From positions 1 through 61,290 of IMG/VR virus record IMGVR_UViG_3300017788_000026: a stretch of DNA of 61,290 nucleotides. The stretch is one strand, 5' to 3'. A model generated the notes under the pieces. It saw only the letters and a program-made list of their open reading frames with translations. It was not told the DNA's origin and ran no database searches. Within the stretch, counting starts at the first letter, position 1. Each line of letters begins with the position of its first letter. Made by a program: the position numbers and the translations under genes. Of the stretch, positions 1 through 61,290 are shown one piece after another. This DNA comes from a virus (taxonomy: Duplodnaviria; Caudoviricetes).

Positions 1-5
1 ACAGC

Positions 6-3000
6 GTGGTCATGGACACCAATAGCGGCGCCTATTACGCTGTGGTGTACGCAGCAACAGCAACTAGCCTGCAGATACAGCCGGTAAGCGCACAAGGAAA
101 GGAGATGCTGCCTTTCTTACCTAATGGCGATGTGATTAGGCGTGTGCGCGTGTTCTCTACTACAGTAGCCCGCGTCTCTGTGGAGAAGCCGGTATTCAGA
201 TATGAATACACGTTAGCATACTCTAGAGATGCGGGTAGTACGTTTGTGGTGCCTAATCCCACCCTAAAATTTAAGCGCCTCACTTACGATTCTGTAAATG
301 ACGAGTATTCATTAACAGGAGTAGGGGACGATGGCCCGCAGATACCTAAGCTAGATCGTGATACGCAGGTAGTTAACAGAATAGATCAAGGTACGGATAG
401 TTGGGAAAGAGTCCTAGAGCATTTCTTCTTGGAAAGCCGAGAGCCTATTGATGGCCGGCTTTTGTTTACTATGGGAGCCCCCAATACTCTGTATACAGGG
501 GTACGGCAGCCTGTAACGTCCGTACGTTACCATATATCAGGTACGACCCCTGTGTTTGACATAACTGTAACTACCCCAGTTACTTACAGCTCTGGTGATA
601 GATTAGAGCTGATTGATTCTATAAACACGCTAGATCCTGATTTCTGGTATAATCAGGTGTTGAAAGGCAGAACGCTGTTTGTCATATCTGCTAGTGGGCA
701 GACCGTTACAGTAGCTAATCCTACGATTAAAACAGCTGCCGAGCTTACCACTCTCATAGGTGGCGTAAACGTGTTATACACGTTAGCTATAAACACGCAC
801 GCCTCGTCGGCTACTAGAATAGTCGACTCCGGCCTGTTTTTGGTATCTGATATTTTCTTGGCTAAAGAAGACTACAGCCAAGGATTGTTTAGATTCGACG
901 ATCCGCCGGATAGCATAGACCAGCGGCCTTTAGTAGATCCCTTGGTGGCTAATGCGGACCTATTAGATAACGCGCTGCCGTCGGGGGTGACTGTGCTATA
1001 TGCTGGTGGAGGCACATGTCCTCCTGGGTATAAGCGCTTGGATGGATTGAATAGCTCAGCTATCGCAGGTGTTCCTGGTTATCACATACTACCAGATCCT
1101 GATTCTAGGGATTACGACACAACTACAAACCGAACAACGCTAACATGGAATAGCGCCTCTTTTGCGGCGCCTGTCTCATCAGAGAACACTACGCTAACTA
1201 CGCTCTCTGTGACAAGAGACGTGCCTTTGGCTATTCCAGATAATCCCGTAGAAAAAGTAACGGTGTTCCCCGCTATACCCGCAATACAGCCAGGTATGTT
1301 CTTAGGCACTCGACCGATAGACGCAGTAGCGGACCTTAAGGTGCTTGATGAATCTAATCCTGTGTTGGGTTTAGGGGATACGCCTCGTGCGATACGCTTG
1401 GAACCAACAGGAGCTGTAGCCACACATCCTTACGTAGAGCTCGACTCTGTAGGTAATGCCTATGAGATGTGGTTCAAACTAGACGCGCTTGGCAGCAGCA
1501 CACCGGAGCGGCAAGTATTGTTGCAACGCATGTCATTCCCGACAGGGTTTCCTCTCCCTGGTGGGCCGCCATTAGGACAGATTACTGGATGGGAAGTTTA
1601 TCTACATAATGATCTAGGCACCCCAGCTGGAACAGAAGCCCAGCTTGTGCTGAATATATTCACCGGGTCCACCAGAGCACAAGGCCCGGCGCATACATGG
1701 AACAGTGCTAGTGGATCACTTCCTCAGATAATATCTTATACCAGTATTGGGAAGTGGTTATTTTTGTATATTGAGTTCACGCAGGTGTTAAACAGTACTC
1801 AAGTGAGATTAGCTCTGTATGAAGCTAACAGCACTAACCCGATTGTCAACACGACGCAGACGTTTACAAGCCTCCTTCCTTCTGACTTCTCTAGCTTTAC
1901 TACTCCTAGTAGCGTTATTACCGCTGGTCGTGGTAATCGTGGCACTGCAGCTGTGCCTACTGCTAATACTTTGGATAGGGGAGCTTCTATTACTCTCGAT
2001 CTCCTGCGTGTATACGACGCGCCGTTAGCGGGTACAGAGACGCATCTGTTCAATAACGGCAAGGGCAGGCCTCTCGTAGACGAGAACATCACGAGCAATA
2101 CAAATGCTGTACTGTATATGAATGAGGGACAAGGCGTTTTGCTGCAGAACACAGCGGCGACGGCGCCTAGTGGGTTTACTGGCGATGGCGTACTGATAGC
2201 TCCTGCTCAGACTCGTTGGGTTGTTGGATATCTGCGCTCTACAACATCTACAGACGCATACACAGGCGCTGATTACGCCGCTCCTTATGAAGATCGCATC
2301 TCTCAATACCTTATATCTGATCTAACTATTGATATAGGTAATCAGTTATCTACGAAGTTAGTTCCTTCGGCTACTGTGGCTAATCCTGGTCCTAGAGGAC
2401 AGTTCGGAGATGGCGCCGGTAACATCTCATATCCGTACGTAGTTTTTGAAGATGATTATGTAAACGCAGGCAACACCAGTGACCGAGACTTCAAATATGC
2501 CTTCCCTGAGCAGCCTATCGGTCCTATAGGCTTTGGTGTTGTGGGTAAACAGGATAACGTATTCAGATACGCAGGAACACCTGCTGGAAGACTGGAGATA
2601 CGCTTAGTAAAGAGATTGAGCAGCACACGTGTTAGCATAGATGTTGGAGAAGTAATACGTAAAACTGACTTCTTCAACAGTACTCTAGTACAATCAACAC
2701 AGTACATAGACTCGGTCACCCCGGCGATAGGCAAAGCCTTTGTACAAGATGCTAAGGTAGGCGATGTTTATTATTTGAACTGGCGTCACTCCGATGGTGA
2801 CAGATATGGGGAGTTTTTCGCTGAGATAGAGTCCATAACGCCAAAGACTGTATCAGGTAAACTGACGGCTGAAGTAGTTCTACGTCGTTATGATAGGCGT
2901 CCTATAATCTTCAACTGCGATGTGAACACATTCTTATCCAGAACCTCCAGCAATCTACGTCCAGCGAAGCTGTTCGGTATAGGCAAACAAACAAGACCTA

Positions 3001-3416
3001 ATCAGACAACTATAGGAACACCCGGCGTCACTATGCAGCAGCTGACTGTTCAGACAGGCGGTAGTACTAAAAAGATATGGTCAGTGAGAGCTATCGATTA
3101 TTCAGTGGCCGCTACTGTGTATGGTGACGCCTCTGATCCGGCTAGAAGATTGTTTGTTGAACCTTCTGGGTATCTACGTTTTGGCGACTCTGAGCAGCTC
3201 ATAGATTACGGCACATCAGGTCATTCGCACATTGTAGATAAGAAAGACACCGCAATCACAGTAGATAACCTAGTGCCGGTCTTGAAGTTCGGTAGTACGC
3301 AGTTTACCGACACGCCGTTTACAGATGTAGCCTCTGAGCACGATCATGGGTATCTAGAGAAACACAGATGGCCGTTGCCGCCATTTAAACTGTTCACTGT
3401 GTGTACAAAGCTATGA
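6..3416 (+). CDS. Tail fibre/baseplate protein with LamG-like and tail-collar-like segments (probably 5'-truncated by window edge)
   Basis: Collar-like LPSGVTVLYAGGGTCPPGY; LamG-like EMWFKL...LRVYDAPL...LYMNEGQG; C-terminal HxH motifs and PPF..VCTKL end typical of fibre tips. Confidence 0.7.
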   Translation: MVMDTNSGAYYAVVYAATATSLQIQPVSAQGKEMLPFLPNGDVIRRVRVFSTTVARVSVEKPVFRYEYTLAYSRDAGSTFVVPNPTLKFKRLTYDSVNDEYSLTGVGDDGPQIPKLDRDTQVVNRIDQGTDSWERVLEHFFLESREPIDGRLLFTMGAPNTLYTGVRQPVTSVRYHISGTTPVFDITVTTPVTYSSGDRLELIDSINTLDPDFWYNQVLKGRTLFVISASGQTVTVANPTIKTAAELTTLIGGVNVLYTLAINTHASSATRIVDSGLFLVSDIFLAKEDYSQGLFRFDDPPDSIDQRPLVDPLVANADLLDNALPSGVTVLYAGGGTCPPGYKRLDGLNSSAIAGVPGYHILPDPDSRDYDTTTNRTTLTWNSASFAAPVSSENTTLTTLSVTRDVPLAIPDNPVEKVTVFPAIPAIQPGMFLGTRPIDAVADLKVLDESNPVLGLGDTPRAIRLEPTGAVATHPYVELDSVGNAYEMWFKLDALGSSTPERQVLLQRMSFPTGFPLPGGPPLGQITGWEVYLHNDLGTPAGTEAQLVLNIFTGSTRAQGPAHTWNSASGSLPQIISYTSIGKWLFLYIEFTQVLNSTQVRLALYEANSTNPIVNTTQTFTSLLPSDFSSFTTPSSVITAGRGNRGTAAVPTANTLDRGASITLDLLRVYDAPLAGTETHLFNNGKGRPLVDENITSNTNAVLYMNEGQGVLLQNTAATAPSGFTGDGVLIAPAQTRWVVGYLRSTTSTDAYTGADYAAPYEDRISQYLISDLTIDIGNQLSTKLVPSATVANPGPRGQFGDGAGNISYPYVVFEDDYVNAGNTSDRDFKYAFPEQPIGPIGFGVVGKQDNVFRYAGTPAGRLEIRLVKRLSSTRVSIDVGEVIRKTDFFNSTLVQSTQYIDSVTPAIGKAFVQDAKVGDVYYLNWRHSDGDRYGEFFAEIESITPKTVSGKLTAEVVLRRYDRRPIIFNCDVNTFLSRTSSNLRPAKLFGIGKQTRPNQTTIGTPGVTMQQLTVQTGGSTKKIWSVRAIDYSVAATVYGDASDPARRLFVEPSGYLRFGDSEQLIDYGTSGHSHIVDKKDTAITVDNLVPVLKFGSTQFTDTPFTDVASEHDHGYLEKHRWPLPPFKLFTVCTKL

Positions 3417-4537
3417 GAATATATGATCTGTTCTTAGCCACCGCGGACGCCTCGGCTGTTGTTAACTGGGTTAATAACGGAGGATTCACGGCATTTGATC
3501 ACGCCCTCACCCGGGTCAAGAATAACAGCTTAGCCAGACGCGGCTTTGATACAAATAACCTACCAGACCAGTCCGTGATCGACGGCTCCGTTGCTTACGA
3601 TACCATAGACGCAGTTGATTACACAGCTATTACGTATTCTGGCGGCATAACTGACATCGCCTTGAAGAGTGTTGGTAGCTGGCACATATACGGAACTTCT
3701 GGTTCTGTTACCATATCACCTAAAATAGATGGTAAGGTCTTATATTCGTTTGATGGTGGTAACTTACTAGTGGTCTCCGCAGATCCTGGTACAGTAACAT
3801 TGGATCAACCTATAGATTACTTCTTACCTTTACTTGGCGAGGAAGTGACTGTGGCGTTTAGTGGGCGAAAGCTTAAATCCGCGGCTAAGGTAGAGGTCAT
3901 GCTGATGTTGGATGATGTTCCCGTGCTCAGCATGGTGACACAATCACAATTCTTTGGTGATTACAAGAGACAATCCAAATCCGCTATGATGCCTAAAGAA
4001 GGTAAAAAAATGGTTCTTAGAATAAAGCTGTCCAGCCTAGACAGCTTTAGCTTTGGACTATCAGGTATATCCATGGTTATGGGCAGCACACCGCTACCGC
4101 CGTTTACGCCCAGCTTGGCCGATACAACAATACCAAGCGGCACAGTCATTCTGTTTGAAGGCGCCGATTGCCCAACCGGCTACACATCTGTGGGTGATAA
4201 TAGATTAGCTTTGGTATCGGGTATGCCTGCTAGACTAAATGAGGTTAGCAGCATAACAGAGGCTGGCGCTAAGACACACGACCATGATCCGTCATTTGGT
4301 TCTATAGATGGCTTAGAAGAGGCCTCTACAGAAGAGCACGGTACAGGGCAAGTATCTGCTGGATCAATGATAAGCCTAAAAGGCGTACTCGAAGATGCTC
4401 TAGCTTTGGATGCTAACGGCTCGTATGCGCATTCTGTGCCTGTTGCAGCACTGATAAAGAGGCACACGCACTTTGTGACATCGGATATGCCCTCCATTCC
4501 GCCTTGTTTCCCTGTTCTGTTTTGTAAAAAAATATAG
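3413..4537 (+). CDS. Tail collar-domain fibre protein
   Basis: IPSGTVILFEGADCPTGY, HDH/HTH motifs, PPCFPVLFCKKI end; ATG at 3413 overlaps upstream TGA. Confidence 0.7.
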   Translation: MRIYDLFLATADASAVVNWVNNGGFTAFDHALTRVKNNSLARRGFDTNNLPDQSVIDGSVAYDTIDAVDYTAITYSGGITDIALKSVGSWHIYGTSGSVTISPKIDGKVLYSFDGGNLLVVSADPGTVTLDQPIDYFLPLLGEEVTVAFSGRKLKSAAKVEVMLMLDDVPVLSMVTQSQFFGDYKRQSKSAMMPKEGKKMVLRIKLSSLDSFSFGLSGISMVMGSTPLPPFTPSLADTTIPSGTVILFEGADCPTGYTSVGDNRLALVSGMPARLNEVSSITEAGAKTHDHDPSFGSIDGLEEASTEEHGTGQVSAGSMISLKGVLEDALALDANGSYAHSVPVAALIKRHTHFVTSDMPSIPPCFPVLFCKKI

Positions 4538-4554
4538 GGGCCCTAAGGCCCCTA
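4535..4554. terminator. Bidirectional hairpin between convergent genes
   Basis: TAGGGGCC-CTAA-GGCCCCTA with A-tract on the left. Confidence 0.75.
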
Positions 4555-4557
4555 CAG

Positions 4558-4890
4558 TTAATCAACAAAAGTTAACCGGATGTTCTCTTCCTCGAACAGC
4601 TGAGTTAAGCGCCGCTCCCTGACGGGATCAGACAGCGCCGAGCTGTCGTTGAAGTGCATGCACTGCATAGCAAAACTGTTGTGCACGCCTTTGTTATCTG
4701 TGAACAGGGACGGGCCGTTGAATACAGCGTCCGGAAACAGCTCGCCACGTAACCTATCTTGTGTCACGTTATTAATGCGACGCATGCAGTGGCCTATGAT
4801 ATCCGAGCAGCCATTTTCGTCCAACAGCTCGGAGCTGTTGCCGTCTTGGCCGCGCAACCATTCGTGTCTTTTTACTGTTAGAGTCTTCAT
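4558..4890 (-). CDS. Hypothetical phage protein
   Basis: Clean 110-aa ORF, likely start MKTLTV. Confidence 0.7.
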   Translation of the reverse strand: MKTLTVKRHEWLRGQDGNSSELLDENGCSDIIGHCMRRINNVTQDRLRGELFPDAVFNGPSLFTDNKGVHNSFAMQCMHFNDSSALSDPVRERRLTQLFEEENIRLTFVD

Positions 4891-5068
4891 TTTAGTCTTG
4901 AGAGAAATCAATCAGCTTGTTTTTTGTCTAAATGCGCTAGCAGGTTATTTAGTGTTTTAGCCATGTTTTTGCTGGCTAAGTCCATATAGAAGGCCTCTTT
5001 AGTCCAAACAGCCTTATTTTTTGGGTCTATGGCGGCATACGCCTCTAATAGCTCCATTAGTAGTTTCT

Positions 5069-5311
5069 CTAAGGGATCGCTTCCCATAGCTCTATCTCCA
5101 GTGTGCGGTAAGACCGCAGAAAAGGGTGTGACAAAAAATGTTCTCTTAGCTCGTCCGCGGCATTGTTACCAACTAGCTTAGCTATTAACGGGGTTTCTAT
5201 CACATGACCAGGCGGTCCAGATATGATAAAGTAGGTATCCCCCAGCGCCACCAAGAGAGTGTATAGCGCCTCAGACGCCGGCGCGGCGAACGGCTTAGAG
5301 CGGAAGTTCAT
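5069..5311 (-). CDS. Microprotein, array A
   Basis: 80 aa, overlaps neighbour, GDTYFII motif. Confidence 0.6.
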   Translation of the reverse strand: MNFRSKPFAAPASEALYTLLVALGDTYFIISGPPGHVIETPLIAKLVGNNAADELREHFLSHPFLRSYRTLEIELWEAIP

Positions 5312-5501
5312 GTGCGCTGGGAGTTAGTGTATCTGACCAGTCGAGTGGCAGTGTCATCGGAGCTTCATCGGCCAGCACTCTACACGCAGCGGGCGAATAT
5401 AAAGCAATAGATGCTGTAGACAGGATGAATGAATACGTGGTCGCGATTTCAAATCCTAAGTACGGTACGTCATCTAGTATGGCGGCGGCAGTTCGGTTCA
5501 T
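5295..5501 (-). CDS. Microprotein, array A
   Basis: 68 aa, ATGA coupling. Confidence 0.6.
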   Translation of the reverse strand: MNRTAAAILDDVPYLGFEIATTYSFILSTASIALYSPAACRVLADEAPMTLPLDWSDTLTPSAHELPL

Positions 5502-5722
5502 TCGAAGGCGCTGTGTTCTTCTGCGTCAAGGCTACAATTAGCGAAACTGATTGTATCAACATCGACGCTGAGGAGGTGTGCGAGCTGCTCATCGGGCGCC
5601 CGCACGAGTGCTCGCGGCCCGGGTATAAAGGGGTCACATAGAATCAACGATGTAGTAGGCCACCAGGACGCGGCTCCAATCTCGTTAAATAGCTGTGCTA
5701 TTCTATCGGATACTCTATACAT
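5498..5722 (-). CDS. Microprotein, array A
   Basis: 74 aa, overlaps both neighbours. Confidence 0.55.
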   Translation of the reverse strand: MYRVSDRIAQLFNEIGAASWWPTTSLILCDPFIPGPRALVRAPDEQLAHLLSVDVDTISFANCSLDAEEHSAFE

Positions 5723-5937
5723 TCGGCATCTTCCAGTACTCTACTGGAAAAGAAGGCTGGTCGCATCGTTCTCATAAACGCCATGTACTCTTTAGAGCCT
5801 CGTGAGCATACCTTATATACAAGCACATCGCTGTCGCGTAGCTTACCAGAAGGTTTTATAGCGCTGTTGCTGTTCCAAACAGCAGAAAATAGCTGTTTGA
5901 ACTCTTTCTTATCTAAATCAATCGGCAGCGATTGCAT
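5698..5937 (-). CDS. Microprotein, array A
   Basis: 79 aa, overlaps both neighbours. Confidence 0.6.
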   Translation of the reverse strand: MQSLPIDLDKKEFKQLFSAVWNSNSAIKPSGKLRDSDVLVYKVCSRGSKEYMAFMRTMRPAFFSSRVLEDAECIEYPIE

Positions 5938-6130
5938 AGAACAGGCCTACACCAGGCGTTCGTAACTGAGTATTGTTCATTAAAGGGCCTAAACGGAACT
6001 CATAAAACAAATGAGAGATCTGCCCGCCGCTAGCTGTCGCGTACCCGTAGGGAGAGAAAGAAGCGGGCCAGTATTTGCTCGTGCATATAGCATAGACTGC
6101 TTCGTGTATTTTTGGGCCGTCTTTGTTCAT
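5918..6130 (-). CDS. Microprotein, array A
   Basis: 70 aa, starts 1 nt after upstream stop. Confidence 0.6.
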   Translation of the reverse strand: MNKDGPKIHEAVYAICTSKYWPASFSPYGYATASGGQISHLFYEFRLGPLMNNTQLRTPGVGLFYAIAAD

Positions 6131-6131
6131 T

Positions 6132-6392
6132 TTAATCTATTACCGCAGATATTTTTATTGCATCCACTATTTCGTGATCTACCTGTACTATATACGCAAC
6201 TGAGAATGTGTTCATTAAATCAAGCGCAGCATCGTTGCGGTGGGCGGCTGTCGTTAGGATTTCTATAGCGTCTCGTGTGAGGCTTATGTACGACAAGGCT
6301 CCACTCAAGGCTCCACTCTCAAATACAAAATAAGCAACATCTCCGAAAAAGACGCTGCGTATCATTTTTTCTGCTAGTGTGGGTTCTGTCAT
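6132..6392 (-). CDS. Microprotein, array A
   Basis: 86 aa, VAYFVF motif. Confidence 0.6.
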   Translation of the reverse strand: MTEPTLAEKMIRSVFFGDVAYFVFESGALSGALSYISLTRDAIEILTTAAHRNDAALDLMNTFSVAYIVQVDHEIVDAIKISAVID

Positions 6393-6402
6393 TACCGCGT
6401 AT

Positions 6403-6639
6403 TTAGAGCGGATGGAGCTCGCTATAACATATGGTAGATACTATATCGACAGCTCTAGCTTGCAGGTATCCTGTTCTGATACTCCTTAGCTCGCGCTCGT
6501 GTTTGTATCGGCTTATGTCATATACATAGCGTTGGGTTTCTGCATACACGTCAGAATGATCGGCCATCCCGTGCCTGAAAACAAATCCCAGCTCACTGGA
6601 GCATATTATGGGTGCAGCTAATTTACGAAGTCGGCTCAT
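6403..6639 (-). CDS. Microprotein, array A
   Basis: 78 aa, ELGFVF motif. Confidence 0.6.
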   Translation of the reverse strand: MSRLRKLAAPIICSSELGFVFRHGMADHSDVYAETQRYVYDISRYKHERELRSIRTGYLQARAVDIVSTICYSELHPL

Positions 6640-6722
6640 AATTCAAGATCGTAGGGTGGATCATGGCTCAATAAATAAGCGTACTTCTTGCTATTAGACA
6701 CATTTTATTGGTATTTGATGAG

Positions 6723-6956
6723 TTAGACATCTACTTGAACAGCCGCGCTTCGTAAATCAACCCCAGTGAAAATTTGGAGCGGCGTTCCGGCGCTGGGTGG
6801 GCCGTTGTATACACTAAGTACCATGCCACTGATCACGTGGCTTGGTGGGTACCCGTAAAGTCCGCCGCCCAGGCAAAAGTCAAGTACCACTGTTTCAGCA
6901 ACAATACGCCTTAACCCGGCGCTAGTAATATATTGTTCGAGTAGTTCCTCTATCAC
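6723..6956 (-). CDS. Microprotein, array A (first gene after promoter motif)
   Basis: 77 aa, GTG start. Confidence 0.55.
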   Translation of the reverse strand: MIEELLEQYITSAGLRRIVAETVVLDFCLGGGLYGYPPSHVISGMVLSVYNGPPSAGTPLQIFTGVDLRSAAVQVDV

Positions 6957-6992
6957 AAAGCACCTGTTGTAAAAAAGAAGATCAGCACCATA

Positions 6993-7032
6993 CTTCTTAT
7001 GACAACTTACAGCCCTTTTTTGTCATAAGAAG
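6993..7032. promoter_or_regulatory. Divergent pair of GTCATAAGA promoter-like motifs (13-bp inverted repeat)
   Basis: CTTCTTATGACAA (6993-7005) and TTGTCATAAGAAG (7020-7032) between divergent gene blocks. Confidence 0.7.
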
Positions 7033-7106
7033 CGTATGAATAGAGTTATTCGGTATTGCTACACGTGTAGTGAGCACATTGATCCTAGAGATCCAGCGAG
7101 CCACAA

Positions 7107-7352
7107 ATGCCTTCTGGTAATCGTGCACAAGTAACCCTTTATTTAAACGTCGATGGTGACGATATAACAGTATCTAAGGTTCTTGATCACGTAGAATCAA
7201 AAGCCGTAGCTATTGCAGAGATGACAAGGATGACCCTTAAAATGTTCAAGGGTTGTGTAGTCATAGTAGACGTGGAGGCCGCCCTGTGGTGCCACGACTG
7301 TGACTACGACGAAAAAGACAAACCTAAACCGAAAGTGTGTAACTGTGTTTAA
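7107..7352 (+). CDS. Small hypothetical protein with CxxC/CxC
   Basis: 81-aa ORF. Confidence 0.55.
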   Translation: MPSGNRAQVTLYLNVDGDDITVSKVLDHVESKAVAIAEMTRMTLKMFKGCVVIVDVEAALWCHDCDYDEKDKPKPKVCNCV

Positions 7353-7692
7353 TGTTTTTGATGGAAGTTGGGTCAACAAGGGCTGGCAATGCCCCGTTTG
7401 TGGCGCTGTGTTCGCGCCCCACGCTTATCAGTGTTCGAACTGCGTCCCGTATAAGTCTGTTACAACAGATAAGATAGTGCCTTTACAGCCTGTCCCCGAG
7501 AAACCTGTGCCTGGTACTACAGCACCTATTTACTATCATAGAGCGTGTACCAAGTGCGGTCATTTGAGACCACCTGATCAGCTCGATGTAAACGGTGCGT
7601 GCGCTGGGTCGTGTAGCCTGCCATATATCCCAGGAACTCCAGGGCCGACCGTGATGTGGCGCACGCCCTCTAGTACCGCCAGGTCTCTTTGA
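7300..7692 (+). CDS. Small zinc-finger protein (start probably near 7346)
   Basis: GWQCPVCGAVFAP...CSNC and a second CTKC...C. Confidence 0.6.
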   Translation: MTTTKKTNLNRKCVTVFNVFDGSWVNKGWQCPVCGAVFAPHAYQCSNCVPYKSVTTDKIVPLQPVPEKPVPGTTAPIYYHRACTKCGHLRPPDQLDVNGACAGSCSLPYIPGTPGPTVMWRTPSSTARSL

Positions 7693-7946
7693 TCCCCATA
7701 CTATTTTACTCGCCGTATTGCAACATCTGCCCTGGAGTCATAACCAGGGCAGTTGAATACTTTAATCAAAAAGGTATAACCTTGATGATAAGAATGCCGA
7801 CAGCTAAGGACAAAACCTATGTAAAGGGAGTACCGGCCCTATTCGTTCCAAAAGAACTAGGTGCTTTTGATGCTTCCTATCTGCTTATCGGCGAACAGAT
7901 ACCGGACTGGCTCCACAACATGACTGATAAAATCAAATGTCGATAA
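7689..7946 (+). CDS. Thioredoxin/glutaredoxin-like protein
   Basis: FYSPYCNICP CxxC motif and VKGVPAL cis-Pro motif. Confidence 0.65.
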   Translation: MIPILFYSPYCNICPGVITRAVEYFNQKGITLMIRMPTAKDKTYVKGVPALFVPKELGAFDASYLLIGEQIPDWLHNMTDKIKCR

Positions 7947-9403
7947 AGATCATAACAGCCGCTCTGCCAGTCGCTTTTGTTGGAACCGCGTATTCTGTTA
8001 GGGCACAAACCCGAGGAGCAGAAACAGGAAATCTGACTTGGGGAGCCGTGGGATTACCCACCGGCTTTTCTTTTAGTTCAGCGGGTGTTTTATCGGCTTT
8101 ATCAGGAGCTCTAACCGGAACCTCAGTGGGGATTTACCCCATCACCATCTCCGTAAATGACACGGTTACAACGGATCAAGTATCTTTTGATTTAACAGTG
8201 CGTCCCGCGGAATACCTCCGCGCCCGCCCGCTTGTCTTAGACCCCAGACTAGAGAGCCTTCTAAACCTATACGAAATAGGCGGCCTCACAAGAGAAGAAG
8301 TAACTGCTCACTTTCGCGGCCGCGCCCATCCATCAATACTTCTAGAATCCCCACACAGTTACGCAGCAGATAAACTAGTCCACTCAGCATCTGATATATC
8401 TTTTGAGGACATATCCGCGTCACCCGTCGGCTCACCTGATACACGTTCAGTAAAAGATGTAATAATTGATCTCATAAACAATACCTCAGTAATAACCGTA
8501 GATTCACTATCTGATAGCTTAGATATCTATACAGGCTTAGTGTCCAACGCCCACCAATTCCGCGGCCTCCGCCAAGGCGCCAATGTTAACATAGAGGCAA
8601 CCCAAAACGATCTAAGAGTATCCTATCTAGCCTCATCAGTTCCCGCCGCCCACACCGCTGGTATTAGTAACTCACTATCATCAGATATACTACCAACACT
8701 ATCTTTACCAGGCGATTGGCGCGCAGGAAATCAAGACGCGAGCCCTGATACTCCAAGCATATCTCCTATAGCAATAAATCATAACGGCGCTCACCTATAT
8801 CCATGCGGTACATTCAGCGCCTACGATCTAAAGAGATATCCCCACAACGGACATAGAAGAATAGCTGGCGAATCCATAGCCTCACATAGTGGATTCTATG
8901 GATACGCTGATGGCTATCATATCGCCCCTGAAGCAATAGCTGGTAAGACGCTTCAATTCGTAGCTAGAGGCAGAGTCAAAATAGTACGTCCTGATACGTT
9001 CATTGAGTTCGTATTCGAGCCCGATGTACGCCTCTCGCCGCCCGTACACTCACCTTCGCCCTCAGTTGATCAAAGAATGGTCTTCTTTAGTGATGAGGTG
9101 GGTGTATCTTGGAGCGATGATACATACAGACCATGCGAGTTCTCAGGCACCGTCACATTCAGTAATTACAACTCATGGCAATGGTCAGGTTTGTTCACAA
9201 TAACCGGTCTGTCTGGCCAAGTAATCATGAGCCGCCTAGTTAGTGGCTCAAAAACTGATTCGAACTTCAGCTATCTAGACGGCGCCTTACTAGGTATCCG
9301 CTATAGAATTGATTGCATAGCTAATAAGCACATCTGGAATAACACGTTCCAAGGAATAGGTAACGAGCTCCGCTGGAATCACTTCATGATAGGGCCTCAA
9401 TGA
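7937..9403 (+). CDS. Virion protein with N-terminal putative Ig (He_PIG-like) domain
   Basis: LPVAFVGTAYS...GLPTGFSFSSAGVLS...YPITISVND. Confidence 0.65.
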   Translation: MSIKIITAALPVAFVGTAYSVRAQTRGAETGNLTWGAVGLPTGFSFSSAGVLSALSGALTGTSVGIYPITISVNDTVTTDQVSFDLTVRPAEYLRARPLVLDPRLESLLNLYEIGGLTREEVTAHFRGRAHPSILLESPHSYAADKLVHSASDISFEDISASPVGSPDTRSVKDVIIDLINNTSVITVDSLSDSLDIYTGLVSNAHQFRGLRQGANVNIEATQNDLRVSYLASSVPAAHTAGISNSLSSDILPTLSLPGDWRAGNQDASPDTPSISPIAINHNGAHLYPCGTFSAYDLKRYPHNGHRRIAGESIASHSGFYGYADGYHIAPEAIAGKTLQFVARGRVKIVRPDTFIEFVFEPDVRLSPPVHSPSPSVDQRMVFFSDEVGVSWSDDTYRPCEFSGTVTFSNYNSWQWSGLFTITGLSGQVIMSRLVSGSKTDSNFSYLDGALLGIRYRIDCIANKHIWNNTFQGIGNELRWNHFMIGPQ

Positions 9404-10623
9404 TCACACCTCCCGGATTGGTTCGTTATATGCCTAATAGCCAGTACACGCTGGCTAAAGTCACATTCCCTTCGCCTAGTGTTATGGCAGCTATTGAAGC
9501 TAGCGCGGATAAAGTAGTAAGAATGTGGTGGCATGAGCACGGCGGCGCGATGTATAACCCTAACCTAAACTCATTAGGCAACTGGGCCGAGGGTACTATA
9601 GGAGTAGAGCTGCGCCGGCGTGGAGCCGTAATTATTGATTACGAGTATCCGCCGTCAGGTAAGTACCAGCTTTATGAGGGTAGTTTTAGTTGGGAATCGC
9701 CCCAAAGTAAGCTAATGCCTCGTAACAATGAATACGAGATGATGGAGCGCGCCTACTTTCCTGATTCGTTACAGTATGCGGCGCGAGTTGTTCAGTACTT
9801 CAAAACACGGGCGGATGATTATGATTTCATTGACGCACTCTATTTTGCACAAACTGGGCAGCACTGGCCGTCGCCTGGAACAGGCGTGTATATCTCTACC
9901 GATCCAAACGACTGCGGTCGCAGCGGCGTATCTTCAGGAGTATGGCGCTCTGGTTATGTTAACTTCATGCGCGATGGGGATTTCGGATATAGTGGCGGCC
10001 CAGTAACGAATCAACTAGATCTATACTATACCCATAATCATTTGTGCAACATCTTCTTAGATCTAGAAGGTGGGCAGACGATTCTATCGTCGTTCTCAAC
10101 AACCGGCCCCGCTGGCTGGGATACCAAATACGGTGATTATGGCTGGTGTGGTGGTTATCTATTACCTGGACGAGGTATGTATACCATCCCGCCCGTATCT
10201 TGGGTAACCACACAACAGCGGGTGAAGCAGCGGATGGATTTTAATTTCTTATTGAAGGCCTCGAACCCGCGCGCTACTGAGGTGCGTTATATCTGCAACA
10301 ACGACACTGATCTAGATGCCCGCTCCCCTACCGCACCTTATTATGGTACTGGATATGGTTGGCCTAGTGCTGCGTATAACTATGGCAGCACCCTTAGAAT
10401 AGGGGTTGTGACCACGAAGTATGATGACCTGCATCATCCGATTAACCAGTTCTGGTTAGCTGATAGGCTAATCGCCTTAGGTAATCAAAATGTGTCGCTG
10501 AACGCAGGTAGGTCGATGATTAACAACGATGCGACTACGCGCGGTTATGTTAGCGTGACTAACTTCGTGACCAATAGATTGAACGGGTTCTTAACATCGG
10601 CTGGATGGACTAGATACATATGA
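9400..10623 (+). CDS. Probable alpha/beta-hydrolase-fold protein in tail operon
   Basis: HGG oxyanion-like motif, GAVIIDYEY strand, GVSSG nucleophile elbow, late His (DLHHP). Confidence 0.5.
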   Translation: MITPPGLVRYMPNSQYTLAKVTFPSPSVMAAIEASADKVVRMWWHEHGGAMYNPNLNSLGNWAEGTIGVELRRRGAVIIDYEYPPSGKYQLYEGSFSWESPQSKLMPRNNEYEMMERAYFPDSLQYAARVVQYFKTRADDYDFIDALYFAQTGQHWPSPGTGVYISTDPNDCGRSGVSSGVWRSGYVNFMRDGDFGYSGGPVTNQLDLYYTHNHLCNIFLDLEGGQTILSSFSTTGPAGWDTKYGDYGWCGGYLLPGRGMYTIPPVSWVTTQQRVKQRMDFNFLLKASNPRATEVRYICNNDTDLDARSPTAPYYGTGYGWPSAAYNYGSTLRIGVVTTKYDDLHHPINQFWLADRLIALGNQNVSLNAGRSMINNDATTRGYVSVTNFVTNRLNGFLTSAGWTRYI

Positions 10624-12185
10624 GCCACTTGGTTATCTTGACCGGCGGGTTTGTTCGTAAGAACCCTAATTCCCCGGCCTCTCCCACAGAAGTATTAGGT
10701 GGTCACCATATTCTAGACATATCGTCTGGTGGAACAGGCGCTGCTAACAACACGGCGGCGCTTAATCGCCTATTTGGTGCGGTAACAAAGGGCCAGTTTG
10801 CTGTATTTGATGGTACTAATGTAGGCCTGTTCTCTCCAGGTCCTAATGGTAGGTACCTACAATCAAACAGTGCGGCCCCATTTGGTCTTAGCTGGAATAG
10901 CCCTGCTGGCGGTGGCGGTGGCGCACCTGCTGCACACGCGTCTACACACCAACACGGTGGTTCAGATCAAATCGCTACAGCAACTGCTGCAGCTAATGCG
11001 ATACCTAAAGCTAGTTCAGGTGGTCTATTAGATCTAGGTTGGTTGCCCAGCATGCGTTTAGCTAGCCCCCTTGGTGGTGGCTTGCGAGGCCTAATGAGCT
11101 CACCTGCGCTATCTGATAGATTAAAGGTGTTTAGAGGCGGAGGCTATGAATCACCTAGCCACGCCTGGTTGCTAAATGGTGGCACAAATACCCACGCACA
11201 GATAGATAGCCACATAGCTGCTACAACGGACATACACGGCGCTGTTGGCGGTCTTGTTGACTTGTCCAGCATCCAGGACTTGAGAAATAAGCGTCTTATA
11301 GGCAAGTTGTATGTTTCTGGATCACCAGTAGGAGGCTCAGTCAGCTTCATTATCGCAGTCAGCCCTAACACTACGCAACAGTATGTACGCTTTACTACCA
11401 CTGGGGGCACCACCTCACCATTCTACGGCTTAGCCATTAACGCAGCCGCAGGCACTGGTACAGGGTTCAGTAACTACCTGCGCCTATCAGCAACAACAAC
11501 CGGTGACTCTACAGTGTCTCCGCGAGACTTCTTACTGCAGCCCGCTGGTGAAGGCTATGTTCGTATAGCCCAAGGCTCTGATAACGCTGCTGGTACTAAT
11601 AGATACAGACGAGCTGTTGTTGCTAATGATTTCTTCTTTAGAACTGTTGAATTGTGCTCACCTGCGTTCAACTTGGCTGGTACGGGCACAGTAACTCCCA
11701 CAGGCCAGACAAACTGGAACGGTAGTATAGCAACGCAGGATGGGGCCTTACGCTACAGCCAGCGTGACAAGGTCACGTATATGTACCACCACAACAGTGG
11801 TACGCCCCGTATTCTCAGCACTGACTCTTGGTTAATGCACGCATGGTCCGAATCAAAGAGCCCGGATAAATACTTCGCGTTCGGGCAGTATGACGGAACC
11901 CCGGACTTCTTCACCGATGTTTACGGATTCGTGTTCCCTTATCCCACTACAGTAACAGAAATGACCGCGTGGCGCAGAAGCCCACTAGAATCGCCGTTAT
12001 TACAGCTGCGTAGAGGTGGGGCGCCTGTTACTAGCATCCAATTCCTTCCTGGACAGGGTGTGCGCACCACTGGGGACATCTACCAGAACTTCGGCCCTAA
12101 CGAGCCTATACAGATTTATGTGGCGAATAGATCTTTTGGTGCTGGTCACGCCACCATAACTGTAAAAAGACGCTACTCACCGTGA
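10620..12185 (+). CDS. Tail fibre protein
   Basis: Gly-rich; HASTHQHGGSD and GTNTHAQIDSHIA fibre-shaft motifs. Confidence 0.7.
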   Translation: MSHLVILTGGFVRKNPNSPASPTEVLGGHHILDISSGGTGAANNTAALNRLFGAVTKGQFAVFDGTNVGLFSPGPNGRYLQSNSAAPFGLSWNSPAGGGGGAPAAHASTHQHGGSDQIATATAAANAIPKASSGGLLDLGWLPSMRLASPLGGGLRGLMSSPALSDRLKVFRGGGYESPSHAWLLNGGTNTHAQIDSHIAATTDIHGAVGGLVDLSSIQDLRNKRLIGKLYVSGSPVGGSVSFIIAVSPNTTQQYVRFTTTGGTTSPFYGLAINAAAGTGTGFSNYLRLSATTTGDSTVSPRDFLLQPAGEGYVRIAQGSDNAAGTNRYRRAVVANDFFFRTVELCSPAFNLAGTGTVTPTGQTNWNGSIATQDGALRYSQRDKVTYMYHHNSGTPRILSTDSWLMHAWSESKSPDKYFAFGQYDGTPDFFTDVYGFVFPYPTTVTEMTAWRRSPLESPLLQLRRGGAPVTSIQFLPGQGVRTTGDIYQNFGPNEPIQIYVANRSFGAGHATITVKRRYSP

Positions 12186-13003
12186 TAACACCTAATCGCG
12201 TAACGGTTTTCTTCACATATGAGTCACCAGCTGGGGCGCCTGTCACCGTAAGCCCTGTATCCGTCCGTGTTTATGGACAATCCGGCGCCTCTCAGTACTT
12301 CTCACCAGCTAACCCTGCTATAGTAGAGGCTGGTGGTACATACACTGTATCAGATATTGATGTTTCAGGGTATGGTGGTTACTATGTAGACACCTTGTGG
12401 CGCTTTAGAAAGCCCGGGCAGCTATCCCCATTAGTCGAGTTATGGACTAAACACTCTTTTTTACCTGGATCTATTGATTTTACGGTATCTAAGGTGCTCC
12501 AATGGTCCGCTAGTCCTGGTTTGTTCTATGTAGAGAAGCAATACCAGAGCGAGTCGCCTACTTTTGTGGGAATAACAGCGTATCAATTGTTCGCGGACAC
12601 AAACCTAACTAACCAAACGACCTATAATGTCTATCCATTAGTGGTTGGGCAGGCTGGGTCCCCTTCCTTAGGTAGCCCGCTGGTTACAACAACAACTGCA
12701 CATAGCAGACCGATGTGCGTAATAGGTGGAATGCTTTCATCAGCTGATGTATCGGCCCGCTTTATAGTCCATCACGCCGATACAATCAATAAAGTAGGTA
12801 GTATTGAGAACACGATGTGGCAGGAGATTAAAGCCCCTGTTAACGCTGATGGTTCTTACGCAATCGCGTTCGCTCAGGGTACAATTCTAATAGCGGAAAT
12901 ACCCGCAATCGGTCATGCCCGCCGGTTCATTGTGCCTAACACCTCTTTTGCGGATTTGGCCACAATCCCATACACATCCTTAGAGATATATAGAGCTCCT
13001 TAA
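12182..13003 (+). CDS. Probable virion structural protein
   Basis: Coupled within tail operon, beta-rich. Confidence 0.55.
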   Translation: MITPNRVTVFFTYESPAGAPVTVSPVSVRVYGQSGASQYFSPANPAIVEAGGTYTVSDIDVSGYGGYYVDTLWRFRKPGQLSPLVELWTKHSFLPGSIDFTVSKVLQWSASPGLFYVEKQYQSESPTFVGITAYQLFADTNLTNQTTYNVYPLVVGQAGSPSLGSPLVTTTTAHSRPMCVIGGMLSSADVSARFIVHHADTINKVGSIENTMWQEIKAPVNADGSYAIAFAQGTILIAEIPAIGHARRFIVPNTSFADLATIPYTSLEIYRAP

Positions 13004-16000
13004 TGGCTGATAACGAATCACTGAGTCAAAATCTTAACCTAAGAAAGCCCGATAGAGGGTCTTTCGAAGGCGTTTGGGATGTTCCGGCCAACGAGAACAT
13101 AGACAAGATTGATAATCTGTTCAGTGCGGACGCTGTTGCTGGCGGGCACGAGCATACGGGTCAACCTGGTCAAGGCCCTCAGCTTGCTCACGACAACTTA
13201 ACTGGCGTTGGGACCAATACCCACGCGCAGATCGACTCACATATTGCAGACTCAGCGCTGCATACTGATGTGGCTATAGGTACTGTTAGTGGTGAAGAGC
13301 TCAATAACAGCGCGGTTACTGTCACATCGACCGCTGTAACCACAATAAACTTTCAAAATGCTGCGCTGATTGAGACAGCACCTGGTGTTGTTACTGTAAT
13401 ACCTAGAGGCGTGTCGGGTACAACAGGCAGCTCAATGCTGTTTAGTAAACCTGAGAGCGCCGCGGTAGCTTATACTGACAACTTTAACTGGCCCACAGGT
13501 ACACAGCTGGTCCAACACAGCTGGGTTACGTGGCTCTCTGCGTTAAACGCGCATTCGGATTGGTTGATTGGCGGAACACAGAGCCCGTATACGTTCCTTC
13601 GTAATGACAACTCTGGCGGAAGCATCCTCCAACAAGGCTATTCAGTAGCTCATTGTCGCGGGCACATTCCTCATGGAACAGCCCAGCGCGTCACATTATA
13701 TGTAGAGCACTTCCGTCCTATAGAAGACAGCGGCGTTCCTGTATCTGGTGACGCCTCTCTAGCCGCTATTAAGCCTACCGATAGACTATGCCTATCACTA
13801 GATCTATTATCAGGTGTAGGTTCTGGCGGTGATTTGAACAGACCCACAGCGCAGGGTTTAAGCCTCTTACTGTATAACACAGGCGGTAACATATCCGCTG
13901 CTCTAAGCATAAAGGTTGCGCCTACAGCAAACGAGGTCATTTGGTCCGACTTCAGTGGATCAGACTTAGGCAATCCGCAGACCTCTGCATTTATGGAAGG
14001 CTGGCACGAGCTATCGCTACGTAGACATCCTACTATAGCAGAAGCGTTCTATATCCATTACTACAGAAATGAAGGCTTAGTTTGGACTAAGCTGTTCAAT
14101 CCCAATAGCACTGTGGTGACGGAGTCTGATTTTGCTAAGGCCATTATTGACCTAGTAAACAATCTAATAGCGAGCACACAGCCTTCATATGGCCGCATAG
14201 GCTTTGCTGTTTCATACAACCTATCTGATTCTCTGCGCCTATACGAGTTCAGAGTTAAGCACGTAGCTATCGGCAGCGCGGACGACGATTCGAATGTAGG
14301 TATTGTAACTATACCTACTCCAGATGTTGTACAGCCTCCCGAGCCGGCTTGTGTTGGTGGTGTATTCGGGCCGCCTACGCCTGGTTATCTACCCAACGAA
14401 ATATTCCCGTTCGATCCTGATAATCCTGGCACTGTGTGGACTATTAGCGGGGCGTTCGAAGCGCCGTTCGGTGGTCTACCTAATGGCGACGGCTTCATTG
14501 TAGGAGCCACATCGGGCGGCATCCCTACAACGTATAACGTGTTCTGCAGCCCGCCCCGGCCTGGTAGCCCGCTAGTTAACTACATAGTATACGAGAACCA
14601 AACAAACGCGTCACTAACACTATCTGATGCTGAAGGTGTTGATGTGGGTCTATATGGCTACAACCTACCTAGACACACTCCTGAGGCGCTGTTAGACAAC
14701 ACACTCATATACGCGCTGACCAGCATACCTGTGAATTACAACACCACGGGTACGATTACAAATACCTATTACAGCACCGCTGTACCGCTGCCTGCAAACG
14801 GGCCTATAACCCTAGTGGGTGTAACAGGCGAAGACGACGAGCTGACACAATCGGGTCTTACTGAGTACAACGTAAGATATAACACGAACTCCAGAATACC
14901 TTGGGGCGCTAAGTTCAGAATTGAGACCGTAGCCCCGTATGAGGATACGTTCGTTGCTAACTGGGTGAACATAGAAGTAGGTGTGCCGCAAGCACAGCTT
15001 GTGTCTATGTCGCTCCTCAAATTCCACTCAGTGCGTAATGTGTGGGAGACTGTTGAGCTCGGGCTGCCCTCGTACACTTCTGGATCTACCACAGATGGTG
15101 GTTTGATGCTCGAAGGTGAGAACATCGCTACCACCTTGGTCATCAATAACTTCCCGTACGGCACGCGCTTCTGGAATGATGACAACGGGTTCGTTAAATC
15201 CACTGGCGAGCAATGGTCGTCTCTGGACACCAGAGGAAACGACCTCGATTACGCTGTACCGCCTATATTGGATTTTGCTCCTAAGATGGGGCTTAATACC
15301 GACACGGCCGGCGCGGATCTTAACAATAACCCGCTTCTTGTGACTAGAGCCGACGTCATAGTACCAGGTACACTCGCTCAAGGAAGCGCGGTATTTGAAG
15401 ACACAACAACGGCGCCGCAGTCTTCGTACATAAAGACATTAGGTGGCCTACCGTATACGTTAATCAACGACGATATAGTACAGAATCAATATCCTGGTGC
15501 TAGCTCATGGTTTATGCACGGTAGACTGCGTTATGGTCTAGCGTCCACATCATTATCAGAAACAGCTGGTGTAGTAACGTCGCTGAGTGCGCCTATGATG
15601 CGTACTTATATACCTACGGCCACAGGCACACCAGTACAGAGCGTCATATTCCATGGGCAGGTAATACCTAACAACCCTGTAGTAGTCGCGTCGTCTATTA
15701 CCACGACTACAGCAGGCGCCTCCGCTACTATAGTGCTAGATGTGCGCGGGCATCACGATAGGTGTCTAAGCAAAGACGGCTCTTTTGATGATAATGATAT
15801 GCTCGTCACAATAGTGTCGGGTATAGCTACCATCGACTCTACAGTCAAGACATTTGTCATGCCTGACGGCTCCTTGAATGCAGCGCCCCCCACTGGAGCT
15901 AACGGGTTAGCTAAGATACGTGATTCGTTGCGCAGGTTTACATTAAATGTGACGCTTGCTGGTGCACCTGGGCCCATTGTTTTGCGGTTAAATAAGCAGG

Positions 16001-18579
16001 CCGCCTCTGCTTGGATAACCAGCCAAGGCGAGGCGCTTACTACGGCCTTAACAGATGCTGGCTATACGGGTATTACAGGCATTACTGATTACCAGGTAGG
16101 TACGGTAAGCGGCGTTGCGGCTATTATACAAGATGGTGTGGTTAAGCCAAGCGGCGCACCTAGTCCGGAGATACGGGAGCAGTTTGCTGCTGAGACGTTC
16201 CATATGTTTATTAGAGGCCATGTGTGGAACGGCGCACCTGACGGTACTACACTAACCCAAACAGCTACAACGATCATTAACGGCGCTGCTTACACCATTC
16301 TTGATGTGTTGAGCGAGAACGTTAACGGGGCGATCACTTTCCAGCAGATGGTAAAGATAGCCAGCGGTGTTGGCACTGGTGGTCTTTATGAACGATGGGC
16401 CGTGACAGTGGCCTGCCCTGACCCTAACGACGCTATACCCGGCACGTTTACTAGCGTGGTCATATCTGTTCGTAATCCTAATGGAACACCGACAGCGTTA
16501 CCGGCTATACCGCTAATAGAGCAGCCTACCCCAGTAATAACGGCCGCGGGCATATTGTCTGATGATGGGGTTAGCCTAGTAGGCACGTGGGATATAGCCG
16601 ACCCCGCTACTAAAACACTAATAGTGACCGCTACAGGCGTACGTAGTAACCTCACTACAGGCCTGGTCACCGATATCATCACTGTTGAATCAGATGGTGC
16701 ACAAGCCCCGCTAGTTCCTGTTGATGGTGAGCAATGGTATGTGTACCCCTCTATAGCAAACAGCTATTTCTGCGAATACCAACGCGGTGACGACCTATCT
16801 AATCCCAGCACTACATACGCTAGTGGGGATACTTTCTCCGTAACGGTCACCAAGCGCGTTATTGCAGGCACGGCTAATGAAGATACTGACGTAGGGTTTA
16901 TCCTTATGGAGGCGCTCCAAGTAGCCGGCCCGTCTTGGCAATACAACACACCAAACTTCTTATCTTCATACGCCCCTGAAACGCCCGCAGCAATGACAGC
17001 CGCGGCTAGTTCACAAACACGGCGTGTGCCTGCTGGCAGAGAGGTGTTCTTAACCGTCCCGCAGGTAGATGAGTACTTTGAGTTTGTATTACCGGGTCAA
17101 TTCCGCGTATCGCTTCCGGCCGCCCTGGACTTGAATTTCGAAGTGGATTTCTTGGACAGTGACGGCGTCTCCATTCTTAATCAAGACTTTAACAACGGTA
17201 AGGCCGTCATAACGGCTGCTAACAGAAACCAACTCGTTGGCTATGGTAGAGTTAACACAGAGACTGAAGGAAGCCTCATACGTATAAAGGTTACCAACCT
17301 AGTCACTTTAGAAGAATCGACCTATCGTACTGCTGTTAGTGTATTACCGGCTAGAGTACCCAGCGTTCGTTACGTGGTCGCTGACGTAGTCGAAGGTACT
17401 TCAAACAACATCATAAAGGTATACGGAAGTAACTTCTTGGCTAAGCCCGCTCCTGCTGGCGCCCCCTCTATATTCAGGGGCACTAGCATAGATAACGACC
17501 CCGCTGGCATCGTCACTAACATTATCGAGATATCCACAGCAGATGACCTGCTTATCTACTCTATTGATGTGGCCGCTGGAACAGCTGGCGGCACTATTGG
17601 CGTAGAAACACAATATGCAGCCGGCGAAAGAGCTATATTCCCAGGACTCATAATCGTTCAAGATGCTGTGGCCGCTACACCACAAGTAGATGAGTTACTG
17701 TTCTACGGCGCAGGTGATCAGAACATTGTGGATAGTGGCGGCACGCCTTCTATTCCTGCAGTAGGCCCTACGGCTACAGCTAGGCTGCGTATAACAGGCA
17801 CCGGCTTAAACAGCCGTTCTGTCAGCAATGCGTACCTAGTCATATGCGGTGAGGCTAATCTGGATAGCAATCCCAATAGACGGGAGAGCTTACCTGGCCA
17901 AGCACTACACCCGCTGTATAAATTAGGGCCCAATCACAAGATATACAGAACGTCTGTTGTTACACAGACTGAGACTGAGCTAACGGTTAACTTCCCTGCG
18001 CCCATTACGCTAGCTAACGCTAGATGCCGTCTATATTTAGAGAGACCGGCCTCACATCCGTCTGGTGCGGGCGTGTGGACGAGCGCTCAGATTGATGCTA
18101 CCGGCGTAACATCTGTGCAGGGCGGTTTAACTAACTATGGCGTAACTATACAGTACGGTGGTTATCCATATAACCCGTATCTAAATAGAGATACCGGCGT
18201 GAGTGCGACCACTGTGTTACCTGCCGCCCGTGCTGCTACAACAAACACTTTTGCTGGCGGCGGCGCTCCACTCGTGGTACGCTTCACTACAGCCTTCACA
18301 TCTGGACGCATTCCGCAGATACTGGCGGTGCCTGATCCTGATTATGGCTCTGCTTTCAGAATAGAGAGCGTAGTCCTACGTCCTAATAGACTAGAACTAG
18401 AGATAGTACTGTACCCGCCTGAGGCTGGTGTGACCGATACATATCCGCTGCCGGTGTATGATCAATCAATACACCCAGTAGCCTGTGGTCTTGCTTTAGC
18501 TAACGGTACGCCGATATTTTCTGTACTATTAGGCGAAGCTGACTGGGGCAACACGACTGACCAGATCTCGTTCAGCTAA
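13003..18579 (+). CDS. Large virion fibre/adhesin-like protein with Ig/TIG-like repeats
   Basis: 1858 aa, T/G/S/A-rich; GTNTHAQIDSHIA; IKVYGSNF and LRITGTGL TIG-like strands. Confidence 0.65.
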   Translation: MADNESLSQNLNLRKPDRGSFEGVWDVPANENIDKIDNLFSADAVAGGHEHTGQPGQGPQLAHDNLTGVGTNTHAQIDSHIADSALHTDVAIGTVSGEELNNSAVTVTSTAVTTINFQNAALIETAPGVVTVIPRGVSGTTGSSMLFSKPESAAVAYTDNFNWPTGTQLVQHSWVTWLSALNAHSDWLIGGTQSPYTFLRNDNSGGSILQQGYSVAHCRGHIPHGTAQRVTLYVEHFRPIEDSGVPVSGDASLAAIKPTDRLCLSLDLLSGVGSGGDLNRPTAQGLSLLLYNTGGNISAALSIKVAPTANEVIWSDFSGSDLGNPQTSAFMEGWHELSLRRHPTIAEAFYIHYYRNEGLVWTKLFNPNSTVVTESDFAKAIIDLVNNLIASTQPSYGRIGFAVSYNLSDSLRLYEFRVKHVAIGSADDDSNVGIVTIPTPDVVQPPEPACVGGVFGPPTPGYLPNEIFPFDPDNPGTVWTISGAFEAPFGGLPNGDGFIVGATSGGIPTTYNVFCSPPRPGSPLVNYIVYENQTNASLTLSDAEGVDVGLYGYNLPRHTPEALLDNTLIYALTSIPVNYNTTGTITNTYYSTAVPLPANGPITLVGVTGEDDELTQSGLTEYNVRYNTNSRIPWGAKFRIETVAPYEDTFVANWVNIEVGVPQAQLVSMSLLKFHSVRNVWETVELGLPSYTSGSTTDGGLMLEGENIATTLVINNFPYGTRFWNDDNGFVKSTGEQWSSLDTRGNDLDYAVPPILDFAPKMGLNTDTAGADLNNNPLLVTRADVIVPGTLAQGSAVFEDTTTAPQSSYIKTLGGLPYTLINDDIVQNQYPGASSWFMHGRLRYGLASTSLSETAGVVTSLSAPMMRTYIPTATGTPVQSVIFHGQVIPNNPVVVASSITTTTAGASATIVLDVRGHHDRCLSKDGSFDDNDMLVTIVSGIATIDSTVKTFVMPDGSLNAAPPTGANGLAKIRDSLRRFTLNVTLAGAPGPIVLRLNKQAASAWITSQGEALTTALTDAGYTGITGITDYQVGTVSGVAAIIQDGVVKPSGAPSPEIREQFAAETFHMFIRGHVWNGAPDGTTLTQTATTIINGAAYTILDVLSENVNGAITFQQMVKIASGVGTGGLYERWAVTVACPDPNDAIPGTFTSVVISVRNPNGTPTALPAIPLIEQPTPVITAAGILSDDGVSLVGTWDIADPATKTLIVTATGVRSNLTTGLVTDIITVESDGAQAPLVPVDGEQWYVYPSIANSYFCEYQRGDDLSNPSTTYASGDTFSVTVTKRVIAGTANEDTDVGFILMEALQVAGPSWQYNTPNFLSSYAPETPAAMTAAASSQTRRVPAGREVFLTVPQVDEYFEFVLPGQFRVSLPAALDLNFEVDFLDSDGVSILNQDFNNGKAVITAANRNQLVGYGRVNTETEGSLIRIKVTNLVTLEESTYRTAVSVLPARVPSVRYVVADVVEGTSNNIIKVYGSNFLAKPAPAGAPSIFRGTSIDNDPAGIVTNIIEISTADDLLIYSIDVAAGTAGGTIGVETQYAAGERAIFPGLIIVQDAVAATPQVDELLFYGAGDQNIVDSGGTPSIPAVGPTATARLRITGTGLNSRSVSNAYLVICGEANLDSNPNRRESLPGQALHPLYKLGPNHKIYRTSVVTQTETELTVNFPAPITLANARCRLYLERPASHPSGAGVWTSAQIDATGVTSVQGGLTNYGVTIQYGGYPYNPYLNRDTGVSATTVLPAARAATTNTFAGGGAPLVVRFTTAFTSGRIPQILAVPDPDYGSAFRIESVVLRPNRLELEIVLYPPEAGVTDTYPLPVYDQSIHPVACGLALANGTPIFSVLLGEADWGNTTDQISFS

Positions 18580-18606
18580 AATAAAGGCCGAAGCCTTTTA
18601 TTTTAG
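18576..18606. terminator. Bidirectional intrinsic terminator
   Basis: CTAAAATAAAGGC-CGAA-GCCTTTTATTTTAG; right arm duplicated at 18611-18624. Confidence 0.8.
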
Positions 18607-18620
18607 GGCGGCCTTTTATT

Positions 18621-19019
18621 TTAGAGGGCCTTTACAGCCAATGTTAAGAAGCCTACGGTTATGGCGCCAAAAGCTAGGGTAGCTATGACGCCAAGCACCG
18701 CGTACGAGATGGCGGTCAATCGTTGCTTAGCCGTTGGACATGTTGCTGCGTACATACCTGATTGAGCAAAGCTTGCCGTTAACAGGGTCCATAAGAAGCC
18801 TGTGAGGCCCCGAACCCAGTTGTTCAGTTCTGGTACGCCAAAAGGCGCGTCGTTCATGGTTAGCACATACATCATTATGCAGCTTATAAGCACGGCGAAG
18901 GACCCTGGCGTCTCTGCTTTGTGTATAAGTGTGTCTTTTAGTTCGCGCACGTTCTTTATTGCGAAGTAGTAGGAGATGAGGAGTGCTATAACGACCGCTG
19001 AGGTTAGGAATGCGTTCAT
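18621..19019 (-). CDS. Multi-pass membrane protein (paralog of 19022-19396)
   Basis: About 4 hydrophobic segments; GLTGFLWTLL...SGMYA. Confidence 0.7.
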   Translation of the reverse strand: MNAFLTSAVVIALLISYYFAIKNVRELKDTLIHKAETPGSFAVLISCIMMYVLTMNDAPFGVPELNNWVRGLTGFLWTLLTASFAQSGMYAATCPTAKQRLTAISYAVLGVIATLAFGAITVGFLTLAVKAL

Positions 19020-19021
19020 TG

Positions 19022-19396
19022 TTATCCTGTCAACAGCTCCAAGCCGCATATACCGAAAGTTAAGGTTCCTACCACTCCTACAGACATGGTTACGTATGTA
19101 CCGAATGTTCTCTTCTTCTTAAAGAACGCGTATACGCCGCCTCTAAAGGTAGCAAGCGACAGGATGGCCCACAGCAGGCACGTCACCCCGCACAATACGT
19201 CATGGTAAGGGCTTGTTTCTGTAGAAACGATGATAAGCGAAGATATAATGGTAAACCCAAACAGATAAAGCGGCGGACCGCTCTCGTCTTTTATCGTATC
19301 TGGCCCAAGAGTTAGCGCTTCCTTTAATGTCTTATAGAACAGCACACTGGTGCCTAGTACGCACACTATAAGGGTAGTTGTTTCTACGTCGGTCAT
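19022..19396 (-). CDS. Multi-pass membrane protein
   Basis: About 4 hydrophobic segments; GVTCLLWAIL...GGVYA. Confidence 0.7.
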   Translation of the reverse strand: MTDVETTTLIVCVLGTSVLFYKTLKEALTLGPDTIKDESGPPLYLFGFTIISSLIIVSTETSPYHDVLCGVTCLLWAILSLATFRGGVYAFFKKKRTFGTYVTMSVGVVGTLTFGICGLELLTG

Positions 19397-19602
19397 TTGC
19401 GTACCGCCCCTACTGTGTCCGAGAATAGAGCTATTGCTGCGAATAGAGTAACTATGCTAAATATTGTCACAAGAGCGTCGCCCGCATTTTGGCTAGACTT
19501 GCTGCGTGCATCACCAGCGAGGTAGGCTCCCACGACTGTCATAACTATACTGAATATACACAGCGCGGATAAGACCACCTTTGTCTCGGCTACACTACTC
19601 AT
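19393..19602 (-). CDS. 2-TM membrane protein
   Basis: Two hydrophobic segments, ATGA coupling. Confidence 0.65.
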   Translation of the reverse strand: MSSVAETKVVLSALCIFSIVMTVVGAYLAGDARSKSSQNAGDALVTIFSIVTLFAAIALFSDTVGAVRK

Positions 19603-19973
19603 TCTGGCGTTCCTGTAGCGACTACCCCGGCAAAACCAACAACGATCATACCTATTCCGTGTATTAGCAGTGTCTTTCTGTTCATGCCCTCAAGCTTTAG
19701 GGCCACAATAGCGCTGAATAACCCGACTAGTGAGCAGAAGAAGAAGCCTATGGCCAGCGAGCGTGCCTCTACAACTACGTCTATGGGAATTATTTGCACG
19801 TATATTAGGGGAACAGCATACAAGCCGCATCCTATTATCGCCTTGTTTACAAAAGGTCTCGCATCATCGTTCACTGCGCCTGCTGCTGAGGCGCTGATAA
19901 GGCTGGTTATTACGAAAACGGTCAGCGCTACAACCATCAGCGAAAATATACCGCCGAGTAGAAGGTCAATCAT
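19599..19973 (-). CDS. Multi-pass membrane protein
   Basis: About 4 hydrophobic segments. Confidence 0.7.
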   Translation of the reverse strand: MIDLLLGGIFSLMVVALTVFVITSLISASAAGAVNDDARPFVNKAIIGCGLYAVPLIYVQIIPIDVVVEARSLAIGFFFCSLVGLFSAIVALKLEGMNRKTLLIHGIGMIVVGFAGVVATGTPE

Positions 19974-20377
19974 AGCGGCCCAGCCACCACTTCGTTGGGT
20001 AGTGCCGCTATGAAAGTGAACAGGCCGACAGTTATGTAGAATATTCCCATAAGAACGAGATGCAGGAAAAGAGCGTGCCTGGCCCCGCCGGCTACCACTA
20101 GTATTACGCCGCCCATCACGAGTATGTGGGTTGACCCTATTTGCATAAGGATGTACTTAAACTCATCACCAACCGGAAGCAGGTACGTTGCTACTCCCAT
20201 GGTTGCAAGGTAAATACAGCAGAAGATGTTGACGTCTCCGGAGCGTGGTAGGTTACCGTCTTTTTGGGCTTCCACGGTTGCGGTAACCAATGATTGAATC
20301 TTAAAAAGGCCTACTAGAAGGCTTATAACGTATACCAGTAGAATAACATCATTGTCTCTGATCAAAACGCCTGTCAA
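19970..20377 (-). CDS. Multi-pass membrane protein
   Basis: About 4 hydrophobic segments; likely TTG start after GGAGA. Confidence 0.65.
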   Translation of the reverse strand: MTGVLIRDNDVILLVYVISLLVGLFKIQSLVTATVEAQKDGNLPRSGDVNIFCCIYLATMGVATYLLPVGDEFKYILMQIGSTHILVMGGVILVVAGGARHALFLHLVLMGIFYITVGLFTFIAALPNEVVAGPL

Positions 20378-20397
20378 AAGGTTTCTCCGTTGAGGAC

Positions 20398-20406
20398 TCT
20401 TATGAG
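20398..20406 (-). promoter_or_regulatory. Variant CATAAGA promoter-like motif
   Basis: CTCATAAGA upstream of membrane-gene block. Confidence 0.4.
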
Positions 20407-20479
20407 GCACACAGTCCAGTAGAGGACACAGATGGCGGCGCTGAACACCGCCCACATCGGTAACTCGGGTTGTTTCTTG

Positions 20480-20704
20480 TTAGGCACTAAATTGTATTTC
20501 GATCTGGCTAAAGGCGGCACGTTGCGCTGCTTCTTCAATCGTATTGGCTACAGGGAGTATATCAGCGTCATATAGCGGGTATGTTTCATTATTAAAGTAT
20601 TCCTCTAGGCGCTTCTCTAGGAATGTCTCTTTAGAAGGTGCGTAAAATGACTTGTCTATAAAACGCACCAGCTCTCGCCTAGCGTTCTGTTTGGGCGGCA
20701 ACAT
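20480..20704 (-). CDS. Microprotein, array B
   Basis: FIDKSFYAP. Confidence 0.6.
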   Translation of the reverse strand: MLPPKQNARRELVRFIDKSFYAPSKETFLEKRLEEYFNNETYPLYDADILPVANTIEEAAQRAAFSQIEIQFSA

Positions 20705-20921
20705 GTGGTTCCAACTCTACGATTATGTCCTTAATCAACCATACGTCCACTATATCAGATCGAGCTATTCTGGGCAGGCGGATCGGCGTTCCATAGGCGA
20801 TGTGTGTGTCATCTATGATGTAGAAGTCCTCAGGATAGTCGGGAACAAAACCCTCGTCGAAAAACAGGTCTATGATTTCATATATCTTATGACGCGTGTC
20901 TTCGCTTATTTTTCCCCCCAA
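20679..20921 (-). CDS. Microprotein, array B
   Basis: FDEGFVPD; likely TTG start. Confidence 0.6.
   Translation of the reverse strand: MGGKISEDTRHKIYEIIDLFFDEGFVPDYPEDFYIIDDTHIAYGTPIRLPRIARSDIVDVWLIKDIIVELEPHVAAQTER
20885..20893 (-). promoter_or_regulatory. GTCATAAGA motif (intragenic)
   Basis: GTCATAAGATATATG matches consensus. Confidence 0.45.
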
Positions 20922-21112
20922 TCCAAGCACTCTGTGTGTCCCGCCGATATTTCGACAATCTCCAGGGCCGCCGGCACCTCTACTACAAGAAAGCGCTCCA
21001 ATGCTGGATGAATGTGCATTTTCGATACAGCACATTCCGTTGGCGGTGTTTTTATAAATGCATTCATTATGTCTGTTACAATGTTCCCACGGCTCGCCAA
21101 CGTAAGCGGCAT
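20906..21112 (-). CDS. Microprotein, array B
   Basis: IMNAFIKTP. Confidence 0.6.
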   Translation of the reverse strand: MPLTLASRGNIVTDIMNAFIKTPPTECAVSKMHIHPALERFLVVEVPAALEIVEISAGHTECLDWGEK

Positions 21113-21354
21113 CACTCGCTCTCGCGTACAGATACTGTGGTTATAATACAATCAAGGAAGATGGCGGAAGCCACTCCTTCGCGCACGAACCAAGCAATGT
21201 TCGCACTGTGTAGGCTCTCTAAAGAGCGCCCCCCTCTTTTCTTTTTCGGATTGTATCTACTTGTGGCGGCCTCTGATATTACAAAGTACTTGTATAGAGA
21301 ATTGATAACAATGTTCTCGTTAGCTATCAAAACCTCGCGTTGGGAGCTCATCAT
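21112..21354 (-). CDS. Microprotein, array B
   Basis: LYKYFVIS. Confidence 0.6.
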   Translation of the reverse strand: MMSSQREVLIANENIVINSLYKYFVISEAATSRYNPKKKRGGRSLESLHSANIAWFVREGVASAIFLDCIITTVSVRESE

Positions 21355-21557
21355 TCGCCATAGTTATCGTTGAAGCCTACTATATCGACCCACGTTGGGA
21401 TAGTCGCATCAAACATCCTAGGTGCGAGGTCCTGCGGTATTGTTTTCATAAGGCTGATGACATGCTCTACCCGTCTTAGCGGTTGGTATTTTATGAATTG
21501 ACGATCTATCACAAAGATCAATATCTTTTCGGCTGTTCGAGTAGGTCTAAACCGCAT
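21351..21557 (-). CDS. Microprotein, array B
   Basis: IDRQFIKY. Confidence 0.6.
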   Translation of the reverse strand: MRFRPTRTAEKILIFVIDRQFIKYQPLRRVEHVISLMKTIPQDLAPRMFDATIPTWVDIVGFNDNYGE

Positions 21558-21792
21558 AGATGCGCTGCTTGGTTGGGTCTAGGTGGTTTTCCGCTGATAC
21601 ATAGATGCTGTCCGCCTCTGCAGCTTTTACTACCATCGACAGCTCGGCTCTCATAAATTTAAGCTGCAACCACAGTTCCTCACCAATGTTTGGTAGAACC
21701 GGCGGTGTTATAAGAAAGCTAGTTCTGATAAAGTGTTTTACGCATATCTGTCCAATAATATCAAATTGAGAGTTGAAAGAGTTAGTAAGCAT
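21547..21792 (-). CDS. Microprotein, array B
   Basis: CVKHFIRT. Confidence 0.6.
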   Translation of the reverse strand: MLTNSFNSQFDIIGQICVKHFIRTSFLITPPVLPNIGEELWLQLKFMRAELSMVVKAAEADSIYVSAENHLDPTKQRIYAV

Positions 21793-21798
21793 TGTCTT

Positions 21799-22005
21799 TT
21801 AGCATTCTAAATCCTCGTCAGCTATCCTCGTCTCCACTGAGACCAGTATGACGAATGCGTCGCGGTATCTATCCGGGGTTACCTTTTGGTACATATCATC
21901 TAAAACCTTATCGGATTCTATAAAAGCGTCGCCTATCTGGTCAATCAATGAGCGATGCCTGTCTAGTCTAGTTTCTTCAGCTGTCATTGTATCGGAACAT
22001 CCCAT
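21799..22005 (-). CDS. Microprotein, array B
   Basis: IGDAFIES. Confidence 0.6.
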   Translation of the reverse strand: MGCSDTMTAEETRLDRHRSLIDQIGDAFIESDKVLDDMYQKVTPDRYRDAFVILVSVETRIADEDLEC

Positions 22006-22175
22006 CTGTGGTGTCTGCCTATGTTTGCAAATATTTCCTGTCCCAGGAGGGCGCGAGCCCGCATCCGAATCTCTGGGACAGGCATATGTAGATCTGTGTA
22101 GTATATGAGGGTATCTGTAGTTAAAAACCCTTTTACCATATATATGGTCAAACTTACCTCAGCAGAGTAGCTCAT
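21984..22175 (-). CDS. Microprotein, array B
   Basis: MVKGFLTT. Confidence 0.6.
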   Translation of the reverse strand: MSYSAEVSLTIYMVKGFLTTDTLIYYTDLHMPVPEIRMRARALLGQEIFANIGRHHRWDVPIQ

Positions 22176-22356
22176 GTTCTAGGAGGTTCAGGTCTGTGGT
22201 TATGCGTTCTACGGATAGCATAGCCCGGGATACAGCCACTACTGAAGCACCAGTGCTCTCCATTAGAGAATAGAGTTTGGATAGTATCAGCGCTAGCTCA
22301 ATACCGTCATCTAGGAAAGACTCGTCTATTGAGTCGTGAAGGGATGTGTATCTCAT
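22159..22356 (-). CDS. Microprotein, array B
   Basis: IDESFLDD. Confidence 0.6.
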   Translation of the reverse strand: MRYTSLHDSIDESFLDDGIELALILSKLYSLMESTGASVVAVSRAMLSVERITTDLNLLEHELLC

Positions 22357-22568
22357 GGTGAGTCTGCTTGGTCTACTGCTCTATTGACATCACTGTGTAC
22401 ACCCAAATTACTGCCAATATCCATGAGGTTATGAAAAACGTTCGGGTACTTAATATAGAATAAGTACCTTTTTGTACTATCATGTACCATATCAGCTCCC
22501 GCCCACACATCCACAAAGTCGTGGTTGAGTACCTTCTCTAACGCTAACCTATCCACGGATATAATCAT
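22353..22568 (-). CDS. Microprotein, array B
   Basis: LNHDFVDV. Confidence 0.6.
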   Translation of the reverse strand: MIISVDRLALEKVLNHDFVDVWAGADMVHDSTKRYLFYIKYPNVFHNLMDIGSNLGVHSDVNRAVDQADSP

Positions 22569-22780
22569 GATACAACCGCGGTTCTTATGCCCATTATAGG
22601 TACGCGTCTAGTGTGCTCGCTGAGTATGGGGCCACAAACAGGACAATCGCTGTTTGCGAAGGACTTTGTTAGTATAATCTCGCGGGTTTGTTTGTCCCAC
22701 GTCACGTGAAAGAAATCACCCCTGTAGAATCTCTTTTCTACCACTTCGGTAATAATGTGATCAGAGAGATGGGTTGTCAT
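22565..22780 (-). CDS. Microprotein, array B
   Basis: VEKRFYRG; CPVC. Confidence 0.6.
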   Translation of the reverse strand: MTTHLSDHIITEVVEKRFYRGDFFHVTWDKQTREIILTKSFANSDCPVCGPILSEHTRRVPIMGIRTAVVS

Positions 22781-22801
22781 CTGTAAGTGGGTTGGGGTAC
22801 T

Positions 22802-23068
22802 CTAAGAGACCGAATCTTCTACGTAAGAAGGCTGGTTAGCTCTGTGAGGCATACGTATCCCATCCGGCGAAATGTCGCTCCACGCCGCCGCCTGCGCTCC
22901 GGAGCTAAGCCGACCCATAATTTCGAACCAGGCTCTTCTTGGGTAGCCGTGATGGCTGAGCTGTTCTACAAAGATATCTTTATAGATGTCTTGATCTACG
23001 AAGGTTTTTGCAACGCTTATTAGGATGCCTTCTCGCATTACAGCCTCGCGGTCTTTAACCCACCCCAA
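22802..23068 (-). CDS. Microprotein, array B
   Basis: VAKTFVDQ. Confidence 0.55.
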   Translation of the reverse strand: MGWVKDREAVMREGILISVAKTFVDQDIYKDIFVEQLSHHGYPRRAWFEIMGRLSSGAQAAAWSDISPDGIRMPHRANQPSYVEDSVS

Positions 23069-23291
23069 AGAAGACCATCGCGGTTTCTGGGCCTTTCAGT
23101 GCACCCATAAGGCTGGTTAGCTCTGTGCGGCTTCTTATATTATCCAGCACCTCGTAGGAGACCCAGGTACCAAGGCGCTTCTCTAATAAAGACTGAACCT
23201 CATCTCGGATAGATCGGTGCTCTACTATGAAAAGCTCCTTTCTCATCACGTTATCTGATAGCCACGTCCCTATGTCAGTGACATGTCTCAT
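23055..23291 (-). CDS. Microprotein, array B
   Basis: RKELFIVE. Confidence 0.6.
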   Translation of the reverse strand: MRHVTDIGTWLSDNVMRKELFIVEHRSIRDEVQSLLEKRLGTWVSYEVLDNIRSRTELTSLMGALKGPETAMVFFGVG

Positions 23292-23475
23292 TTAAGACCC
23301 TCTCCGTGACCCTGTCTAAGTTTATACCCTCGCGGTCAACAGACACGCCGAGCATATCCCAAATTTCGAGTATTCGTGCCGCGTATATTTGATTAACGGC
23401 TGTATCGAGCTCGGTGTACTGGCTTTTTATAAAACCCATATTTACTTTATGCGGGTAGGCTTTATCTAGGCCCAT
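23275..23475 (-). CDS. Microprotein, array B
   Basis: VNMGFIKS. Confidence 0.6.
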   Translation of the reverse strand: MGLDKAYPHKVNMGFIKSQYTELDTAVNQIYAARILEIWDMLGVSVDREGINLDRVTERVLNETCH

Positions 23476-23672
23476 AGGATAACAAGTCTCGTCTCTAGGT
23501 CTCTCACTGATCTGCGCTCAACGACTGTTTTAATGCTGTCAACTATTCTTATATCGCTCTGTCTGAGGTCACCTGGCATGCTAAAGTAAAGCTCATTTTC
23601 CTCGTCATACGGGTCAATGAAATACGGGTCTATGATTAAATCAGCTAAGGTCTTGTATTGGGGGTACTGCAT
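23466..23672 (-). CDS. Microprotein, array B
   Basis: IDPYFIDP. Confidence 0.6.
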   Translation of the reverse strand: MQYPQYKTLADLIIDPYFIDPYDEENELYFSMPGDLRQSDIRIVDSIKTVVERRSVRDLETRLVILWA

Positions 23673-23841
23673 TACGGGCGGCTCGTTCTATTAATTGTAC
23701 ATTTAAAGGAGTAAGGTCTAGTAGGATGCTAAGTTGACGCAGCGAGGTCGTTTTACAAACCGCTGCTATGTCGCATACTAGGTCGGTTTGATAACGCCAG
23801 GCGCTTATAAATCCCAGGTCTGATCTATGTATAGGGTTCAT
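23641..23841 (-). CDS. Microprotein, array B
   Basis: SDLGFISAW. Confidence 0.6.
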   Translation of the reverse strand: MNPIHRSDLGFISAWRYQTDLVCDIAAVCKTTSLRQLSILLDLTPLNVQLIERAARNAVPPIQDLS

Positions 23842-24065
23842 GTATTAAACACCTCCCTGCCTCTAAACTCCAAAATCTCAATAACTCGCCCAGAGGCGCT
23901 GTACATAGCCCACATGTCCATCACCTTACTTGGTCTACATATAGGCATATCGCCTATCGTTTCATCATGTAACTTCCATGGATGTATAAATTCTCTGCTA
24001 ATTGCTTCTTCTAGCCGGTTATAATCTGTGCGAGCCCCTCTAAAGGTCATCATGGATTCCTTCAA
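23838..24065 (-). CDS. Microprotein, array B
   Basis: ISREFIHPW. Confidence 0.6.
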   Translation of the reverse strand: MKESMMTFRGARTDYNRLEEAISREFIHPWKLHDETIGDMPICRPSKVMDMWAMYSASGRVIEILEFRGREVFNT

Positions 24066-24240
24066 CCTCTCTAACGCTCATAAACAAATCTATAGGATCG
24101 CAGGAATCTAGCATGTGATCCATTATCTCCGGGCGGGGGTGGGCTACACGCCAAATCGCGTAAGTGTGCTGAACGCGCCCGCTGTTAGTGTCGGTAAAAG
24201 ACCTTTGAATATAATCCAGCAGTTCCTTATTCGAGGACAT
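24040..24240 (-). CDS. Microprotein, array B
   Basis: IQRSFTDT. Confidence 0.6.
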   Translation of the reverse strand: MSSNKELLDYIQRSFTDTNSGRVQHTYAIWRVAHPRPEIMDHMLDSCDPIDLFMSVREVEGIHDDL

Positions 24241-24397
24241 CTGCTATATGCAAGTGGCCCGCACGAACGAGCCGAATTCTTTTTACATCAGCTGCATCAT
24301 CGATCATTTGGTCTATTTGCAGCATATAAGCGGCATACATCGTCCACGGCTCTAGGAAGCGGCTTGCTACAATATCATCTAGCTGTTGAAGGGTCAT
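24227..24397 (-). CDS. Microprotein, array B (56 aa, absent from ORF track)
   Basis: Hand translation MTLQQLDDIVASRFLEPW...ADVLE fills the gap and matches the family motif. Confidence 0.65.
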   Translation of the reverse strand: MTLQQLDDIVASRFLEPWTMYAAYMLQIDQMIDDAADVKRIRLVRAGHLHIADVLE

Positions 24398-24581
24398 CTA
24401 GTAGCTCTATTGACCACGTCCGTTCTGCTATAAAGAAAATGTGCTCAGATAGTGGCTGCATCAGGCCGTCTTTTCTGTATTTTACAAAATATGATTGGCC
24501 TTGGTTAGCCATATTTATGAATAGATGTGGGGACACGAAGTCCCTTTTTATGATGTCATTTATTTGTGTAAGGGGTATCAT
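24375..24581 (-). CDS. Microprotein, array B (clear paralog of 24556-24753)
   Basis: FVSPHLF...HIFFIAERTWSIELLDD. Confidence 0.7.
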   Translation of the reverse strand: MIPLTQINDIIKRDFVSPHLFINMANQGQSYFVKYRKDGLMQPLSEHIFFIAERTWSIELLDDPSTAR

Positions 24582-24753
24582 CTAACATCTCTGGTGCCCA
24601 TACACGGTGTGCCATAGAGAAAATGTGGTCAGCTAGATGATTTAGCAGTTCGTAGTTTATGCCTATTACAAACTCTTTTTGGTCTTGTCTAGTCATTCCT
24701 AGAAATAGATACGGGTCTAAAAACCCCAGGTTTTTTGCGTCAGGACAGTCCAA
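24556..24753 (-). CDS. Microprotein, array B (clear paralog of 24375-24581)
   Basis: FLDPYLF...HIFSMAHRVWAPEMLDD. Confidence 0.7.
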   Translation of the reverse strand: MDCPDAKNLGFLDPYLFLGMTRQDQKEFVIGINYELLNHLADHIFSMAHRVWAPEMLDDTPYTNK

Positions 24754-24982
24754 TATGCGCCTCTTCTGTATCTATTGACGACGTTGCCTCGGGGAGTAGG
24801 CTAATTAAAGTCATCATTATTTCCGTTGAGGGAAAAACACGGGAGCATAGGTTAGATATTTCTATATTCATTCTATGGACTGCATGCGCATGCACTATGT
24901 CCTTAGCACTTATTATTTTAGACTCCGGCTCAATAAAACTGATTTCGTACAGAATATTTCGCGTTCGGTTATTCACTGACAT
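24740..24982 (-). CDS. Microprotein, array B
   Basis: YEISFIEP. Confidence 0.6.
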   Translation of the reverse strand: MSVNNRTRNILYEISFIEPESKIISAKDIVHAHAVHRMNIEISNLCSRVFPSTEIMMTLISLLPEATSSIDTEEAHIGLS

Positions 24983-25212
24983 TGATCCAAAGCCTCTTCT
25001 ACAGCCTCTTCTAGACTATCTTCTAGATTATCGAGCACCTCAGCATAGCAGTCTGTAACGTATGCTGGCAGTATCTCTCCCTTTCCGAGAAAGCGGTACC
25101 ACTGCTCGGGTGGTATTTCTATACGTAGGAATCCTATAGTCAACTTAGTAAGATCAGTCTTCAGCTGGAGCCTCAATTTCGGTGCTTGCAAACACAACCG
25201 CATCCATTGCAT
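24973..25212 (-). CDS. Microprotein, array B
   Basis: LTIGFLRI. Confidence 0.55.
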   Translation of the reverse strand: MQWMRLCLQAPKLRLQLKTDLTKLTIGFLRIEIPPEQWYRFLGKGEILPAYVTDCYAEVLDNLEDSLEEAVEEALDQCQ

Positions 25213-25396
25213 AGGACATTATTATGGCTGGTTGGGCAGGAAACATGTTCGCAGGGTAGCACCCGGTTTCGCATATAACCTCGTTTTTCATCCAGAAAGA
25301 ATGAGCCTTATCAAAACCAAAGACTTCAGAAAACTCGCAGAGTATAATGTCTTTTTTAAGTTTAGGTATTAACGGCTTCATACCATGCGTCCACAA
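25154..25396 (-). CDS. Microprotein, array B
   Basis: ILCEFSEV. Confidence 0.55.
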   Translation of the reverse strand: MWTHGMKPLIPKLKKDIILCEFSEVFGFDKAHSFWMKNEVICETGCYPANMFPAQPAIIMSYAMDAVVFASTEIEAPAED

Positions 25397-25589
25397 AAAG
25401 GTGAGAGAGGTCTCTTTCGCGTGTCGATTGTGTTAAATCATAATCACTGCCCTTATACAGCGCGGCTAATTCTGATAGTTCTTTCACATAAACCCCCCGA
25501 AAAAACCCCGCGGTCGCTCGGTTTAGTAGCGCGCCGTGTTCGTTCTCGATTCGATAGTCAACTGTTATGTCGGTTTGCATATTGAGCAT
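25362..25589 (-). CDS. Microprotein, array B
   Basis: ATAGFFRG. Confidence 0.55.
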   Translation of the reverse strand: MLNMQTDITVDYRIENEHGALLNRATAGFFRGVYVKELSELAALYKGSDYDLTQSTRERDLSHLFVDAWYEAVNT

Positions 25590-25788
25590 AGTAGATCGCT
25601 GAGAGTACCCCTATATCAAGATCGGCATCTAGAACGCGGAACGGAGGCCTCCTAAACAGCTCTTGCGCGTACAGGTCTGTTATTTTGACATGCTCATCTA
25701 TAAGGCGGCGGTATTCCTGTATAAGGAAATTCGCGCCTATATGATTCGCTACCGAGACTATAGCCGTTGCTAGCTCGTCTAAGTCCAC
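25558..25788 (-). CDS. Microprotein, array B
   Basis: IGANFLIQ; likely GTG start. Confidence 0.55.
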   Translation of the reverse strand: MDLDELATAIVSVANHIGANFLIQEYRRLIDEHVKITDLYAQELFRRPPFRVLDADLDIGVLSAIYYAQYANRHNS

Positions 25789-25994
25789 TCGGCCTCTTCG
25801 TCGAGTAGTCGATCGAATGATACTGCGTCGGTAGCTCTGGACATGTCCCATCTCATAATAGCGAGCGTGTACCTAGTTCCGTAGGACAGCCTACTTTCAT
25901 GTGCCTGCTGTCCTACGTCACAGAACCTCGTCGGATCCAAGGTGTGTTTTTTGAACATCGTGTCAATCATGCACGCATGAGCGTAGTCCATCAT
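25779..25994 (-). CDS. Microprotein, array B
   Basis: IDTMFKKH. Confidence 0.55.
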   Translation of the reverse strand: MMDYAHACMIDTMFKKHTLDPTRFCDVGQQAHESRLSYGTRYTLAIMRWDMSRATDAVSFDRLLDEEAEWT

Positions 25995-26000
25995 AACGCA

Positions 26001-26420
26001 CTAGTCTACCCGCATACTTGTGTACAGGTCTTCAACAACTTCGTGGTTAAACCACATACTCGCCTGTCTGCGGGCGCCTTTGAAAAAAGTGACCTCCCAG
26101 AGGAGATCGCCGCACGGTATAGCATCGTTGGGCCCTAGTTTGAACCCGTTTATAGTTACAGCCCGGGCCTCCAACAAGCGCCGTCTCTCAGACATGGAGG
26201 CGTTGGATTCTTGTTGTGTGCTGGGCACGTGAGTGAGCCCTCTTAGGAATGCTAAGGCCGAGCCTTCGGCGAATAGTGGCGCGGCTTCAACAGCCCGTGC
26301 GCTTGATTGTAGTCTATCTAGCGCCTCTTCTTTTGTTTTAGCGCCCTTGATTTTTTTGAAGGCGGCGCCTAGCGCCTCCCGGGTGAAACCCATAGACTGT
26401 AGTTCTTCTCGTGTAAGCAC
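26001..26420 (-). CDS. Protein with S4-like RNA-binding motif
   Basis: SMSERRRLLEARAVTING resembles the S4 motif of the TyrRS C-terminus. Confidence 0.5.
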   Translation of the reverse strand: MLTREELQSMGFTREALGAAFKKIKGAKTKEEALDRLQSSARAVEAAPLFAEGSALAFLRGLTHVPSTQQESNASMSERRRLLEARAVTINGFKLGPNDAIPCGDLLWEVTFFKGARRQASMWFNHEVVEDLYTSMRVD

Positions 26421-26424
26421 GCGG

Positions 26425-26949
26425 TCAACGCTTCTTTGGTAGGTAGTCCTGTTCTATAAGGCAGATAATATTGTTTACAGTAGTGTGTGTTTCTTTATTG
26501 AGCGCCAGCGCATCATCTAGTAGGCTGTGAACGATACGCCTGTGTTCGTGCATATCATTACCGTTAGGTAGATGCTTGAGCCTCCACATAAAAGCATCCA
26601 AGCGGTCGCACAGCTTCAAAACCCGCTTCTCTTCGTCGGTGAGTTTGTCTTCTATATAACCGAAGCCCAAAGAAGCGCGGCCATTTTTCTCTATACCATC
26701 CACCATATTTTTTAGCTCAGGATGAGTTAGTTTCGTGGGCGTGCTTATGTCGCCAGTGAACCACTCTCCTAAGTCGTGTGTCAGCGCAAACAACAGCGCT
26801 TCTTTCGATATAGTGGGCATCAGTTGGACAGCTAATAAAGCTACGCGACATTGATGCCCTGCTATCGAATCATTTGAGTCACTTAAATCCGGATCGGTGT
26901 GCCATCTTTTTACAAAAGTGGCCAACCAGGTTCTGTACATTTTTGTCAT
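26425..26949 (-). CDS. HD-domain phosphohydrolase (YfbR-like nucleotidase family)
   Basis: VKRWH, SIAGHQ, LTHDLGE..TGDI.TP.K, KLCDRLDA. Confidence 0.85.
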   Translation of the reverse strand: MTKMYRTWLATFVKRWHTDPDLSDSNDSIAGHQCRVALLAVQLMPTISKEALLFALTHDLGEWFTGDISTPTKLTHPELKNMVDGIEKNGRASLGFGYIEDKLTDEEKRVLKLCDRLDAFMWRLKHLPNGNDMHEHRRIVHSLLDDALALNKETHTTVNNIICLIEQDYLPKKR

Positions 26950-27042
26950 TTTACCTTTTTATCTATACTTTCGTACGTTTGTCTGCCTGTCTATTATATG
27001 CTCTATAGCGATTTCCGCACCTTAGATACAACTGCTTTACTT

Positions 27043-27279
27043 TTAGCATTCCGCTTCAATGCTGAAATCTTCGAGGTCAGATAATACAGCAGCACCCTCT
27101 ATTAAGGTGCTTATTGATAAGAGCACGTCTAAGCCGACTAGTGTATATATCTTCGGTAGTCCATAATTCAGGTGGAGCATGTGTCTAGGACTACAAATAT
27201 AGCAGATCAGATCATTATTAGTCATCCCAGGCTCTTTCGCAATCAGCCACTCCAGGAATCCAGACAATATCAACAGCAT
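27043..27279 (-). CDS. Microprotein, array B (start probably at MTNND)
   Basis: ICYICSPRHM. Confidence 0.5.
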   Translation of the reverse strand: MLLILSGFLEWLIAKEPGMTNNDLICYICSPRHMLHLNYGLPKIYTLVGLDVLLSISTLIEGAAVLSDLEDFSIEAEC

Positions 27280-27427
27280 TAACTATTTCGTCTTCTAGCT
27301 CAAAACATTCGGACAAACCGAATAAACGGGAAGAATCGCGGCCTAGGTCGGCAAACCATACAGGCACTCTGTAGGCTATAAACCAGGTATATAGCGGGAA
27401 TTTCTCTAAAGGGCTACTAGGCTTCAC
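27218..27427 (-). CDS. Microprotein, array B
   Basis: LYTWFIAY. Confidence 0.55.
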   Translation of the reverse strand: MKPSSPLEKFPLYTWFIAYRVPVWFADLGRDSSRLFGLSECFELEDEIVNAVDIVWIPGVADCERAWDD

Positions 27428-27602
27428 TGCTTATTTCCGTTAGCCACCTGAGTAGCTGAAGGGAGGTGAGGGTTTCACGTAGATCAGTAAATAACGGGTC
27501 GGCGTAGTACGTGTCTATTAGAGGGAGGCCCTCATCCGGTACAGCGCTTAGAACAAATTTGTGTGTTAGCTCAAGTACAAACTCTGGCTTCGTACCGTCC
27601 AT
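27417..27602 (-). CDS. Microprotein, array B
   Basis: LTHKFVLS. Confidence 0.55.
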   Translation of the reverse strand: MDGTKPEFVLELTHKFVLSAVPDEGLPLIDTYYADPLFTDLRETLTSLQLLRWLTEISSEA

Positions 27603-27778
27603 ATAACGCCCTCAAGATCCCTGTCTATTTGTTCGGCCACCGGCTGTGTAATGCTTATCATGTAGGTCAGCACTTCTGCCCGTTCAGGACGCGCGTCATG
27701 ATCTATCCAGGAGGATACCCCTAGGTTGAGCTTGCTCGTACTAATAAAGAATGAGCAGATATCTAATGACGAAACCAT
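27566..27778 (-). CDS. Microprotein, array B
   Basis: ICSFFIST. Confidence 0.55.
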   Translation of the reverse strand: MVSSLDICSFFISTSKLNLGVSSWIDHDARPERAEVLTYMISITQPVAEQIDRDLEGVIWTVRSQSLYLS

Positions 27779-27779
27779 G

Positions 27780-28034
27780 TTATGGTCCTGTTGCTGCTAT
27801 GTAGTACGTGGTCCCTAGAATACGCGCTTCGTCTATTATACGGTATGTTTCGGTATCTATATCGCTTGAGAGCCCGGCCCACAGGTCGTCTACGGCTGCG
27901 GACGTGTCTGTGATGTTGGCTAACCAGTTAAAGCTCATGTCCACGAAGTGCCGCGGATATACACAGTATTCCACCCATTCTATTTTTTTATAAACCCTAG
28001 GATCATACATTTCTTGACTGGGTATAAACAACAC
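27780..28034 (-). CDS. Microprotein, array B
   Basis: YPRHFVDM. Confidence 0.55.
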   Translation of the reverse strand: MLFIPSQEMYDPRVYKKIEWVEYCVYPRHFVDMSFNWLANITDTSAAVDDLWAGLSSDIDTETYRIIDEARILGTTYYIAATGP

Positions 28035-28067
28035 CTTTTCCTCGCTTCAGTTGGTTCGCCTACTAGG

Positions 28068-28093
28068 AAAAAGAAGGAGCCGGCGCCCCTTCT
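28068..28093 (-). terminator. Intrinsic terminator
   Basis: AGAAGG-GGCGCCGGCT-CCTTCT followed by T tract on - strand. Confidence 0.55.
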
Positions 28094-28099
28094 GTGATC

Positions 28100-28378
28100 T
28101 CACCGATATCGGTGTCTTACCAACACCGGGTCGGCGGCTCGCTTCATCTCTTCGTAGTGTTTGTCACACAGCAGGATGCTCGGACTATGTTTTTTTCCCG
28201 TTGATGCGTAGAACGTCCAGCCAGAGCAACTTGAGGGCCCCTTAAACACGCATTGCTGTTGCCTGTACAGATACCAGGCCCAGATCAAGGTCACCTGGAT
28301 CAGAACACTTAGAGACAACCCAAAGATTGGGGCGCCCCATTTGGTGTGGCGAAAAGACACCTTAGCTTTGTTCTTCAT
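28100..28378 (-). CDS. 1-TM protein with Cys/His-rich tail
   Basis: Hydrophobic segment, then C..C...CDKH. Confidence 0.6.
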   Translation of the reverse strand: MKNKAKVSFRHTKWGAPIFGLSLSVLIQVTLIWAWYLYRQQQCVFKGPSSCSGWTFYASTGKKHSPSILLCDKHYEEMKRAADPVLVRHRYR

Positions 28379-28716
28379 GTGTCTTTCCGACGATCTTTTT
28401 GCGCGGCTTTTTCTGCTTCATGGCGGTGTTCTGAGCACGCCAACATCGTGAAATGGACGGGGGCTACCCATCCCCTGCAGCCCTTGCCCCAGCCTATGCA
28501 GCATTTGCTGCACTGCATGATGTAGATGAAGCACGTTGCGCCGATTCCAAAGAATACGGACGCTAGCAGCACATTAGCCTTGGCGGCGAGTGCTGCTATG
28601 AGCAGTAAGCCGGCTATTACAGCCGTGCTTACTATGAAGACGAGCAGAGTGAAGAATGCCTCTCTCAGTGCGTCTTCACTGCGCTGCGTTGAACTCTTTG
28701 TAGAATGTGATGACAT
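28375..28716 (-). CDS. 2-TM protein with Cys/His-rich tail
   Basis: Two hydrophobic segments, then CC...C...CSEH. Confidence 0.6.
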   Translation of the reverse strand: MSSHSTKSSTQRSEDALREAFFTLLVFIVSTAVIAGLLLIAALAAKANVLLASVFFGIGATCFIYIMQCSKCCIGWGKGCRGWVAPVHFTMLACSEHRHEAEKAAQKDRRKDT

Positions 28717-29122
28717 TCTTGATCCAGTTCTTGTTGAGCCCGTGCGGATCGTTTTCTGCGCCTACGGGACAGTACTTGTTCCCAAGGAAGGTGATGAAGT
28801 CTTCCTTGCAACCGCTTGCCACCCAGCGGTCGTAGTTCTTTTGAACGGTGGCGGCGCACCAACCAGCTTGTTTCCGGTAGGTGTTGGCTTTTTTGTTAAG
28901 GATGCCAAACTCCTTACCCGCACCGCCGTTTTCGGCGTAGCGTATAGCGGCAACCACAGGCCGCAGCAGGTCGCGCAACTCAGGACGAATGTTCTCCTGA
29001 ATCGCCTCCTCGAAGGCGGCGGCGTTCGCCGCGCCGTCTTTCTTCTCTATTGGTGACTGCCCGAACGACAGCCCTACCAATGATACGACCGCCAACAAGA
29101 CGGCCCATAATCTAGTACGCAT
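28676..29122 (-). CDS. Secreted lysozyme-like/glucosaminidase-type peptidoglycan hydrolase
   Basis: Signal peptide; AIRYAENG (catalytic Glu candidate); KYCPVGAENDPHGLNKNWIKNV; AAGGAG RBS. Confidence 0.7.
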   Translation of the reverse strand: MRTRLWAVLLAVVSLVGLSFGQSPIEKKDGAANAAAFEEAIQENIRPELRDLLRPVVAAIRYAENGGAGKEFGILNKKANTYRKQAGWCAATVQKNYDRWVASGCKEDFITFLGNKYCPVGAENDPHGLNKNWIKNVITFYKEFNAAQ

Positions 29123-29289
29123 GTGTGACTCCTTTTTGATAGGGGGACTTGCATATATCTTATGCCATATTTGTTAACGTATTTGAGTATAAAGTCAGAG
29201 AACTCTGAAGGCAGGCCCGGCACTATGAAGAGAGACATGTTTTTTCTAATAAGATCAAGAATAATATTGTTTGCTGTTTGCGGGTTCAT
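29074..29289 (-). CDS. Microprotein, array B
   Basis: NMSLFIVP. Confidence 0.5.
   Translation of the reverse strand: MNPQTANNIILDLIRKNMSLFIVPGLPSEFSDFILKYVNKYGIRYMQVPLSKRSHTCVLDYGPSCWRSYHW
29158..29186 (-). promoter_or_regulatory. GGCATAAGA promoter-like motif
   Basis: CAAATATGGCATAAGATATATG 36 nt before hydrolase start. Confidence 0.65.
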
Positions 29290-29290
29290 T

Positions 29291-29518
29291 TTATGACAGC
29301 ATCTCGTCTGACGCCCGTCCGTAGAATGGTAGCACAGGGGGTAGTCGGGGGTTCATGAGTGTATTGACAGAATCACGGACGAAATCGTAGCTCTCGCGTG
29401 ATAAATATAGGTGCGCAGTATTCTTTATTATGTTAGTGAATAGTGTTGTATGAATTTTGTCTAGGCCAGAACATCTTTCCAATAATAAGACGAGCTCTTC
29501 AGTGTCACTCATAGTCAA
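29291..29518 (-). CDS. Microprotein, array B
   Basis: 75 aa, coupled. Confidence 0.55.
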   Translation of the reverse strand: MTMSDTEELVLLLERCSGLDKIHTTLFTNIIKNTAHLYLSRESYDFVRDSVNTLMNPRLPPVLPFYGRASDEMLS

Positions 29519-29738
29519 AAAATCGGGGCAGATCTGGGTGTCGCGGCTCCACGACCGGCGCCCTCACTGCGACCTGTTCACACACAAGATCCTCAATAAT
29601 GAGGTGATTGTAGTATCCCATTACAATACGAGGCACCCCTAGGTCGCTCCGGACAAGGCTACGCAATCTACCGGGTATCAGGCTCATATTTAAGAGCGCC
29701 GCCTCTAAGATGTGTTCTTGCTCTATAGGATGTGTCAT
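29505..29738 (-). CDS. Microprotein, array B
   Basis: LNMSLIPG resembles NMSLFIVPG of 29074-29289. Confidence 0.55.
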   Translation of the reverse strand: MTHPIEQEHILEAALLNMSLIPGRLRSLVRSDLGVPRIVMGYYNHLIIEDLVCEQVAVRAPVVEPRHPDLPRFFDYE

Positions 29739-29741
29739 TCT

Positions 29742-29960
29742 CTAAAGCTCGCTTCCGAAAGGATACACTGCTGCCGTAGCGACCGTGCGTCGATGAACAT
29801 TTGTTGCAATCTCATCCTCTATTCCGTCTTTTCTTGGATTTACATCATCTACTAAACGGGTTACTTTAACGTTAACAGCAAATATAGGGTAGCAGATCTG
29901 GTCTATAAGTAAGTCGTTGTCTATATGGTTCAGTGGTTTGTTGTGTGTTTCTACTGTCAC
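29742..29960 (-). CDS. Microprotein, array B
   Basis: ICYPIFAV. Confidence 0.55.
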   Translation of the reverse strand: MTVETHNKPLNHIDNDLLIDQICYPIFAVNVKVTRLVDDVNPRKDGIEDEIATNVHRRTVATAAVYPFGSEL

Positions 29961-30241
29961 AGAGGGAACAGCTCCTCTACTTCGCTGTCGTGTGGATTGA
30001 CAGGAAGGTCTAGTTCCATCTCAACCACTTCGTCTAGAATAAGGGTTCGGCACTCGACGATTTCTCGAAAAGAGCTTAAAAGTAGATTGTGCGGCGTGCC
30101 GTTTTGTGCGGCCGTACTGATTTGTCTATACGTGTCGCTAAGAGGGGCGCACGCCGCGGCCACGACGTTCTCTTTTTGCATCGCGCGGGCCAACATGATA
30201 TCGAAACTGTCCATGGTTTCCATCAATACCTTATGACGCAT
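29957..30241 (-). CDS. Microprotein, array B (real start probably downstream of the promoter motif)
   Basis: First codons overlap GTCATAAGG motif at 30229-30237. Confidence 0.55.
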   Translation of the reverse strand: MRHKVLMETMDSFDIMLARAMQKENVVAAACAPLSDTYRQISTAAQNGTPHNLLLSSFREIVECRTLILDEVVEMELDLPVNPHDSEVEELFPL

Positions 30242-30258
30242 TCTACTTCCATATTAGT

Positions 30259-30346
30259 AAAAAAAGAAGCCGTGCTGATAGGGGTGATATCAACAACGGC
30301 TTCCCCGGTAGGATGCATTAAGGCAACGGGCGCAAGTCCCGTTACC
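30259..30346 (-). terminator. Double hairpin ending in terminator
   Basis: GGTAACGGG/CCCGTTGCC then GAAGCCGT../..ACGGCTTC-T7; G-U wobbles fit - strand. Confidence 0.65.
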
Positions 30347-30355
30347 AAAATGATG

Positions 30356-30496
30356 CTACTTTTGAGGTACCGGCGCGGCGGGCTCCGGTAACCTCGGCGC
30401 TTCGGCCTGTTTGTGCTGTTCTAGCAGCGTGTCATTCACGGCAGCCAGACCAGCCAACGTAGCTTTTATAGCGATCAACAGCTCTTTATCTGTCAT
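30356..30496 (-). CDS. 46-aa hypothetical protein (not in ORF track)
   Basis: MTDKELLIAIKATLAGL...PVPQK. Confidence 0.5.
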   Translation of the reverse strand: MTDKELLIAIKATLAGLAAVNDTLLEQHKQAEAPRLPEPAAPVPQK

Positions 30497-30638
30497 TTTT
30501 TCATGTAGCGCCCTACCTAAACACCCACCAGCGAGGTGCTGGTGGTTTTGTGGCTACCCCATAAACTTGCCTACGGTCACAAGGTCATTAAGCAAGCTTG
30601 CTCTTGATTGCCTAAAAGCTATCATTTCATATCGGGTA

Positions 30639-30647
30639 TCTTATGAC
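30639..30647 (-). promoter_or_regulatory. GTCATAAGA promoter-like motif heading the 18.6-30.6 kb island
   Basis: TTGTCATAAGATAC at divergent junction. Confidence 0.65.
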
Positions 30648-30685
30648 AATAGTTCCTAAAAATTTGACACAGCGGGTGCATAACC

Positions 30686-31717
30686 ATGTTTAAAGTAGCT
30701 GGTGCGATAATTGACTGCTACGACGATCCTAAGTTCATGGTGAACTTTGAGGCGCACAAGTATTTAGGAAAGGAATTGCTGCCACCGGAAGATCTCGATA
30801 AGTTAGCGGACAATCAGTTTGCGCTAAAAATAACGGGATCCGGTCCGACTGTCAGACGTTACCCGGTCTACAACCAATGGATAACTAAGGTGTCCTGCGC
30901 CTATTTTTTAGATAAGAAGGACGGACTACCTGCTGAAATGATCAAAGCGGCTAGCTACGGGTTGGTTAACGCGTGTAAGCGTTATCAGCTCGGTATCCCT
31001 ACCGGGCTAGAGGCCGAGAAAGTTGGTTCTATAACAACGAGCCTAAATAAGGTCGCTTCCTATCCTGCCATTAAGGCAGATGATGAGCTAGCTAAGGCCT
31101 TGGCTAAAAAAGCTGAGGCTGTGTTGTATAAGATGACCCCTGTTGACCGTGTTCTATTAGCCAATGAATTGCATAAAGTAGCGGCCACCCAGTACTCGGA
31201 AGCTCTTAGCGAATATGTGGTTGACGGCTATAACCCTAATCTGGCCAAAGAGATACAGTCGAGACTCATTCTGATTAAATCTGCTTCTGATCAGAATACG
31301 GCCTACCTGGCTTCTGCGGTAGAGCGTCTATTGGCTGATAAGGACACGATGCACCCCCTTGAGTTCGCTACAGCCTTAAGTGATATAGACAAACAGGCTG
31401 GGTTAAAGGATCGGTACAAGAAAGGCGCGGGCGGCGGTATAAAAGACGCCTTTAGTGCGACCCTGGGCGGAAAGGGCGCTAAGGATAAAGATGTTCCTAT
31501 GGAGCACGGCTCTCCAGTTAATGGCGCTCCTGCGGAGGCCGGCGAGCCGGTTACTAAAGAAGCCTCTGAAAAAATGACTGTACTTGAGCACCTGACTAGC
31601 CTATCAAAAACATACCCAAGAAATTCTGGGGAGTTTGTGAAGGCGGCTAGTTGGCCGGTACCGACTGAGTACGGTAAAACCTACACATCGGCATGGAAGG
31701 CTTATTTCAAATCATGA
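30686..31717 (+). CDS. Probable head/scaffold protein with repeated KxA motifs
   Basis: KVA, KAA, KVA, KKA, KVA, KSA, KQA, KEA, KAA. Confidence 0.55.
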   Translation: MFKVAGAIIDCYDDPKFMVNFEAHKYLGKELLPPEDLDKLADNQFALKITGSGPTVRRYPVYNQWITKVSCAYFLDKKDGLPAEMIKAASYGLVNACKRYQLGIPTGLEAEKVGSITTSLNKVASYPAIKADDELAKALAKKAEAVLYKMTPVDRVLLANELHKVAATQYSEALSEYVVDGYNPNLAKEIQSRLILIKSASDQNTAYLASAVERLLADKDTMHPLEFATALSDIDKQAGLKDRYKKGAGGGIKDAFSATLGGKGAKDKDVPMEHGSPVNGAPAEAGEPVTKEASEKMTVLEHLTSLSKTYPRNSGEFVKAASWPVPTEYGKTYTSAWKAYFKS

Positions 31718-31971
31718 ACTTCCAAGAAGCCTTTTTTGATGAGTTAGAGAAGATTGCTGCTAGCAGAAGCGATAACTGGGAAGCATTGAGAAATTCTTCA
31801 TTAAAGAACACTCATATGCTCAATAAGCCGACTACAGGGCGATCAAGTAGACTCTCAATAGAATCTGCGGCGCGGCGATCTATCGGACCCCGCCCTAATG
31901 TTCGCCAACCAGTTCGCCCCAGCTCTGTTATACGAAATGTCAGGATGATGCCTAAACAAGGAGTATCATGA
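31714..31971 (+). CDS. Leader-family basic protein
   Basis: MNFQEAFFDELEKIA. Confidence 0.75.
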   Translation: MNFQEAFFDELEKIAASRSDNWEALRNSSLKNTHMLNKPTTGRSSRLSIESAARRSIGPRPNVRQPVRPSSVIRNVRMMPKQGVS

Positions 31972-32228
31972 ATTTCCAAGAAGCTTTTTTTGATGAATTA
32001 GAGAAGATTGCTGTTGATCCTACTTTACTAGGTCTTACGGCCGGAGCGAGTCTTGCAATTGGTGGGGCACAGGTTGGTCACCAGTATCATAAGTACAGAA
32101 AAGCGCGTAAAGCGATACTTGAACAACACCCTCACATTGCTAAAAATCCGAAAAAGCTAAAAAAGCTAGAGACACGTTTAAGAAAGAGGATGATCCACGG
32201 ACCTAGTGCTTTTTTCCTTGCAGGGTAG
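31968..32228 (+). CDS. Leader-family protein with hydrophobic segment
   Basis: MNFQEAFFDELEKIA. Confidence 0.75.
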   Translation: MNFQEAFFDELEKIAVDPTLLGLTAGASLAIGGAQVGHQYHKYRKARKAILEQHPHIAKNPKKLKKLETRLRKRMIHGPSAFFLAG

Positions 32229-32240
32229 ACGGAGAATTAG

Positions 32241-32579
32241 ATGAATTTCGAACAAGCATTTTTTGATGAGTTGGAGAAGCTAGCCGGTGTTAAGCGATTA
32301 ACCAGAATAATGAACTCTGTGGCTAAGAGTACTGATCCGCTTTCTATGACCTCCGGACTAGCTGCAGCCCACGACGTAGCTAATAAAAAACTCATCCGCA
32401 GAGTAGAGCGCCTCCCAAACCGTAAGTTCTTTGCGACGATGGGCGCGTCCGACCGTGGGCATAATAGTAACCTAAGTACCCCAACTCCGGCAAATAAGGC
32501 GTTTAGAGAATACTATAACCACGGCAAGGCTTCTAGAATGCTTCAGAACCGGCAAACAGATTTTTTAAAAGGACAGTGA
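32241..32579 (+). CDS. Leader-family basic protein
   Basis: MNFEQAFFDELEKLA. Confidence 0.75.
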   Translation: MNFEQAFFDELEKLAGVKRLTRIMNSVAKSTDPLSMTSGLAAAHDVANKKLIRRVERLPNRKFFATMGASDRGHNSNLSTPTPANKAFREYYNHGKASRMLQNRQTDFLKGQ

Positions 32580-32580
32580 T

Positions 32581-32766
32581 ATGAATTTCCAAAAAGGCTT
32601 TTTCGATGAGCTAGCAAAAGAGGCACAAGGCTATGCTCCTCCGGCTATGTACGGTGGGTTTAAGCCTGCCGGCATAGCATCAAAGTCTGGTCTACTGTCT
32701 AAGTTTAAGGCGGCGGTGAAACGTAAACTACCTAAGGCTATGAAAAAGCCTCTTCGCCTGAAGTAG
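32581..32766 (+). CDS. Leader-family Lys-rich protein
   Basis: MNFQKGFFDELAKEA. Confidence 0.75.
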   Translation: MNFQKGFFDELAKEAQGYAPPAMYGGFKPAGIASKSGLLSKFKAAVKRKLPKAMKKPLRLK

Positions 32767-32767
32767 T

Positions 32768-32959
32768 ATGGACTCGTTTGTTGCTGGATTCATGAGTAAG
32801 TTAGCGGTGGACAACGGGTCTTGGCGTGCGGCGGTACGCGCTGCTAAGGGCGGCGCCGACTCTTCTTACGTAGGAAGCAACACCGGCGGCTACATGCCCC
32901 CCGCAGTTGTTCAAAGCTTTTACAGGAACTCCAGGGGCCGCCAAAATTCGATCGCTTAG
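32768..32959 (+). CDS. Leader-variant protein, possibly frameshifted (may extend to 33062)
   Basis: MDSFVAGFMSKLA; C6 run at 32897-32902. Confidence 0.55.
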   Translation: MDSFVAGFMSKLAVDNGSWRAAVRAAKGGADSSYVGSNTGGYMPPAVVQSFYRNSRGRQNSIA

Positions 32960-33080
32960 ATTAGCCAAATGGCGTAAGCTGACCTACAAACATAACAGAC
33001 CGCCGTTAAGCTCTCGCATAGCGGACGGTGTCGGTAAGATGATCTCTCCTTCAGCATACTGATTGGGTTAGGTGTGTAAT

Positions 33081-33425
33081 ATGAACTTCCAACAAGCCTT
33101 TTTTGATGAGCTATCAAAGCTCGCCGCCATGCGCGACTACCCTGATCCCAAAGATGCTGCGGCAGATGAGCGGCATTGGAAAATGCGGCGTAATTGGTCC
33201 ACGGCGGCAGGCGCGCTTGGCGTACTACCAGCGACGCTCACTGCGCGTAAGGGAAGAAAGCTGCGCACGCTCGCGGGCGCTGCGATAGGAGCTTCTATAG
33301 GCGCAGCCGCCGGCGGACCAGGCGCGATGGCCGGGGGCGCCATAGGAGCGCGTCTAGCGCACGGCGCGTACGACAGGGACGCCAGTGCTCGTGTGATGCG
33401 CGAGCACCTCGCTAAGAAGAAGTAA
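33081..33425 (+). CDS. Leader-family protein with glycine zipper
   Basis: MNFQQAFFDELSKLA; GAAIGASIGAAAGG. Confidence 0.75.
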   Translation: MNFQQAFFDELSKLAAMRDYPDPKDAAADERHWKMRRNWSTAAGALGVLPATLTARKGRKLRTLAGAAIGASIGAAAGGPGAMAGGAIGARLAHGAYDRDASARVMREHLAKKK

Positions 33426-33865
33426 TGCCTTTTAAATCAAAAGCACAGCAGCGTTTCATGTTTGCTGCAGAAGCTAAGGGCGAGCTAAAGCCAGGGACGG
33501 CTCGTAAGTGGGCGCACGAGACAAAAGACATAAAAGCTCTTCCGGATCATGTTAAGAGGGCTTTTATGATAGGTGTCGTTAATGAGCTGAATAAGCTGGC
33601 GACGTATAAATCACCTAAAGACGCCCCCGATTTCAAAACAATGAAGGCCAACAGAGTTAAGCTGACGCCAGAGGAGCGGGCGCTGGTCATGGAACGCAAG
33701 GCTGTCTGGCACTTTAACCACGCCGGCCCGTCTCCCGCTGTTTGGAAATCGGTCGTTAACGGTAAGGCCTGGTTTGTAACTAACACCCATCGCGCCTATA
33801 ATGTATGCCCAACAGTTAATGGGGCTATAGGCAGGTACCATGCCTTCATAAAGAGCACAGCATGA
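33425..33865 (+). CDS. Phage protein with internal leader-like motif
   Basis: MPFKSKAQQRFMFA...KWAHET; internal AFMIGVVNELNKLA. Confidence 0.7.
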   Translation: MPFKSKAQQRFMFAAEAKGELKPGTARKWAHETKDIKALPDHVKRAFMIGVVNELNKLATYKSPKDAPDFKTMKANRVKLTPEERALVMERKAVWHFNHAGPSPAVWKSVVNGKAWFVTNTHRAYNVCPTVNGAIGRYHAFIKSTA

Positions 33866-34443
33866 ACTTCCAACAAGCATTTTTTGATGAATTAGAGAAG
33901 GTCGCAGTAAAAGCCGGTGGTGTAAGTTTTCGTCCATTCAATACCGATAAGCCTAGGATATTTCGTCAACTACGGCCAACACTTACAGAGGCGGTACAAA
34001 GAACACCGGTAGTTCGGGCGGCAAGACAACTTACCAAAGTGTTTAATCATACAAAAAATCGGGCCGAGGCTCAAAAAGATATAAATACGGCAGTAACCCA
34101 CGCTGGTCGTAAGCTAACCGACGCGGCGGGTAAAAGCATCAAAAGTAGGCCCGATGTATTTATAGGAGGTCTTGCTATACCAGGGAGACGTGTAGCAGCC
34201 ATAAATATGGCTAACAGGCACGGTGTTGTATCAGACGAATCTGTAAAGAGACGAGCAACCATAGCTCACGAAGCTTTTCACGCTAGAAATCCTATATTAG
34301 GAAGAAGTGAAACTTTAGCACATGCTTATGGTGGATGGCGTAAAACTAAAGGGGCATCTTTAGGGACGAAGGTTAAAGACGCTGTCTCAGGTATACGCAA
34401 ATATAGAAGCTTAAAAAACGAAGGGACATACCCGGAATCATAG
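33862..34443 (+). CDS. Leader-family protein with HExxH motif
   Basis: MNFQQAFFDELEKVA; TIAHEAFHA...SETLA. Confidence 0.7.
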   Translation: MNFQQAFFDELEKVAVKAGGVSFRPFNTDKPRIFRQLRPTLTEAVQRTPVVRAARQLTKVFNHTKNRAEAQKDINTAVTHAGRKLTDAAGKSIKSRPDVFIGGLAIPGRRVAAINMANRHGVVSDESVKRRATIAHEAFHARNPILGRSETLAHAYGGWRKTKGASLGTKVKDAVSGIRKYRSLKNEGTYPES

Positions 34444-34475
34444 GTTCCTGGGTAAAATAGTAGTATACTTAGGAT

Positions 34476-35093
34476 ATGAAGGAATTGTTCCGATCAAAGC
34501 ATATCCGCCCGGAAGCCTATAAGATCCTCCTAGATAAGGAGTTTGGCGCTGAGTGGGTATCGTGGGAGCCCGAGACACTCAGAAGTGAGATATCTCGGGT
34601 ATTTGGCGTTAATGTCACGGAAGAGGTAGATAACAAGATAAGCGCGTTGCGCGTTCTTTTGACTACCCCGCATTTTTACGTCGACGCGTCCGCTTTTGAG
34701 AACATCGTGCTGGCTATGAACGATCTCTTTGTAGATCCAAATATCCTTCAAATAGCCAGCCCGGAAGAGATCGTATACGCCCTAAAGATTATAGACCCGG
34801 TATCGCCGCATAAGCAGTCCTTTGGAAAAGAGATCGTGGCTTATGTCAATGTTGCTTGTAAGCAGGTGGGGTTACTTAAATACCCAGCGGAGCTAGCCTT
34901 CGCTCAGCCCGCGTACACCGGCGACCTTGCTGCCTTAATAGGTAAAATAGAACCAAAACAGGCCGATCCGGGCAGAATAGATCAAACAGATGCGGTGCAG
35001 GTACAGTCGTTTAAACTGTATCAGATACAGGAATATGTTGCCGCAAAAATGAGCATGATGAATCCGGCTAGTTTTGAGGCCTCCTCCCGCTAA
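34476..35093 (+). CDS. Hypothetical phage protein (head module)
   Basis: Globular 205-aa ORF, WEPETL motif; TATACT 6 nt upstream of ATG. Confidence 0.7.
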   Translation: MKELFRSKHIRPEAYKILLDKEFGAEWVSWEPETLRSEISRVFGVNVTEEVDNKISALRVLLTTPHFYVDASAFENIVLAMNDLFVDPNILQIASPEEIVYALKIIDPVSPHKQSFGKEIVAYVNVACKQVGLLKYPAELAFAQPAYTGDLAALIGKIEPKQADPGRIDQTDAVQVQSFKLYQIQEYVAAKMSMMNPASFEASSR

Positions 35094-35110
35094 TTCAGAA
35101 AGGTTCGCAA

Positions 35111-37321
35111 ATGGCTGTACAAACGGTTATCTTACTATCTACTAACACGATCAGCAATCCCAAGATAGTGTCTGTTGGGGTTATAACGACCCCGCCGTTC
35201 GCTGTTATTGCGAAAAACAAAAGCACGGACAGATCGATGTGGTATGTTGTGCACAATACCACAACTAACACGCTGTCCAACGCAATCGCCATCGCTCCTT
35301 CAGGTACAGCATATATACGAACCGAGAACTACGGGTCTCCTAATGACGCGCTGTCTCTTAGAATGTACCACTCGGGGGCCGGTCGTATAACGGTTACGCT
35401 ACGCCAGTACTTTGCCCCTGCGCAGGGACAGGGCGGGGGCGGTGGTGGCGGCACGGTCATCCCTCCGTCTAACATAGCGACCACGGGGCTATCGTCCGCG
35501 TTCGGTCCTGAGTGGGGCGGGGAGGTTCTGACTATAACAGGCACTGGCTTTTTAGCCAACCCCATACAATCTGTACGCTTTGGCAATACAGCTGCTACGT
35601 TCACGACGGTCAATGACAGTACACTACGTGTTACTACGCCAGCTGGAACACAGAACTCTGTTGTGAATGTGGAGGTGATTCCTTCTGCAGGACCTACGGG
35701 CGTACTGTCTGCCGCATACACATACTCGGGATGGACCAATCTTGTACCGAAGGCGACAAGCCGGTTAATCTATGTTAGCTCTTCAACAGGTAACAACGCC
35801 AACTCAGGCTTTAGCCCGAACGCCGCCAAACAAACAATCAGAGGCGCGACAGGTGCTTTTGCTCTTCTAAGAGCGAATCAACCCGACTGGTTAATGCTTA
35901 GGGCCGGCGACGTGTTCCGATCACCTATAGGTGGATTTGAGAACATATATGGGGGAGCAAGCCCGAACGCCCCGATGGTGATAACAAGCTACGGCGTCGG
36001 CGCCCGTCCAATCATGCGCCCGTCGCCTGATAGTACGGGCATATTCCTACACAATTTCAATCAGCAAATCACCCGCAACATAGCTGTTGTTGGGCTTAAT
36101 TTTGATTGGACGAATACAGCAAGAACGCCGGGTAATGCTATACAAACCAGCACCCCGTTCTCTAATATCCTGATCGAAGATTGCCGCATAAGTAACTTCG
36201 CTACAGGTATTAGCATATCGTGCCCGCCTGGATCGTCCTCAGGACTGAAGATTCGCCGCAACGTTATCACTGAGTGCTGCGGTCAGCCGGGCGTTGATGG
36301 TCACGGTATCTATCTACGAGCCACGTTCGACAACGCTATAGTAGAAGAGAACGTACTGGACCACAATGGTTGGTCAACTATATTCCCGAATTCCGGTTAC
36401 GGGCAGAGTAACCGTAAGCACAACACGTACTTCCAGATAACCCAGCGCGTCATAGCTCGCGGTAACATCATTTCCCGCGCTTCTAATACGGGCTTAGGCC
36501 TGAGAAGCGGCGGTATTGCTGCGGATAACTTCTGCATGCAGAACTCGACAAGCATCTTGTTCGGCGCTAGTGATGGTACGAACTACACGTCTGGCGGCGT
36601 CACTGGTAGCGTATACCGCAACGTTGTGTTTGACGGAAAGAACATCACCAATGTCGTGTCCGGTCAGGTAGGTAATGACCAGGGCTGGGGTATCGTAGCC
36701 CAGAACGTACTGTCCGGAGTAATCCGCGACAATATGCTGGTGCACAACAAGACCGGCCTATTCCCGATAGGTATGGTTTTTAGCTCTAAGATAGACGGGG
36801 CTAGCATACCTTCTGTTGGCCTAGTTTCTTTGACTGTAAACAACAATCTCATACACCAATGGGGTCAGGACGTTGATATCGAGGGGCCGGGCGGAAGCAG
36901 AGCGGACATAACGTTCCGGGATAATCTAATAAATGAGCCGGTGGCGGGTCCTGGCGGTTCGACACGCTTTGTGATAGACATAGATAACGCCGGCATCTTT
37001 AACCCCACAGATTTCAAGTCCTCCAATAACCTATACCGCAGAGGATACGGCAACTCGTCTTGGTTCATTAACGGCGCTACACAATACACGTTGGCGCAAT
37101 GGTCAAGCTTGCTGGGGGATACAACCTCTTACACGGCGGTTCCGACCTTTACATCACCTACGGTGTCTCCGGTGGCTTACTTGATAACCGTGGGTGTATC
37201 GACGCCTTCGCCGGTGGAGTTCTTGAACCTAGCTAAGCAGAATAGCAAGGCTTCGTGGAATCAAAACTACACCGCCTGGGCTATAAACAAATTCATGAGA
37301 GTAGGATTTAACAGAGTCTAA
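35111..37321 (+). CDS. IPT/TIG plus right-handed beta-helix protein (depolymerase-like)
   Basis: GPEWGGEVLTITGTGF...RVTTPAG; YVSSSTGNNANSG; repeated IRRNVI/VEENVL/ARGNII rungs. Confidence 0.75.
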   Translation: MAVQTVILLSTNTISNPKIVSVGVITTPPFAVIAKNKSTDRSMWYVVHNTTTNTLSNAIAIAPSGTAYIRTENYGSPNDALSLRMYHSGAGRITVTLRQYFAPAQGQGGGGGGGTVIPPSNIATTGLSSAFGPEWGGEVLTITGTGFLANPIQSVRFGNTAATFTTVNDSTLRVTTPAGTQNSVVNVEVIPSAGPTGVLSAAYTYSGWTNLVPKATSRLIYVSSSTGNNANSGFSPNAAKQTIRGATGAFALLRANQPDWLMLRAGDVFRSPIGGFENIYGGASPNAPMVITSYGVGARPIMRPSPDSTGIFLHNFNQQITRNIAVVGLNFDWTNTARTPGNAIQTSTPFSNILIEDCRISNFATGISISCPPGSSSGLKIRRNVITECCGQPGVDGHGIYLRATFDNAIVEENVLDHNGWSTIFPNSGYGQSNRKHNTYFQITQRVIARGNIISRASNTGLGLRSGGIAADNFCMQNSTSILFGASDGTNYTSGGVTGSVYRNVVFDGKNITNVVSGQVGNDQGWGIVAQNVLSGVIRDNMLVHNKTGLFPIGMVFSSKIDGASIPSVGLVSLTVNNNLIHQWGQDVDIEGPGGSRADITFRDNLINEPVAGPGGSTRFVIDIDNAGIFNPTDFKSSNNLYRRGYGNSSWFINGATQYTLAQWSSLLGDTTSYTAVPTFTSPTVSPVAYLITVGVSTPSPVEFLNLAKQNSKASWNQNYTAWAINKFMRVGFNRV

Positions 37322-39270
37322 TGTCTTTAGCATCTGAAACTTCTAGGCGATCAGCGGGTACGCTGAAAAGCCTTAACACCTATCCGAGCCAGTTCTTTGA
37401 TCTGAGTTCACAGTATGTGCCACCGAGCATCAAAGAGATGTTTCGGTGGTGCCTCTATCTATACGTAACGCACTCTGAGATAGCGCCTGTTATCAATAAG
37501 AAGTGCGCCTATGTTATCACAGACCTCCTATATGAATCGACTAAGGATGGTGGCGCCCCGGCAGGTAAAGTAGTCGATACCTGGAAAGAGCTACTTGAGC
37601 GCACCATCAATATAAAAAAGGAGGAGTTCAAGCTTCTCGTGGATCTAGAGGTCTACGGCAACGCTTTCTGTTCCTTGTTCTTCCCCTTTGAGCGCTTCTT
37701 AGCCTGCCCAGGCTGTAAGCTTGAGAAAGCAGCTAGAGACATTAAGTGGAAGTACGAGAACCACACTTTTAAGGCTGTGTGTGAGGCCTGCAACAAAACA
37801 GGGGCTTTCATCGCTCGCGACAAGAGCGTTAAGAACCGACGCAGGATTAAGATCATTCGATGGTTTCCCCAGTACATAGATATACACTACAATCCTTTTA
37901 CAGGACGGTCGGCGTACATCTATAGAATACCCACCTGGCTAAAAAAGCGCCTATCGGATCACACACAGAATAAAGATCTGGTAGAGGACACGCCGCTGGC
38001 TTTCTTGCAGGCTATCAAGGACAAAAAGAACATCAAGTTCGACCCTGATAACTTCTACCACTTTAAGAACCCTGGGGTATCCACGGAAGACGAGGCATTT
38101 GGCTTACCCCCGATGCTTCCTATATTCAAAGATGCGTGGCTATTCCAAACATATAGACGCGCACAAGAGGCTATAGCGGTAGACCATATTCTACCTATGA
38201 CCCTGCTTATACCGCAACCGCCTGCTGGCGGCGCCTCTCCGCACATGAGCGTCAATCTTAATGATTGGTCGTCACGTATGCAGTCCATGATCGCCAAGTG
38301 GCGCAGAGACCCTAATGGTATCTTTACAGCGCCGTTCCCTGCCCAAGTAGAGCAGATTCGCGGTGACGCTAAGGCACTAAACGTGCATCAAGAAATGGAA
38401 CAGATTCGCCAGATGATTACTGGTGGATTAGACGTGCCCCAAGAGTTTATCTATGGCGGTCTTAACTGGACCGGATCCAGCATCTCACTCAGAGTACTAG
38501 AGAACCTGTTCTTGGCTAGAATAAGCCAGCTGGACACCTTCTTAAGAGACTTCGTTGTACCTAACTTACAGCGCTTCTGTGGGTTACCGCAGATCGTAGT
38601 ACGGCACAGCGACTTCAAGATGGCCGATGACGTGCAGCAGAAGCAGTTGGCAATGAACCTGCGCCAGACAAGCACCATATCGGACAGAACCACGATTGAG
38701 GAGCTGGGATTCGACGTGGAGCAAGAGAATCGTCGTAAGTCTGAGGAAGAAGAGGAGCGCGTAGCTTCTATGACTCGTCAGATGGTCGCCCAGGCGCACG
38801 CGCAAGGTCAGGCCATGGTTATACAGGCCGAGTACCAAGCACGGGCTCAGATCGCTGCGCAGGTTGCTGCTCAGCAGGCCAGTTTGACAGCCGCTAACAA
38901 CAACCCGATGTCGCCTGCTATGACAGGCATGGCGATGCCCGGAGAGGCTCAACCCATGCCGGCTGAGGGCGGTGCAAAGGGTGGTGCTAAAGGTGGTGCT
39001 AAAGGTGGCGCCAAGGGCGGGAAAGGCGAGCAACAGATGCAGCCCGAAATATCTCCCGGTATGTTGGACTCTGTTGTTAACAACTTCCTGAAAGCGATCC
39101 CAGATGATATGAAGGAACAGGAGCTGGCGCGTATTAGACAGACCAATCCTGAGCTGGGGCTGCAGATACAGAAACGTATGAAGATGATACAGCAGCAAGG
39201 TAAGAGTATTAAACCTTTACCTGAGCAGAAGCCGCCTACTAGTGCGCGGACAAGCTCTTCGTCAGTGTAA
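37321..39270 (+). CDS. Probable portal protein with zinc-ribbon insertion
   Basis: VYGNAF, FGLPPMLP, GLDVPQEFIYGG portal-like motifs; CxxC..CxxC; Q/A/G-rich tail. Confidence 0.65.
   Translation: MSLASETSRRSAGTLKSLNTYPSQFFDLSSQYVPPSIKEMFRWCLYLYVTHSEIAPVINKKCAYVITDLLYESTKDGGAPAGKVVDTWKELLERTINIKKEEFKLLVDLEVYGNAFCSLFFPFERFLACPGCKLEKAARDIKWKYENHTFKAVCEACNKTGAFIARDKSVKNRRRIKIIRWFPQYIDIHYNPFTGRSAYIYRIPTWLKKRLSDHTQNKDLVEDTPLAFLQAIKDKKNIKFDPDNFYHFKNPGVSTEDEAFGLPPMLPIFKDAWLFQTYRRAQEAIAVDHILPMTLLIPQPPAGGASPHMSVNLNDWSSRMQSMIAKWRRDPNGIFTAPFPAQVEQIRGDAKALNVHQEMEQIRQMITGGLDVPQEFIYGGLNWTGSSISLRVLENLFLARISQLDTFLRDFVVPNLQRFCGLPQIVVRHSDFKMADDVQQKQLAMNLRQTSTISDRTTIEELGFDVEQENRRKSEEEEERVASMTRQMVAQAHAQGQAMVIQAEYQARAQIAAQVAAQQASLTAANNNPMSPAMTGMAMPGEAQPMPAEGGAKGGAKGGAKGGAKGGKGEQQMQPEISPGMLDSVVNNFLKAIPDDMKEQELARIRQTNPELGLQIQKRMKMIQQQGKSIKPLPEQKPPTSARTSSSSV
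38968..39021 (+). repeat. 12-bp tandem repeat encoding (GGAK)4
   Basis: GGYGGYGCNAAR x4. Confidence 0.85.
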
Positions 39271-39275
39271 AAAAG

Positions 39276-39297
39276 TAAGGGGGCGCAGGCCCCCTTA
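39276..39297. terminator. Bidirectional intrinsic terminator
   Basis: TAAGGGGGC-GCAG-GCCCCCTTA with flanking A/T tracts. Confidence 0.85.
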
Positions 39298-39320
39298 TTT
39301 GTTTTTACAGGTATTTGGAT

Positions 39321-39443
39321 CTAATCCTTGTTTCTTGTCTTCCATTTCAGAAAGTTATTAAACAAGGTGGGGATGCTGGATAGCAGCGCGAATATTCCCC
39401 CTATAAGCACTAGTGCCATCAAAAAAGCTACAAAGCCTGCCAC
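39321..39443 (-). CDS. 40-aa single-TM peptide
   Basis: Hand translation MAGFVAFLMALVLIGGIF...; GTG start. Confidence 0.4.
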   Translation of the reverse strand: MAGFVAFLMALVLIGGIFALLSSIPTLFNNFLKWKTRNKD

Positions 39444-39453
39444 CGCGTCAACC

Positions 39454-39564
39454 CTATCTAGTTCCTTTCCACATTCTTACACATAGATAGATAACGTATA
39501 CTCCTGCGATAGCGTACAAGATACCACCAACCACCACCTCAAACGTTGTTGTGTGTGTTTCCAT
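39454..39564 (-). CDS. 36-aa single-TM peptide
   Basis: METHTTTFEVVVGGILYAIAGVYVIYLCVRMWKGTR. Confidence 0.5.
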   Translation of the reverse strand: METHTTTFEVVVGGILYAIAGVYVIYLCVRMWKGTR

Positions 39565-39567
39565 GGG

Positions 39568-39660
39568 TTACTTTCGTTTGTACCGCTCTATTATCTCATC
39601 AAAGATGATCGCCACAAGACACCCCACTAAAAGACCGCAGACTAGCCACATGTACCACAT
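39568..39660 (-). CDS. 30-aa single-TM peptide
   Basis: MWYMWLVCGLLVGCLVAIIFDEIIERYKRK. Confidence 0.5.
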   Translation of the reverse strand: MWYMWLVCGLLVGCLVAIIFDEIIERYKRK

Positions 39661-39663
39661 GGC

Positions 39664-39864
39664 TTAGTCGTTCAGCTCTTTTCTTATGCGGACTATCTCG
39701 GCTGCTATTTCTTTTTGAAGCTTGATGAGTGCGGCGCGGCCCTCTGTCGATAAATGCAATACCTCACCGCACTCTTCGCACTCCCAATATTCTATAACCT
39801 GGTGCTGTTCGTCAGTACCGGTGATTCTGTTAAGAGTATCATGTGGGCAAGGTTTTTGATTCAT
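39664..39864 (-). CDS. Small zinc-ribbon protein
   Basis: CPH...CEECG; GGAG RBS. Confidence 0.6.
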   Translation of the reverse strand: MNQKPCPHDTLNRITGTDEQHQVIEYWECEECGEVLHLSTEGRAALIKLQKEIAAEIVRIRKELND

Positions 39865-39897
39865 CTATAAAGCTCCATAAAAGGTTCCCCTGTATAA

Positions 39898-40491
39898 TTA
39901 TACCTTGCGCGATAATTCCCGCTCGCCGTACAGCGCGGCCCCTATAGCGACCCTCTCCGTGAATGGGATATATGCGCAGGCGTAGTTGGCCTCCCCTAGG
40001 AGGCGCAGCATCTCCATCGCTCGCGGTCTGTTTAGTGAATGAACAATAACCTTCATATAGACCGCCTTGTCCTTGGCGCCTGCCAGATACTTAGCCACAG
40101 TCATGCCGCTATTAGGCGGTGAACCCGCCTGCCCCTCAGAATCAGGGTCTAGGTCGTGGTCTAGGAACACTAGTGTGTGTCTATCATTCTCTAGCGCCCG
40201 GATAGCGTCCGCTGCTGTAGTCACATAAGTACAAGACAGGCTAGGGTCTATTTGTGACCTAAAGATACGCGCCCGGGAAGGGTTGTCATCTAAGAACAGT
40301 ACTTTTCGGCTACGCGGCGGGGAAGTAGATAGATGGCTGATGGGTGCGCGTACCTGCGCGTTAGTCGGCTTATTCCGCCAGGCGTCTATTTCTCGCCTCA
40401 GATAGTCCACCTCGGCTTTTAGCGAGGCTATTACCGCGTCTTTATCTTCCGGAGTAAGCGCGTCCCCGTTCAACTGATTTTGGTTAGTCAA
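39898..40491 (-). CDS. Receiver-like protein (cyclic-phosphate-processing receiver family)
   Basis: VLFLDD..., VFLDHDL, G..VA..L, IVHSLN...A..M. Confidence 0.75.
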   Translation of the reverse strand: MTNQNQLNGDALTPEDKDAVIASLKAEVDYLRREIDAWRNKPTNAQVRAPISHLSTSPPRSRKVLFLDDNPSRARIFRSQIDPSLSCTYVTTAADAIRALENDRHTLVFLDHDLDPDSEGQAGSPPNSGMTVAKYLAGAKDKAVYMKVIVHSLNRPRAMEMLRLLGEANYACAYIPFTERVAIGAALYGERELSRKV

Positions 40492-41006
40492 GGAAGCGGC
40501 GCAGTTTCCGCGGCCTGTATTTTTTCCACATTGTTCAGGTAATAGACAGTAGCGTGCACTTCCTCGGGTGTGAGGCTTCTCGTCCTAGCATCATTGATAA
40601 ATGATACAGCAAAGATGATGCTACCGTGTCGAGGACAGGTGCCGTAAGGGTGGTCACTGCGCTGGCCGTGCCACCTGTCATAGGACTTGGTTCCAAAGTA
40701 TCCGTGTTGCAGCGCCTTCCCACCGGTCAGTATGTCGTTAATAGCGTCACGTATGACGCTGGCTTTATCGTCCCCGCCACGAGCATATACGCCCACACGC
40801 ATAACAGATTTTGATAGGTTCACTAGCCCTACATCATACCCAGCGTTTCCGACGCTGATTTTGAGCTGGGCTTCGCTGAGAGCCTTATTCAATGTATGCA
40901 TGATCTCATCATGACGCTTTTTCTCCGCGTCTATAGCTTTTATCGCAGCCGCGCGATCTAGGTTTGCTTGCACGTACGGCGTACAGAAAGTTGTTTGCTC
41001 ACTCAT
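40488..41006 (-). CDS. Hypothetical phage protein
   Basis: 172 aa, coupled; YFGTKSYDRWHGQR...PRHGSI. Confidence 0.7.
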   Translation of the reverse strand: MSEQTTFCTPYVQANLDRAAAIKAIDAEKKRHDEIMHTLNKALSEAQLKISVGNAGYDVGLVNLSKSVMRVGVYARGGDDKASVIRDAINDILTGGKALQHGYFGTKSYDRWHGQRSDHPYGTCPRHGSIIFAVSFINDARTRSLTPEEVHATVYYLNNVEKIQAAETAPLP

Positions 41007-41238
41007 CTGCTGGAACCACCCTGATGGTTTTTGTGTCGGTATTGATCTCTACAGTAATAGACTCACCATACTGGAACCAAATGTTGCATATAGCATAGAT
41101 CTCAGTGTCGCGTCGGTCAGTATACTCACGTATCTCCATAGGAGAGACAAGCTTCTTTTCCTTTATCTCGGCGCGGGTTTGCTCGCGAACAGCTTCGTAA
41201 ACCCCATCAGGATCCTTTAGTGTTATTCTTAATATCAT
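40999..41238 (-). CDS. Hypothetical phage protein
   Basis: LKDPDGVY...WFQYGE. Confidence 0.7.
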   Translation of the reverse strand: MILRITLKDPDGVYEAVREQTRAEIKEKKLVSPMEIREYTDRRDTEIYAICNIWFQYGESITVEINTDTKTIRVVPADE

Positions 41239-41617
41239 TTTTTAGTTGATCCAGTGTTATGAACTTACCCTTAACAATCTCTTCTCGCCCCTTAGCTACA
41301 CGCTCCGGATCGAATCCTAGAGCCCTTAGTGTGCGGTCTGGGCCTAACTCTTTTTGCAGAGCGCCGCAAATAAGATCTCTGCTTGTATTCATCATATTCT
41401 GTACACGTAGTTTAGCTTCCAAAGCCTGTATATGGGTCCTTAGCGCTACTGTTTCTTCAGTAAGCACGCGGGTAGCGCAAGACACTTCCCTAGTTACAAG
41501 GGCTAGTATAGGCGCTAAGCACGCAGGGTGTCCCACACCCTTGGCTACTAAATCCTGGGCATCAACGAACGCTTCGCTAGCATCCCCGATAAGCCTCTCG
41601 TTCTGCTCCATCACCAT
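41207..41617 (-). CDS. Hypothetical protein
   Basis: 136 aa, coupled. Confidence 0.6.
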   Translation of the reverse strand: MVMEQNERLIGDASEAFVDAQDLVAKGVGHPACLAPILALVTREVSCATRVLTEETVALRTHIQALEAKLRVQNMMNTSRDLICGALQKELGPDRTLRALGFDPERVAKGREEIVKGKFITLDQLKNDIKNNTKGS

Positions 41618-41970
41618 TCCTGCTTTCTTATGGCGGCGTCTACTTTGTCGAATATGGTTTTAGCGTGCTCTTTGTCGTCGGTGGCTTCACCGCCCCTCCA
41701 GTGAGCATCTGCGTCCTCTTTATCTAGTAGATTGCGTAAATATTGAGCTTGCTCATTTGTGTTTGCTGGACCGCCGTGCTCGTAGCACGCAAGCCACGGT
41801 ACCCTAGCCGGCCGCCAGCGTAACTTAACGCACTCCACAAAACGGCGTTGTTTAGGCTCCTGTAAGCCGTATGCTGGTTTATTACAGAACTCTCTATTAG
41901 GCAGTACCCTAGAGCAGCACCCTACCCCACCAGTCAGTTCTTTATGCTTTTTTTCCAGATATGTTGCCAT
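41611..41970 (-). CDS. Hypothetical Cys/His protein
   Basis: CC...C...CYEHGGP. Confidence 0.6.
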   Translation of the reverse strand: MATYLEKKHKELTGGVGCCSRVLPNREFCNKPAYGLQEPKQRRFVECVKLRWRPARVPWLACYEHGGPANTNEQAQYLRNLLDKEDADAHWRGGEATDDKEHAKTIFDKVDAAIRKQEW

Positions 41971-42208
41971 GGTGTAGGCTCGGCGGGCTGTCTGTGTGGT
42001 AATCGCCAGGGAACAATGTGGGAGCTGAGCGGCGCGGACGCTCTAGTTCGTCTATGAGCTTTCCTATTTCCGATAACAGAGCCTCCCCTAGGCTTTCTTG
42101 CATGGATTTGTTAACTACCGCATCGCGCGCATTATGGGCGGTTGCTTTAGAATAGTACTTATAATCACCCAATAGTTGTTTAATCTTGGACAAGTTACTC
42201 GGTATCAT
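41942..42208 (-). CDS. Hypothetical protein
   Basis: Likely start MIPSNL downstream of promoter motif. Confidence 0.55.
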   Translation of the reverse strand: MIPSNLSKIKQLLGDYKYYSKATAHNARDAVVNKSMQESLGEALLSEIGKLIDELERPRRSAPTLFPGDYHTDSPPSLHHGNISGKKA

Positions 42209-42244
42209 GGTTCTTTCGTCAAAAAAAGAAGCCGTTCTCAATTG

Positions 42245-42253
42245 TCTTATGAC
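42245..42253 (-). promoter_or_regulatory. GTCATAAGA promoter-like motif heading the 39.3-42.2 kb island
   Basis: TGTCATAAGAC at divergent junction. Confidence 0.65.
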
Positions 42254-42275
42254 ACAAGAAAGGCCATAATTTAGT

Positions 42276-42593
42276 ATGTCTAAACAACAAGAGCTGACCC
42301 AGAGGATAAAAGCTGGCCTAGCCGCCCGCCTGTCTGAGAAACTAGCTGTTGCGCGCCATATCCCCAGAGATACCTTGGTGGCTAGCGGATCAAAAATGCG
42401 CATAGAGTTGCTTAACCTAAACCGACCAGACGACCTGGCCCGATGGCAGACGCTGCATAACGATGTTGATAGATATCGAATCATAAATGAGAAAGAATCT
42501 CATCAAAAAGGCGAGTACTTTGTTCGTATAATATACAATGAGCTAGGTGACGATCTACCTACGGTCAAGACACAGGAACAGCTAAGAGAGTAA
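42276..42593 (+). CDS. Small protein coupled to RNAP gene
   Basis: TAATG overlap with RNAP start. Confidence 0.7.
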   Translation: MSKQQELTQRIKAGLAARLSEKLAVARHIPRDTLVASGSKMRIELLNLNRPDDLARWQTLHNDVDRYRIINEKESHQKGEYFVRIIYNELGDDLPTVKTQEQLRE

Positions 42594-45500
42594 TGGGACA
42601 ATACGAATCATTCATCGCGGCCACTCGGCTAACGGAAAAAATTCTAAAAGAGGCCTTTCCGATAAAAGGTAAGCTGCACACAGTAGAGGCTACTAACCTG
42701 GCTTGGAGCGGCATAGGGAGAGATATAGCTCGTGACCTTAAGACTCAAAAGAAGTACAAGCTAGAGGACCGTTCATTAGTTGCCAATTTGACAGGTGATG
42801 TGCGTATTATAGACAACAAGACAAGCAAGGTGCTTGATTCTAGAAGTAAGCATGTCTTGCTGCAACTACCTCATATAACAGAACGCGGATCCTATATCCT
42901 ACAAGGTACCGAGCGGCAGGTTATCAACCAGCTACGCTGGCGCCCAGGCATATACGCCAGCTTCACGCCGGATAACAACGTGAAGGTTGTGCTTAACACC
43001 TCGGCCGCCGGTACTTACCAAGTGATGCTAGATAGAGAATCACTGGTGACCACCTTCCGTGTAGGAACCACCACTAACTTTCCTATATATTCGGTACTCG
43101 TCGCAGTAGGCCTAAATGACGTTGAGATAAAGACGCTCCTAGGACAGAAGATGTACGATGTCAACAGGGCTAAAGCTAAGCCGGATATAGACATCGGTAA
43201 ACTACTCAAGAAGCTCCGTCCTTACGCCACCGCCGGTTCTGTAGAAGAGAGAACTAAGCTAGTCAAGGAGTTCTTGGAATCAAAGCCACTGGACCCCGAA
43301 GTCAATAAGGTTACCATAGGCGAGGCCGTTTCTTTTATCGGAAGAGATGCTCTCATAGCTGCTGTTAAGAAAGCCATCGATCTAGGTAACGGCCGTGTAG
43401 AAGAAGACGACGTAGAGTCTCTTGCCTTCAAGGCGTTGTTATCTTTTGAAGACTTCATCGCCGAGCGGCTAATCATTGCCGTACCGAACATTAAGAAGCA
43501 GGTGGCTAATTTAGCGGACAGAAAGCCCCAGATACTTTTCGCGCTGCCGCCCTCGACGTTCACTAACGTCATAGAGAACTTCTTCACTAAATCAGAGTTC
43601 ACGCGTCACGCGGACCAGAACAATCCTATAGACATAGCTGCGGTTAACTCGCTAGTCACCACTATGGGTGAAGGCGGTATCCAGAGCTCTCATGCCGTTA
43701 CCGACGAACTCCGTACTATTCACCCGTCGCACTTAGGTCTTCTTGACCTAATGCATACGCCGGAAGGTCAGAAGATCGGTGTTACCAACCACCTATCCTT
43801 AGGAGCGAAGCGTATAGGCACCTCTTTGGCCCTAACGGTCTACGAGGCAAAGACAGGTAAAAAGGTAGAAAAGACTATCCAGGAGATAGTGAACAAGGTA
43901 ATCGCGTTCCCTGATCAGTACGACAAGTTGGGTTCTGGGGTGCCTGTTCCCCGCTCGTCCGAAGTAAAGGTTCGTGTAGGTAACGCGTACAAGACGGTCA
44001 AAGCTTCTCAAGTAGAGTACATCTTCAGCAGCCCAGACGCCTTCTTCTCTACTACCACAACAGCGATCCCGTTCTTACCTAATAACCACGCTAACCGCGT
44101 GTTGATGGGTGATAAACATATTGAGCAATCAGTGCCTTTGGCAGACCCAGACAAACCGCTGGTTATGCACAGAATAACCTCCTCTGATGCTTCAGGTCGT
44201 CGGGTAGGTGGATACGAGGAATTATTCGGACACGCCTTCGTGGTGAAGGCTCCTGTAAGCGGTAAGGTCACTAAGGTGACTAATGAGGCCATATTCATTA
44301 AGCCCGCAAAAGGCCGCGCTGTTGAGGTGGCTATACACCACCACTACCCGCTAAACTCTGGAGCGTTCCTGCATGATACACCCAAGGTTAAGGCAGGTGA
44401 TTCAGTAAAAGAGAATCAGGTTCTGGTGGAGAACAACTTTACTAAGGACACTACTCTGGCTATGGGCAAGAACCTGTTAGCCGGTTATGTCGCTTACAAG
44501 GGGTACAACTTCGAGGACGGCATCGTTATATCGGAGACCGCGGCGAAGAAACTGACCTCTATTCACAAAAACGAGTCGCGCGTAGATATTGATAAGAACA
44601 CCAAGGTCGGCGCGGACTTCTATTTCGCCGCCTTCCCTCAAGAGCTTAAATACATCAGAGAGCGCAAGGCTCGTTATGACGAGGCTGGTATCATAAAGAA
44701 GGGCGCGACTGTTGAGCCCGGAGACATATTGATTCCTGCGTTCCAGCAAGTGCCGCTACACGCAGAGTTCGACTTTAAGCGCCTTGGTAAGCGTCTTGGG
44801 GACCGTGCTGTCGACATCTCCGCTAGGTGGGATAGTCTGGTTCCTGGAGAAGTGGTGGATGTTGTAAAGACCGGCTCTTTTGTGAAGGTGTATGTGAAGT
44901 CTGTGGAGCCTATGAAAATAGGCGACAAGCTTTGTTTTACACCAGACCACGACGTGCTCACTGTCGATGGCTGGAAACCTGTAGGAGACATTGTTATGAC
45001 CGACGTCATAGCAACCCTACGAGAAGGCCTGGGTGTCTTAGAGTACCACACCCCCACAGAGATATTCTCGTATGACTGTGTCGAAGAGCCCATGTACCAT
45101 CTTGAGACGCAACAATTGTCTATGATGGTCACTATGGACCATCGTCTGTACGTTAATCGTAGAGACCGCCTAACCTACGAACTTTTACCGGCTAGAGACG
45201 TGATGGGCAAACGAGCCCGGTTTAAGAAAGACGCGGTCTGGTTAGCAGAGCCGCCTGAAACGCTGCTTGGATTCGAGCCTACCGATTTTTGTCGTCTAAT
45301 AGGCTTTTTTGCTGCAGAAGGTAGCCTGACCAAAACGGACTATCGGGTCACACTGCATCAAATTAAGGAAGAGGGGCGTCAATGGGTACAGGCACTTCTC
45401 AAGCGGCTAGGTATTAAATACAGTGTTTTGAAAGACAGATTCAATATATATAGTAAGAAACTGTACGAGTTTTTCTCTTTATTTGGTAGATATGCCTGGC

Positions 45501-48500
45501 TAAAAAAACTACCGACACAGCTACTGCTTCTTGACAAAGAGCGTCTGCAGGCCATTTATGAGGGTTTCCTAATCGGTGATGGTACGGTAAACAACAGCGG
45601 CTCAGAAATACTCATAACAACCAGCCCTGTACTAGCGGATCAATTTCAGGAGATCGCGCTTAAGTGCGGCTGGTCGGCTAATATTAAGAAACTCCCTATA
45701 GACCCTAACCCGAAGTATATTGGAAGCCAGGTTCTTTATCAGCGGCACGAGACCTATCACGTTCGGATTGTGAAAGGCAAGTGCCGTCCTCAGATAAATC
45801 ACGGGCATGTAAAGAAACAGCACGCCCAGACTGAGGAGACGGTGCCGTACACAGGTAAAGTACATTGTATAAATGTACAGAATCATATCATCTATGTTCG
45901 GAGAAACGGCAAGCCGCATTGGAGCGGTAATTCTATGCGGGCAGGAGCCAAGGGCATTGTCACGCACATTCTTCCTGATGAGGAGATGTACAAGACAAAA
46001 GAAGGCAAGGTCTTGGATATTCTGCTGAACCCGGCTGGTATACCTAGCCGCGTCAACACAGGGCAGATGTACGAGGCTGCTACAGGCAAGATTGCCCTTA
46101 AAACCGGCAAGCCGTACTACACGGATAATTTCAACTCGCGCGCCCCGTCCATGCTTACTAAGGTAAGGCAGGACATGGCGGCAGCCGGCGTGGTGGACGA
46201 AGAGGAGATTGTCGATCCTAAAACAGGGTCGGTTATTTCCAGCACACTAGTTGGTCCGATACATTTTTACAAGCTAAAGCACCAAGTAGATACTAAGTTT
46301 AAAGCACGCTCTACTGTGGATGAAAGCTACTCATTAGACCAGGCCCCGGCTAAGACAGATGAGAGCTCTGCTCAGCGAATAGGTATGTTGGATACCTTCT
46401 CGTTGTTATCAGGTAACGCCACTTCGTTCCTTAATGATAGCTTCGGGCTAAAATCACAGAAGAACGACGAGTACTGGATCGCTCTGCAAAAGGGACAAAT
46501 ACCGCCGCCGCCTAAGGTGCCGTTCATCACAGAGAAGTTTGTAACAATGCTTCTTGGTGCGGGAATCAACTTGCGTCAGTCAGGAACCAAGTTCGTGGCC
46601 GCGCCGCTTACTGACAAAGAGATCCTCGCCATGTCTCATGGTGAGATAGAGAAGCCGTTGGCTCTGAAGTCCAACAACCTAATGCCGGAGAAGGGCGGAT
46701 TGTTCGATCCTGTAAAGACAGGCGGCATAGACGGCAATCGGTTTAATCACATATCATTGGCTACGCCGATACCTAATCCATTGATGCTTAAGGCCATCGT
46801 TTCAGTGGCTAGACTACCTAAGGCGGAAAGCCTTACTGCCATTCTAGATGGTTCGCTAGCAGTAACCCCCGATGGTAAAATAACTAAAGAGCTCGATACC
46901 GGAGCCGCTGGCGGAGCCGGTGTTGTAAATCTGTTAAAGAACATAAATGTTAAAAAAGAGCTTACACGAACACTGGCTGAAACAAAGACAGCTAAGAAGG
47001 ATCAGCTAGATAAGGCGTATAAGCGCTTGAAGTATTTACGCGCACTGGATCAACTCAAGCTGACTCCAGAAGAAGCGTATACTAACAATTACGTGCCTAT
47101 CATACCTACGAAGTTCCGGCACATTCAGCCTAGAATGGACGGCTCGCTGAACGTATCGGCACCTAACTTCGGGTATAGAGAAATTATTCTGATCAACAAC
47201 CAGCTCAAGAAGCTGCAAAAAGCCGGCATAGATCAGACGAATCTCAAAAAGCTAAACAGTGATTTGTTCAAAGCTGTTAGCGGTTTAACCGGCGCAACCG
47301 CTCCGCTAACCAGAGCTGGAGAGGTGTCTGGTTTCATAGAGAAGATCAAAGGCACTTCTCCTAAGATGGGTCTCTTCCAGTCTAAGGTGCTTACCAGAGC
47401 GCAAGACCTGTCCGCTAGATCTACTGTAATACCTAACCCTAAATTTGGGTTGGACGAGATTGGTTTGCCGACAGATATGGCGCTCACCATCTACAAGCCT
47501 TTCGTAGTGCGGCGCCTAGTTAATATGGGATATGATCCATTAACAGCGCGTCGTTTAGTGGAGACTAAGGACGAGTTGGCGTTACGCGTTCTTGAGCTAG
47601 AGTCCAGAGATCGCCCGGCTATTATGAACAGAGCGCCATCACTCCATAAGTTCAACCTACAGGCGTTCCGCCCTCGATTGACGGACGGGCGCGCGGTAGA
47701 GGTAAACCCGCTGATTGTCGCAGGATTCAACATGGACTTCGACGGTGACACCGCGGGTATCCACGTTCCTGTGTCTGAAGAAGCGCGCAAAGAATCTCTA
47801 GAAAAGCTGCTGCCTAGTAAAAACCTGTTGTCGGTTCGCGATGGTTCCGCTATGCACGCCCCTACTAAGGAAACGGCGTACGGTGTGTATCTAATGTCTG
47901 CGCCTAAGGGAACACCTGTGCGGTTCAAGTCAAAAGAAGACGTGCTACAGGCGCATCTGCAGAACAAGATAAAGGTCAACACCGCCGTCACTGTAGGGGG
48001 CGTAACCACCTGCGCCGGTCAATATCTCATAGACTCTTTATTCCCGAAAGAGCTGAAGCCCGGCTTACAGCCTATGACGGCCGGTCGCATGAATGATGCG
48101 ATCACCGCCGCAGCTCGCGGGCTCAAGTCAGAAGAAGCAGCCAGCATCATAACTAAACTGAAGGACCTGGGTAACCACTACGTTACCGAGATCGGCTTTA
48201 CCGTGTCTCTCAAAGACCTTGAGGTGGATTCTTCAAAGAGAAACGCCATCCTAGACAAGGCTAAGAAAGCCGTGTCGTCTATAGGATTTAGCGCCGCGGC
48301 AGGTAACGCCGCAAAAGAGATTGGCGCTCTAGTAAAATCAACAACAGAGAACCGATTTGTCGATGCTGCTATAACATCAGGCGCGTTGGGTAAGGGTGGT
48401 ACGCTGGCTCAAATGATCGCTACTCCGGTGGCGGTTGAGGATCACAGAGGCAACCCAGTGCCTATGTTTATTGAGAACTCCTATGCCGAGGGGCATGACC

Positions 48501-49669
48501 TAGGCTCGTACATAGCCACCACGCCGGGCGCTAGAAAGGGTCTAATCGACAAAGGCCTGTCTGTAGGTGAGACCGGCTACTTCAATAAGCAGGTAGTGAA
48601 TTCAGCTATTGAGTACACCATTAAGGAAGCTGACTGTAAATCCGGCGTTGGTAACACAATGCCGTTAACATCTCCTGAGATATACGACCGCTTCATCGCT
48701 TCAGGTCCGTACAGAAACAAGCTGGTTACTCCAGAGTTCGCGCGGCAGCTGATAGCAAAGGGTAAGAAAAACGTTATTGTACGCTCACCCATAACATGTC
48801 AGACAATCGGCGGCGTGTGCCAGAAGTGCTTTGGTTTAGATGAGACAGGCAAGCTACCGCCTATAGGCCTCCATATTGGAGCACTGGCGGGACAGACGCT
48901 AGGCGAGCGCGCGACCCAGATTACGCTAAAAGCCTTCCACAGCGGTGGTAGCGTTGGCGGTCCCAAGCTAGGCTTCGAGCGTATCCAGGAGCTAGTTAAC
49001 TTGCCCCAGAACGTAAAGAACAAAGCCACGCTGGCTTCTGTATCCGGTGCCGTCTCCAAGATAGAAGAATCCCCGGCCGGTGGTTGGTTCGTGTATGTGA
49101 AGACAACTAAGCACTATATACCTAAAGAACTAGGCCTGGGCGTAAAGATGCGCCAGGTAGTCAAAGCCGGCGATAAGCTTTCAAGTACCGGGTCAGTTAA
49201 GCCTCAAGAGCTACTAGAGTATACGGGGAGCCTGAACACTGTCCGTAACTTCCTAGTTGACGAGCTGGCTAGAAACTACAGCCGCGAGCAGGGCGCGTAC
49301 GTTAATCGCAAGATTGTGGAAACAGTTGTTCGCCCGTTGACTGATAAAGCAAAGGTGACCGACGCTGGTGGCGCCTTAGAGAGCTTCGGGGTTGTTCCTG
49401 GAGATATCTTATCGGTCAACTCGGTTAAGAATTACAACAGACGGCTTCGTTCAGCTAAAAAGAATGAGATCAAGTTTGAGCCTACATTAGTAGGTATCAA
49501 GACAGCGCCGCTGCTCGGACAAGATTTCGTAGGTGCGCTAGCTCACGAGCGGTTAAAAGAGACGCTAATGAAGGCGCCTGCCTTGGCTCTGTCTACGGAC
49601 ACTGAGAAAGGCCACCCGGTAGCCACTCTTGCACTAAAGAACCTGAGACAGGTGTCCACTGGTAAATGA
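42593..49669 (+). CDS. rpoBC: Fused beta-beta' multi-subunit-type DNA-directed RNA polymerase with intein
   Basis: GTERQVINQL, TPEGQKIG, GYNFEDG, GDKL/SMRAGAKG, NPAGIPSR, YKLKHQV; NRAPSLH, NMDFDGD, RKGLID, TQITLKAFHSGG. Confidence 0.95.
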   Translation: MGQYESFIAATRLTEKILKEAFPIKGKLHTVEATNLAWSGIGRDIARDLKTQKKYKLEDRSLVANLTGDVRIIDNKTSKVLDSRSKHVLLQLPHITERGSYILQGTERQVINQLRWRPGIYASFTPDNNVKVVLNTSAAGTYQVMLDRESLVTTFRVGTTTNFPIYSVLVAVGLNDVEIKTLLGQKMYDVNRAKAKPDIDIGKLLKKLRPYATAGSVEERTKLVKEFLESKPLDPEVNKVTIGEAVSFIGRDALIAAVKKAIDLGNGRVEEDDVESLAFKALLSFEDFIAERLIIAVPNIKKQVANLADRKPQILFALPPSTFTNVIENFFTKSEFTRHADQNNPIDIAAVNSLVTTMGEGGIQSSHAVTDELRTIHPSHLGLLDLMHTPEGQKIGVTNHLSLGAKRIGTSLALTVYEAKTGKKVEKTIQEIVNKVIAFPDQYDKLGSGVPVPRSSEVKVRVGNAYKTVKASQVEYIFSSPDAFFSTTTTAIPFLPNNHANRVLMGDKHIEQSVPLADPDKPLVMHRITSSDASGRRVGGYEELFGHAFVVKAPVSGKVTKVTNEAIFIKPAKGRAVEVAIHHHYPLNSGAFLHDTPKVKAGDSVKENQVLVENNFTKDTTLAMGKNLLAGYVAYKGYNFEDGIVISETAAKKLTSIHKNESRVDIDKNTKVGADFYFAAFPQELKYIRERKARYDEAGIIKKGATVEPGDILIPAFQQVPLHAEFDFKRLGKRLGDRAVDISARWDSLVPGEVVDVVKTGSFVKVYVKSVEPMKIGDKLCFTPDHDVLTVDGWKPVGDIVMTDVIATLREGLGVLEYHTPTEIFSYDCVEEPMYHLETQQLSMMVTMDHRLYVNRRDRLTYELLPARDVMGKRARFKKDAVWLAEPPETLLGFEPTDFCRLIGFFAAEGSLTKTDYRVTLHQIKEEGRQWVQALLKRLGIKYSVLKDRFNIYSKKLYEFFSLFGRYAWLKKLPTQLLLLDKERLQAIYEGFLIGDGTVNNSGSEILITTSPVLADQFQEIALKCGWSANIKKLPIDPNPKYIGSQVLYQRHETYHVRIVKGKCRPQINHGHVKKQHAQTEETVPYTGKVHCINVQNHIIYVRRNGKPHWSGNSMRAGAKGIVTHILPDEEMYKTKEGKVLDILLNPAGIPSRVNTGQMYEAATGKIALKTGKPYYTDNFNSRAPSMLTKVRQDMAAAGVVDEEEIVDPKTGSVISSTLVGPIHFYKLKHQVDTKFKARSTVDESYSLDQAPAKTDESSAQRIGMLDTFSLLSGNATSFLNDSFGLKSQKNDEYWIALQKGQIPPPPKVPFITEKFVTMLLGAGINLRQSGTKFVAAPLTDKEILAMSHGEIEKPLALKSNNLMPEKGGLFDPVKTGGIDGNRFNHISLATPIPNPLMLKAIVSVARLPKAESLTAILDGSLAVTPDGKITKELDTGAAGGAGVVNLLKNINVKKELTRTLAETKTAKKDQLDKAYKRLKYLRALDQLKLTPEEAYTNNYVPIIPTKFRHIQPRMDGSLNVSAPNFGYREIILINNQLKKLQKAGIDQTNLKKLNSDLFKAVSGLTGATAPLTRAGEVSGFIEKIKGTSPKMGLFQSKVLTRAQDLSARSTVIPNPKFGLDEIGLPTDMALTIYKPFVVRRLVNMGYDPLTARRLVETKDELALRVLELESRDRPAIMNRAPSLHKFNLQAFRPRLTDGRAVEVNPLIVAGFNMDFDGDTAGIHVPVSEEARKESLEKLLPSKNLLSVRDGSAMHAPTKETAYGVYLMSAPKGTPVRFKSKEDVLQAHLQNKIKVNTAVTVGGVTTCAGQYLIDSLFPKELKPGLQPMTAGRMNDAITAAARGLKSEEAASIITKLKDLGNHYVTEIGFTVSLKDLEVDSSKRNAILDKAKKAVSSIGFSAAAGNAAKEIGALVKSTTENRFVDAAITSGALGKGGTLAQMIATPVAVEDHRGNPVPMFIENSYAEGHDLGSYIATTPGARKGLIDKGLSVGETGYFNKQVVNSAIEYTIKEADCKSGVGNTMPLTSPEIYDRFIASGPYRNKLVTPEFARQLIAKGKKNVIVRSPITCQTIGGVCQKCFGLDETGKLPPIGLHIGALAGQTLGERATQITLKAFHSGGSVGGPKLGFERIQELVNLPQNVKNKATLASVSGAVSKIEESPAGGWFVYVKTTKHYIPKELGLGVKMRQVVKAGDKLSSTGSVKPQELLEYTGSLNTVRNFLVDELARNYSREQGAYVNRKIVETVVRPLTDKAKVTDAGGALESFGVVPGDILSVNSVKNYNRRLRSAKKNEIKFEPTLVGIKTAPLLGQDFVGALAHERLKETLMKAPALALSTDTEKGHPVATLALKNLRQVSTGK
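44933..45931 (+). mobile_element. Intein with LAGLIDADG homing endonuclease (333 aa)
   Basis: Starts CFTPDHDVLT, block B VTMDH, LIGFFAAEG and YEGFLIGDG, ends WSGN followed by Ser; interrupts GDKx-xR.G.KG. Confidence 0.92.
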
Positions 49670-50778
49670 TTAAGACCTACAGATCATTTGATAACCCTGA
49701 CATAAAGCAGGAATTCGGAACGGGCACCGTTCTTCTATATGACTCCGCTAGGAAGATCTATTCGGTGGCGGTAGACGGAAAGAGTGTCTACCAGTGCCGC
49801 GCTATACATTCCGGCACCACACGCATCTTCAAAAAGGATGATCGTGTAGTGGTGCTGCGCTGCGGCACTTCTACCTGGTTAATTCTAGGCAGCTACGACA
49901 CAGCTCCTATGGAAGAGACCAACGAGAGCTATTTGCAAGTAGACGCCATAGGTGAAAAAGAGCCTCAGGCGTTTCCCGGTGACGTGGAGCTGCATAACAA
50001 TAAAAAGCCGTTTAGGTTGCGTTCTTTAATCAGTATCTTCTCTTTCGGGGATATATTGATACGTTCCACGCACGCTTGCTACATGTACCTCAATAAGAAA
50101 ACTAACGCCATTAAGATACAGGCCACTAACCTGTTACTAAGCTGCCGAGGTTTTAAGCTACAGTCAAGGGTTAAGGAGTACGCCGTCAGAACAGAGTTCG
50201 TATCGTTTGCTGATACACGTAAGCTATCAGACGAAGAGAAAGAACGACAGACTGTTCTGGGTGATCTTACTGAGCAGATCGATACCGGTGACAAGTTTAC
50301 CTCGCCCACAGCTACGGCGGGAGAGCGGACCAAGTACCGCCGGCACGTGGTGTATGAAATAGATAACGCCACAGATACAGTCAGATTCTTTCAAAAAATA
50401 GGACTGACTGCCTTGATAGGGAAGTTCACTAAAGAGAATGCGGGAACGAGTCACTTCTCTGAAAAAGTAGAGCAAGAGGGCAAACCGGTCGAATCTGGTG
50501 TATGCCTAAAGCTTGGCTCAGCCTACACTATTGTTTTTAACGCAGGAACTAACGCGCTTAGTATAGCGTCTGCTGATAAATCAATAGTGATGGATAACGC
50601 TAAAATGGAGTTTAAAGTAGGTCAGCAGGTTATGACCTTAGACGCGTCCGGTCTGACAACCACCGTTACAAATCACAAGATGACAGTATCCGGCACCAGC
50701 GAAGAAAGCGTTGGATCGAAGACTATACAGAGCGCCAGCGACGTCAGTCTGCGCGGCGCCCAGATAAGGCTCAACTAA
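49666..50778 (+). CDS. gp5/gpV-like baseplate spike protein
   Basis: N-terminal OB-fold-like strands, C-terminal beta repeats ending GAQIRLN, directly before PAAR. Confidence 0.75.
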   Translation: MIKTYRSFDNPDIKQEFGTGTVLLYDSARKIYSVAVDGKSVYQCRAIHSGTTRIFKKDDRVVVLRCGTSTWLILGSYDTAPMEETNESYLQVDAIGEKEPQAFPGDVELHNNKKPFRLRSLISIFSFGDILIRSTHACYMYLNKKTNAIKIQATNLLLSCRGFKLQSRVKEYAVRTEFVSFADTRKLSDEEKERQTVLGDLTEQIDTGDKFTSPTATAGERTKYRRHVVYEIDNATDTVRFFQKIGLTALIGKFTKENAGTSHFSEKVEQEGKPVESGVCLKLGSAYTIVFNAGTNALSIASADKSIVMDNAKMEFKVGQQVMTLDASGLTTTVTNHKMTVSGTSEESVGSKTIQSASDVSLRGAQIRLN

Positions 50779-51071
50779 TGCAAGGCGCTTCCGTAGGGGA
50801 TATAGGGACGGGCGTGTGCCCGAATCACGACGCCCCCCAATCGTATGTGACCACGTTTATAACAGGCGCGTCCAGTGTTTTGATCAATGGGCGGCCAGCT
50901 GCTATAGTAGGTACGTTGGGAGCAGCTACTTGCTCACATCAGACAACGGCGTTGGTAGGTAGCGCCACCGTCTTTTTTGAAGGTAGAGGCGCGCACCGCT
51001 TAGGAGACACTGGAGTCAACTTCGGCCCCTACTCCGTAGCTTCCGCCTCTTCTAATGTTATAATTGGATGA
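50778..51071 (+). CDS. PAAR-domain spike tip
   Basis: GASSVLINGRPAAIVG...CSH...GSATVFFEGRGAHRLGD. Confidence 0.9.
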   Translation: MQGASVGDIGTGVCPNHDAPQSYVTTFITGASSVLINGRPAAIVGTLGAATCSHQTTALVGSATVFFEGRGAHRLGDTGVNFGPYSVASASSNVIIG

Positions 51072-51096
51072 ATCAACAGGTTTCTAGGATAAAATC

Positions 51097-51447
51097 ATGC
51101 CTCAAAGTAATATAGGTAGAGTAGTCTTTACGAACGAGTTCTCGCCGGCCGCGCCGCTGGTCGTCGAACTAGGTAACCTTTCTTCCAGCGCCGTTAAAGA
51201 CATCACTGTACTGAATACAGGTTCCGTGCCCTTTTATTGCTTTGGCACGGTGGTGTCCACGAATACCTCTCCAGTTATGGCTTTGTTCCCCGGGCAGAGA
51301 GGTACTATCGTCCTCAACGGCTCTGCTGGGAACCTGATATCTTTCAAGGCGTACAAATTTTTGGACCCTAGATACATTTCTTTGAACAGTACTGCCCCTG
51401 TAGAAGACACGCCGGCCTCATTCGAGCTAGAGGACTTGGGATCATGA
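51097..51447 (+). CDS. Small beta-rich virion protein
   Basis: 116 aa, coupled to next gene. Confidence 0.55.
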   Translation: MPQSNIGRVVFTNEFSPAAPLVVELGNLSSSAVKDITVLNTGSVPFYCFGTVVSTNTSPVMALFPGQRGTIVLNGSAGNLISFKAYKFLDPRYISLNSTAPVEDTPASFELEDLGS

Positions 51448-53081
51448 GTAACGATCTTTTTCTGACAAGAGAGCGCTGGCTGGAGAAGCTAGCCGGCCCC
51501 AAACTGAGACAGAACGTCAAGGAGTGGGAGTCCGAGATACTGGAGAGATTGCACCAGGAGCATCCGTATCTGGTGGACTCCAATATCAGCATTAAGATGA
51601 AGAAAGTTGATCCAGAAACTGGGTCAGGTATAGGCGCTATTACCTTAGATGAGCGGCTCACGATACCTATCGTTGTCAAGAACTTCCGACTAGAGCCGCT
51701 GGATACGCTCATAAACGGCCCGGATATGCTTCCGCTTACACGAGCACGTATTGAGATGGCGCTCAAGCCACTAGCTATCGGCACCCCGGTAGCGCCTGGT
51801 AAGGGCGAGGTTACTGACGCCTCGCTGACACATATGACGACGCCGCCCTATGATGGCAAGTACACGTTCGCCTCGTCGCTCAAATACACTAAGGACGATT
51901 TCTCTGGGGCCATAAGTCGCGCCTTCTCAGAAAACGGCCTGACCTTTGAACTACACACAAACGGTATGTTGAAAGAGGCCCTACTGGCGTTTAATAACAA
52001 CGCTAAGGAAGAGACTCCTGAAGAAGCAGCTCCTGTGTACAAGCTGGAGGAAACGGCTGTCGTCCAACAGAGCACATCCACTCCGGGCATACATTCGGTA
52101 CTAACAGGAGCCGGCCCGGTTACTGGTGTTCTAGCGAAGACCGCCTCCGGTAAATGGCTGTTCGCTGGGTTTAATGGACAGTATGCCTCTTTCGATAAAC
52201 AACCGGACCTCCCTCTTTCGGAAGCGCCTCTTAAGAAGATGGCTGAGGCGCCGGTACGTGGAGAGGGCGTATTTGTTTACAAAACAGCCGCCGGTGTGGA
52301 AGCTAGCGGACCGATTAAGGTACTGAGTGTTGTCGCAGATGATCCGATAATACGTGATCAGTCTGGTAATAAGTACACGCTGTACTTTTCAAAAGAAGCT
52401 AGCGGCCTACAGCTTGGAGACGGCATCGCCGTTGTTGGTGAGGACAGCGCCTTCGTGCCGCTTACACACAAAATCACCATCCCTATGGTAAAGACTGCCG
52501 AGGCTATCAAGCGGGGGGTTTATCTTAAGATAGAGAAGCGTGCCGGCCGGGTGCATCTATCAAGCAACCGTGACTGGGAATTCAGTGAGGCCCTCCTAAA
52601 AGAGGGCGAGTACATGGAGGATCTGCGCGAGAAGCTATCTCCGTACTTCGACGACATCTCGCTGAATAAAGTAGCCGCCGTTCAAGGCTCTCAGTACTTT
52701 GCCGTAGAGAAAAACGAGAAGCTGCTAAAGCAGCCGCTTCCTGAAATACATCTAAGTAAAGAATCTATGCGGGCTATCACAAAGACAGCCTCGTTATTTG
52801 ATTCCTCAGCCGCCTCTTTCATAAAGCTATCAGAGGAGATGAGCAAGAAGACTATCGACACTCTACTCGGTCTAAACTTCTTGACCAAACAAAATGTGTC
52901 GAAGTTCATTGATAATATGGATAAGATAGCTGAAGCGCGGCAGGCGGTCGGTCAGCTACTTATGGCCTCTAGACTGGGGCTAGATGTCGATCAAGGTCCT
53001 GTAAAAGCAGCTTTTTATGCGCTAGACGAAGTTGAGCAGGATCTGCAACAGCTGTATAATGTCACTACAACAAGGAACTAA
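51444..53081 (+). CDS. Probable head protein with repeated KxA motifs
   Basis: KLA, KTA, KMA, KTA, KEA, KTA, KRA, KVA, KTA, KIA. Confidence 0.55.
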   Translation: MSNDLFLTRERWLEKLAGPKLRQNVKEWESEILERLHQEHPYLVDSNISIKMKKVDPETGSGIGAITLDERLTIPIVVKNFRLEPLDTLINGPDMLPLTRARIEMALKPLAIGTPVAPGKGEVTDASLTHMTTPPYDGKYTFASSLKYTKDDFSGAISRAFSENGLTFELHTNGMLKEALLAFNNNAKEETPEEAAPVYKLEETAVVQQSTSTPGIHSVLTGAGPVTGVLAKTASGKWLFAGFNGQYASFDKQPDLPLSEAPLKKMAEAPVRGEGVFVYKTAAGVEASGPIKVLSVVADDPIIRDQSGNKYTLYFSKEASGLQLGDGIAVVGEDSAFVPLTHKITIPMVKTAEAIKRGVYLKIEKRAGRVHLSSNRDWEFSEALLKEGEYMEDLREKLSPYFDDISLNKVAAVQGSQYFAVEKNEKLLKQPLPEIHLSKESMRAITKTASLFDSSAASFIKLSEEMSKKTIDTLLGLNFLTKQNVSKFIDNMDKIAEARQAVGQLLMASRLGLDVDQGPVKAAFYALDEVEQDLQQLYNVTTTRN

Positions 53082-53082
53082 C

Positions 53083-53340
53083 ATGAATTTTCACGAAGCG
53101 TTTTTTGATGAGTTGAGTAAACGCGCGGCTAGAGAGCCGATGAGCGACGAGGATGCGAAACGCGGTTCCATCCGTGGATTGCATCTAATTGGTGGAGGCC
53201 TTTTAGGTGCGGGAACGGGATACGGAATAGCTAGGGCACTAAAAGGTAATAAAGATAGGGCATTACGTGCCGGTGCCATGCTCGGTACCTTAGCTGGTTT
53301 CCATAGCGGTAGATATCATGCTGCTTCTCGTAAAAAATAA
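53083..53340 (+). CDS. Leader-family protein with glycine zipper
   Basis: MNFHEAFFDELSKRA; GGGLLGAGTGYG. Confidence 0.75.
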   Translation: MNFHEAFFDELSKRAAREPMSDEDAKRGSIRGLHLIGGGLLGAGTGYGIARALKGNKDRALRAGAMLGTLAGFHSGRYHAASRKK

Positions 53341-53362
53341 GGAACTAAAATAAGGAACTAAC

Positions 53363-53770
53363 ATGAACTTTCATCAGGCGTTTTTTGATGAACTAACCAA
53401 AGCCGCGTTCGCTTTAGGTGAGAAAGAGCGAAAAGCGCGGGATGAGGTGAATGAGGCATATAGGAAAGCCTACTCTGATGAGGGTGACAAAACCCTCAAT
53501 GAGAAAAGAAAGGGCCATCGTAACGTGACGCTTAAACGCAGCTTAGGCGGTATGGCGGGAGGAGCGCTTGGTGGGGCAGCTATAGGCGCTCTGTTAAGCC
53601 AGAGAAATCGCATCGCGGGCGCGGGGATCGGTGCCTCCATAGGGGCGTTCCCAGGGTTGTTGGGGGGAACGCTTTCGTCGAGGCACTCCTTCCAGGCCTC
53701 CAATATGCGCGATAAAGAATGGCGCCGCCGCAAGAAAGAAATGGGCGAGGACGCGTTCGACCAAGGGTGA
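53363..53770 (+). CDS. Leader-family protein with glycine zipper
   Basis: MNFHQAFFDELTKAA; GGMAGGALGGAAIG. Confidence 0.75.
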   Translation: MNFHQAFFDELTKAAFALGEKERKARDEVNEAYRKAYSDEGDKTLNEKRKGHRNVTLKRSLGGMAGGALGGAAIGALLSQRNRIAGAGIGASIGAFPGLLGGTLSSRHSFQASNMRDKEWRRRKKEMGEDAFDQG

Positions 53771-53774
53771 TTAT

Positions 53775-54815
53775 ATGGCGGCATACTCTAGGCCGCGGAT
53801 AGCAAAAGAATTCAAGATCAACGACAAGACGCTCTCCTGGTTGGAGAGCTCTGGTCGTTTGGTCATTGATTGGCAGCCTAAGAACGGGCTGCTTACGTGT
53901 GAGCTAACAGCCGAGCAAAAACGTCTGCTGTCCTTCGCGCGCATAAGTTTATTTGCCTTTAACGACGATTCAGGTAGATGGAACTGGCCGTTCCAGCGAT
54001 TTCTTGTTCTTCGGTTCTTGCAGATGGACACCGATACGCAATATCAAGAACTGCTCGATCGCGGTATAGTAGCAAAGCCGGGCTTTTCAAAAGAAGAGCT
54101 AGATATAATCAAGATGCAGTTTGTGGCAAGGCTGCCTGAGGAAAGCCGGGTTCTAGTAGAGAAGCCTGGGGAAGGTAAAAAAGAAGACCTGGATACTGTC
54201 CTGGATTTACTAGATCTGTCATTGGCCTACGAGCATCCAGAACTAGAGCAGTCTTTTTACTTCATGCTCGACAAAGATATAAAAGACGCCGTGGACTGCG
54301 CAGTCAGCACCCACTCTAGTTTTGTTGAGATACAGACCTTCCTGCGCACCTGCCTGGGAATGCAGATTTCTATAGAAGGACTAGCGTTCTACCAACAGTT
54401 GTTCTTTGATGTACAGTTAGTTCCTAACGAGCATTTTAAGAACTATCTGCGCACCCTTCGTCCTAGTATGCGTGATAAGCTACGCACAGCAGTTAATGCT
54501 ACAGTAGAGCTGTTCCGCTTTAAGGCGGGCTACGACGACAAGGTAGAGGTAGACAAGGTGTTGACCGTAGTTCGAGACGATCTGCTACAAGATCTGCTGG
54601 GCCTATTATCTACAAAAGGACCTGATTCAGAGAAAGTGTTTAACACTACATTGAAGAGCCTAACGGCTGTTCTTGAGCGCTTAGATAGGCTTGGAGTAAA
54701 AACAAAGACCAGCGCTGTACGGGCCGGCCCGATCATAAACGTGGCGCCTAAGAACATGGCTGATTTAGCTATCTTTAAGCTACCGCAGGCAGAAGAAAAG
54801 ACAGCTAGTGGCTAA
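53775..54815 (+). CDS. Hypothetical helical phage protein
   Basis: 346-aa ORF, no recognised motif. Confidence 0.7.
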   Translation: MAAYSRPRIAKEFKINDKTLSWLESSGRLVIDWQPKNGLLTCELTAEQKRLLSFARISLFAFNDDSGRWNWPFQRFLVLRFLQMDTDTQYQELLDRGIVAKPGFSKEELDIIKMQFVARLPEESRVLVEKPGEGKKEDLDTVLDLLDLSLAYEHPELEQSFYFMLDKDIKDAVDCAVSTHSSFVEIQTFLRTCLGMQISIEGLAFYQQLFFDVQLVPNEHFKNYLRTLRPSMRDKLRTAVNATVELFRFKAGYDDKVEVDKVLTVVRDDLLQDLLGLLSTKGPDSEKVFNTTLKSLTAVLERLDRLGVKTKTSAVRAGPIINVAPKNMADLAIFKLPQAEEKTASG

Positions 54816-55740
54816 GTCTGCCGGTAATTTCTGTAAAGGGTTCTTTTCAGAACTAGAAAAGGCAGCTGTTTTTGAAACAGCTGCTTTGGGAGCTGGGGCG
54901 CATGTTCTTACAAACGCTGCCGTGAAGCATTTGCATCATGATAGAACAGGCGTGGCCGGAAAGATATTTAATCCCGTGTCGCGCGCGTTACGTGGTGCTA
55001 GGCGAGATACGTTTGCGCAAGGCATTACCCGCGGCATACAGGGACAACCGCCGTTATCTACAAAAGGTCAATTTACTAGGGCGTGGCTTTTACCAGAGGT
55101 TACTAGCGCCGCTGAACTAGGGCACAGGGCCGGTGAGCGTATGGCGGGACTAAAGCCTGGGGCGCGGTATAAGGCATTAAAAAAACTTCGCTCTTCTGTC
55201 GCTAGATCTACTCATATCAAGAACGCTCCTATAGGCGAAGATATAGTAGGGGCGGTAAACAGAACACTAGCTGACACCACAGCGATGCGCTTCCCCAGAA
55301 GGGCGGTGCCTTCGACACATGATAAATCTCTTTTGGCAAAAACGGAGCTAAAACAACGCCTGATGAGTACTGCGGCGGGCTTGCCGTTAGTCGCCTTAAC
55401 AGGAGGCAAGGCTGCTATACACGGAGCAATAAACCAGGCGCGCGTAGCGGCCGCCCGCTCTGATTATGGTAAGAAGTTTACTAAAGATGGTTTTATTAAA
55501 GGGTTTAAAGACGGGATATTCCGCACCAATACGTTATCCAAAACAAAAGAGCGCTTAATTGATTACGGACTATCCCCGGCCGCCTTAGATTCGCGACGAT
55601 TAGGTAAGGCTATGGGAATGGAGGTTAGGGATAACCCACACTCCGCCGCGCGGGTGGCTCACGCCATCGGGCGAGTATCTCCAGCCAACTCTGGGTCGTT
55701 AGCCAGCACAGCACATAAGTTAACTGAACTGTTTGAGTAA
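54808..55740 (+). CDS. Leader-family basic protein
   Basis: NFCKGFFSELEKAA near N-terminus. Confidence 0.7.
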   Translation: MAKSAGNFCKGFFSELEKAAVFETAALGAGAHVLTNAAVKHLHHDRTGVAGKIFNPVSRALRGARRDTFAQGITRGIQGQPPLSTKGQFTRAWLLPEVTSAAELGHRAGERMAGLKPGARYKALKKLRSSVARSTHIKNAPIGEDIVGAVNRTLADTTAMRFPRRAVPSTHDKSLLAKTELKQRLMSTAAGLPLVALTGGKAAIHGAINQARVAAARSDYGKKFTKDGFIKGFKDGIFRTNTLSKTKERLIDYGLSPAALDSRRLGKAMGMEVRDNPHSAARVAHAIGRVSPANSGSLASTAHKLTELFE

Positions 55741-55742
55741 AA

Positions 55743-55763
55743 ACACAGGGGGCTACCCTGTGT
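55743..55763. terminator. Hairpin between convergent genes
   Basis: ACACAGGG-GGCTA-CCCTGTGT. Confidence 0.7.
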
Positions 55764-55775
55764 CATTGAGCGGGG

Positions 55776-55871
55776 TTAGACGAGACTCCACAACCACTCC
55801 AGTATCCACCAGACTGCTGTTAGGAAGAGCATAACCCCGGCGGTTAGGAGCAGGACTTTATACGGCCTCAT
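55776..55871 (-). CDS. 31-aa TM peptide
   Basis: MRPYKVLLLTAGVMLFLTAVWWILEWLWSLV; GGAG RBS. Confidence 0.55.
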   Translation of the reverse strand: MRPYKVLLLTAGVMLFLTAVWWILEWLWSLV

Positions 55872-55897
55872 AATTATTCTCCGTTTGATTGCCTGAG

Positions 55898-56050
55898 CTA
55901 CAGATACCGCTCGATAGCCCACACAGCGGCTACGCCGATACCGAAGACAATGGCCGCGCGCAGAACCTGGTTCACCAAGTTCTTGAACGCCCGCTTCATG
56001 TCTTCTTGCGCTTGACGCAAGGCTGCTTTTGACTGGTCACGAGATTTCAT
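55898..56050 (-). CDS. 50-aa C-terminally anchored peptide
   Basis: MKSRDQSK...IVFGIGVAAVWAIERYL; AAGGAGG RBS. Confidence 0.65.
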   Translation of the reverse strand: MKSRDQSKAALRQAQEDMKRAFKNLVNQVLRAAIVFGIGVAAVWAIERYL

Positions 56051-56065
56051 TGAGATCCTCCTTCA

Positions 56066-56134
56066 ATATCTTATGACGTATTTAGGGAGTGGTTTTGAGG
56101 TAAAAAGAAACCCCCGGCATAGGAGGTTTCTCTT
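56066..56134 (-). promoter_or_regulatory. Terminator-promoter spacer unit 1
   Basis: Hairpin plus T tract, then CCTCAAAA..CCCTAAATACGTCATAAGATAT. Confidence 0.75.
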
Positions 56135-56145
56135 GTACTTACTAC

Positions 56146-56643
56146 TTACGCAGGCTCGATCTTGCGATGCGCGGCGCACCATGTCTGGATGAGATCACGA
56201 AAGCCTGTCACCTCATCAGGGTACTCACGTTGACCATCACAGAATCCGCTGATGCTAGCTTCCATGAAGCCGTCGTCTCTGACGCCCTCCATCAGGGCCG
56301 AAGGGGAGAGACCCTCCAACAGCTGCACGACCGCGCGGGCCGTGTCGAACTGCTCCTTCTCGATCGCCTCCGCGATGACCCTGACAAGCGTCTCCCGGAT
56401 GGAGCGCAAAGAAACGGACTCATCGAAATAGGTGGCGGCGTTGCTCAGTCCCATGTCGGCCATCATAGACCCGAGATGTTGCCTTGCTTGGACGTGTTGT
56501 ACGTCTTCCATCCAAGCAATACGTTGCTCCTCCTTCCATGTTTGCCAGGATGCGCGCAGCGGCTCCAACTGCGCACGAATCTCGGCTTCTGTGAGGGGCG
56601 GGTCTTGCGGGTCTTCTTGTGTGACTAGGGTTAGTGTTCCCAT
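56146..56643 (-). CDS. Hypothetical protein (GC-rich cassette)
   Basis: Likely start MGTLTL after AAGGA. Confidence 0.7.
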   Translation of the reverse strand: MGTLTLVTQEDPQDPPLTEAEIRAQLEPLRASWQTWKEEQRIAWMEDVQHVQARQHLGSMMADMGLSNAATYFDESVSLRSIRETLVRVIAEAIEKEQFDTARAVVQLLEGLSPSALMEGVRDDGFMEASISGFCDGQREYPDEVTGFRDLIQTWCAAHRKIEPA

Positions 56644-56691
56644 GTGTTTTTTTTCCTTGGTTCGTAGGCCCACACCATGTGGTTCCTTCAT

Positions 56692-56767
56692 ATATCTTAT
56701 GCCTTATTTAGGGAGTATTTTGGGTAAAAAGAAAGGCCTTTTGGCCCTTCTTCTTTATCAGCCGCTC
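56692..56767 (-). promoter_or_regulatory. Terminator-promoter spacer unit 2
   Basis: GAAGGGCCAAAAGGCCTTTC-T5, then CCCTAAATAAGGCATAAGATAT. Confidence 0.75.
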
Positions 56768-57367
56768 TTAGGCGGCCTTCTCCGCCTCCTCGGCCCAGAT
56801 TGTGACGGCTAGGGCGAGTACGGCGTAACTCGCGACGCTACTCTCGGCGTACTTCGCGAAATTCGCGGCGCTCGCGGCATCACTCGCGTACCTCGCAGCG
56901 TTCGCGGCGTACCTCGCGGCGTACCTCGTGTAACTCGCGGCTCTAGAGGCGTCACTAGCGTAACTCGCGGCGACAAGGTCCTTCGCTTGCTCGCACGCGA
57001 ACACCAGCGCCTCGTCGATCTTCGCCGCGCGTAGCGCAATCGGTAAAATCTCCCGCGCTGTGCGCAACGCGACACCCCGAACCCACACGACGCGCTTCTC
57101 GTCTCCCCACCCCGGCCACGCCTCAAGCAGCGGCGCAAGCCGCAGCATCTGCTCGGTGCGCACGACGTCATCAGGCCACAGGGCGTCGTTCAAGAGCCTT
57201 ACGTCCGGCCGGTCAAGAATCAACGGGTCGCTCGTCCACTCGCGCCCTTCGCACACAGACACCGCTTCCAGGATGCAGAACTTGCCTGATCTGGCGTGGT
57301 GTGAGCCTGCGCTGAGCCCGCCAGAGCGGGCAACAACCTGTACCAAACTTTCTTTTGTACAAGACAC
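56768..57367 (-). CDS. Ala-repeat cassette protein, copy 1
   Basis: GTG start; GGLSAGSH...CILEAVSVCEGREWT; Ala-rich repeats; TIWAEEAEKAA. Confidence 0.8.
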   Translation of the reverse strand: MSCTKESLVQVVARSGGLSAGSHHARSGKFCILEAVSVCEGREWTSDPLILDRPDVRLLNDALWPDDVVRTEQMLRLAPLLEAWPGWGDEKRVVWVRGVALRTAREILPIALRAAKIDEALVFACEQAKDLVAASYASDASRAASYTRYAARYAANAARYASDAASAANFAKYAESSVASYAVLALAVTIWAEEAEKAA

Positions 57368-57429
57368 TGTGTTTTTCTCTAGATTAGGGGTTTTGGGAAA
57401 AGAAAGGCCGGGCGGCCTCTCTTTTTTAG

Positions 57430-57807
57430 TCACACACCGCGCCGGATTTTTGGGTCGTAGAGACCCACCATCCCGCGCTCAACCAGCGCTCTCGCAGAGA
57501 ACTGCGCGCAGGCTTTCGGTGGGCCTACCACCTTACCGACGAGTGACGTCGCGAGTGCTGCGGCTTGTTCGGCGCTCAGCCACTCCATCACGAGGCTTGG
57601 AGCGAGCACGTTGGCGAGGAACTTTCCTCGTTTGCGCTTCTCTTCCAAGCACCGCAGATTCCATCCGAGATAGTCGAAGCGCTCGTGATTTGAGCACCCG
57701 ACACAATCGCAATGTGCAGACCTGGTGAGCCGTGTTCGCGCCGCCCTGCCGCCGCATACCCAGCACGGATATAGCGCGAGGGCTTCGTCTGCGTTCATAA
57801 CTCTCAT
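57430..57807 (-). CDS. Hypothetical zinc-binding protein
   Basis: PCWVCGG...CDCVGC. Confidence 0.6.
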   Translation of the reverse strand: MRVMNADEALALYPCWVCGGRAARTRLTRSAHCDCVGCSNHERFDYLGWNLRCLEEKRKRGKFLANVLAPSLVMEWLSAEQAAALATSLVGKVVGPPKACAQFSARALVERGMVGLYDPKIRRGV

Positions 57808-57863
57808 GAGGTATTTTCCATTAAGGTGTTTTGAGCAAAGACGACGTGCCTCCGCTTCAGTTA

Positions 57864-57892
57864 TCTTATGCCATGTTTGGGTGCTGTTTTAG
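57864..57892 (-). promoter_or_regulatory. GGCATAAGA promoter-like motif
   Basis: CTAAAACAGCACCCAAACATGGCATAAGATA. Confidence 0.7.
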
Positions 57893-57950
57893 CGACTAAA
57901 CAAAGTTATCCTTGCCTCAGATACCTTATGCTATTTTCTCTAGTCATTCT

Positions 57951-59738
57951 ATGTCAAAAAACACGTTCGATATAAGGCTCGACTCTCCCACAGTAGCTTT
58001 GCTTGAGGAGCTGGCCTCGCAAGAAAAGATTGATTGGGGCGCCTACAATAAGGTCGCAGAAGAGGTAGCTAACGATGCGCCCGAGGTTACAGAAGGGTTA
58101 CCTGACGCGGCGGTACTTCGTACATTAAGTGACATAGTCGCTAACTATCTAACTGTGGACCAGCAGCCGTTCTCTTTTGAGGGCCGCGAATATATGAAGG
58201 GGCTGTATGACTATGTCGTAGAGTATCCCACCGGGTGCAGGAATCAAATATGGCATACCGGAAGACAGGTCGAGAAAAGCACGTCACAGTCCGCTAAATC
58301 AATTGCTCTAGGAATAGCGAATCCAGCGTACAAGACATTATACATCGCCCCTAGATTTGACCAGGTAACCGTTTTCTCACAACAGCGCTTTAAGCCAATG
58401 TGTGAAGACTCCTATAAGCTATGGGATACGATCATTAACCCACACCGCACCTTGTGGCAGGTAGGCGCGAAACAGTTCCTAAACGGCGCGTTCTTTAATT
58501 TTAGATCGTGCTATCTAAGCGCGGATAATGCGCGTGGTATCTCCGCCCACCACCTTATGATCGACGAGATACAGGACATTGTATCAGATGCCGTGCCTAT
58601 TTTGGAGCAGTGCCAATCCCACGCTCTCAAAGAGCTAAAGTTCAATTCATACGCCGGAACCCCTAAGACAAACAGTAACGTAATCACTAGGCGTTATAAG
58701 AATAGCTGTCAATTTGAGTGGCTAGTCCCTTGTGGGTGCGGGCACTGGAACCTTCTAGACGATTCGGTAATAGGCCCCACGTTTTTCCAATGCATCAAAT
58801 GTTCACGGCCTATTAACGTTCGTGAAGGGCAGTGGGTGCCTGCCCGTCCTGAACTATTGAACAAATGCTGGGGTTTCCGCATACCCCAGATCATGGTGCC
58901 GTTTAAAGAGCACGCGGATATATTGGCGCTAAAGAACGACCCACAAGTAAGCCGCAGACAATTCTTTAACGAGTGTCTTGGTTTACCTTATGACGAAGGT
59001 GAGCTTGTTCTAACAGAAAAAGACCTTATAGAGGCCGCGGCTGCAGGAGATGGTAGCGGTATGTGGACACCGCACCAAGGAAGAATGGCCGCCCGCAACG
59101 GGCTACGCCTTTTCATGGGTGTGGACTACGGAACTGCTGAAGGAGAGAAGCCGTCATTTACCGTAGTGACTGTAGGCTTCTTCACTCCATTAGGCAAATT
59201 TAGTGTTGTCTATATGGAGAAGTTTGTAGGCGAGAAAGCTAACCTGGCCGCGCAGCCTGCTTATATTGATCAATTAGCCAGCGCATTTGGTGTAACCTGG
59301 ATGGGCTGTGACTGGGGATTCGGGGCGCCGCTTAATCAAAGACTGGTTGACGAATACGGCTGGCCTCGATACGATGCTTCGCGTCTTTTACTAGAATACC
59401 AGTACGTAAAGCAGGGATTACTAGCTAAGTGGAATCCCCAAGCGCAGCGGTACATGATTGATAGAAACCAATCTATGACCAATCTGATCGATGATATACG
59501 AAATAAGAAGGTCACCTTTTTCAAGTACGAGCAGCTACGCCCGTTCGTTCTTGACTTTACGTCGATCTTTATCGAGTTTGATGATAATCGTGGTTCTATG
59601 AAATACGACCATGAGCTGCCTGATGATGCGTTCCATTCTTTGAACTACGCCTATATGGCGGGGCTACAGTACCACGGTAAGCTGGTGTTGACAGGGCTTC
59701 CCGACGCCGGTAATGATGATATGCCTTATATAGAGTAA
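57951..59738 (+). CDS. terL: Terminase large subunit (lambda gpA-like)
   Basis: Walker A GRQVEKST, Walker B LMIDE, GTP coupling motif, PCGC..CIKC, nuclease MGVDYG and DDAFHS. Confidence 0.9.
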   Translation: MSKNTFDIRLDSPTVALLEELASQEKIDWGAYNKVAEEVANDAPEVTEGLPDAAVLRTLSDIVANYLTVDQQPFSFEGREYMKGLYDYVVEYPTGCRNQIWHTGRQVEKSTSQSAKSIALGIANPAYKTLYIAPRFDQVTVFSQQRFKPMCEDSYKLWDTIINPHRTLWQVGAKQFLNGAFFNFRSCYLSADNARGISAHHLMIDEIQDIVSDAVPILEQCQSHALKELKFNSYAGTPKTNSNVITRRYKNSCQFEWLVPCGCGHWNLLDDSVIGPTFFQCIKCSRPINVREGQWVPARPELLNKCWGFRIPQIMVPFKEHADILALKNDPQVSRRQFFNECLGLPYDEGELVLTEKDLIEAAAAGDGSGMWTPHQGRMAARNGLRLFMGVDYGTAEGEKPSFTVVTVGFFTPLGKFSVVYMEKFVGEKANLAAQPAYIDQLASAFGVTWMGCDWGFGAPLNQRLVDEYGWPRYDASRLLLEYQYVKQGLLAKWNPQAQRYMIDRNQSMTNLIDDIRNKKVTFFKYEQLRPFVLDFTSIFIEFDDNRGSMKYDHELPDDAFHSLNYAYMAGLQYHGKLVLTGLPDAGNDDMPYIE

Positions 59739-59768
59739 AAAGAAAGGCCTTTTGGCCCTTCTTTTTTT
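59737..59768. terminator. Bidirectional terminator with the same core as spacer unit 2
   Basis: AAAAAGAAAGGCCTTTTGGCCCTTCTTTTTTT. Confidence 0.8.
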
Positions 59769-59780
59769 CATCAGCCGCTC

Positions 59781-60434
59781 TTACGCGACCTTCTCCGCCT
59801 CTTCCGCCCAGATTGTGATGGCTAGGGTGAGTACGGTGACGCCCGCGGCGGCCCTCGCGGCGTTCGCGTAATTCGCAGCGTCACTCACGTACAGCGCGGC
59901 GTTACTCACGTACAGCGCGGCGCGACTCGCGGCGTGACTCGCGTTCTTCGCGGCCTTCGCGGCGTTACTCACGTACAGCGCGGCGCCCCTCGCGTACAGC
60001 GCGGCGTTACTCGCGGCGTTACTCGCGACCCTCGCGGCGTCAAGATCCTTCGCTTGCTCGCACGCGAGCACCAGCGCTTCGTCGAGCTTCGCCGCTCGCA
60101 GCGCGATGGGCAGAATCTCCCGCACGGTACGCAGCGCCACTCCCTGCGCCCACGCCGCTCGCTTCGACGCGCTCCACGCTGGCCAGGCCTCAAGCAGCGG
60201 CGCAAGCCGCAGCATCTGCTCGGTGCGTGTCGCGTCGTCAGACCACGCCGCGTCGTTTAGCGACCGCACGTCCGGCCGGTCAAGCACAAGCGGGCTGTCC
60301 GTCCACTCGCGCCCCTCGCACACCGATACCGCTTCCAGGAGGCAGCATTTGCCTGATTTGGCGTCGTGTGAGCCTGCGCTAAGCCCTCCGTAGCGGTTGA
60401 TGACTGCTGTCAGGGATTCTTTTGTACAAGACAC
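59781..60434 (-). CDS. Ala-repeat cassette protein, copy 2
   Basis: GTG start after AAGGAGG; paralog of copy 1; AALYVSN repeats. Confidence 0.8.
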   Translation of the reverse strand: MSCTKESLTAVINRYGGLSAGSHDAKSGKCCLLEAVSVCEGREWTDSPLVLDRPDVRSLNDAAWSDDATRTEQMLRLAPLLEAWPAWSASKRAAWAQGVALRTVREILPIALRAAKLDEALVLACEQAKDLDAARVASNAASNAALYARGAALYVSNAAKAAKNASHAASRAALYVSNAALYVSDAANYANAARAAAGVTVLTLAITIWAEEAEKVA

Positions 60435-60482
60435 GTGTTTTTTCCTCCTTCGTTGTTTTGGTAAGATACTATTTCGCCTCAA

Positions 60483-60568
60483 ATATCTTATGCCTTATTT
60501 AGGGGGTCAATTTGAGGTAAAAAGAAAGGCCTGTGGTGCAGGCTTTTCTTTTTTTAATCAGGCCGCTC
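60483..60568 (-). promoter_or_regulatory. Terminator-promoter spacer unit 3
   Basis: Hairpin plus T tract, then CCTCAAAT..CCCTAAATAAGGCATAAGATAT. Confidence 0.75.
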
Positions 60569-61093
60569 TTATGCGACCTTTTCCGTCTCCTCGGCCCAGA
60601 TTGTGACGGCTAGGGCGAGTACGGCGTAACTCGCGGCGGCATCCGCAGCATCACTCGCGTACCTCGCGGCGTTCGCAGCGGCCCTCGCGGCGTTCGCAGC
60701 GTCCCTCTCGACGTTCGCGCGCCCCGCGGCGGCACCCGCAGCATCACTCGCGTACCTCGCGGCCCTCGCAGCGTCCCTCTCGACGTTCGCGTGCCCCGCG
60801 GCGGCACCCGCGGCAGCACCCGCGGCGTCAAGATCCTGCGCCTGCTCGCACGCGAGCACCAGCGCCTCGTCGATCTTCGCCGCGCGCAGCGCGATCGGTA
60901 GAATCTCGCGCACGGTGCGCAGCGCGACAGCTTGAGCCCAATCGGCCCGCTGCCCATCGGTCCAGCCCAGCCACGCTTCGAAGAGCGGTACTAGCCGCCT
61001 CATTTGCTCCGTGCGCACGGAGTCGTCCGGCCACAGGGCGTCGCTTAGCGGGCGCATGTCGGGGCAATCGAAAGCACTTGTTGTCCAGGACAT
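60569..61093 (-). CDS. Ala-repeat cassette protein, copy 3 (N-terminally shortened)
   Basis: Lacks GGLSAGSH-C segment; duplicated ANVERDAA/RYASDAA blocks. Confidence 0.75.
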   Translation of the reverse strand: MSWTTSAFDCPDMRPLSDALWPDDSVRTEQMRRLVPLFEAWLGWTDGQRADWAQAVALRTVREILPIALRAAKIDEALVLACEQAQDLDAAGAAAGAAAGHANVERDAARAARYASDAAGAAAGRANVERDAANAARAAANAARYASDAADAAASYAVLALAVTIWAEETEKVA

Positions 61094-61144
61094 GTGGTTT
61101 TCTCCAGATAGGGGTTTTGGTAGGATACCTTATCCTTGCCTCAT

Positions 61145-61176
61145 ATATCTTATGCCATATTTAGACCCCGTTTTGG
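61145..61176 (-). promoter_or_regulatory. GGCATAAGA promoter-like motif
   Basis: CAAAACGGGGTCTAAATATGGCATAAGATAT. Confidence 0.7.
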
Positions 61177-61290
61177 CCTGTTTTTGGGGGTGTTTGGGGG
61201 TGTTTGGGGGGGGGGGGGGGAAAAAAAAAAAACAGGGCGGGGGGCCTGTTGTGAAAACGGCACACAAACAACACTGACAAGAAAAAAAAG

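Follow-up and report, generated by a model that had tools for sequence, protein, structure and literature searches.

A putative phage-specific promoter motif of -10-type geometry in a virus encoding a fused beta-beta' RNA polymerase

A nine-nucleotide word, G(G/T)CATAAGA, heads all six minus-strand gene islands in the 61,290-nt stretch of phage DNA that was analysed, here called the window, which represents ~32% (about one third) of an estimated ~190-kb genome. Comparison with related phages gives good support to the view that the word is a phage-specific promoter. What reads it? We lean towards a reading in which the word forms the -10-type core of a class of promoters proper to the phage's own transcription machinery, i.e. 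the fused beta-beta' polymerase together with a phage sigma factor.

When both strands are searched, TCTTATGMC (coding strand G[G/T]CATAAGA) has 12 exact matches in the window, 11 on the minus strand and one on the plus strand, at 7022. In 100 dinucleotide-preserving shuffles the mean was 1.06 (sd 1.01) and the largest count six, so that 12 or more was reached in 0 of 100. The original prediction had named ten TCTTATG(A/C)C positions (6995, 20885, 29158, 30639, 42245, 56069, 56695, 57864, 60486 and 61148) and a reverse copy at 7022, and the exact two-strand count recovers them all. The two variants it listed, with minus-strand letters CTCATAAGA (20398-20406) and GTCATAAGG (30229-30237), also exist; the latter possibly has a very short leader or none. 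An additional copy, at 22583, was absent from its list. A weight matrix trained on 19 sites from two relatives only, none of them from the window, scores 11 of the 12 copies above a threshold of 14.7 bits, the 95th percentile of best scores in 20 random sequences. The remaining copy, 22583-22591, may be a chance occurrence (Table 1).

Table 1. Copies of the motif, the islands and genes downstream of them, and the polymerase locus in the window (downstream entries are islands unless stated otherwise).
Feature	Position	Strand	Matrix score (bits)	Downstream	Remarks
Putative promoter core GTCATAAGA	6995..7003	-	22.0	4558-6956	GTG at 6956, 38 nt on
Sole plus copy GTCATAAGA	7022..7030	+	17.4	plus unit 7107-18579	76 nt upstream of unit
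Putative internal promoter GTCATAAGA	20885..20893	-	19.7		within long array of small minus ORFs
Doubtful copy GGCATAAGA	22583..22591	-	<10		inside ORF; flanks misfit model
Putative promoter core GGCATAAGA	29158..29166	-	27.3	148-aa gene 28676-29122	35 nt before gene
Weak variant GTCATAAGG	30229..30237	-	13.7		below threshold; ATG 30223, 5 nt after
Putative promoter core GTCATAAGA	30639..30647	-	15.2	18621-30496
Putative promoter core GTCATAAGA	42245..42253	-	31.7	39321-42208	22 nt from divergent start of polymerase operon; orthologous site G001 40633
Putative promoter core GTCATAAGA	56069..56077	-	23.9		ribosome-binding site begins 4 nt past core; terminator-like hairpin + T-run 56125-56111 just upstream
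Putative promoter core GGCATAAGA	56695..56703	-	36.3		full extended consensus; window's best score
Putative promoter core GGCATAAGA	57864..57872	-	24.1	55898-57807	ATG 57807 at 56 nt
Putative promoter core GGCATAAGA	60486..60494	-	33.6	59781-60482	heads gene 59781-60434/60482; terminator-like hairpin 60543-60529 upstream
Putative promoter core GGCATAAGA	61148..61156	-	32.8	60569-61093	island is one gene; terminator-like site 61250-61231 upstream
Conserved 105-aa gene	42276..42593	+			directly upstream of polymerase gene
Fused beta-beta' RNA polymerase, 2358 aa, intein-bearing	42593..49669	+			Pfam Rpb2_6 (5e-46), Rpb1_2, Rpb1_5, Rpb2_3, others; PHROGs RNA polymerase families

The claim that copies head every minus-strand island holds for 6 of 6 islands when strand blocks are combined with the list of open reading frames; the starts at 6956 and 57807 come from that list, and the gene caller missed both frames. 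The copies at 6995 and 7022 form a divergent pair. In eight copies the word lies 18-56 nt before the start codon, and the distance is longer at 30647 (142 nt), 20893 (180 nt, to the next called start) and 22591 (68 nt). By our own crude gene calls, ten of the 12 copies are intergenic, as against an intergenic share of 10.5% of the window. With the window and two relatives (G001 and G002) pooled, 26 of 31 copies are intergenic, where only 5-10% of those sequences is.

Could the word be something other than a promoter? A regulator binding site or an RNA-leader element, such as a processing or translation signal, might merely accompany the 5' ends of genes. The strict orientation and the 18-56 nt spacing would suit such an element, as would the portions of the leader that are repeated among sites 57933, 60494 and 61156. 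This is hardly credible, however, as the divergent island heads need a promoter and no other conserved element is present; nor is the word palindromic, and the conserved A-rich patch and fixed-distance TG described below fit an initiation geometry. In addition, three sites of the window have a terminator-like hairpin upstream, ~20 nt from the word at 56077 and 60494 and ~60 nt from it at 61156, which leaves little space for any other promoter.

In the layout of the clade, an A-rich patch precedes the first G of the word by 16-18 nt. The word itself, G-(G/T)-(C/T)-A-T-(A/G)-A-G-(A/T), is followed by four bases that vary, and then by TG, a ribosome-binding site and the start codon. Counted from the first G, T at +13 and G at +14 are found in 69-100% of sites (window, G001, G002, G004 and Salmonella phage Arash). 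On the same scale the A-rich patch occupies -18 to -16; it is most pronounced in the window, where 100, 92 and 75% of sites have A at these three positions. Both upstream A-tracts of the original prediction can be recognized, the first as AAA at these positions in 8 of 11 strong sites (two of the three bases are A in the other three) and the second as TAAATA at -9 to -4, limited to the strongest five or six sites. The predicted lack of TTGACA is likewise borne out, with 0 sites carrying it at promoter spacing on their own strand.

At window 56077, G001 24382 and G002 11139 the ribosome-binding site begins 4-6 nt past the word, which places the transcription start at or before about +14. On such spacing arguments the motif fits a sigma-type -10 element, with YATAAG as -12 to -7. 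This register would put the leading G at -14, the extended -10 position, the TG at -1/+1, i.e. a pyrimidine followed by a purine start, and the A-rich patch at about -32 to -30.

Might the word simply be an extended -10 promoter for the host holoenzyme with its primary sigma, one that has an A-rich element upstream and lacks a -35 box? Many phages have strong early promoters that the host enzyme reads, of the extended -10, TG-n-TATAAT-like kind. The Arash word, TGGTATAAG, occurs in many copies and is one base off TGnTATAAT; the upstream A-rich patch and the geometry are both in keeping with it, and the genes downstream are small and of early type. This reading is nevertheless quite improbable. 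G stands at -7 in all counted sites (the searched words themselves contain that G), whereas for the primary sigma no base is more conserved than T at -7, and searches of intergenic DNA for enriched words gave none with T there. Within the window's clade, -12 is invariably C. The nine-nucleotide word stays constant over the 11-27 sites of a genome, whereas host-read phage promoters scatter about their consensus, and it persists over genomes of 48-63% G+C in phages of Salmonella, Vibrio and freshwater hosts. Matches to a sigma-70-type consensus are at chance level, with 18 host-type promoters found in 41500-61290 versus 16.2 expected.

How far is the motif conserved? It heads non-structural gene blocks in relatives whose polymerases are 29-69% identical, including a cultured Salmonella phage and a Vibrio phage. 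G001 has 12 copies on the strand opposite the polymerase gene and one on the same strand; 8 of its 8 minus-strand blocks are headed by a copy, and the plus-strand copy at 4750 is the syntenic counterpart of window 7022. Counted in the same way, G002 has six and none, G006 seven and two, and G004 (63% G+C), searched with GKCATRAGT, 17 and one, which divide into eight and none for GKCATAAGT (expected 1.9) and nine and one for GKCATGAGT (expected 3.4). GGTATAAGW occurs in Salmonella phage Arash 26 times on one strand and once on the other, with 2.7 expected. In Vibrio phage D181, GKYATAAGW gives 25 and 3 by strand, and the reversed control word 10 and 5. Enrichment was sought without success in G003, G005, G007, G008 and G010, and in G009 it is no more than marginal. 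Since the same word, orientation and TG/ribosome-binding-site spacing recur in relatives with polymerases this diverged, the comparison of sequences supports well a phage-specific promoter. The original claim, an early promoter read by the phage's own beta-beta' polymerase, is supported in this part, and the polymerase is a plausible reader, but the label 'early' covers too little. The G001 block that holds primase, DNA polymerase, helicase and sigma has the motif at its head too, and the window copy at 7022 heads a plus-strand unit of large genes.

The fused polymerase has 53 related loci in IMG/VR. Its gene has the orientation of the structural and packaging genes and no motif copy ahead of it; within the window, its operon also encodes a PAAR protein and a second one that is glycine-zipper/P22 gp7-like, and in G001 the operon runs into the terminase gene. 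The 105-aa gene next to it has no Pfam family and is possibly an accessory subunit. A homologous frame occupies the same place in L001, L008, L003, L004 and L006, and in Arash the place is taken by gp205 (92 aa). A single Pfam-detectable beta/beta' set per genome is found in 3 of 3 relatives whose completeness is 95% or higher, and every motif-bearing relative examined also encodes a beta-beta' enzyme. Mass spectrometry of Arash virions, in the excerpted text of the paper, lists polymerase beta (with the most spectra), beta' and the sigma Gp10; the list is of 116 proteins, ribonucleotide reductases and RNA ligases included, and its authors note possible carry-over of abundant proteins (PMC10585845). 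The single Pfam-detectable polymerase per complete genome in the clade, the motif-free gene whose operon includes PAAR, ejection-type and terminase genes, and the three virion proteins in these excerpts make it plausible that the beta-beta' enzyme reads the motif.

Recognition would probably be by a phage sigma, since the clade encodes sigma-70-family factors and the motif has -10 geometry. The original prediction missed both of these features. Sigma70_r2 and Sigma70_r4 matches fall in one 280-329-aa open reading frame in G001, G002, G004 and G009, whose best solved relatives are RpoS and SigA (E ~1e-26). A second, divergent sigma is found in G004 and G009, and Arash carries two sigma genes, orthologous to both classes of the uncultured relatives. 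Neither gene lies in the window, with its ~32% of the genome; that the window's phage has them is to be expected from its relatives. In E. coli sigma-70 the base at -12 is read by two residues of region 2.4, which we take to be Q437 and T440. In the RpoS-like sigma these two are A and R in four genomes with C at -12 (G001, G002, G004 and G009), and Q and L/M in two with T at -12 (Arash and D181), a covariation that is one split on the tree and counts as one event, not six. The RpoS-like gene sits inside motif-headed blocks (G001), and for this reason its product, unless delivered, cannot be what first reads the motif. In Arash virions the reported sigma belongs to the other, divergent class. 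Two lines that lead to a sigma thus disagree, the region 2.4 covariation pointing to the RpoS-like factor and the virions to the divergent one.

A phage sigma could also redirect the host core polymerase to the motif, and the beta-beta' enzyme would then serve another class, e.g. the structural genes. The sigma-type geometry is equally compatible with this, and the intact regions 2 and 4 of the sigma genes and the covariation with the base at -12 speak for it as well. We regard it as unlikely, though as a serious alternative. Against it are the presence of the beta-beta' enzyme in all the motif-bearing relatives examined, the finding of no second conserved motif upstream of plus-strand blocks that could serve the phage enzyme, and the RpoS-like gene, whose location means that the motif must be read beforehand. 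Arash virions are also reported, in the same excerpts, to contain sigma and polymerase together (PMC10585845).

How might a system built on the phage's own polymerase work? A holoenzyme of the fused beta-beta' chain and a phage-encoded sigma-70-family factor would bind the motif and initiate 5-7 nt downstream of it. Its targets would be the non-structural genes, namely small-ORF arrays and nucleotide-metabolism genes, and in relatives also replication genes and one sigma gene. With G at -7, a position at which the host primary sigma requires T, and with C at -12, these promoters would be reserved for the phage enzyme. The polymerase may be made late, packaged and injected, and so start the next infection; the orientation of its gene with structural and packaging genes, and the lack of a motif there, suggest this.

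Salmonella phage Arash (OQ632216.1) is the closest cultured relative with data. The word 'promoter' occurs 0 times in the Arash paper (PMC10585845). Arash shares with the window the motif family (27 copies of GGTATAAGW), the strand logic, the N4-TG spacing and, just upstream of the polymerase gene, a small gene. It differs in having T, not C, at -12 and a polymerase that is split in two genes (gp206 and gp216) rather than fused, with ~32% identity over 59% of the query.

The consensus of the bacterial extended -10 promoter is TGnTATAAT. In the proposed register the motif has in common with it G at -14, A-T-A-A at -11 to -8, no need of TTGACA and the same distance to the presumed start. It departs from it in having G at -7 in place of the essential T, C at -12 (window clade) and an A-rich stretch upstream, not TTGACA. 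Phage sigma cascades that work on host polymerase, e.g. T4 gp55 at late promoters and SPO1 gp28 and gp33/34, resemble the proposed system in that a phage sigma defines a private non-host word and sorts the phage genes into classes. To our knowledge, phages with cascades of this type have no core polymerase of their own. The window's phage, in contrast, encodes a beta-beta' enzyme, and in Arash the polymerase is reported, in the excerpts cited, to be in the virion (PMC10585845).

Early promoters of phiKZ/AR9-type jumbo phages that have their own polymerases also consist of a highly conserved ~10-nt word near -10, which can be detected by bioinformatic means upstream of operons presumed to be early; they are lineage-specific and tied to a phage-encoded multisubunit polymerase, and according to partial text of a review the word proved to be the virion-polymerase promoter wherever tested (PMC7598289). 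The polymerases in these phages are made up of four to five polypeptides, in virion and non-virion sets, and reportedly lack a sigma homologue, as stated in excerpts of two accounts (PMC7824862, PMC13282480). The window's phage, in contrast, has one fused beta-beta' chain, and its relatives two sigma-70-family genes; its motif, of just moderate AT-richness, resembles a sigma-type -10 element.

The motif G[G/T]CATAAGA (TCTTATGMC on the complementary strand) is a real, non-random and conserved feature of these phages. The window holds 12 copies where 1.06 are expected, a number reached in none of 100 shuffles, and 11 of them are on the minus strand. The single plus-strand copy, at 7022, is the reverse copy of the original prediction, which gave all its motif positions correctly; one extra copy is found at 22583. 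A weight matrix made from 19 sites in two relatives only, with the 95th percentile of random best scores as threshold, recovers 11 of the 12 window copies. The 22583 copy fails, and the variant predicted at 30229 is present at its position with a sub-threshold score.

Genes in the window are arranged in strand blocks, plus and minus alternating. The claim that the motif stands at the head of every minus-strand island holds for all six islands, and three further copies are island-internal. Median ORF size per block is 146-1103 aa on the plus strand and 70-217 aa on the minus strand, where one block consists of 38 ORFs of ~74 aa each. Are the copies located between genes? The enrichment expected in intergenic versus coding DNA is seen: by our own crude gene calls, 26 of 31 copies in the window and two close relatives (G001 and G002) are intergenic, and intergenic DNA makes up 5-10%. 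Under a stricter ORF mask the intergenic copies are 8 of 12 in the window, 10 of 14 in G001 and 4 of 6 in G002.

The window is a whole virus record and represents ~32% of a complete genome by completeness estimate; complete or near-complete relatives are 183-193 kb in size. A sequencing-run search finds its sequence in three metagenomic DNA runs, of freshwater and sediment origin, and in no RNA run, and a megablast of positions 42000-50000 against the phage collection gave no match. Most ORFs other than those in the table below have no family match in PHROGs or Pfam. The 1858-aa and 1103-aa flanking proteins gave nothing by phmmer against solved structures, and the single protein atlas match for these large proteins (0.81) is in the chance range. 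At the contig end, positions 61190-61245 carry GGGGGTGTTT repeats, a 15-G run and a 12-A run, with the last motif copy just inside; the assembly probably broke at these repeats and homopolymer runs.

Features of the window and of related phages, with their coordinates
Feature	Position	Strand	Size	Evidence or context
Fused beta-beta' RNA polymerase	42593-49669	+	2358 aa	Pfam Rpb2_3, Rpb2_6 (beta); Rpb1_1, Rpb1_2, Rpb1_3, Rpb1_5 (beta')
Insertion in polymerase, residues 781-1113	44933-45931		333 aa	contains LAGLIDADG_3 domain
Small gene	window 42276-42593; loci L001, L003, L004, L006, L008; Arash gp205		92-111 aa	always directly upstream of polymerase gene
PAAR protein	50778-51071	+		downstream of polymerase gene
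Glycine-zipper/P22 gp7-like protein	53363-53770	+		downstream of polymerase gene
Terminase large subunit	57951-59738			PHROGs, Pfam
HD-domain YfbR-like 5'-deoxynucleotidase	26425-26949	-		in motif-headed block
cREC_REC-domain protein	39898-40491	-		in motif-headed block
Divergent sigma-like protein	G004:C1:104938-105711 (L082:1354-2127); G009:C1:162136-162828			Arash gp10 orthologue

How widely is the motif conserved? In IMG/VR, 53 loci are related to the window polymerase, and several of the uncultured genomes carry the word or a close form of it, largely on the strand opposite to the polymerase gene. In G001, all eight minus-strand blocks are headed by a copy. The A-type word shows no enrichment in the more distant relatives G003, G005, G007, G008 and G010.

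Motif forms in uncultured relatives, with copies on the strand opposite to and the same as that of the polymerase gene
Genome	Polymerase identity	Word	Opposite/same	Reversed word or expectation
G001	69%	GKCATAAGA	12/1	reversed word 1 and 3
G002	65%	GKCATAAGA	6/0	reversed word 2 and 2
G004 (complete, 193 kb, 63% G+C)	55%	GKCATAAGT	8/0	expected 1.9 (analytic)
G004	55%	GKCATGAGT	9/1	expected 3.4
G006	49%	GKCATAAGW	7/2	expected 1.8
G009	48%	GKCATAAGW	4/2, weak excess	expected 2.5

Cultured phages extend the comparison. A protein search of the phage collection matches the polymerase to Vibrio phages D181, D148 and D69 (29% identity, 82% of query) and to Salmonella phage Arash (OQ632216.1; 32% identity, 59% of query). 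Word counts made de novo on the intergenic DNA of Arash brought out GGTATAAGA and GTATAAGTAA, a form with T at the third position. GGTATAAGW is present in 27 copies where 2.7 are expected, and 26 of these are opposite in strand to the terminase, portal and polymerase genes; GKCATRAG is not enriched in Arash (10 copies versus 32 for a control word). For D181, plain strand counts of GKYATAAGW are 25 opposite to the polymerase genes and three on the same strand, with a reversed control of 10 and 5. A second enriched word of the Arash intergenic regions, GGTTACAACGTTTG, contains the palindrome AACGTT and has 7 of its 10-11 copies between genes.

Repeated sequences are found next to several sites. 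The minus-strand leaders at 57925-57933, 60450-60480 and 61105-61140, 3' of three promoter copies, have in common the stretches TGAGGCAAGGATAA and TACCAAAAC, and the copy at 57872 has a degenerate extra motif copy, AGCATAAGG, ~55 nt on its upstream side; together these look like duplicated promoter-leader cassettes. In the high-G+C relative (G004), sites at 44623, 106312, 142256, 143923 and others have a repeated leader, ccggggatgtCTACCCC ... CACCACCCA, between motif and start codon, with no obvious Shine-Dalgarno match. A different host for this relative, considered from its ribosome-binding usage, was dropped (a 4-nt match in 45% of its genes versus 49-67% elsewhere).

What kind of signal is the word? 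With sites aligned on its first G, a downstream TG is prominent: T at +13 and G at +14 are found in 75 and 83% of sites in the window, 69 and 77% in G001, 100 and 83% in G002, 89 and 100% in G004, and 85 and 74% in Arash. Upstream, at -18 to -16, there is an A-rich patch (A in 100, 92 and 75% of window sites) that is strong in G001 and weaker elsewhere. At several sites a ribosome-binding site starts 4-6 nt past the word, which puts the latest possible RNA start at about +14. Two window sites, 56077 and 60494, have a terminator-like hairpin and T-run whose end is ~20 nt upstream of the word; at 61156 the nearest such hairpin is ~60 nt upstream. The motif is very probably a promoter core. If YATAAG is read as -12 to -7, the leading G would be position -14, the TG would span -1/+1 and the A-patch would lie near -31, and this spacing would be the geometry of a sigma-dependent promoter, in a register that we infer.

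Could the host polymerase read such a promoter? The proposed -11 is an invariant A, as in a host element, and the proposed -7 is G at every counted site. T is absent at -7 in all words, and at -12 within the window clade. Host promoters need T at -7. A TTGACA-like -35 box, looked for 16-18 bp upstream of the -10, is likewise lacking, the only conserved feature there being the A-rich patch at about -32 to -30. It is likely that the motif is read by phage-encoded factors.

Host-type promoters were also considered for the plus-strand blocks and rejected, as sigma-70 consensus matches are at chance level (18 versus 16.2 expected at window positions 41500-61290). The sequence TTGTCT-N17-CATAAT before the polymerase operon is common to the window and G001; it overlaps the conserved minus-strand motif, and its conservation is therefore not counted as independent evidence. 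Several plus-strand starts have CATAAT or CATAAC at 2-10 nt upstream, a hint of a second promoter class for which the number of cases is too small.

Which core enzyme is used? A single beta/beta' set is detected by Pfam in each of the three relatives with a completeness of at least 95%. In the window and G001, the polymerase gene is never behind the motif and has the structural orientation: that of the window is followed by the PAAR and glycine-zipper genes, and that of G001 continues into the terminase gene. The G004 gene is part of a 30-kb plus-strand block in which the motif is absent. This gene context and the Arash data fit a polymerase that is made late and packaged. Use of the phage beta-beta' enzyme as the core at the motif, as the original prediction had it, is favoured with moderate confidence; its delivery in the virion and a strictly 'early' timing fall slightly short of an even prospect. 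A T7-like polymerase was also considered as reader, as the Arash word resembles the yeast mitochondrial promoter. A search for a gene of this family (PF00940) gave no match in five records (the window, G001, G004, G009 and Arash) and none in the control genomes, which do not carry the family either, so such a gene may have escaped detection.

The polymerase of the window has an insertion that splits the conserved beta motif GDK(L/I)-SMR(A/H)G at the hyphen. Its first residue is Cys and its last two are Gly-Asn, with Ser next in the chain, and it resembles an intein that carries a homing endonuclease. The polymerases of G001 and G004 lack it; that of G009 also has a split Rpb2_6 match. The small gene upstream of the polymerase belongs to no Pfam family, its stop codon often overlaps the polymerase start, and its product is a candidate accessory subunit.

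If the reader is sigma-dependent, which sigma factor is it? A sigma-70-family protein with regions 2 and 4 is found in G001, G002, G004, G009, Arash and D181, and none is encoded in the window, which is about one third of a genome. One class is RpoS/SigA-like (277-329 aa, regions 2 and 4), and in G001 its gene shares the strand of the motif and has replication genes around it. The other class, found in G004 and G009, is a divergent sigma of ~257 aa; its region 3 is above the Pfam cut-off, its region 2 is weak with the aromatic residues of region 2.3/2.4 replaced, and it has a C-terminal HTH. Arash has both: by E value, gp196 groups with the RpoS-like class (8e-12 versus 7e-5 in cross-comparison) and gp10 with the divergent class (1e-18 versus 0.016).

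At the two region 2.4 positions through which sigma-70 of E. coli contacts -12, the RpoS-like sigma has A and R in the four genomes with C at -12 (G001, G002, G004 and G009), and Q and L/M in the two with T there (Arash and D181). This covariation, across a single phylogenetic split, fits the RpoS-like sigma as reader of the motif. Its gene, however, lies inside motif-headed blocks without intergenic space of its own, so some form of the enzyme has to be at work on the motif ahead of this sigma's synthesis. The gp10 gene sits among structural genes, and in the portions of the Arash report considered here (PMC10585845) gp10 is listed in the virion proteome along with polymerase beta and beta', and gp196 is not among the virion proteins listed. 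The virion-associated sigma would fit the role of first motif reader, and either of the two sigmas may be the one that reads the motif. The end of the sole plus-strand copy in Arash (11588-11596) is 3 nt upstream of the gp9 start codon, and gp10 is the next gene; the gp9 mRNA may thus be leaderless, and gp10 may also be expressed from the motif.

A tentative overall reading, on the doubtful side when taken as a whole, is that these ~180-190 kb phages have a self-contained holoenzyme of the bacterial type. A single fused beta-beta' chain and phage sigma-70-family factors would be packaged in the virion and injected, and would read YATAAG as a -10 element orthogonal to that of the host, in which G takes the place of the host T at -7. 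The phage non-structural genes could then run independently of the host, and the two sigmas would form a cascade between motif-headed genes and the structural and polymerase genes. The -10-like word keeps A-T-A-A with both end bases swapped, and is conserved in a Salmonella phage as well as in phages from freshwater metagenomes. It would be a natural example of a sigma/promoter pair made orthogonal to the host, and might serve as a key by which transcription units can be annotated in a large phage group that has hardly any annotation. As Arash can be cultured, the system is directly testable. Outside supplements, the literature search turned up no published account of the motif, and the word 'promoter' occurs neither in the Arash paper (PMC10585845) nor in a paper on RNAP-encoding Caudovirales.

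How does this compare with known systems? Phage-encoded polymerases with promoters of their own are known from T7-type, N4-type and phiKZ/AR9-type phages. The last are closest in working: portions of one review (PMC7598289) describe a ~10-nt conserved word near -10 before early operons, read by the virion polymerase, and the present motif is likewise a ~10-nt word near the proposed -10, found bioinformatically before presumed early operons. According to portions of two other reviews (PMC7824862, PMC13282480), jumbo-phage polymerases of this type are split, duplicated and without sigma homologues; here, at the sensitivity of Pfam, there is one fused beta-beta' ORF per genome rather than two split sets, and the clade has sigma homologues. 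With its fused chain and sigma genes, the system thus matches the phiKZ/AR9 kind in working and departs from it in two defining features. There is also a likeness to phage sigma cascades, but those phages have no polymerase core of their own. The clade is distinct in having genuine sigma-70-family factors alongside a fused beta-beta' core of the bacterial type. If the reading is true, this would add a third type of early transcription by phage-borne enzymes to those of phiKZ-type phages, whose enzymes are split and sigma-less, and of N4 and crAss-like phages, whose enzymes are single chains.

What the first reader, a model, noticed from the sequence alone, without database searches (positions are those of the whole stretch)
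20480..30241. Tandem array of about 37 diverged microprotein genes (array B)
Seen: 27 consecutive - strand ORFs of about 56-90 aa from 20480-25994, plus two runs of five (27043-28034, 29074-30241), nearly all overlapping or abutting. Most have a hydrophobic-x-x-x-F-[IVL] motif about 10-25 residues in (IKRDFVSP, VASRFLEP, ISREFIHP, IDRQFIK, IGDAFIE, IDESFLD, IMNAFIK). A hand-found 56-aa ORF filling the main gap carries the same motif. Inference: one small fold amplified by repeated tandem duplication and diversified, possibly a library of anti-defence or host-binding variants, or interchangeable partners of one complex.
Basis: partly seen in the sequence, partly recalled or inferred. Interest (0 to 1): 0.85.

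Follow-up and report, generated by a model that had tools for sequence, protein, structure and literature searches.

The report
Phage array of motif-sharing microprotein genes
An uncultured freshwater phage carries 27 back-to-back tiny genes, most of which share one short N-terminal helix motif, so they look like a home-grown, fast-diverging gene family whose function is unknown.

Summary
On the minus strand, 20480-25994 is covered 99.5% by 27 abutting ORFs of 56-118 aa. Shuffled sequence gives 30% coverage, 54% at most. The two further runs of five ORFs are also there.

The motif is real in the main block. [ILVM]-x3-F-[ILVFY] within residues 5-30 occurs in 17 of 27 ORFs, against 2.2 expected. 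An unbiased scan of three-position patterns finds it as the top pattern, far above 109 shuffles. It occurs in 11 of 228 small ORFs of five related phages. F codons are mixed TTT/TTC, so the signal is at protein level.

The motif is not significant in the ten extra ORFs (3 of 10).

"One fold, amplified" is only partly supported:
- For: unit spacing is regular (204 ± 25 nt), the distance from F to the C-terminus is 51 ± 5.5 aa, one adjacent pair is clearly paralogous, and two AlphaFold2 models show the same helix, break, long helix layout.
- Against: profile comparisons do no better than shuffles.

No homologues were found anywhere searched, and relatives lack the array.

Best reading: a lineage-specific tandem expansion of a roughly 70-aa acidic helical protein inside a variable accessory island. 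Function (host takeover or anti-defence binding) is inferred only.

The parts
20480..25994 (-). Main array: 27 abutting or overlapping small ORFs. Stop-to-stop spacing is 203.8 ± 25.1 nt.
25779..25994 (-). 71 aa. No strict motif; near-motif MIDTMFKK.
25558..25851 (-). 97 aa. The pattern starts at residue 38 (IGANFL), outside the 5-30 window. It overlaps the upstream ORF by 73 nt, so an internal start is possible (inference).
25362..25589 (-). 75 aa. No N-terminal motif. A motif-like LSHLFVDAW lies near the C-terminus and resembles the N-terminal motif of 22353..22568.
25154..25396 (-). 80 aa, no strict motif.
24973..25212 (-). 79 aa, strict motif, F28.
24740..24982 (-). 80 aa, near-motif ISFIEP.
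24556..24753 (-). 65 aa. Paralogue of 24375..24581 (43% identity over 49 aa). Near-motif LGFLDPYLF.
24375..24581 (-). 68 aa, strict motif, F15. AlphaFold2 model: helices 4-14 and 18-61, pLDDT 69.
24227..24397 (-). 56 aa, strict motif, F14. AlphaFold2 model: helices 3-13, 17-45 and 51-55, pLDDT 85.
24040..24240 (-). 66 aa, near-motif YIQRSFTD.
23838..24065 (-). 75 aa, strict motif, F26.
23641..23841 (-). 66 aa, near-motif LGFISAW.
23466..23672 (-). 68 aa, strict motif, F18.
23275..23475 (-). 66 aa, strict motif, F15.
23055..23291 (-). 78 aa, near-motif KELFIVE. Holds one copy of an exact 19-nt repeat (23109-23127).
22802..23068 (-). 88 aa, strict motif, F23. Holds the other copy of the 19-nt repeat (22828-22846).
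22565..22780 (-). 71 aa, strict motif, F18.
22353..22568 (-). 71 aa, strict motif, F18. A full HMMER scan found no credible homologue.
22159..22356 (-). 65 aa, strict motif, F14.
21984..22175 (-). 63 aa, strict motif, F17.
21799..22005 (-). 68 aa, strict motif, F28.
21547..21792 (-). 81 aa, strict motif, F26.
21351..21557 (-). 68 aa, strict motif, F21.
21112..21354 (-). 80 aa, strict motif, F24.
20906..21151 (-). 81 aa (TTG start), strict motif, F32.
20679..21035 (-). 118 aa by the longest-ORF rule. The pattern starts at residue 54 (IIDLFF). It overlaps the upstream ORF by 130 nt, so an internal start is likely (inference).
20480..20704 (-). 74 aa, strict motif, F20. Last gene of the array.
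27043..28034 (-). Run of five small acidic ORFs (61-84 aa). Membership of the motif family is not shown.
29074..30241 (-). Run of five small ORFs (71-94 aa). Membership of the motif family is not shown.
26425..26949 (-). HD-domain, YfbR-like 5'-deoxynucleotidase. It is the only gene in the island with a family name.
28676..29122 (-). 148-aa protein with a hydrophobic N-terminus. It is the only one of 46 island ORFs with a match in the five relatives (78% identity in G002).
28072..28093 (-). Terminator-like hairpin followed by a T-run, just upstream of the 28034 run. It may separate transcription units (inference).
18621..30496 (-). The whole minus-strand accessory island, lying between the conserved plus-strand genes 13003..18579 and 30686..31717.

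Best explanation
The window is about a third of a roughly 190-kb freshwater phage that encodes its own fused beta-beta' RNA polymerase. Between two conserved plus-strand genes sits an 11.9-kb minus-strand island of accessory genes.

The core of the island, 20480-25994, is a run of 27 real short protein genes. About 17-20 of them, all between 20480 and 25212, are copies of one ancestral unit of roughly 200 bp. That unit was multiplied in place by tandem duplication and then diverged so fast that only the hydrophobic core of the first helix is still recognisable.

The surviving motif is L-x-[DE]-x-[IVL]-x-[KRD]-x-F-[IVL]-x-[P/D/S/T]. The F lies about 51 residues from the C-terminus.

Each product is a mostly acidic, soluble protein of about 70 aa. 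It is predicted to be a short N-terminal helix, a break at F-h-x-P, and a long helix.

Inferred, not shown: the proteins are made early or as accessory factors, and each binds a different host or phage target (host takeover or counter-defence). In that reading the conserved helix holds the small fold together and the variable long helix carries specificity.
For: Coding:
- 99.5% minus-strand ORF coverage, against at most 54% in 200 shuffles.
- Codon score above that of spurious ORFs, p 4e-9.
- AT skew of -0.07 to -0.10 across the block, as expected for minus-strand genes.

Motif:
- 17 of 27 against 2.19 ± 1.39 in shuffles.
- Top pattern of an unbiased scan, 9.5 against a shuffle maximum of 6.46 in 109 shuffles.
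- Rare in real small ORFs elsewhere: 11 of 228 in five relatives, 0 of 25 elsewhere in the window, 2 of 10 in the other small-gene array.
- Position -8, which the regex did not select, is hydrophobic in 14 of 21 aligned instances.
- F codons split 10 TTC and 11 TTT. The NTA codons match genome-wide usage (ATA is the main Ile codon in large genes too). So the signal is at protein level, not DNA level.

Duplication:
- The adjacent pair 24556/24375 has E 9e-12 and z 17.8.
- Weaker links join the central neighbours: z 4.6, 4.0 and 3.2.
- Spacing is 203.8 ± 25.1 nt, and F to C-terminus is 50.9 ± 5.5 aa, n = 17.
- The syntenic slot in relatives G004 and G005 holds no minus-strand genes. In G001 it holds a different 3.8-kb set. 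This points to growth within this lineage.

Fold:
- The two AlphaFold2 models agree: H3-13/H17-45 at pLDDT 85, and H4-14/H18-61 at pLDDT 69.

Composition and context:
- 17 of 27 have pI below 6.
- An HD-domain nucleotidase lies in the same island.
Against: Family-wide homology is not demonstrable:
- One significant BLASTP pair among 46 ORFs.
- hhalign of the two halves gives probability 0.06 and score 6.7, inside the shuffled range 5.1-8.2.
- Leave-one-out HMMs reach p <= 0.05 for only 7 of 27.
- An iterative HMM from the pair adds nothing.
- A plain Gibbs sampler did not separate real from shuffled sets, 365 against 363 ± 5.7 bits.
- The position-free pattern scan exceeds shuffles only narrowly, 7.0 against a maximum of 6.98.
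- MAFFT's 92% F column is weak evidence, because shuffled sets gave columns up to 100%.

Selection and coding strength:
- The paralogue pair has pN 0.352 and pS 0.330, dN/dS about 1.09 over 49 codons. Neutral drift would give the same figure.
- The codon score is well below that of large genes, 0.013 against 0.165.
- No clear Shine-Dalgarno sequences stand before the starts.

Structure: model pTM is low, 0.32 and 0.40, and the fold searches found nothing with E below 4.

No orthologues, population variants or functional data were available.
Confidence: 0.5

Rival explanations
1. The small genes are unrelated in origin. They share a convergent N-terminal tag: a short amphipathic docking or targeting helix, read by one common partner such as a phage chaperone, the packaging or ejection machinery, a protease, or the phage polymerase.
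For: Only about 10 residues are shared, and everything else is undetectably similar. The same phage clearly does use an N-terminal tag on another set of proteins: MNFxxAFFDELxK on 9 plus-strand proteins. So N-terminal tagging is a habit of this lineage.
Against: - The F to C-terminus distance is uniform (50.9 ± 5.5 aa) and so is the gene spacing (CV 0.12). Unrelated cargo proteins would not be expected to show this.
- One pair is a true paralogue.
- The motif lies inside a confidently predicted helix (first 10 residues pLDDT 90), not in a disordered tail.
- It sits 14-32 residues in, not at the extreme N-terminus.
- The HMM of the MNF tag hits no array ORF among its best 70 hits.
Confidence: 0.2
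2. This is an ordinary cluster of unrelated early ORFan genes. The motif is only the generic i, i+4, i+8 hydrophobic periodicity of small helical proteins and carries no family or functional meaning.
For: Dense runs of small unnamed genes are common in phages. The motif is what an amphipathic helix looks like. Profile methods see no family.
Against: Real small ORFs used as controls rarely have it: 11 of 228 in relatives and 0 of 25 elsewhere in the window, against 17 of 27 here. Draws of 27 small ORFs from relatives gave a maximum statistic of at most 6.89 without position windows. The real set reaches 9.5 when position is included. The invariant residue is specifically F, and it sits at a fixed distance from the C-terminus.
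Confidence: 0.15
3. Most of these ORFs are not translated. The region would then be non-coding or decaying DNA that stays open by chance or for an RNA-level reason.
For: - dN/dS is about 1.09 in the one paralogue pair.
- The codon score is below that of large genes.
- There are no homologues.
- No obvious ribosome-binding sites are present.
Against: - 99.5% ORF coverage on one strand, against at most 54% in shuffles.
- The codon score is clearly above that of spurious ORFs.
- The motif is conserved at amino-acid level with mixed synonymous codons.
- There are no Rfam families or tRNAs and no DNA tandem repeat.
Confidence: 0.03

Closest known systems
Lineage-specific expansions of one small domain in large phages, e.g. 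the roughly 35 zinc-ribbon copies of Bacillus phage G (Iyer et al. 2021, PMC7824862; passages read)
   Same: Tens of copies of a small protein within one large phage genome. They are absent from relatives and their function is unknown.
   Different: There, every copy carries a recognisable domain (a zinc ribbon). Here only about 10 residues are shared, profile methods fail, only 1 of 27 has a CxxC, and the copies form a single uninterrupted head-to-tail run.
Segmental ('accordion') amplification of anti-defence loci in phages (PMC13096335; title and abstract seen in the listing only)
   Same: Tandem amplification of small accessory genes in a phage genome. This is a possible route to arrays like this one.
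   Different: Those amplifications are recent, near-identical copies that arise under selection. Here there is no DNA-level tandem repeat, and the closest pair is only 65% identical in DNA. No link to defence was tested.
Host-takeover or early-gene modules of small ORFan genes in large lytic phages, e.g. the SPO1 host-takeover module and the T4 and T5 early regions (recalled, no call)
   Same: Dense one-strand runs of small, mostly acidic, unnamed genes that vary between relatives.
   Different: As I recall them, those modules are not built of one repeated unit and share no common motif.
The MNFxxAFFDELxK N-terminal tag family of this same phage lineage
   Same: A short N-terminal hydrophobic helix motif containing F-F/h-D/E, shared by many otherwise dissimilar proteins of one phage.
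   Different: That tag sits at residues 1-15, lies on plus-strand proteins of 61-310 aa among virion-type genes, and is conserved in relative G001. Its HMM does not hit array B.

Membership tests
Any named protein family (Pfam-A, PHROGs, NCBIfam, PDB sequences) | A significant profile match for at least one member | tested here: not met
   - PHROGs: 1 weak hit (E 0.0083) among the 22 members of A1, and 0 for 14 further array ORFs.
- Pfam: 0 of 22 and 0 of the 10 extra ORFs.
- NCBIfam: 0 of 25.
- PDB profile search: best E 0.31.
- Not every ORF was scanned in every library.
   - For: the shared motif, one clear pair, and a slight excess of Smith-Waterman z scores (mean 0.35; 10% above 2).
- Against: the hhalign halves equal the shuffled controls, leave-one-out recovers 7 of 27, and iteration does not grow the family.
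   Only 2 of 27 members were modelled. Both show an N-terminal helix, a break at the motif, and a long helix, but pTM is 0.32 and 0.40. The ESM Atlas model of one of them has pLDDT 0.41.
   The motif occurs in 3 of 10 against 0.89 expected, and 107 of 2000 shuffles reach that. There are no BLASTP links to the main block with E below 0.1.
MNFxxAFFDELxK-tagged proteins of this phage | A match to the tag HMM at the N-terminus | tested here: not met
   No array-B ORF appears among the 70 best hits. The seeds score E 1e-6 to 2e-9.
Zinc-ribbon expansions as in Bacillus phage G | Paired CxxC metal ligands in each copy | tested here: not met
   Reading the 27 sequences, only 22565..22780 has a single CPVC.
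Capsid-targeting-sequence proteins of the T4 internal-protein type (features recalled) | The tag at the extreme N-terminus, followed by a prohead-protease cleavage site, with genes next to head genes | not tested
   The motif lies 14-32 residues in and the genes are on the strand opposite the virion-type genes. Cleavage and packaging cannot be tested here.
RNA-polymerase-encoding Caudovirales lineage 'mReC' (host genome, not the array; PMC7481178, passages read) | A tailed-phage genome encoding beta and beta' recognisable by cellular RNAP models | tested here: met
   The 2358-aa ORF hits the Rpb2_6, Rpb1_2, Rpb1_5 and other Pfam models (E down to 5e-46). A large terminase is also present. Placement inside the published clade by phylogeny was not tested.

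The most novel reading that the evidence does not exclude
The array is a combinatorial adaptor library. One conserved N-terminal helix (L-x-[DE]-x-I-x-[KR]-x-F-[IVL]-x-P) plugs about 20 different 50-residue 'heads' into a single common partner. That partner could be the phage's own fused beta-beta' RNA polymerase or a host hub protein. The phage would then carry a diversified, rapidly evolving (dN/dS about 1) set of specificity or decoy modules, made by in-place duplication.
Probability: 0.1. Interest if true: 0.8.

Novelty: new member of a known kind. Interest (0 to 1): 0.45.

Why it matters
If the reading is right, this is a clean natural example of a phage building a private multigene family. 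About 20 copies of a 70-aa unit lie in one uninterrupted run and have diverged to the edge of detectability, while keeping one helix core.

It gives a compact test bed for how fast small phage proteins diversify after duplication, and for which few residues suffice to keep a microprotein fold or docking site. Members as short as 56 aa are easy to synthesise.

It also shows that the slot between two conserved genes of this RNA-polymerase-encoding phage lineage is a hotspot for accessory genes.

The practical limits are real. The host is unknown. No relative carries the array. No expression data were found. Function therefore remains a guess.

Tried and rejected
Homologue searches that found nothing beyond the window's own proteins:
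- megablast and blastn against phage records.
- The search for related loci in viral contigs with the HD protein, with 24375..24581 and with the pair alignment.
- The search for related loci in metagenome contigs with 24375..24581.
- Word-indexed searches with profile A1 and with 24375..24581.
- A full HMMER scan of 1.84 billion representatives with 22353..22568.

That last scan returned two long repeat proteins at E 4e-5 and 3e-4. One is an NB-ARC/TPR protein. The other is a subtilase with 48-aa repeats. An HMM of the 12 repeats scores the query only E 0.063 in a 4092-ORF set, and a decoy scores better. I rejected these hits as scores inflated by repeats.

The ESM Atlas gave no lead (best 0.78). 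Foldseek against the PDB and BFVD gave nothing with E below 4.

Orthologues for dN/dS: tblastn of 46 island ORFs against five fetched relatives hit only 28676..29122. No between-phage dN/dS was therefore possible.

Public runs: two freshwater DNA runs hold the stretch with zero differences, and either may be the source of this DNA. So there are no population variants. No RNA holder was listed.

Complex prediction with two copies of 24227..24397 gave no verdict.

Readings considered and rejected:
- A DNA-level explanation of the motif. Synonymous codons are mixed and there is no tandem DNA repeat.
- A stop-codon recoding that would fuse the ORFs.
- A link to the MNF tag.
- Membership of the other small-gene array at 4558-6956 (2 of 10).

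Weak or failed tests:
- The first Gibbs script timed out.
- The second Gibbs script had no power.
- MAFFT's near-invariant F column is not evidence by itself.
- The sigma-70 promoter scan was at chance, 17 found against 19.5 expected.

The 144,691-base contig that also carries these proteins could therefore not be fetched. Supplements of the papers were not opened.

Full report
**What the window is.** The window is a whole IMG/VR virus record of 61,290 bases, judged 32% complete. It encodes a large terminase. [quoted passage not shown] Terminase relatives in IMG/VR include a complete 193,018-base genome with terminal repeats, G004. The full genome is therefore probably near 190 kb. A lineage of tailed phages that encode beta and beta' has been described from metagenomes (PMC7481178, passages read). 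Two freshwater metagenome runs hold the studied stretch with no differences, and either may be its source.

**The observation: ORF layout.** The 56-aa ORF is 24227..24397. ORFs of at least 55 aa cover 99.5% of the minus strand of the main block. In 200 dinucleotide shuffles the best strand averaged 30% and reached 54% at most. Junctions are tight, with gaps from -130 to +21 nt and many of -4 to -32.

Frames change from gene to gene and all three stop codons are used. No stop recoding could join the ORFs. Codon usage of the 37 ORFs scores 0.013 per codon. This lies between spurious ORFs inside large genes (-0.125, p 4e-9) and large genes (0.165). In one search all 46 ORFs scored best in their own frame, but that test penalises stops in the other frames and is not independent evidence. 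I take the genes as real, with uncertain start codons. Two long overlaps, of 130 and 73 nt, suggest internal starts.

**The observation: the motif.** Residue shuffles give 2.19 ± 1.39, and 0 of 2000 reach 17.

Because the pattern was chosen by eye, I ran an exhaustive scan of all three-position patterns over 17 residue classes. With no position restriction the same pattern comes out on top (20 of 27, expected 6.7, -log10 p 7.0). Shuffles come close, however: the maximum was 5.81 in 30 and 6.98 in 104. Draws of 27 small ORFs from relatives reached 6.89 in 77 draws. When the scan may also choose an N-terminal or a C-terminal window, the real set reaches 9.5 for the same pattern in the first 30 residues (17 of 27, expected 3.1). 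The 109 shuffles averaged 4.90, sd 0.55, maximum 6.46.

Real small ORFs are the better control:
- 11 of 228 in five relatives.
- 0 of 25 elsewhere in the window.
- 2 of 10 in the other small-gene run at 4558-6956.

Aligned on the F, position -8 is also hydrophobic in 14 of 21 instances, and +3 is often P, S or T. The F codon is TTC 10 times and TTT 11 times. The frequent NTA codons reflect genome-wide usage. The signal is therefore in the protein, not the DNA. The ten ORFs of the two extra runs do not carry it above chance (107 of 2000 shuffles reach 3 of 10).

**Is it one family?** The evidence is split.

For common descent:
- The adjacent genes 24556..24753 and 24375..24581 are 43% identical over 49 aa (E 9e-12; z 17.8).
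- Their central neighbours show weaker links (z 4.6, 4.0 and 3.2) and share the extended form F-h-x-P-[WYH].
- Stop-to-stop spacing is 203.8 ± 25.1 nt.
- In the 17 strict members the F lies 50.9 ± 5.5 residues from the C-terminus.
- None of the five relatives has a run of this kind. The only run of seven or more small same-strand genes found in them has seven genes.

Against:
- No other pair is significant by BLASTP.
- Leave-one-out HMMs built on blind MAFFT alignments beat shuffles at p <= 0.05 for only 7 of 27, and at p <= 0.01 for 3 of 27.
- hhalign of odd against even members scores 6.7 over five columns, inside the range of 20 shuffled controls.
- An HMM iterated from the paralogue pair recruits nothing.
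- MAFFT puts 92% of 25 members' F in one column, but shuffled sets produced columns up to 100%, so I give that no weight.

Between the two paralogues pN is 0.352 and pS is 0.330, giving dN/dS of about 1.09 over 49 codons. That fits rapid diversification, and equally fits relaxed constraint.

**Structure.** AlphaFold2 with the family alignment gave the following:
- For 24375..24581: helices 4-14 and 18-61, pLDDT 69, pTM 0.32.
- For 24227..24397: helices 3-13, 17-45 and 51-55, pLDDT 85, pTM 0.40.

In both, the motif forms the first helix and the chain breaks at F-h-x-P. The pattern h(-8), h(-4), F(0), h(+1) lies on one helix face, which is what a packing core looks like (inference). Fold searches found nothing meaningful. 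Only two members were modelled, so a shared fold is suggested, not shown.

**Context.** The island 18621-30496 lies between the 1858-aa gene and the 343-aa gene. Both have homologues in G001, G004 and G005. In G004 and G005 that slot has no minus-strand genes. In G001 it holds a different set of about 3.8 kb. Of 46 island ORFs only the 148-aa 28676..29122 has a match in a relative.

The only named gene in the island is an HD-domain YfbR-like nucleotidase. Five membrane-type ORFs follow the array. Terminator-like hairpins stand at 28093-28072 and 19284-19267 on the minus strand. The array may therefore be one long transcription unit (inference). Of the 27 products, 17 have pI below 6.

**What it most likely is and does.** I read the main block as a lineage-specific tandem expansion of a helical microprotein of about 70 aa inside a variable accessory island. 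Divergence has been so fast that only the first helix core survives.

Shown: dense coding, the motif, the regular unit, and one duplication. Inferred: common descent of all motif bearers and the helical fold. Guessed by analogy with small acidic early phage proteins: binding of host or phage targets for takeover or counter-defence. No data here test the function.

The main rival is that unrelated genes carry a convergent docking or targeting helix. It is kept alive by the second, unrelated N-terminal tag family in this phage. The uniform size and the paralogue pair argue against it.

**Comparison and novelty.** Expansions of one small domain within a large phage are known, for example the roughly 35 zinc ribbons in Bacillus phage G (PMC7824862, passages read). 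Tandem amplification of accessory loci is also known (PMC13096335, listing and abstract only). This array is a new, homologue-free example of that kind. It is unusual for being one uninterrupted run and for how little sequence is retained.

My three literature searches found no description of this family. That is weak evidence of absence, since sequences cannot be searched as text.

Noticed in passing
window 42593-49669 (+): A single 2358-aa ORF fuses RNA polymerase beta and beta', with strong Pfam hits (Rpb2_6 at E 5e-46). A LAGLIDADG domain lies at residues 901-987. The G001 homologue ORF is 2029 aa, so the insert may be an intein or a homing-endonuclease domain.
   Followed up: partly
window 31693-34443, 53032-53770, 54808-55740 (+); G001 18-33 kb: At least 9 plus-strand proteins of 61-310 aa begin with the same tag, MNFxxAFFDELxK[IL]A. 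At least 13 G001 ORFs match the tag HMM at E below 1e-3. This may be a virion-targeting or scaffold-binding N-terminal sequence. Three of four scanned had no PHROG family. The fourth, 53363..53770, hit seven, best E 8e-7, among them a tail-associated lysin and an endolysin family.
   Followed up: partly
Only 2 of 10 carry the array-B motif.
   Followed up: partly
window 22828-22846 and 23109-23127: An exact 19-nt repeat (22 of 23 nt identical) lies 281 nt apart in two adjacent array genes and is read in different frames. It is the only such pair in the window (0.02 expected). It may be a recombination scar or a small DNA/RNA element. It is unexplained.
   Followed up: partly
window 18621-20455 (-): Five consecutive strongly hydrophobic ORFs (69-161 aa; GRAVY 0.84-1.34 for the three measured) directly follow the array. 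No family hits reached curated cut-offs.
   Followed up: no
window 28676-29122 (-) and G002 12647-13063: A 148-aa protein with a signal-peptide-like N-terminus is the only island ORF conserved in a relative (78% identity). It sits beside two cysteine-rich membrane ORFs (28375..28716 and 28100..28378). This could be a lysis-type or envelope-acting cassette.
   Followed up: no
window 25362-25589 (-): This ORF has the motif-like LSHLFVDAW near its C-terminus rather than its N-terminus. The stretch resembles the N-terminal motif of 22353..22568 (58% identity over 12 aa, z 4.9).
   Followed up: no
G001 15763-16358 (-): In the syntenic slot of relative G001, two adjacent ORFs of 105 and 97 aa share AEQFLG..PLPF near the N-terminus. 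This is another small local duplication in the same hotspot.
   Followed up: no
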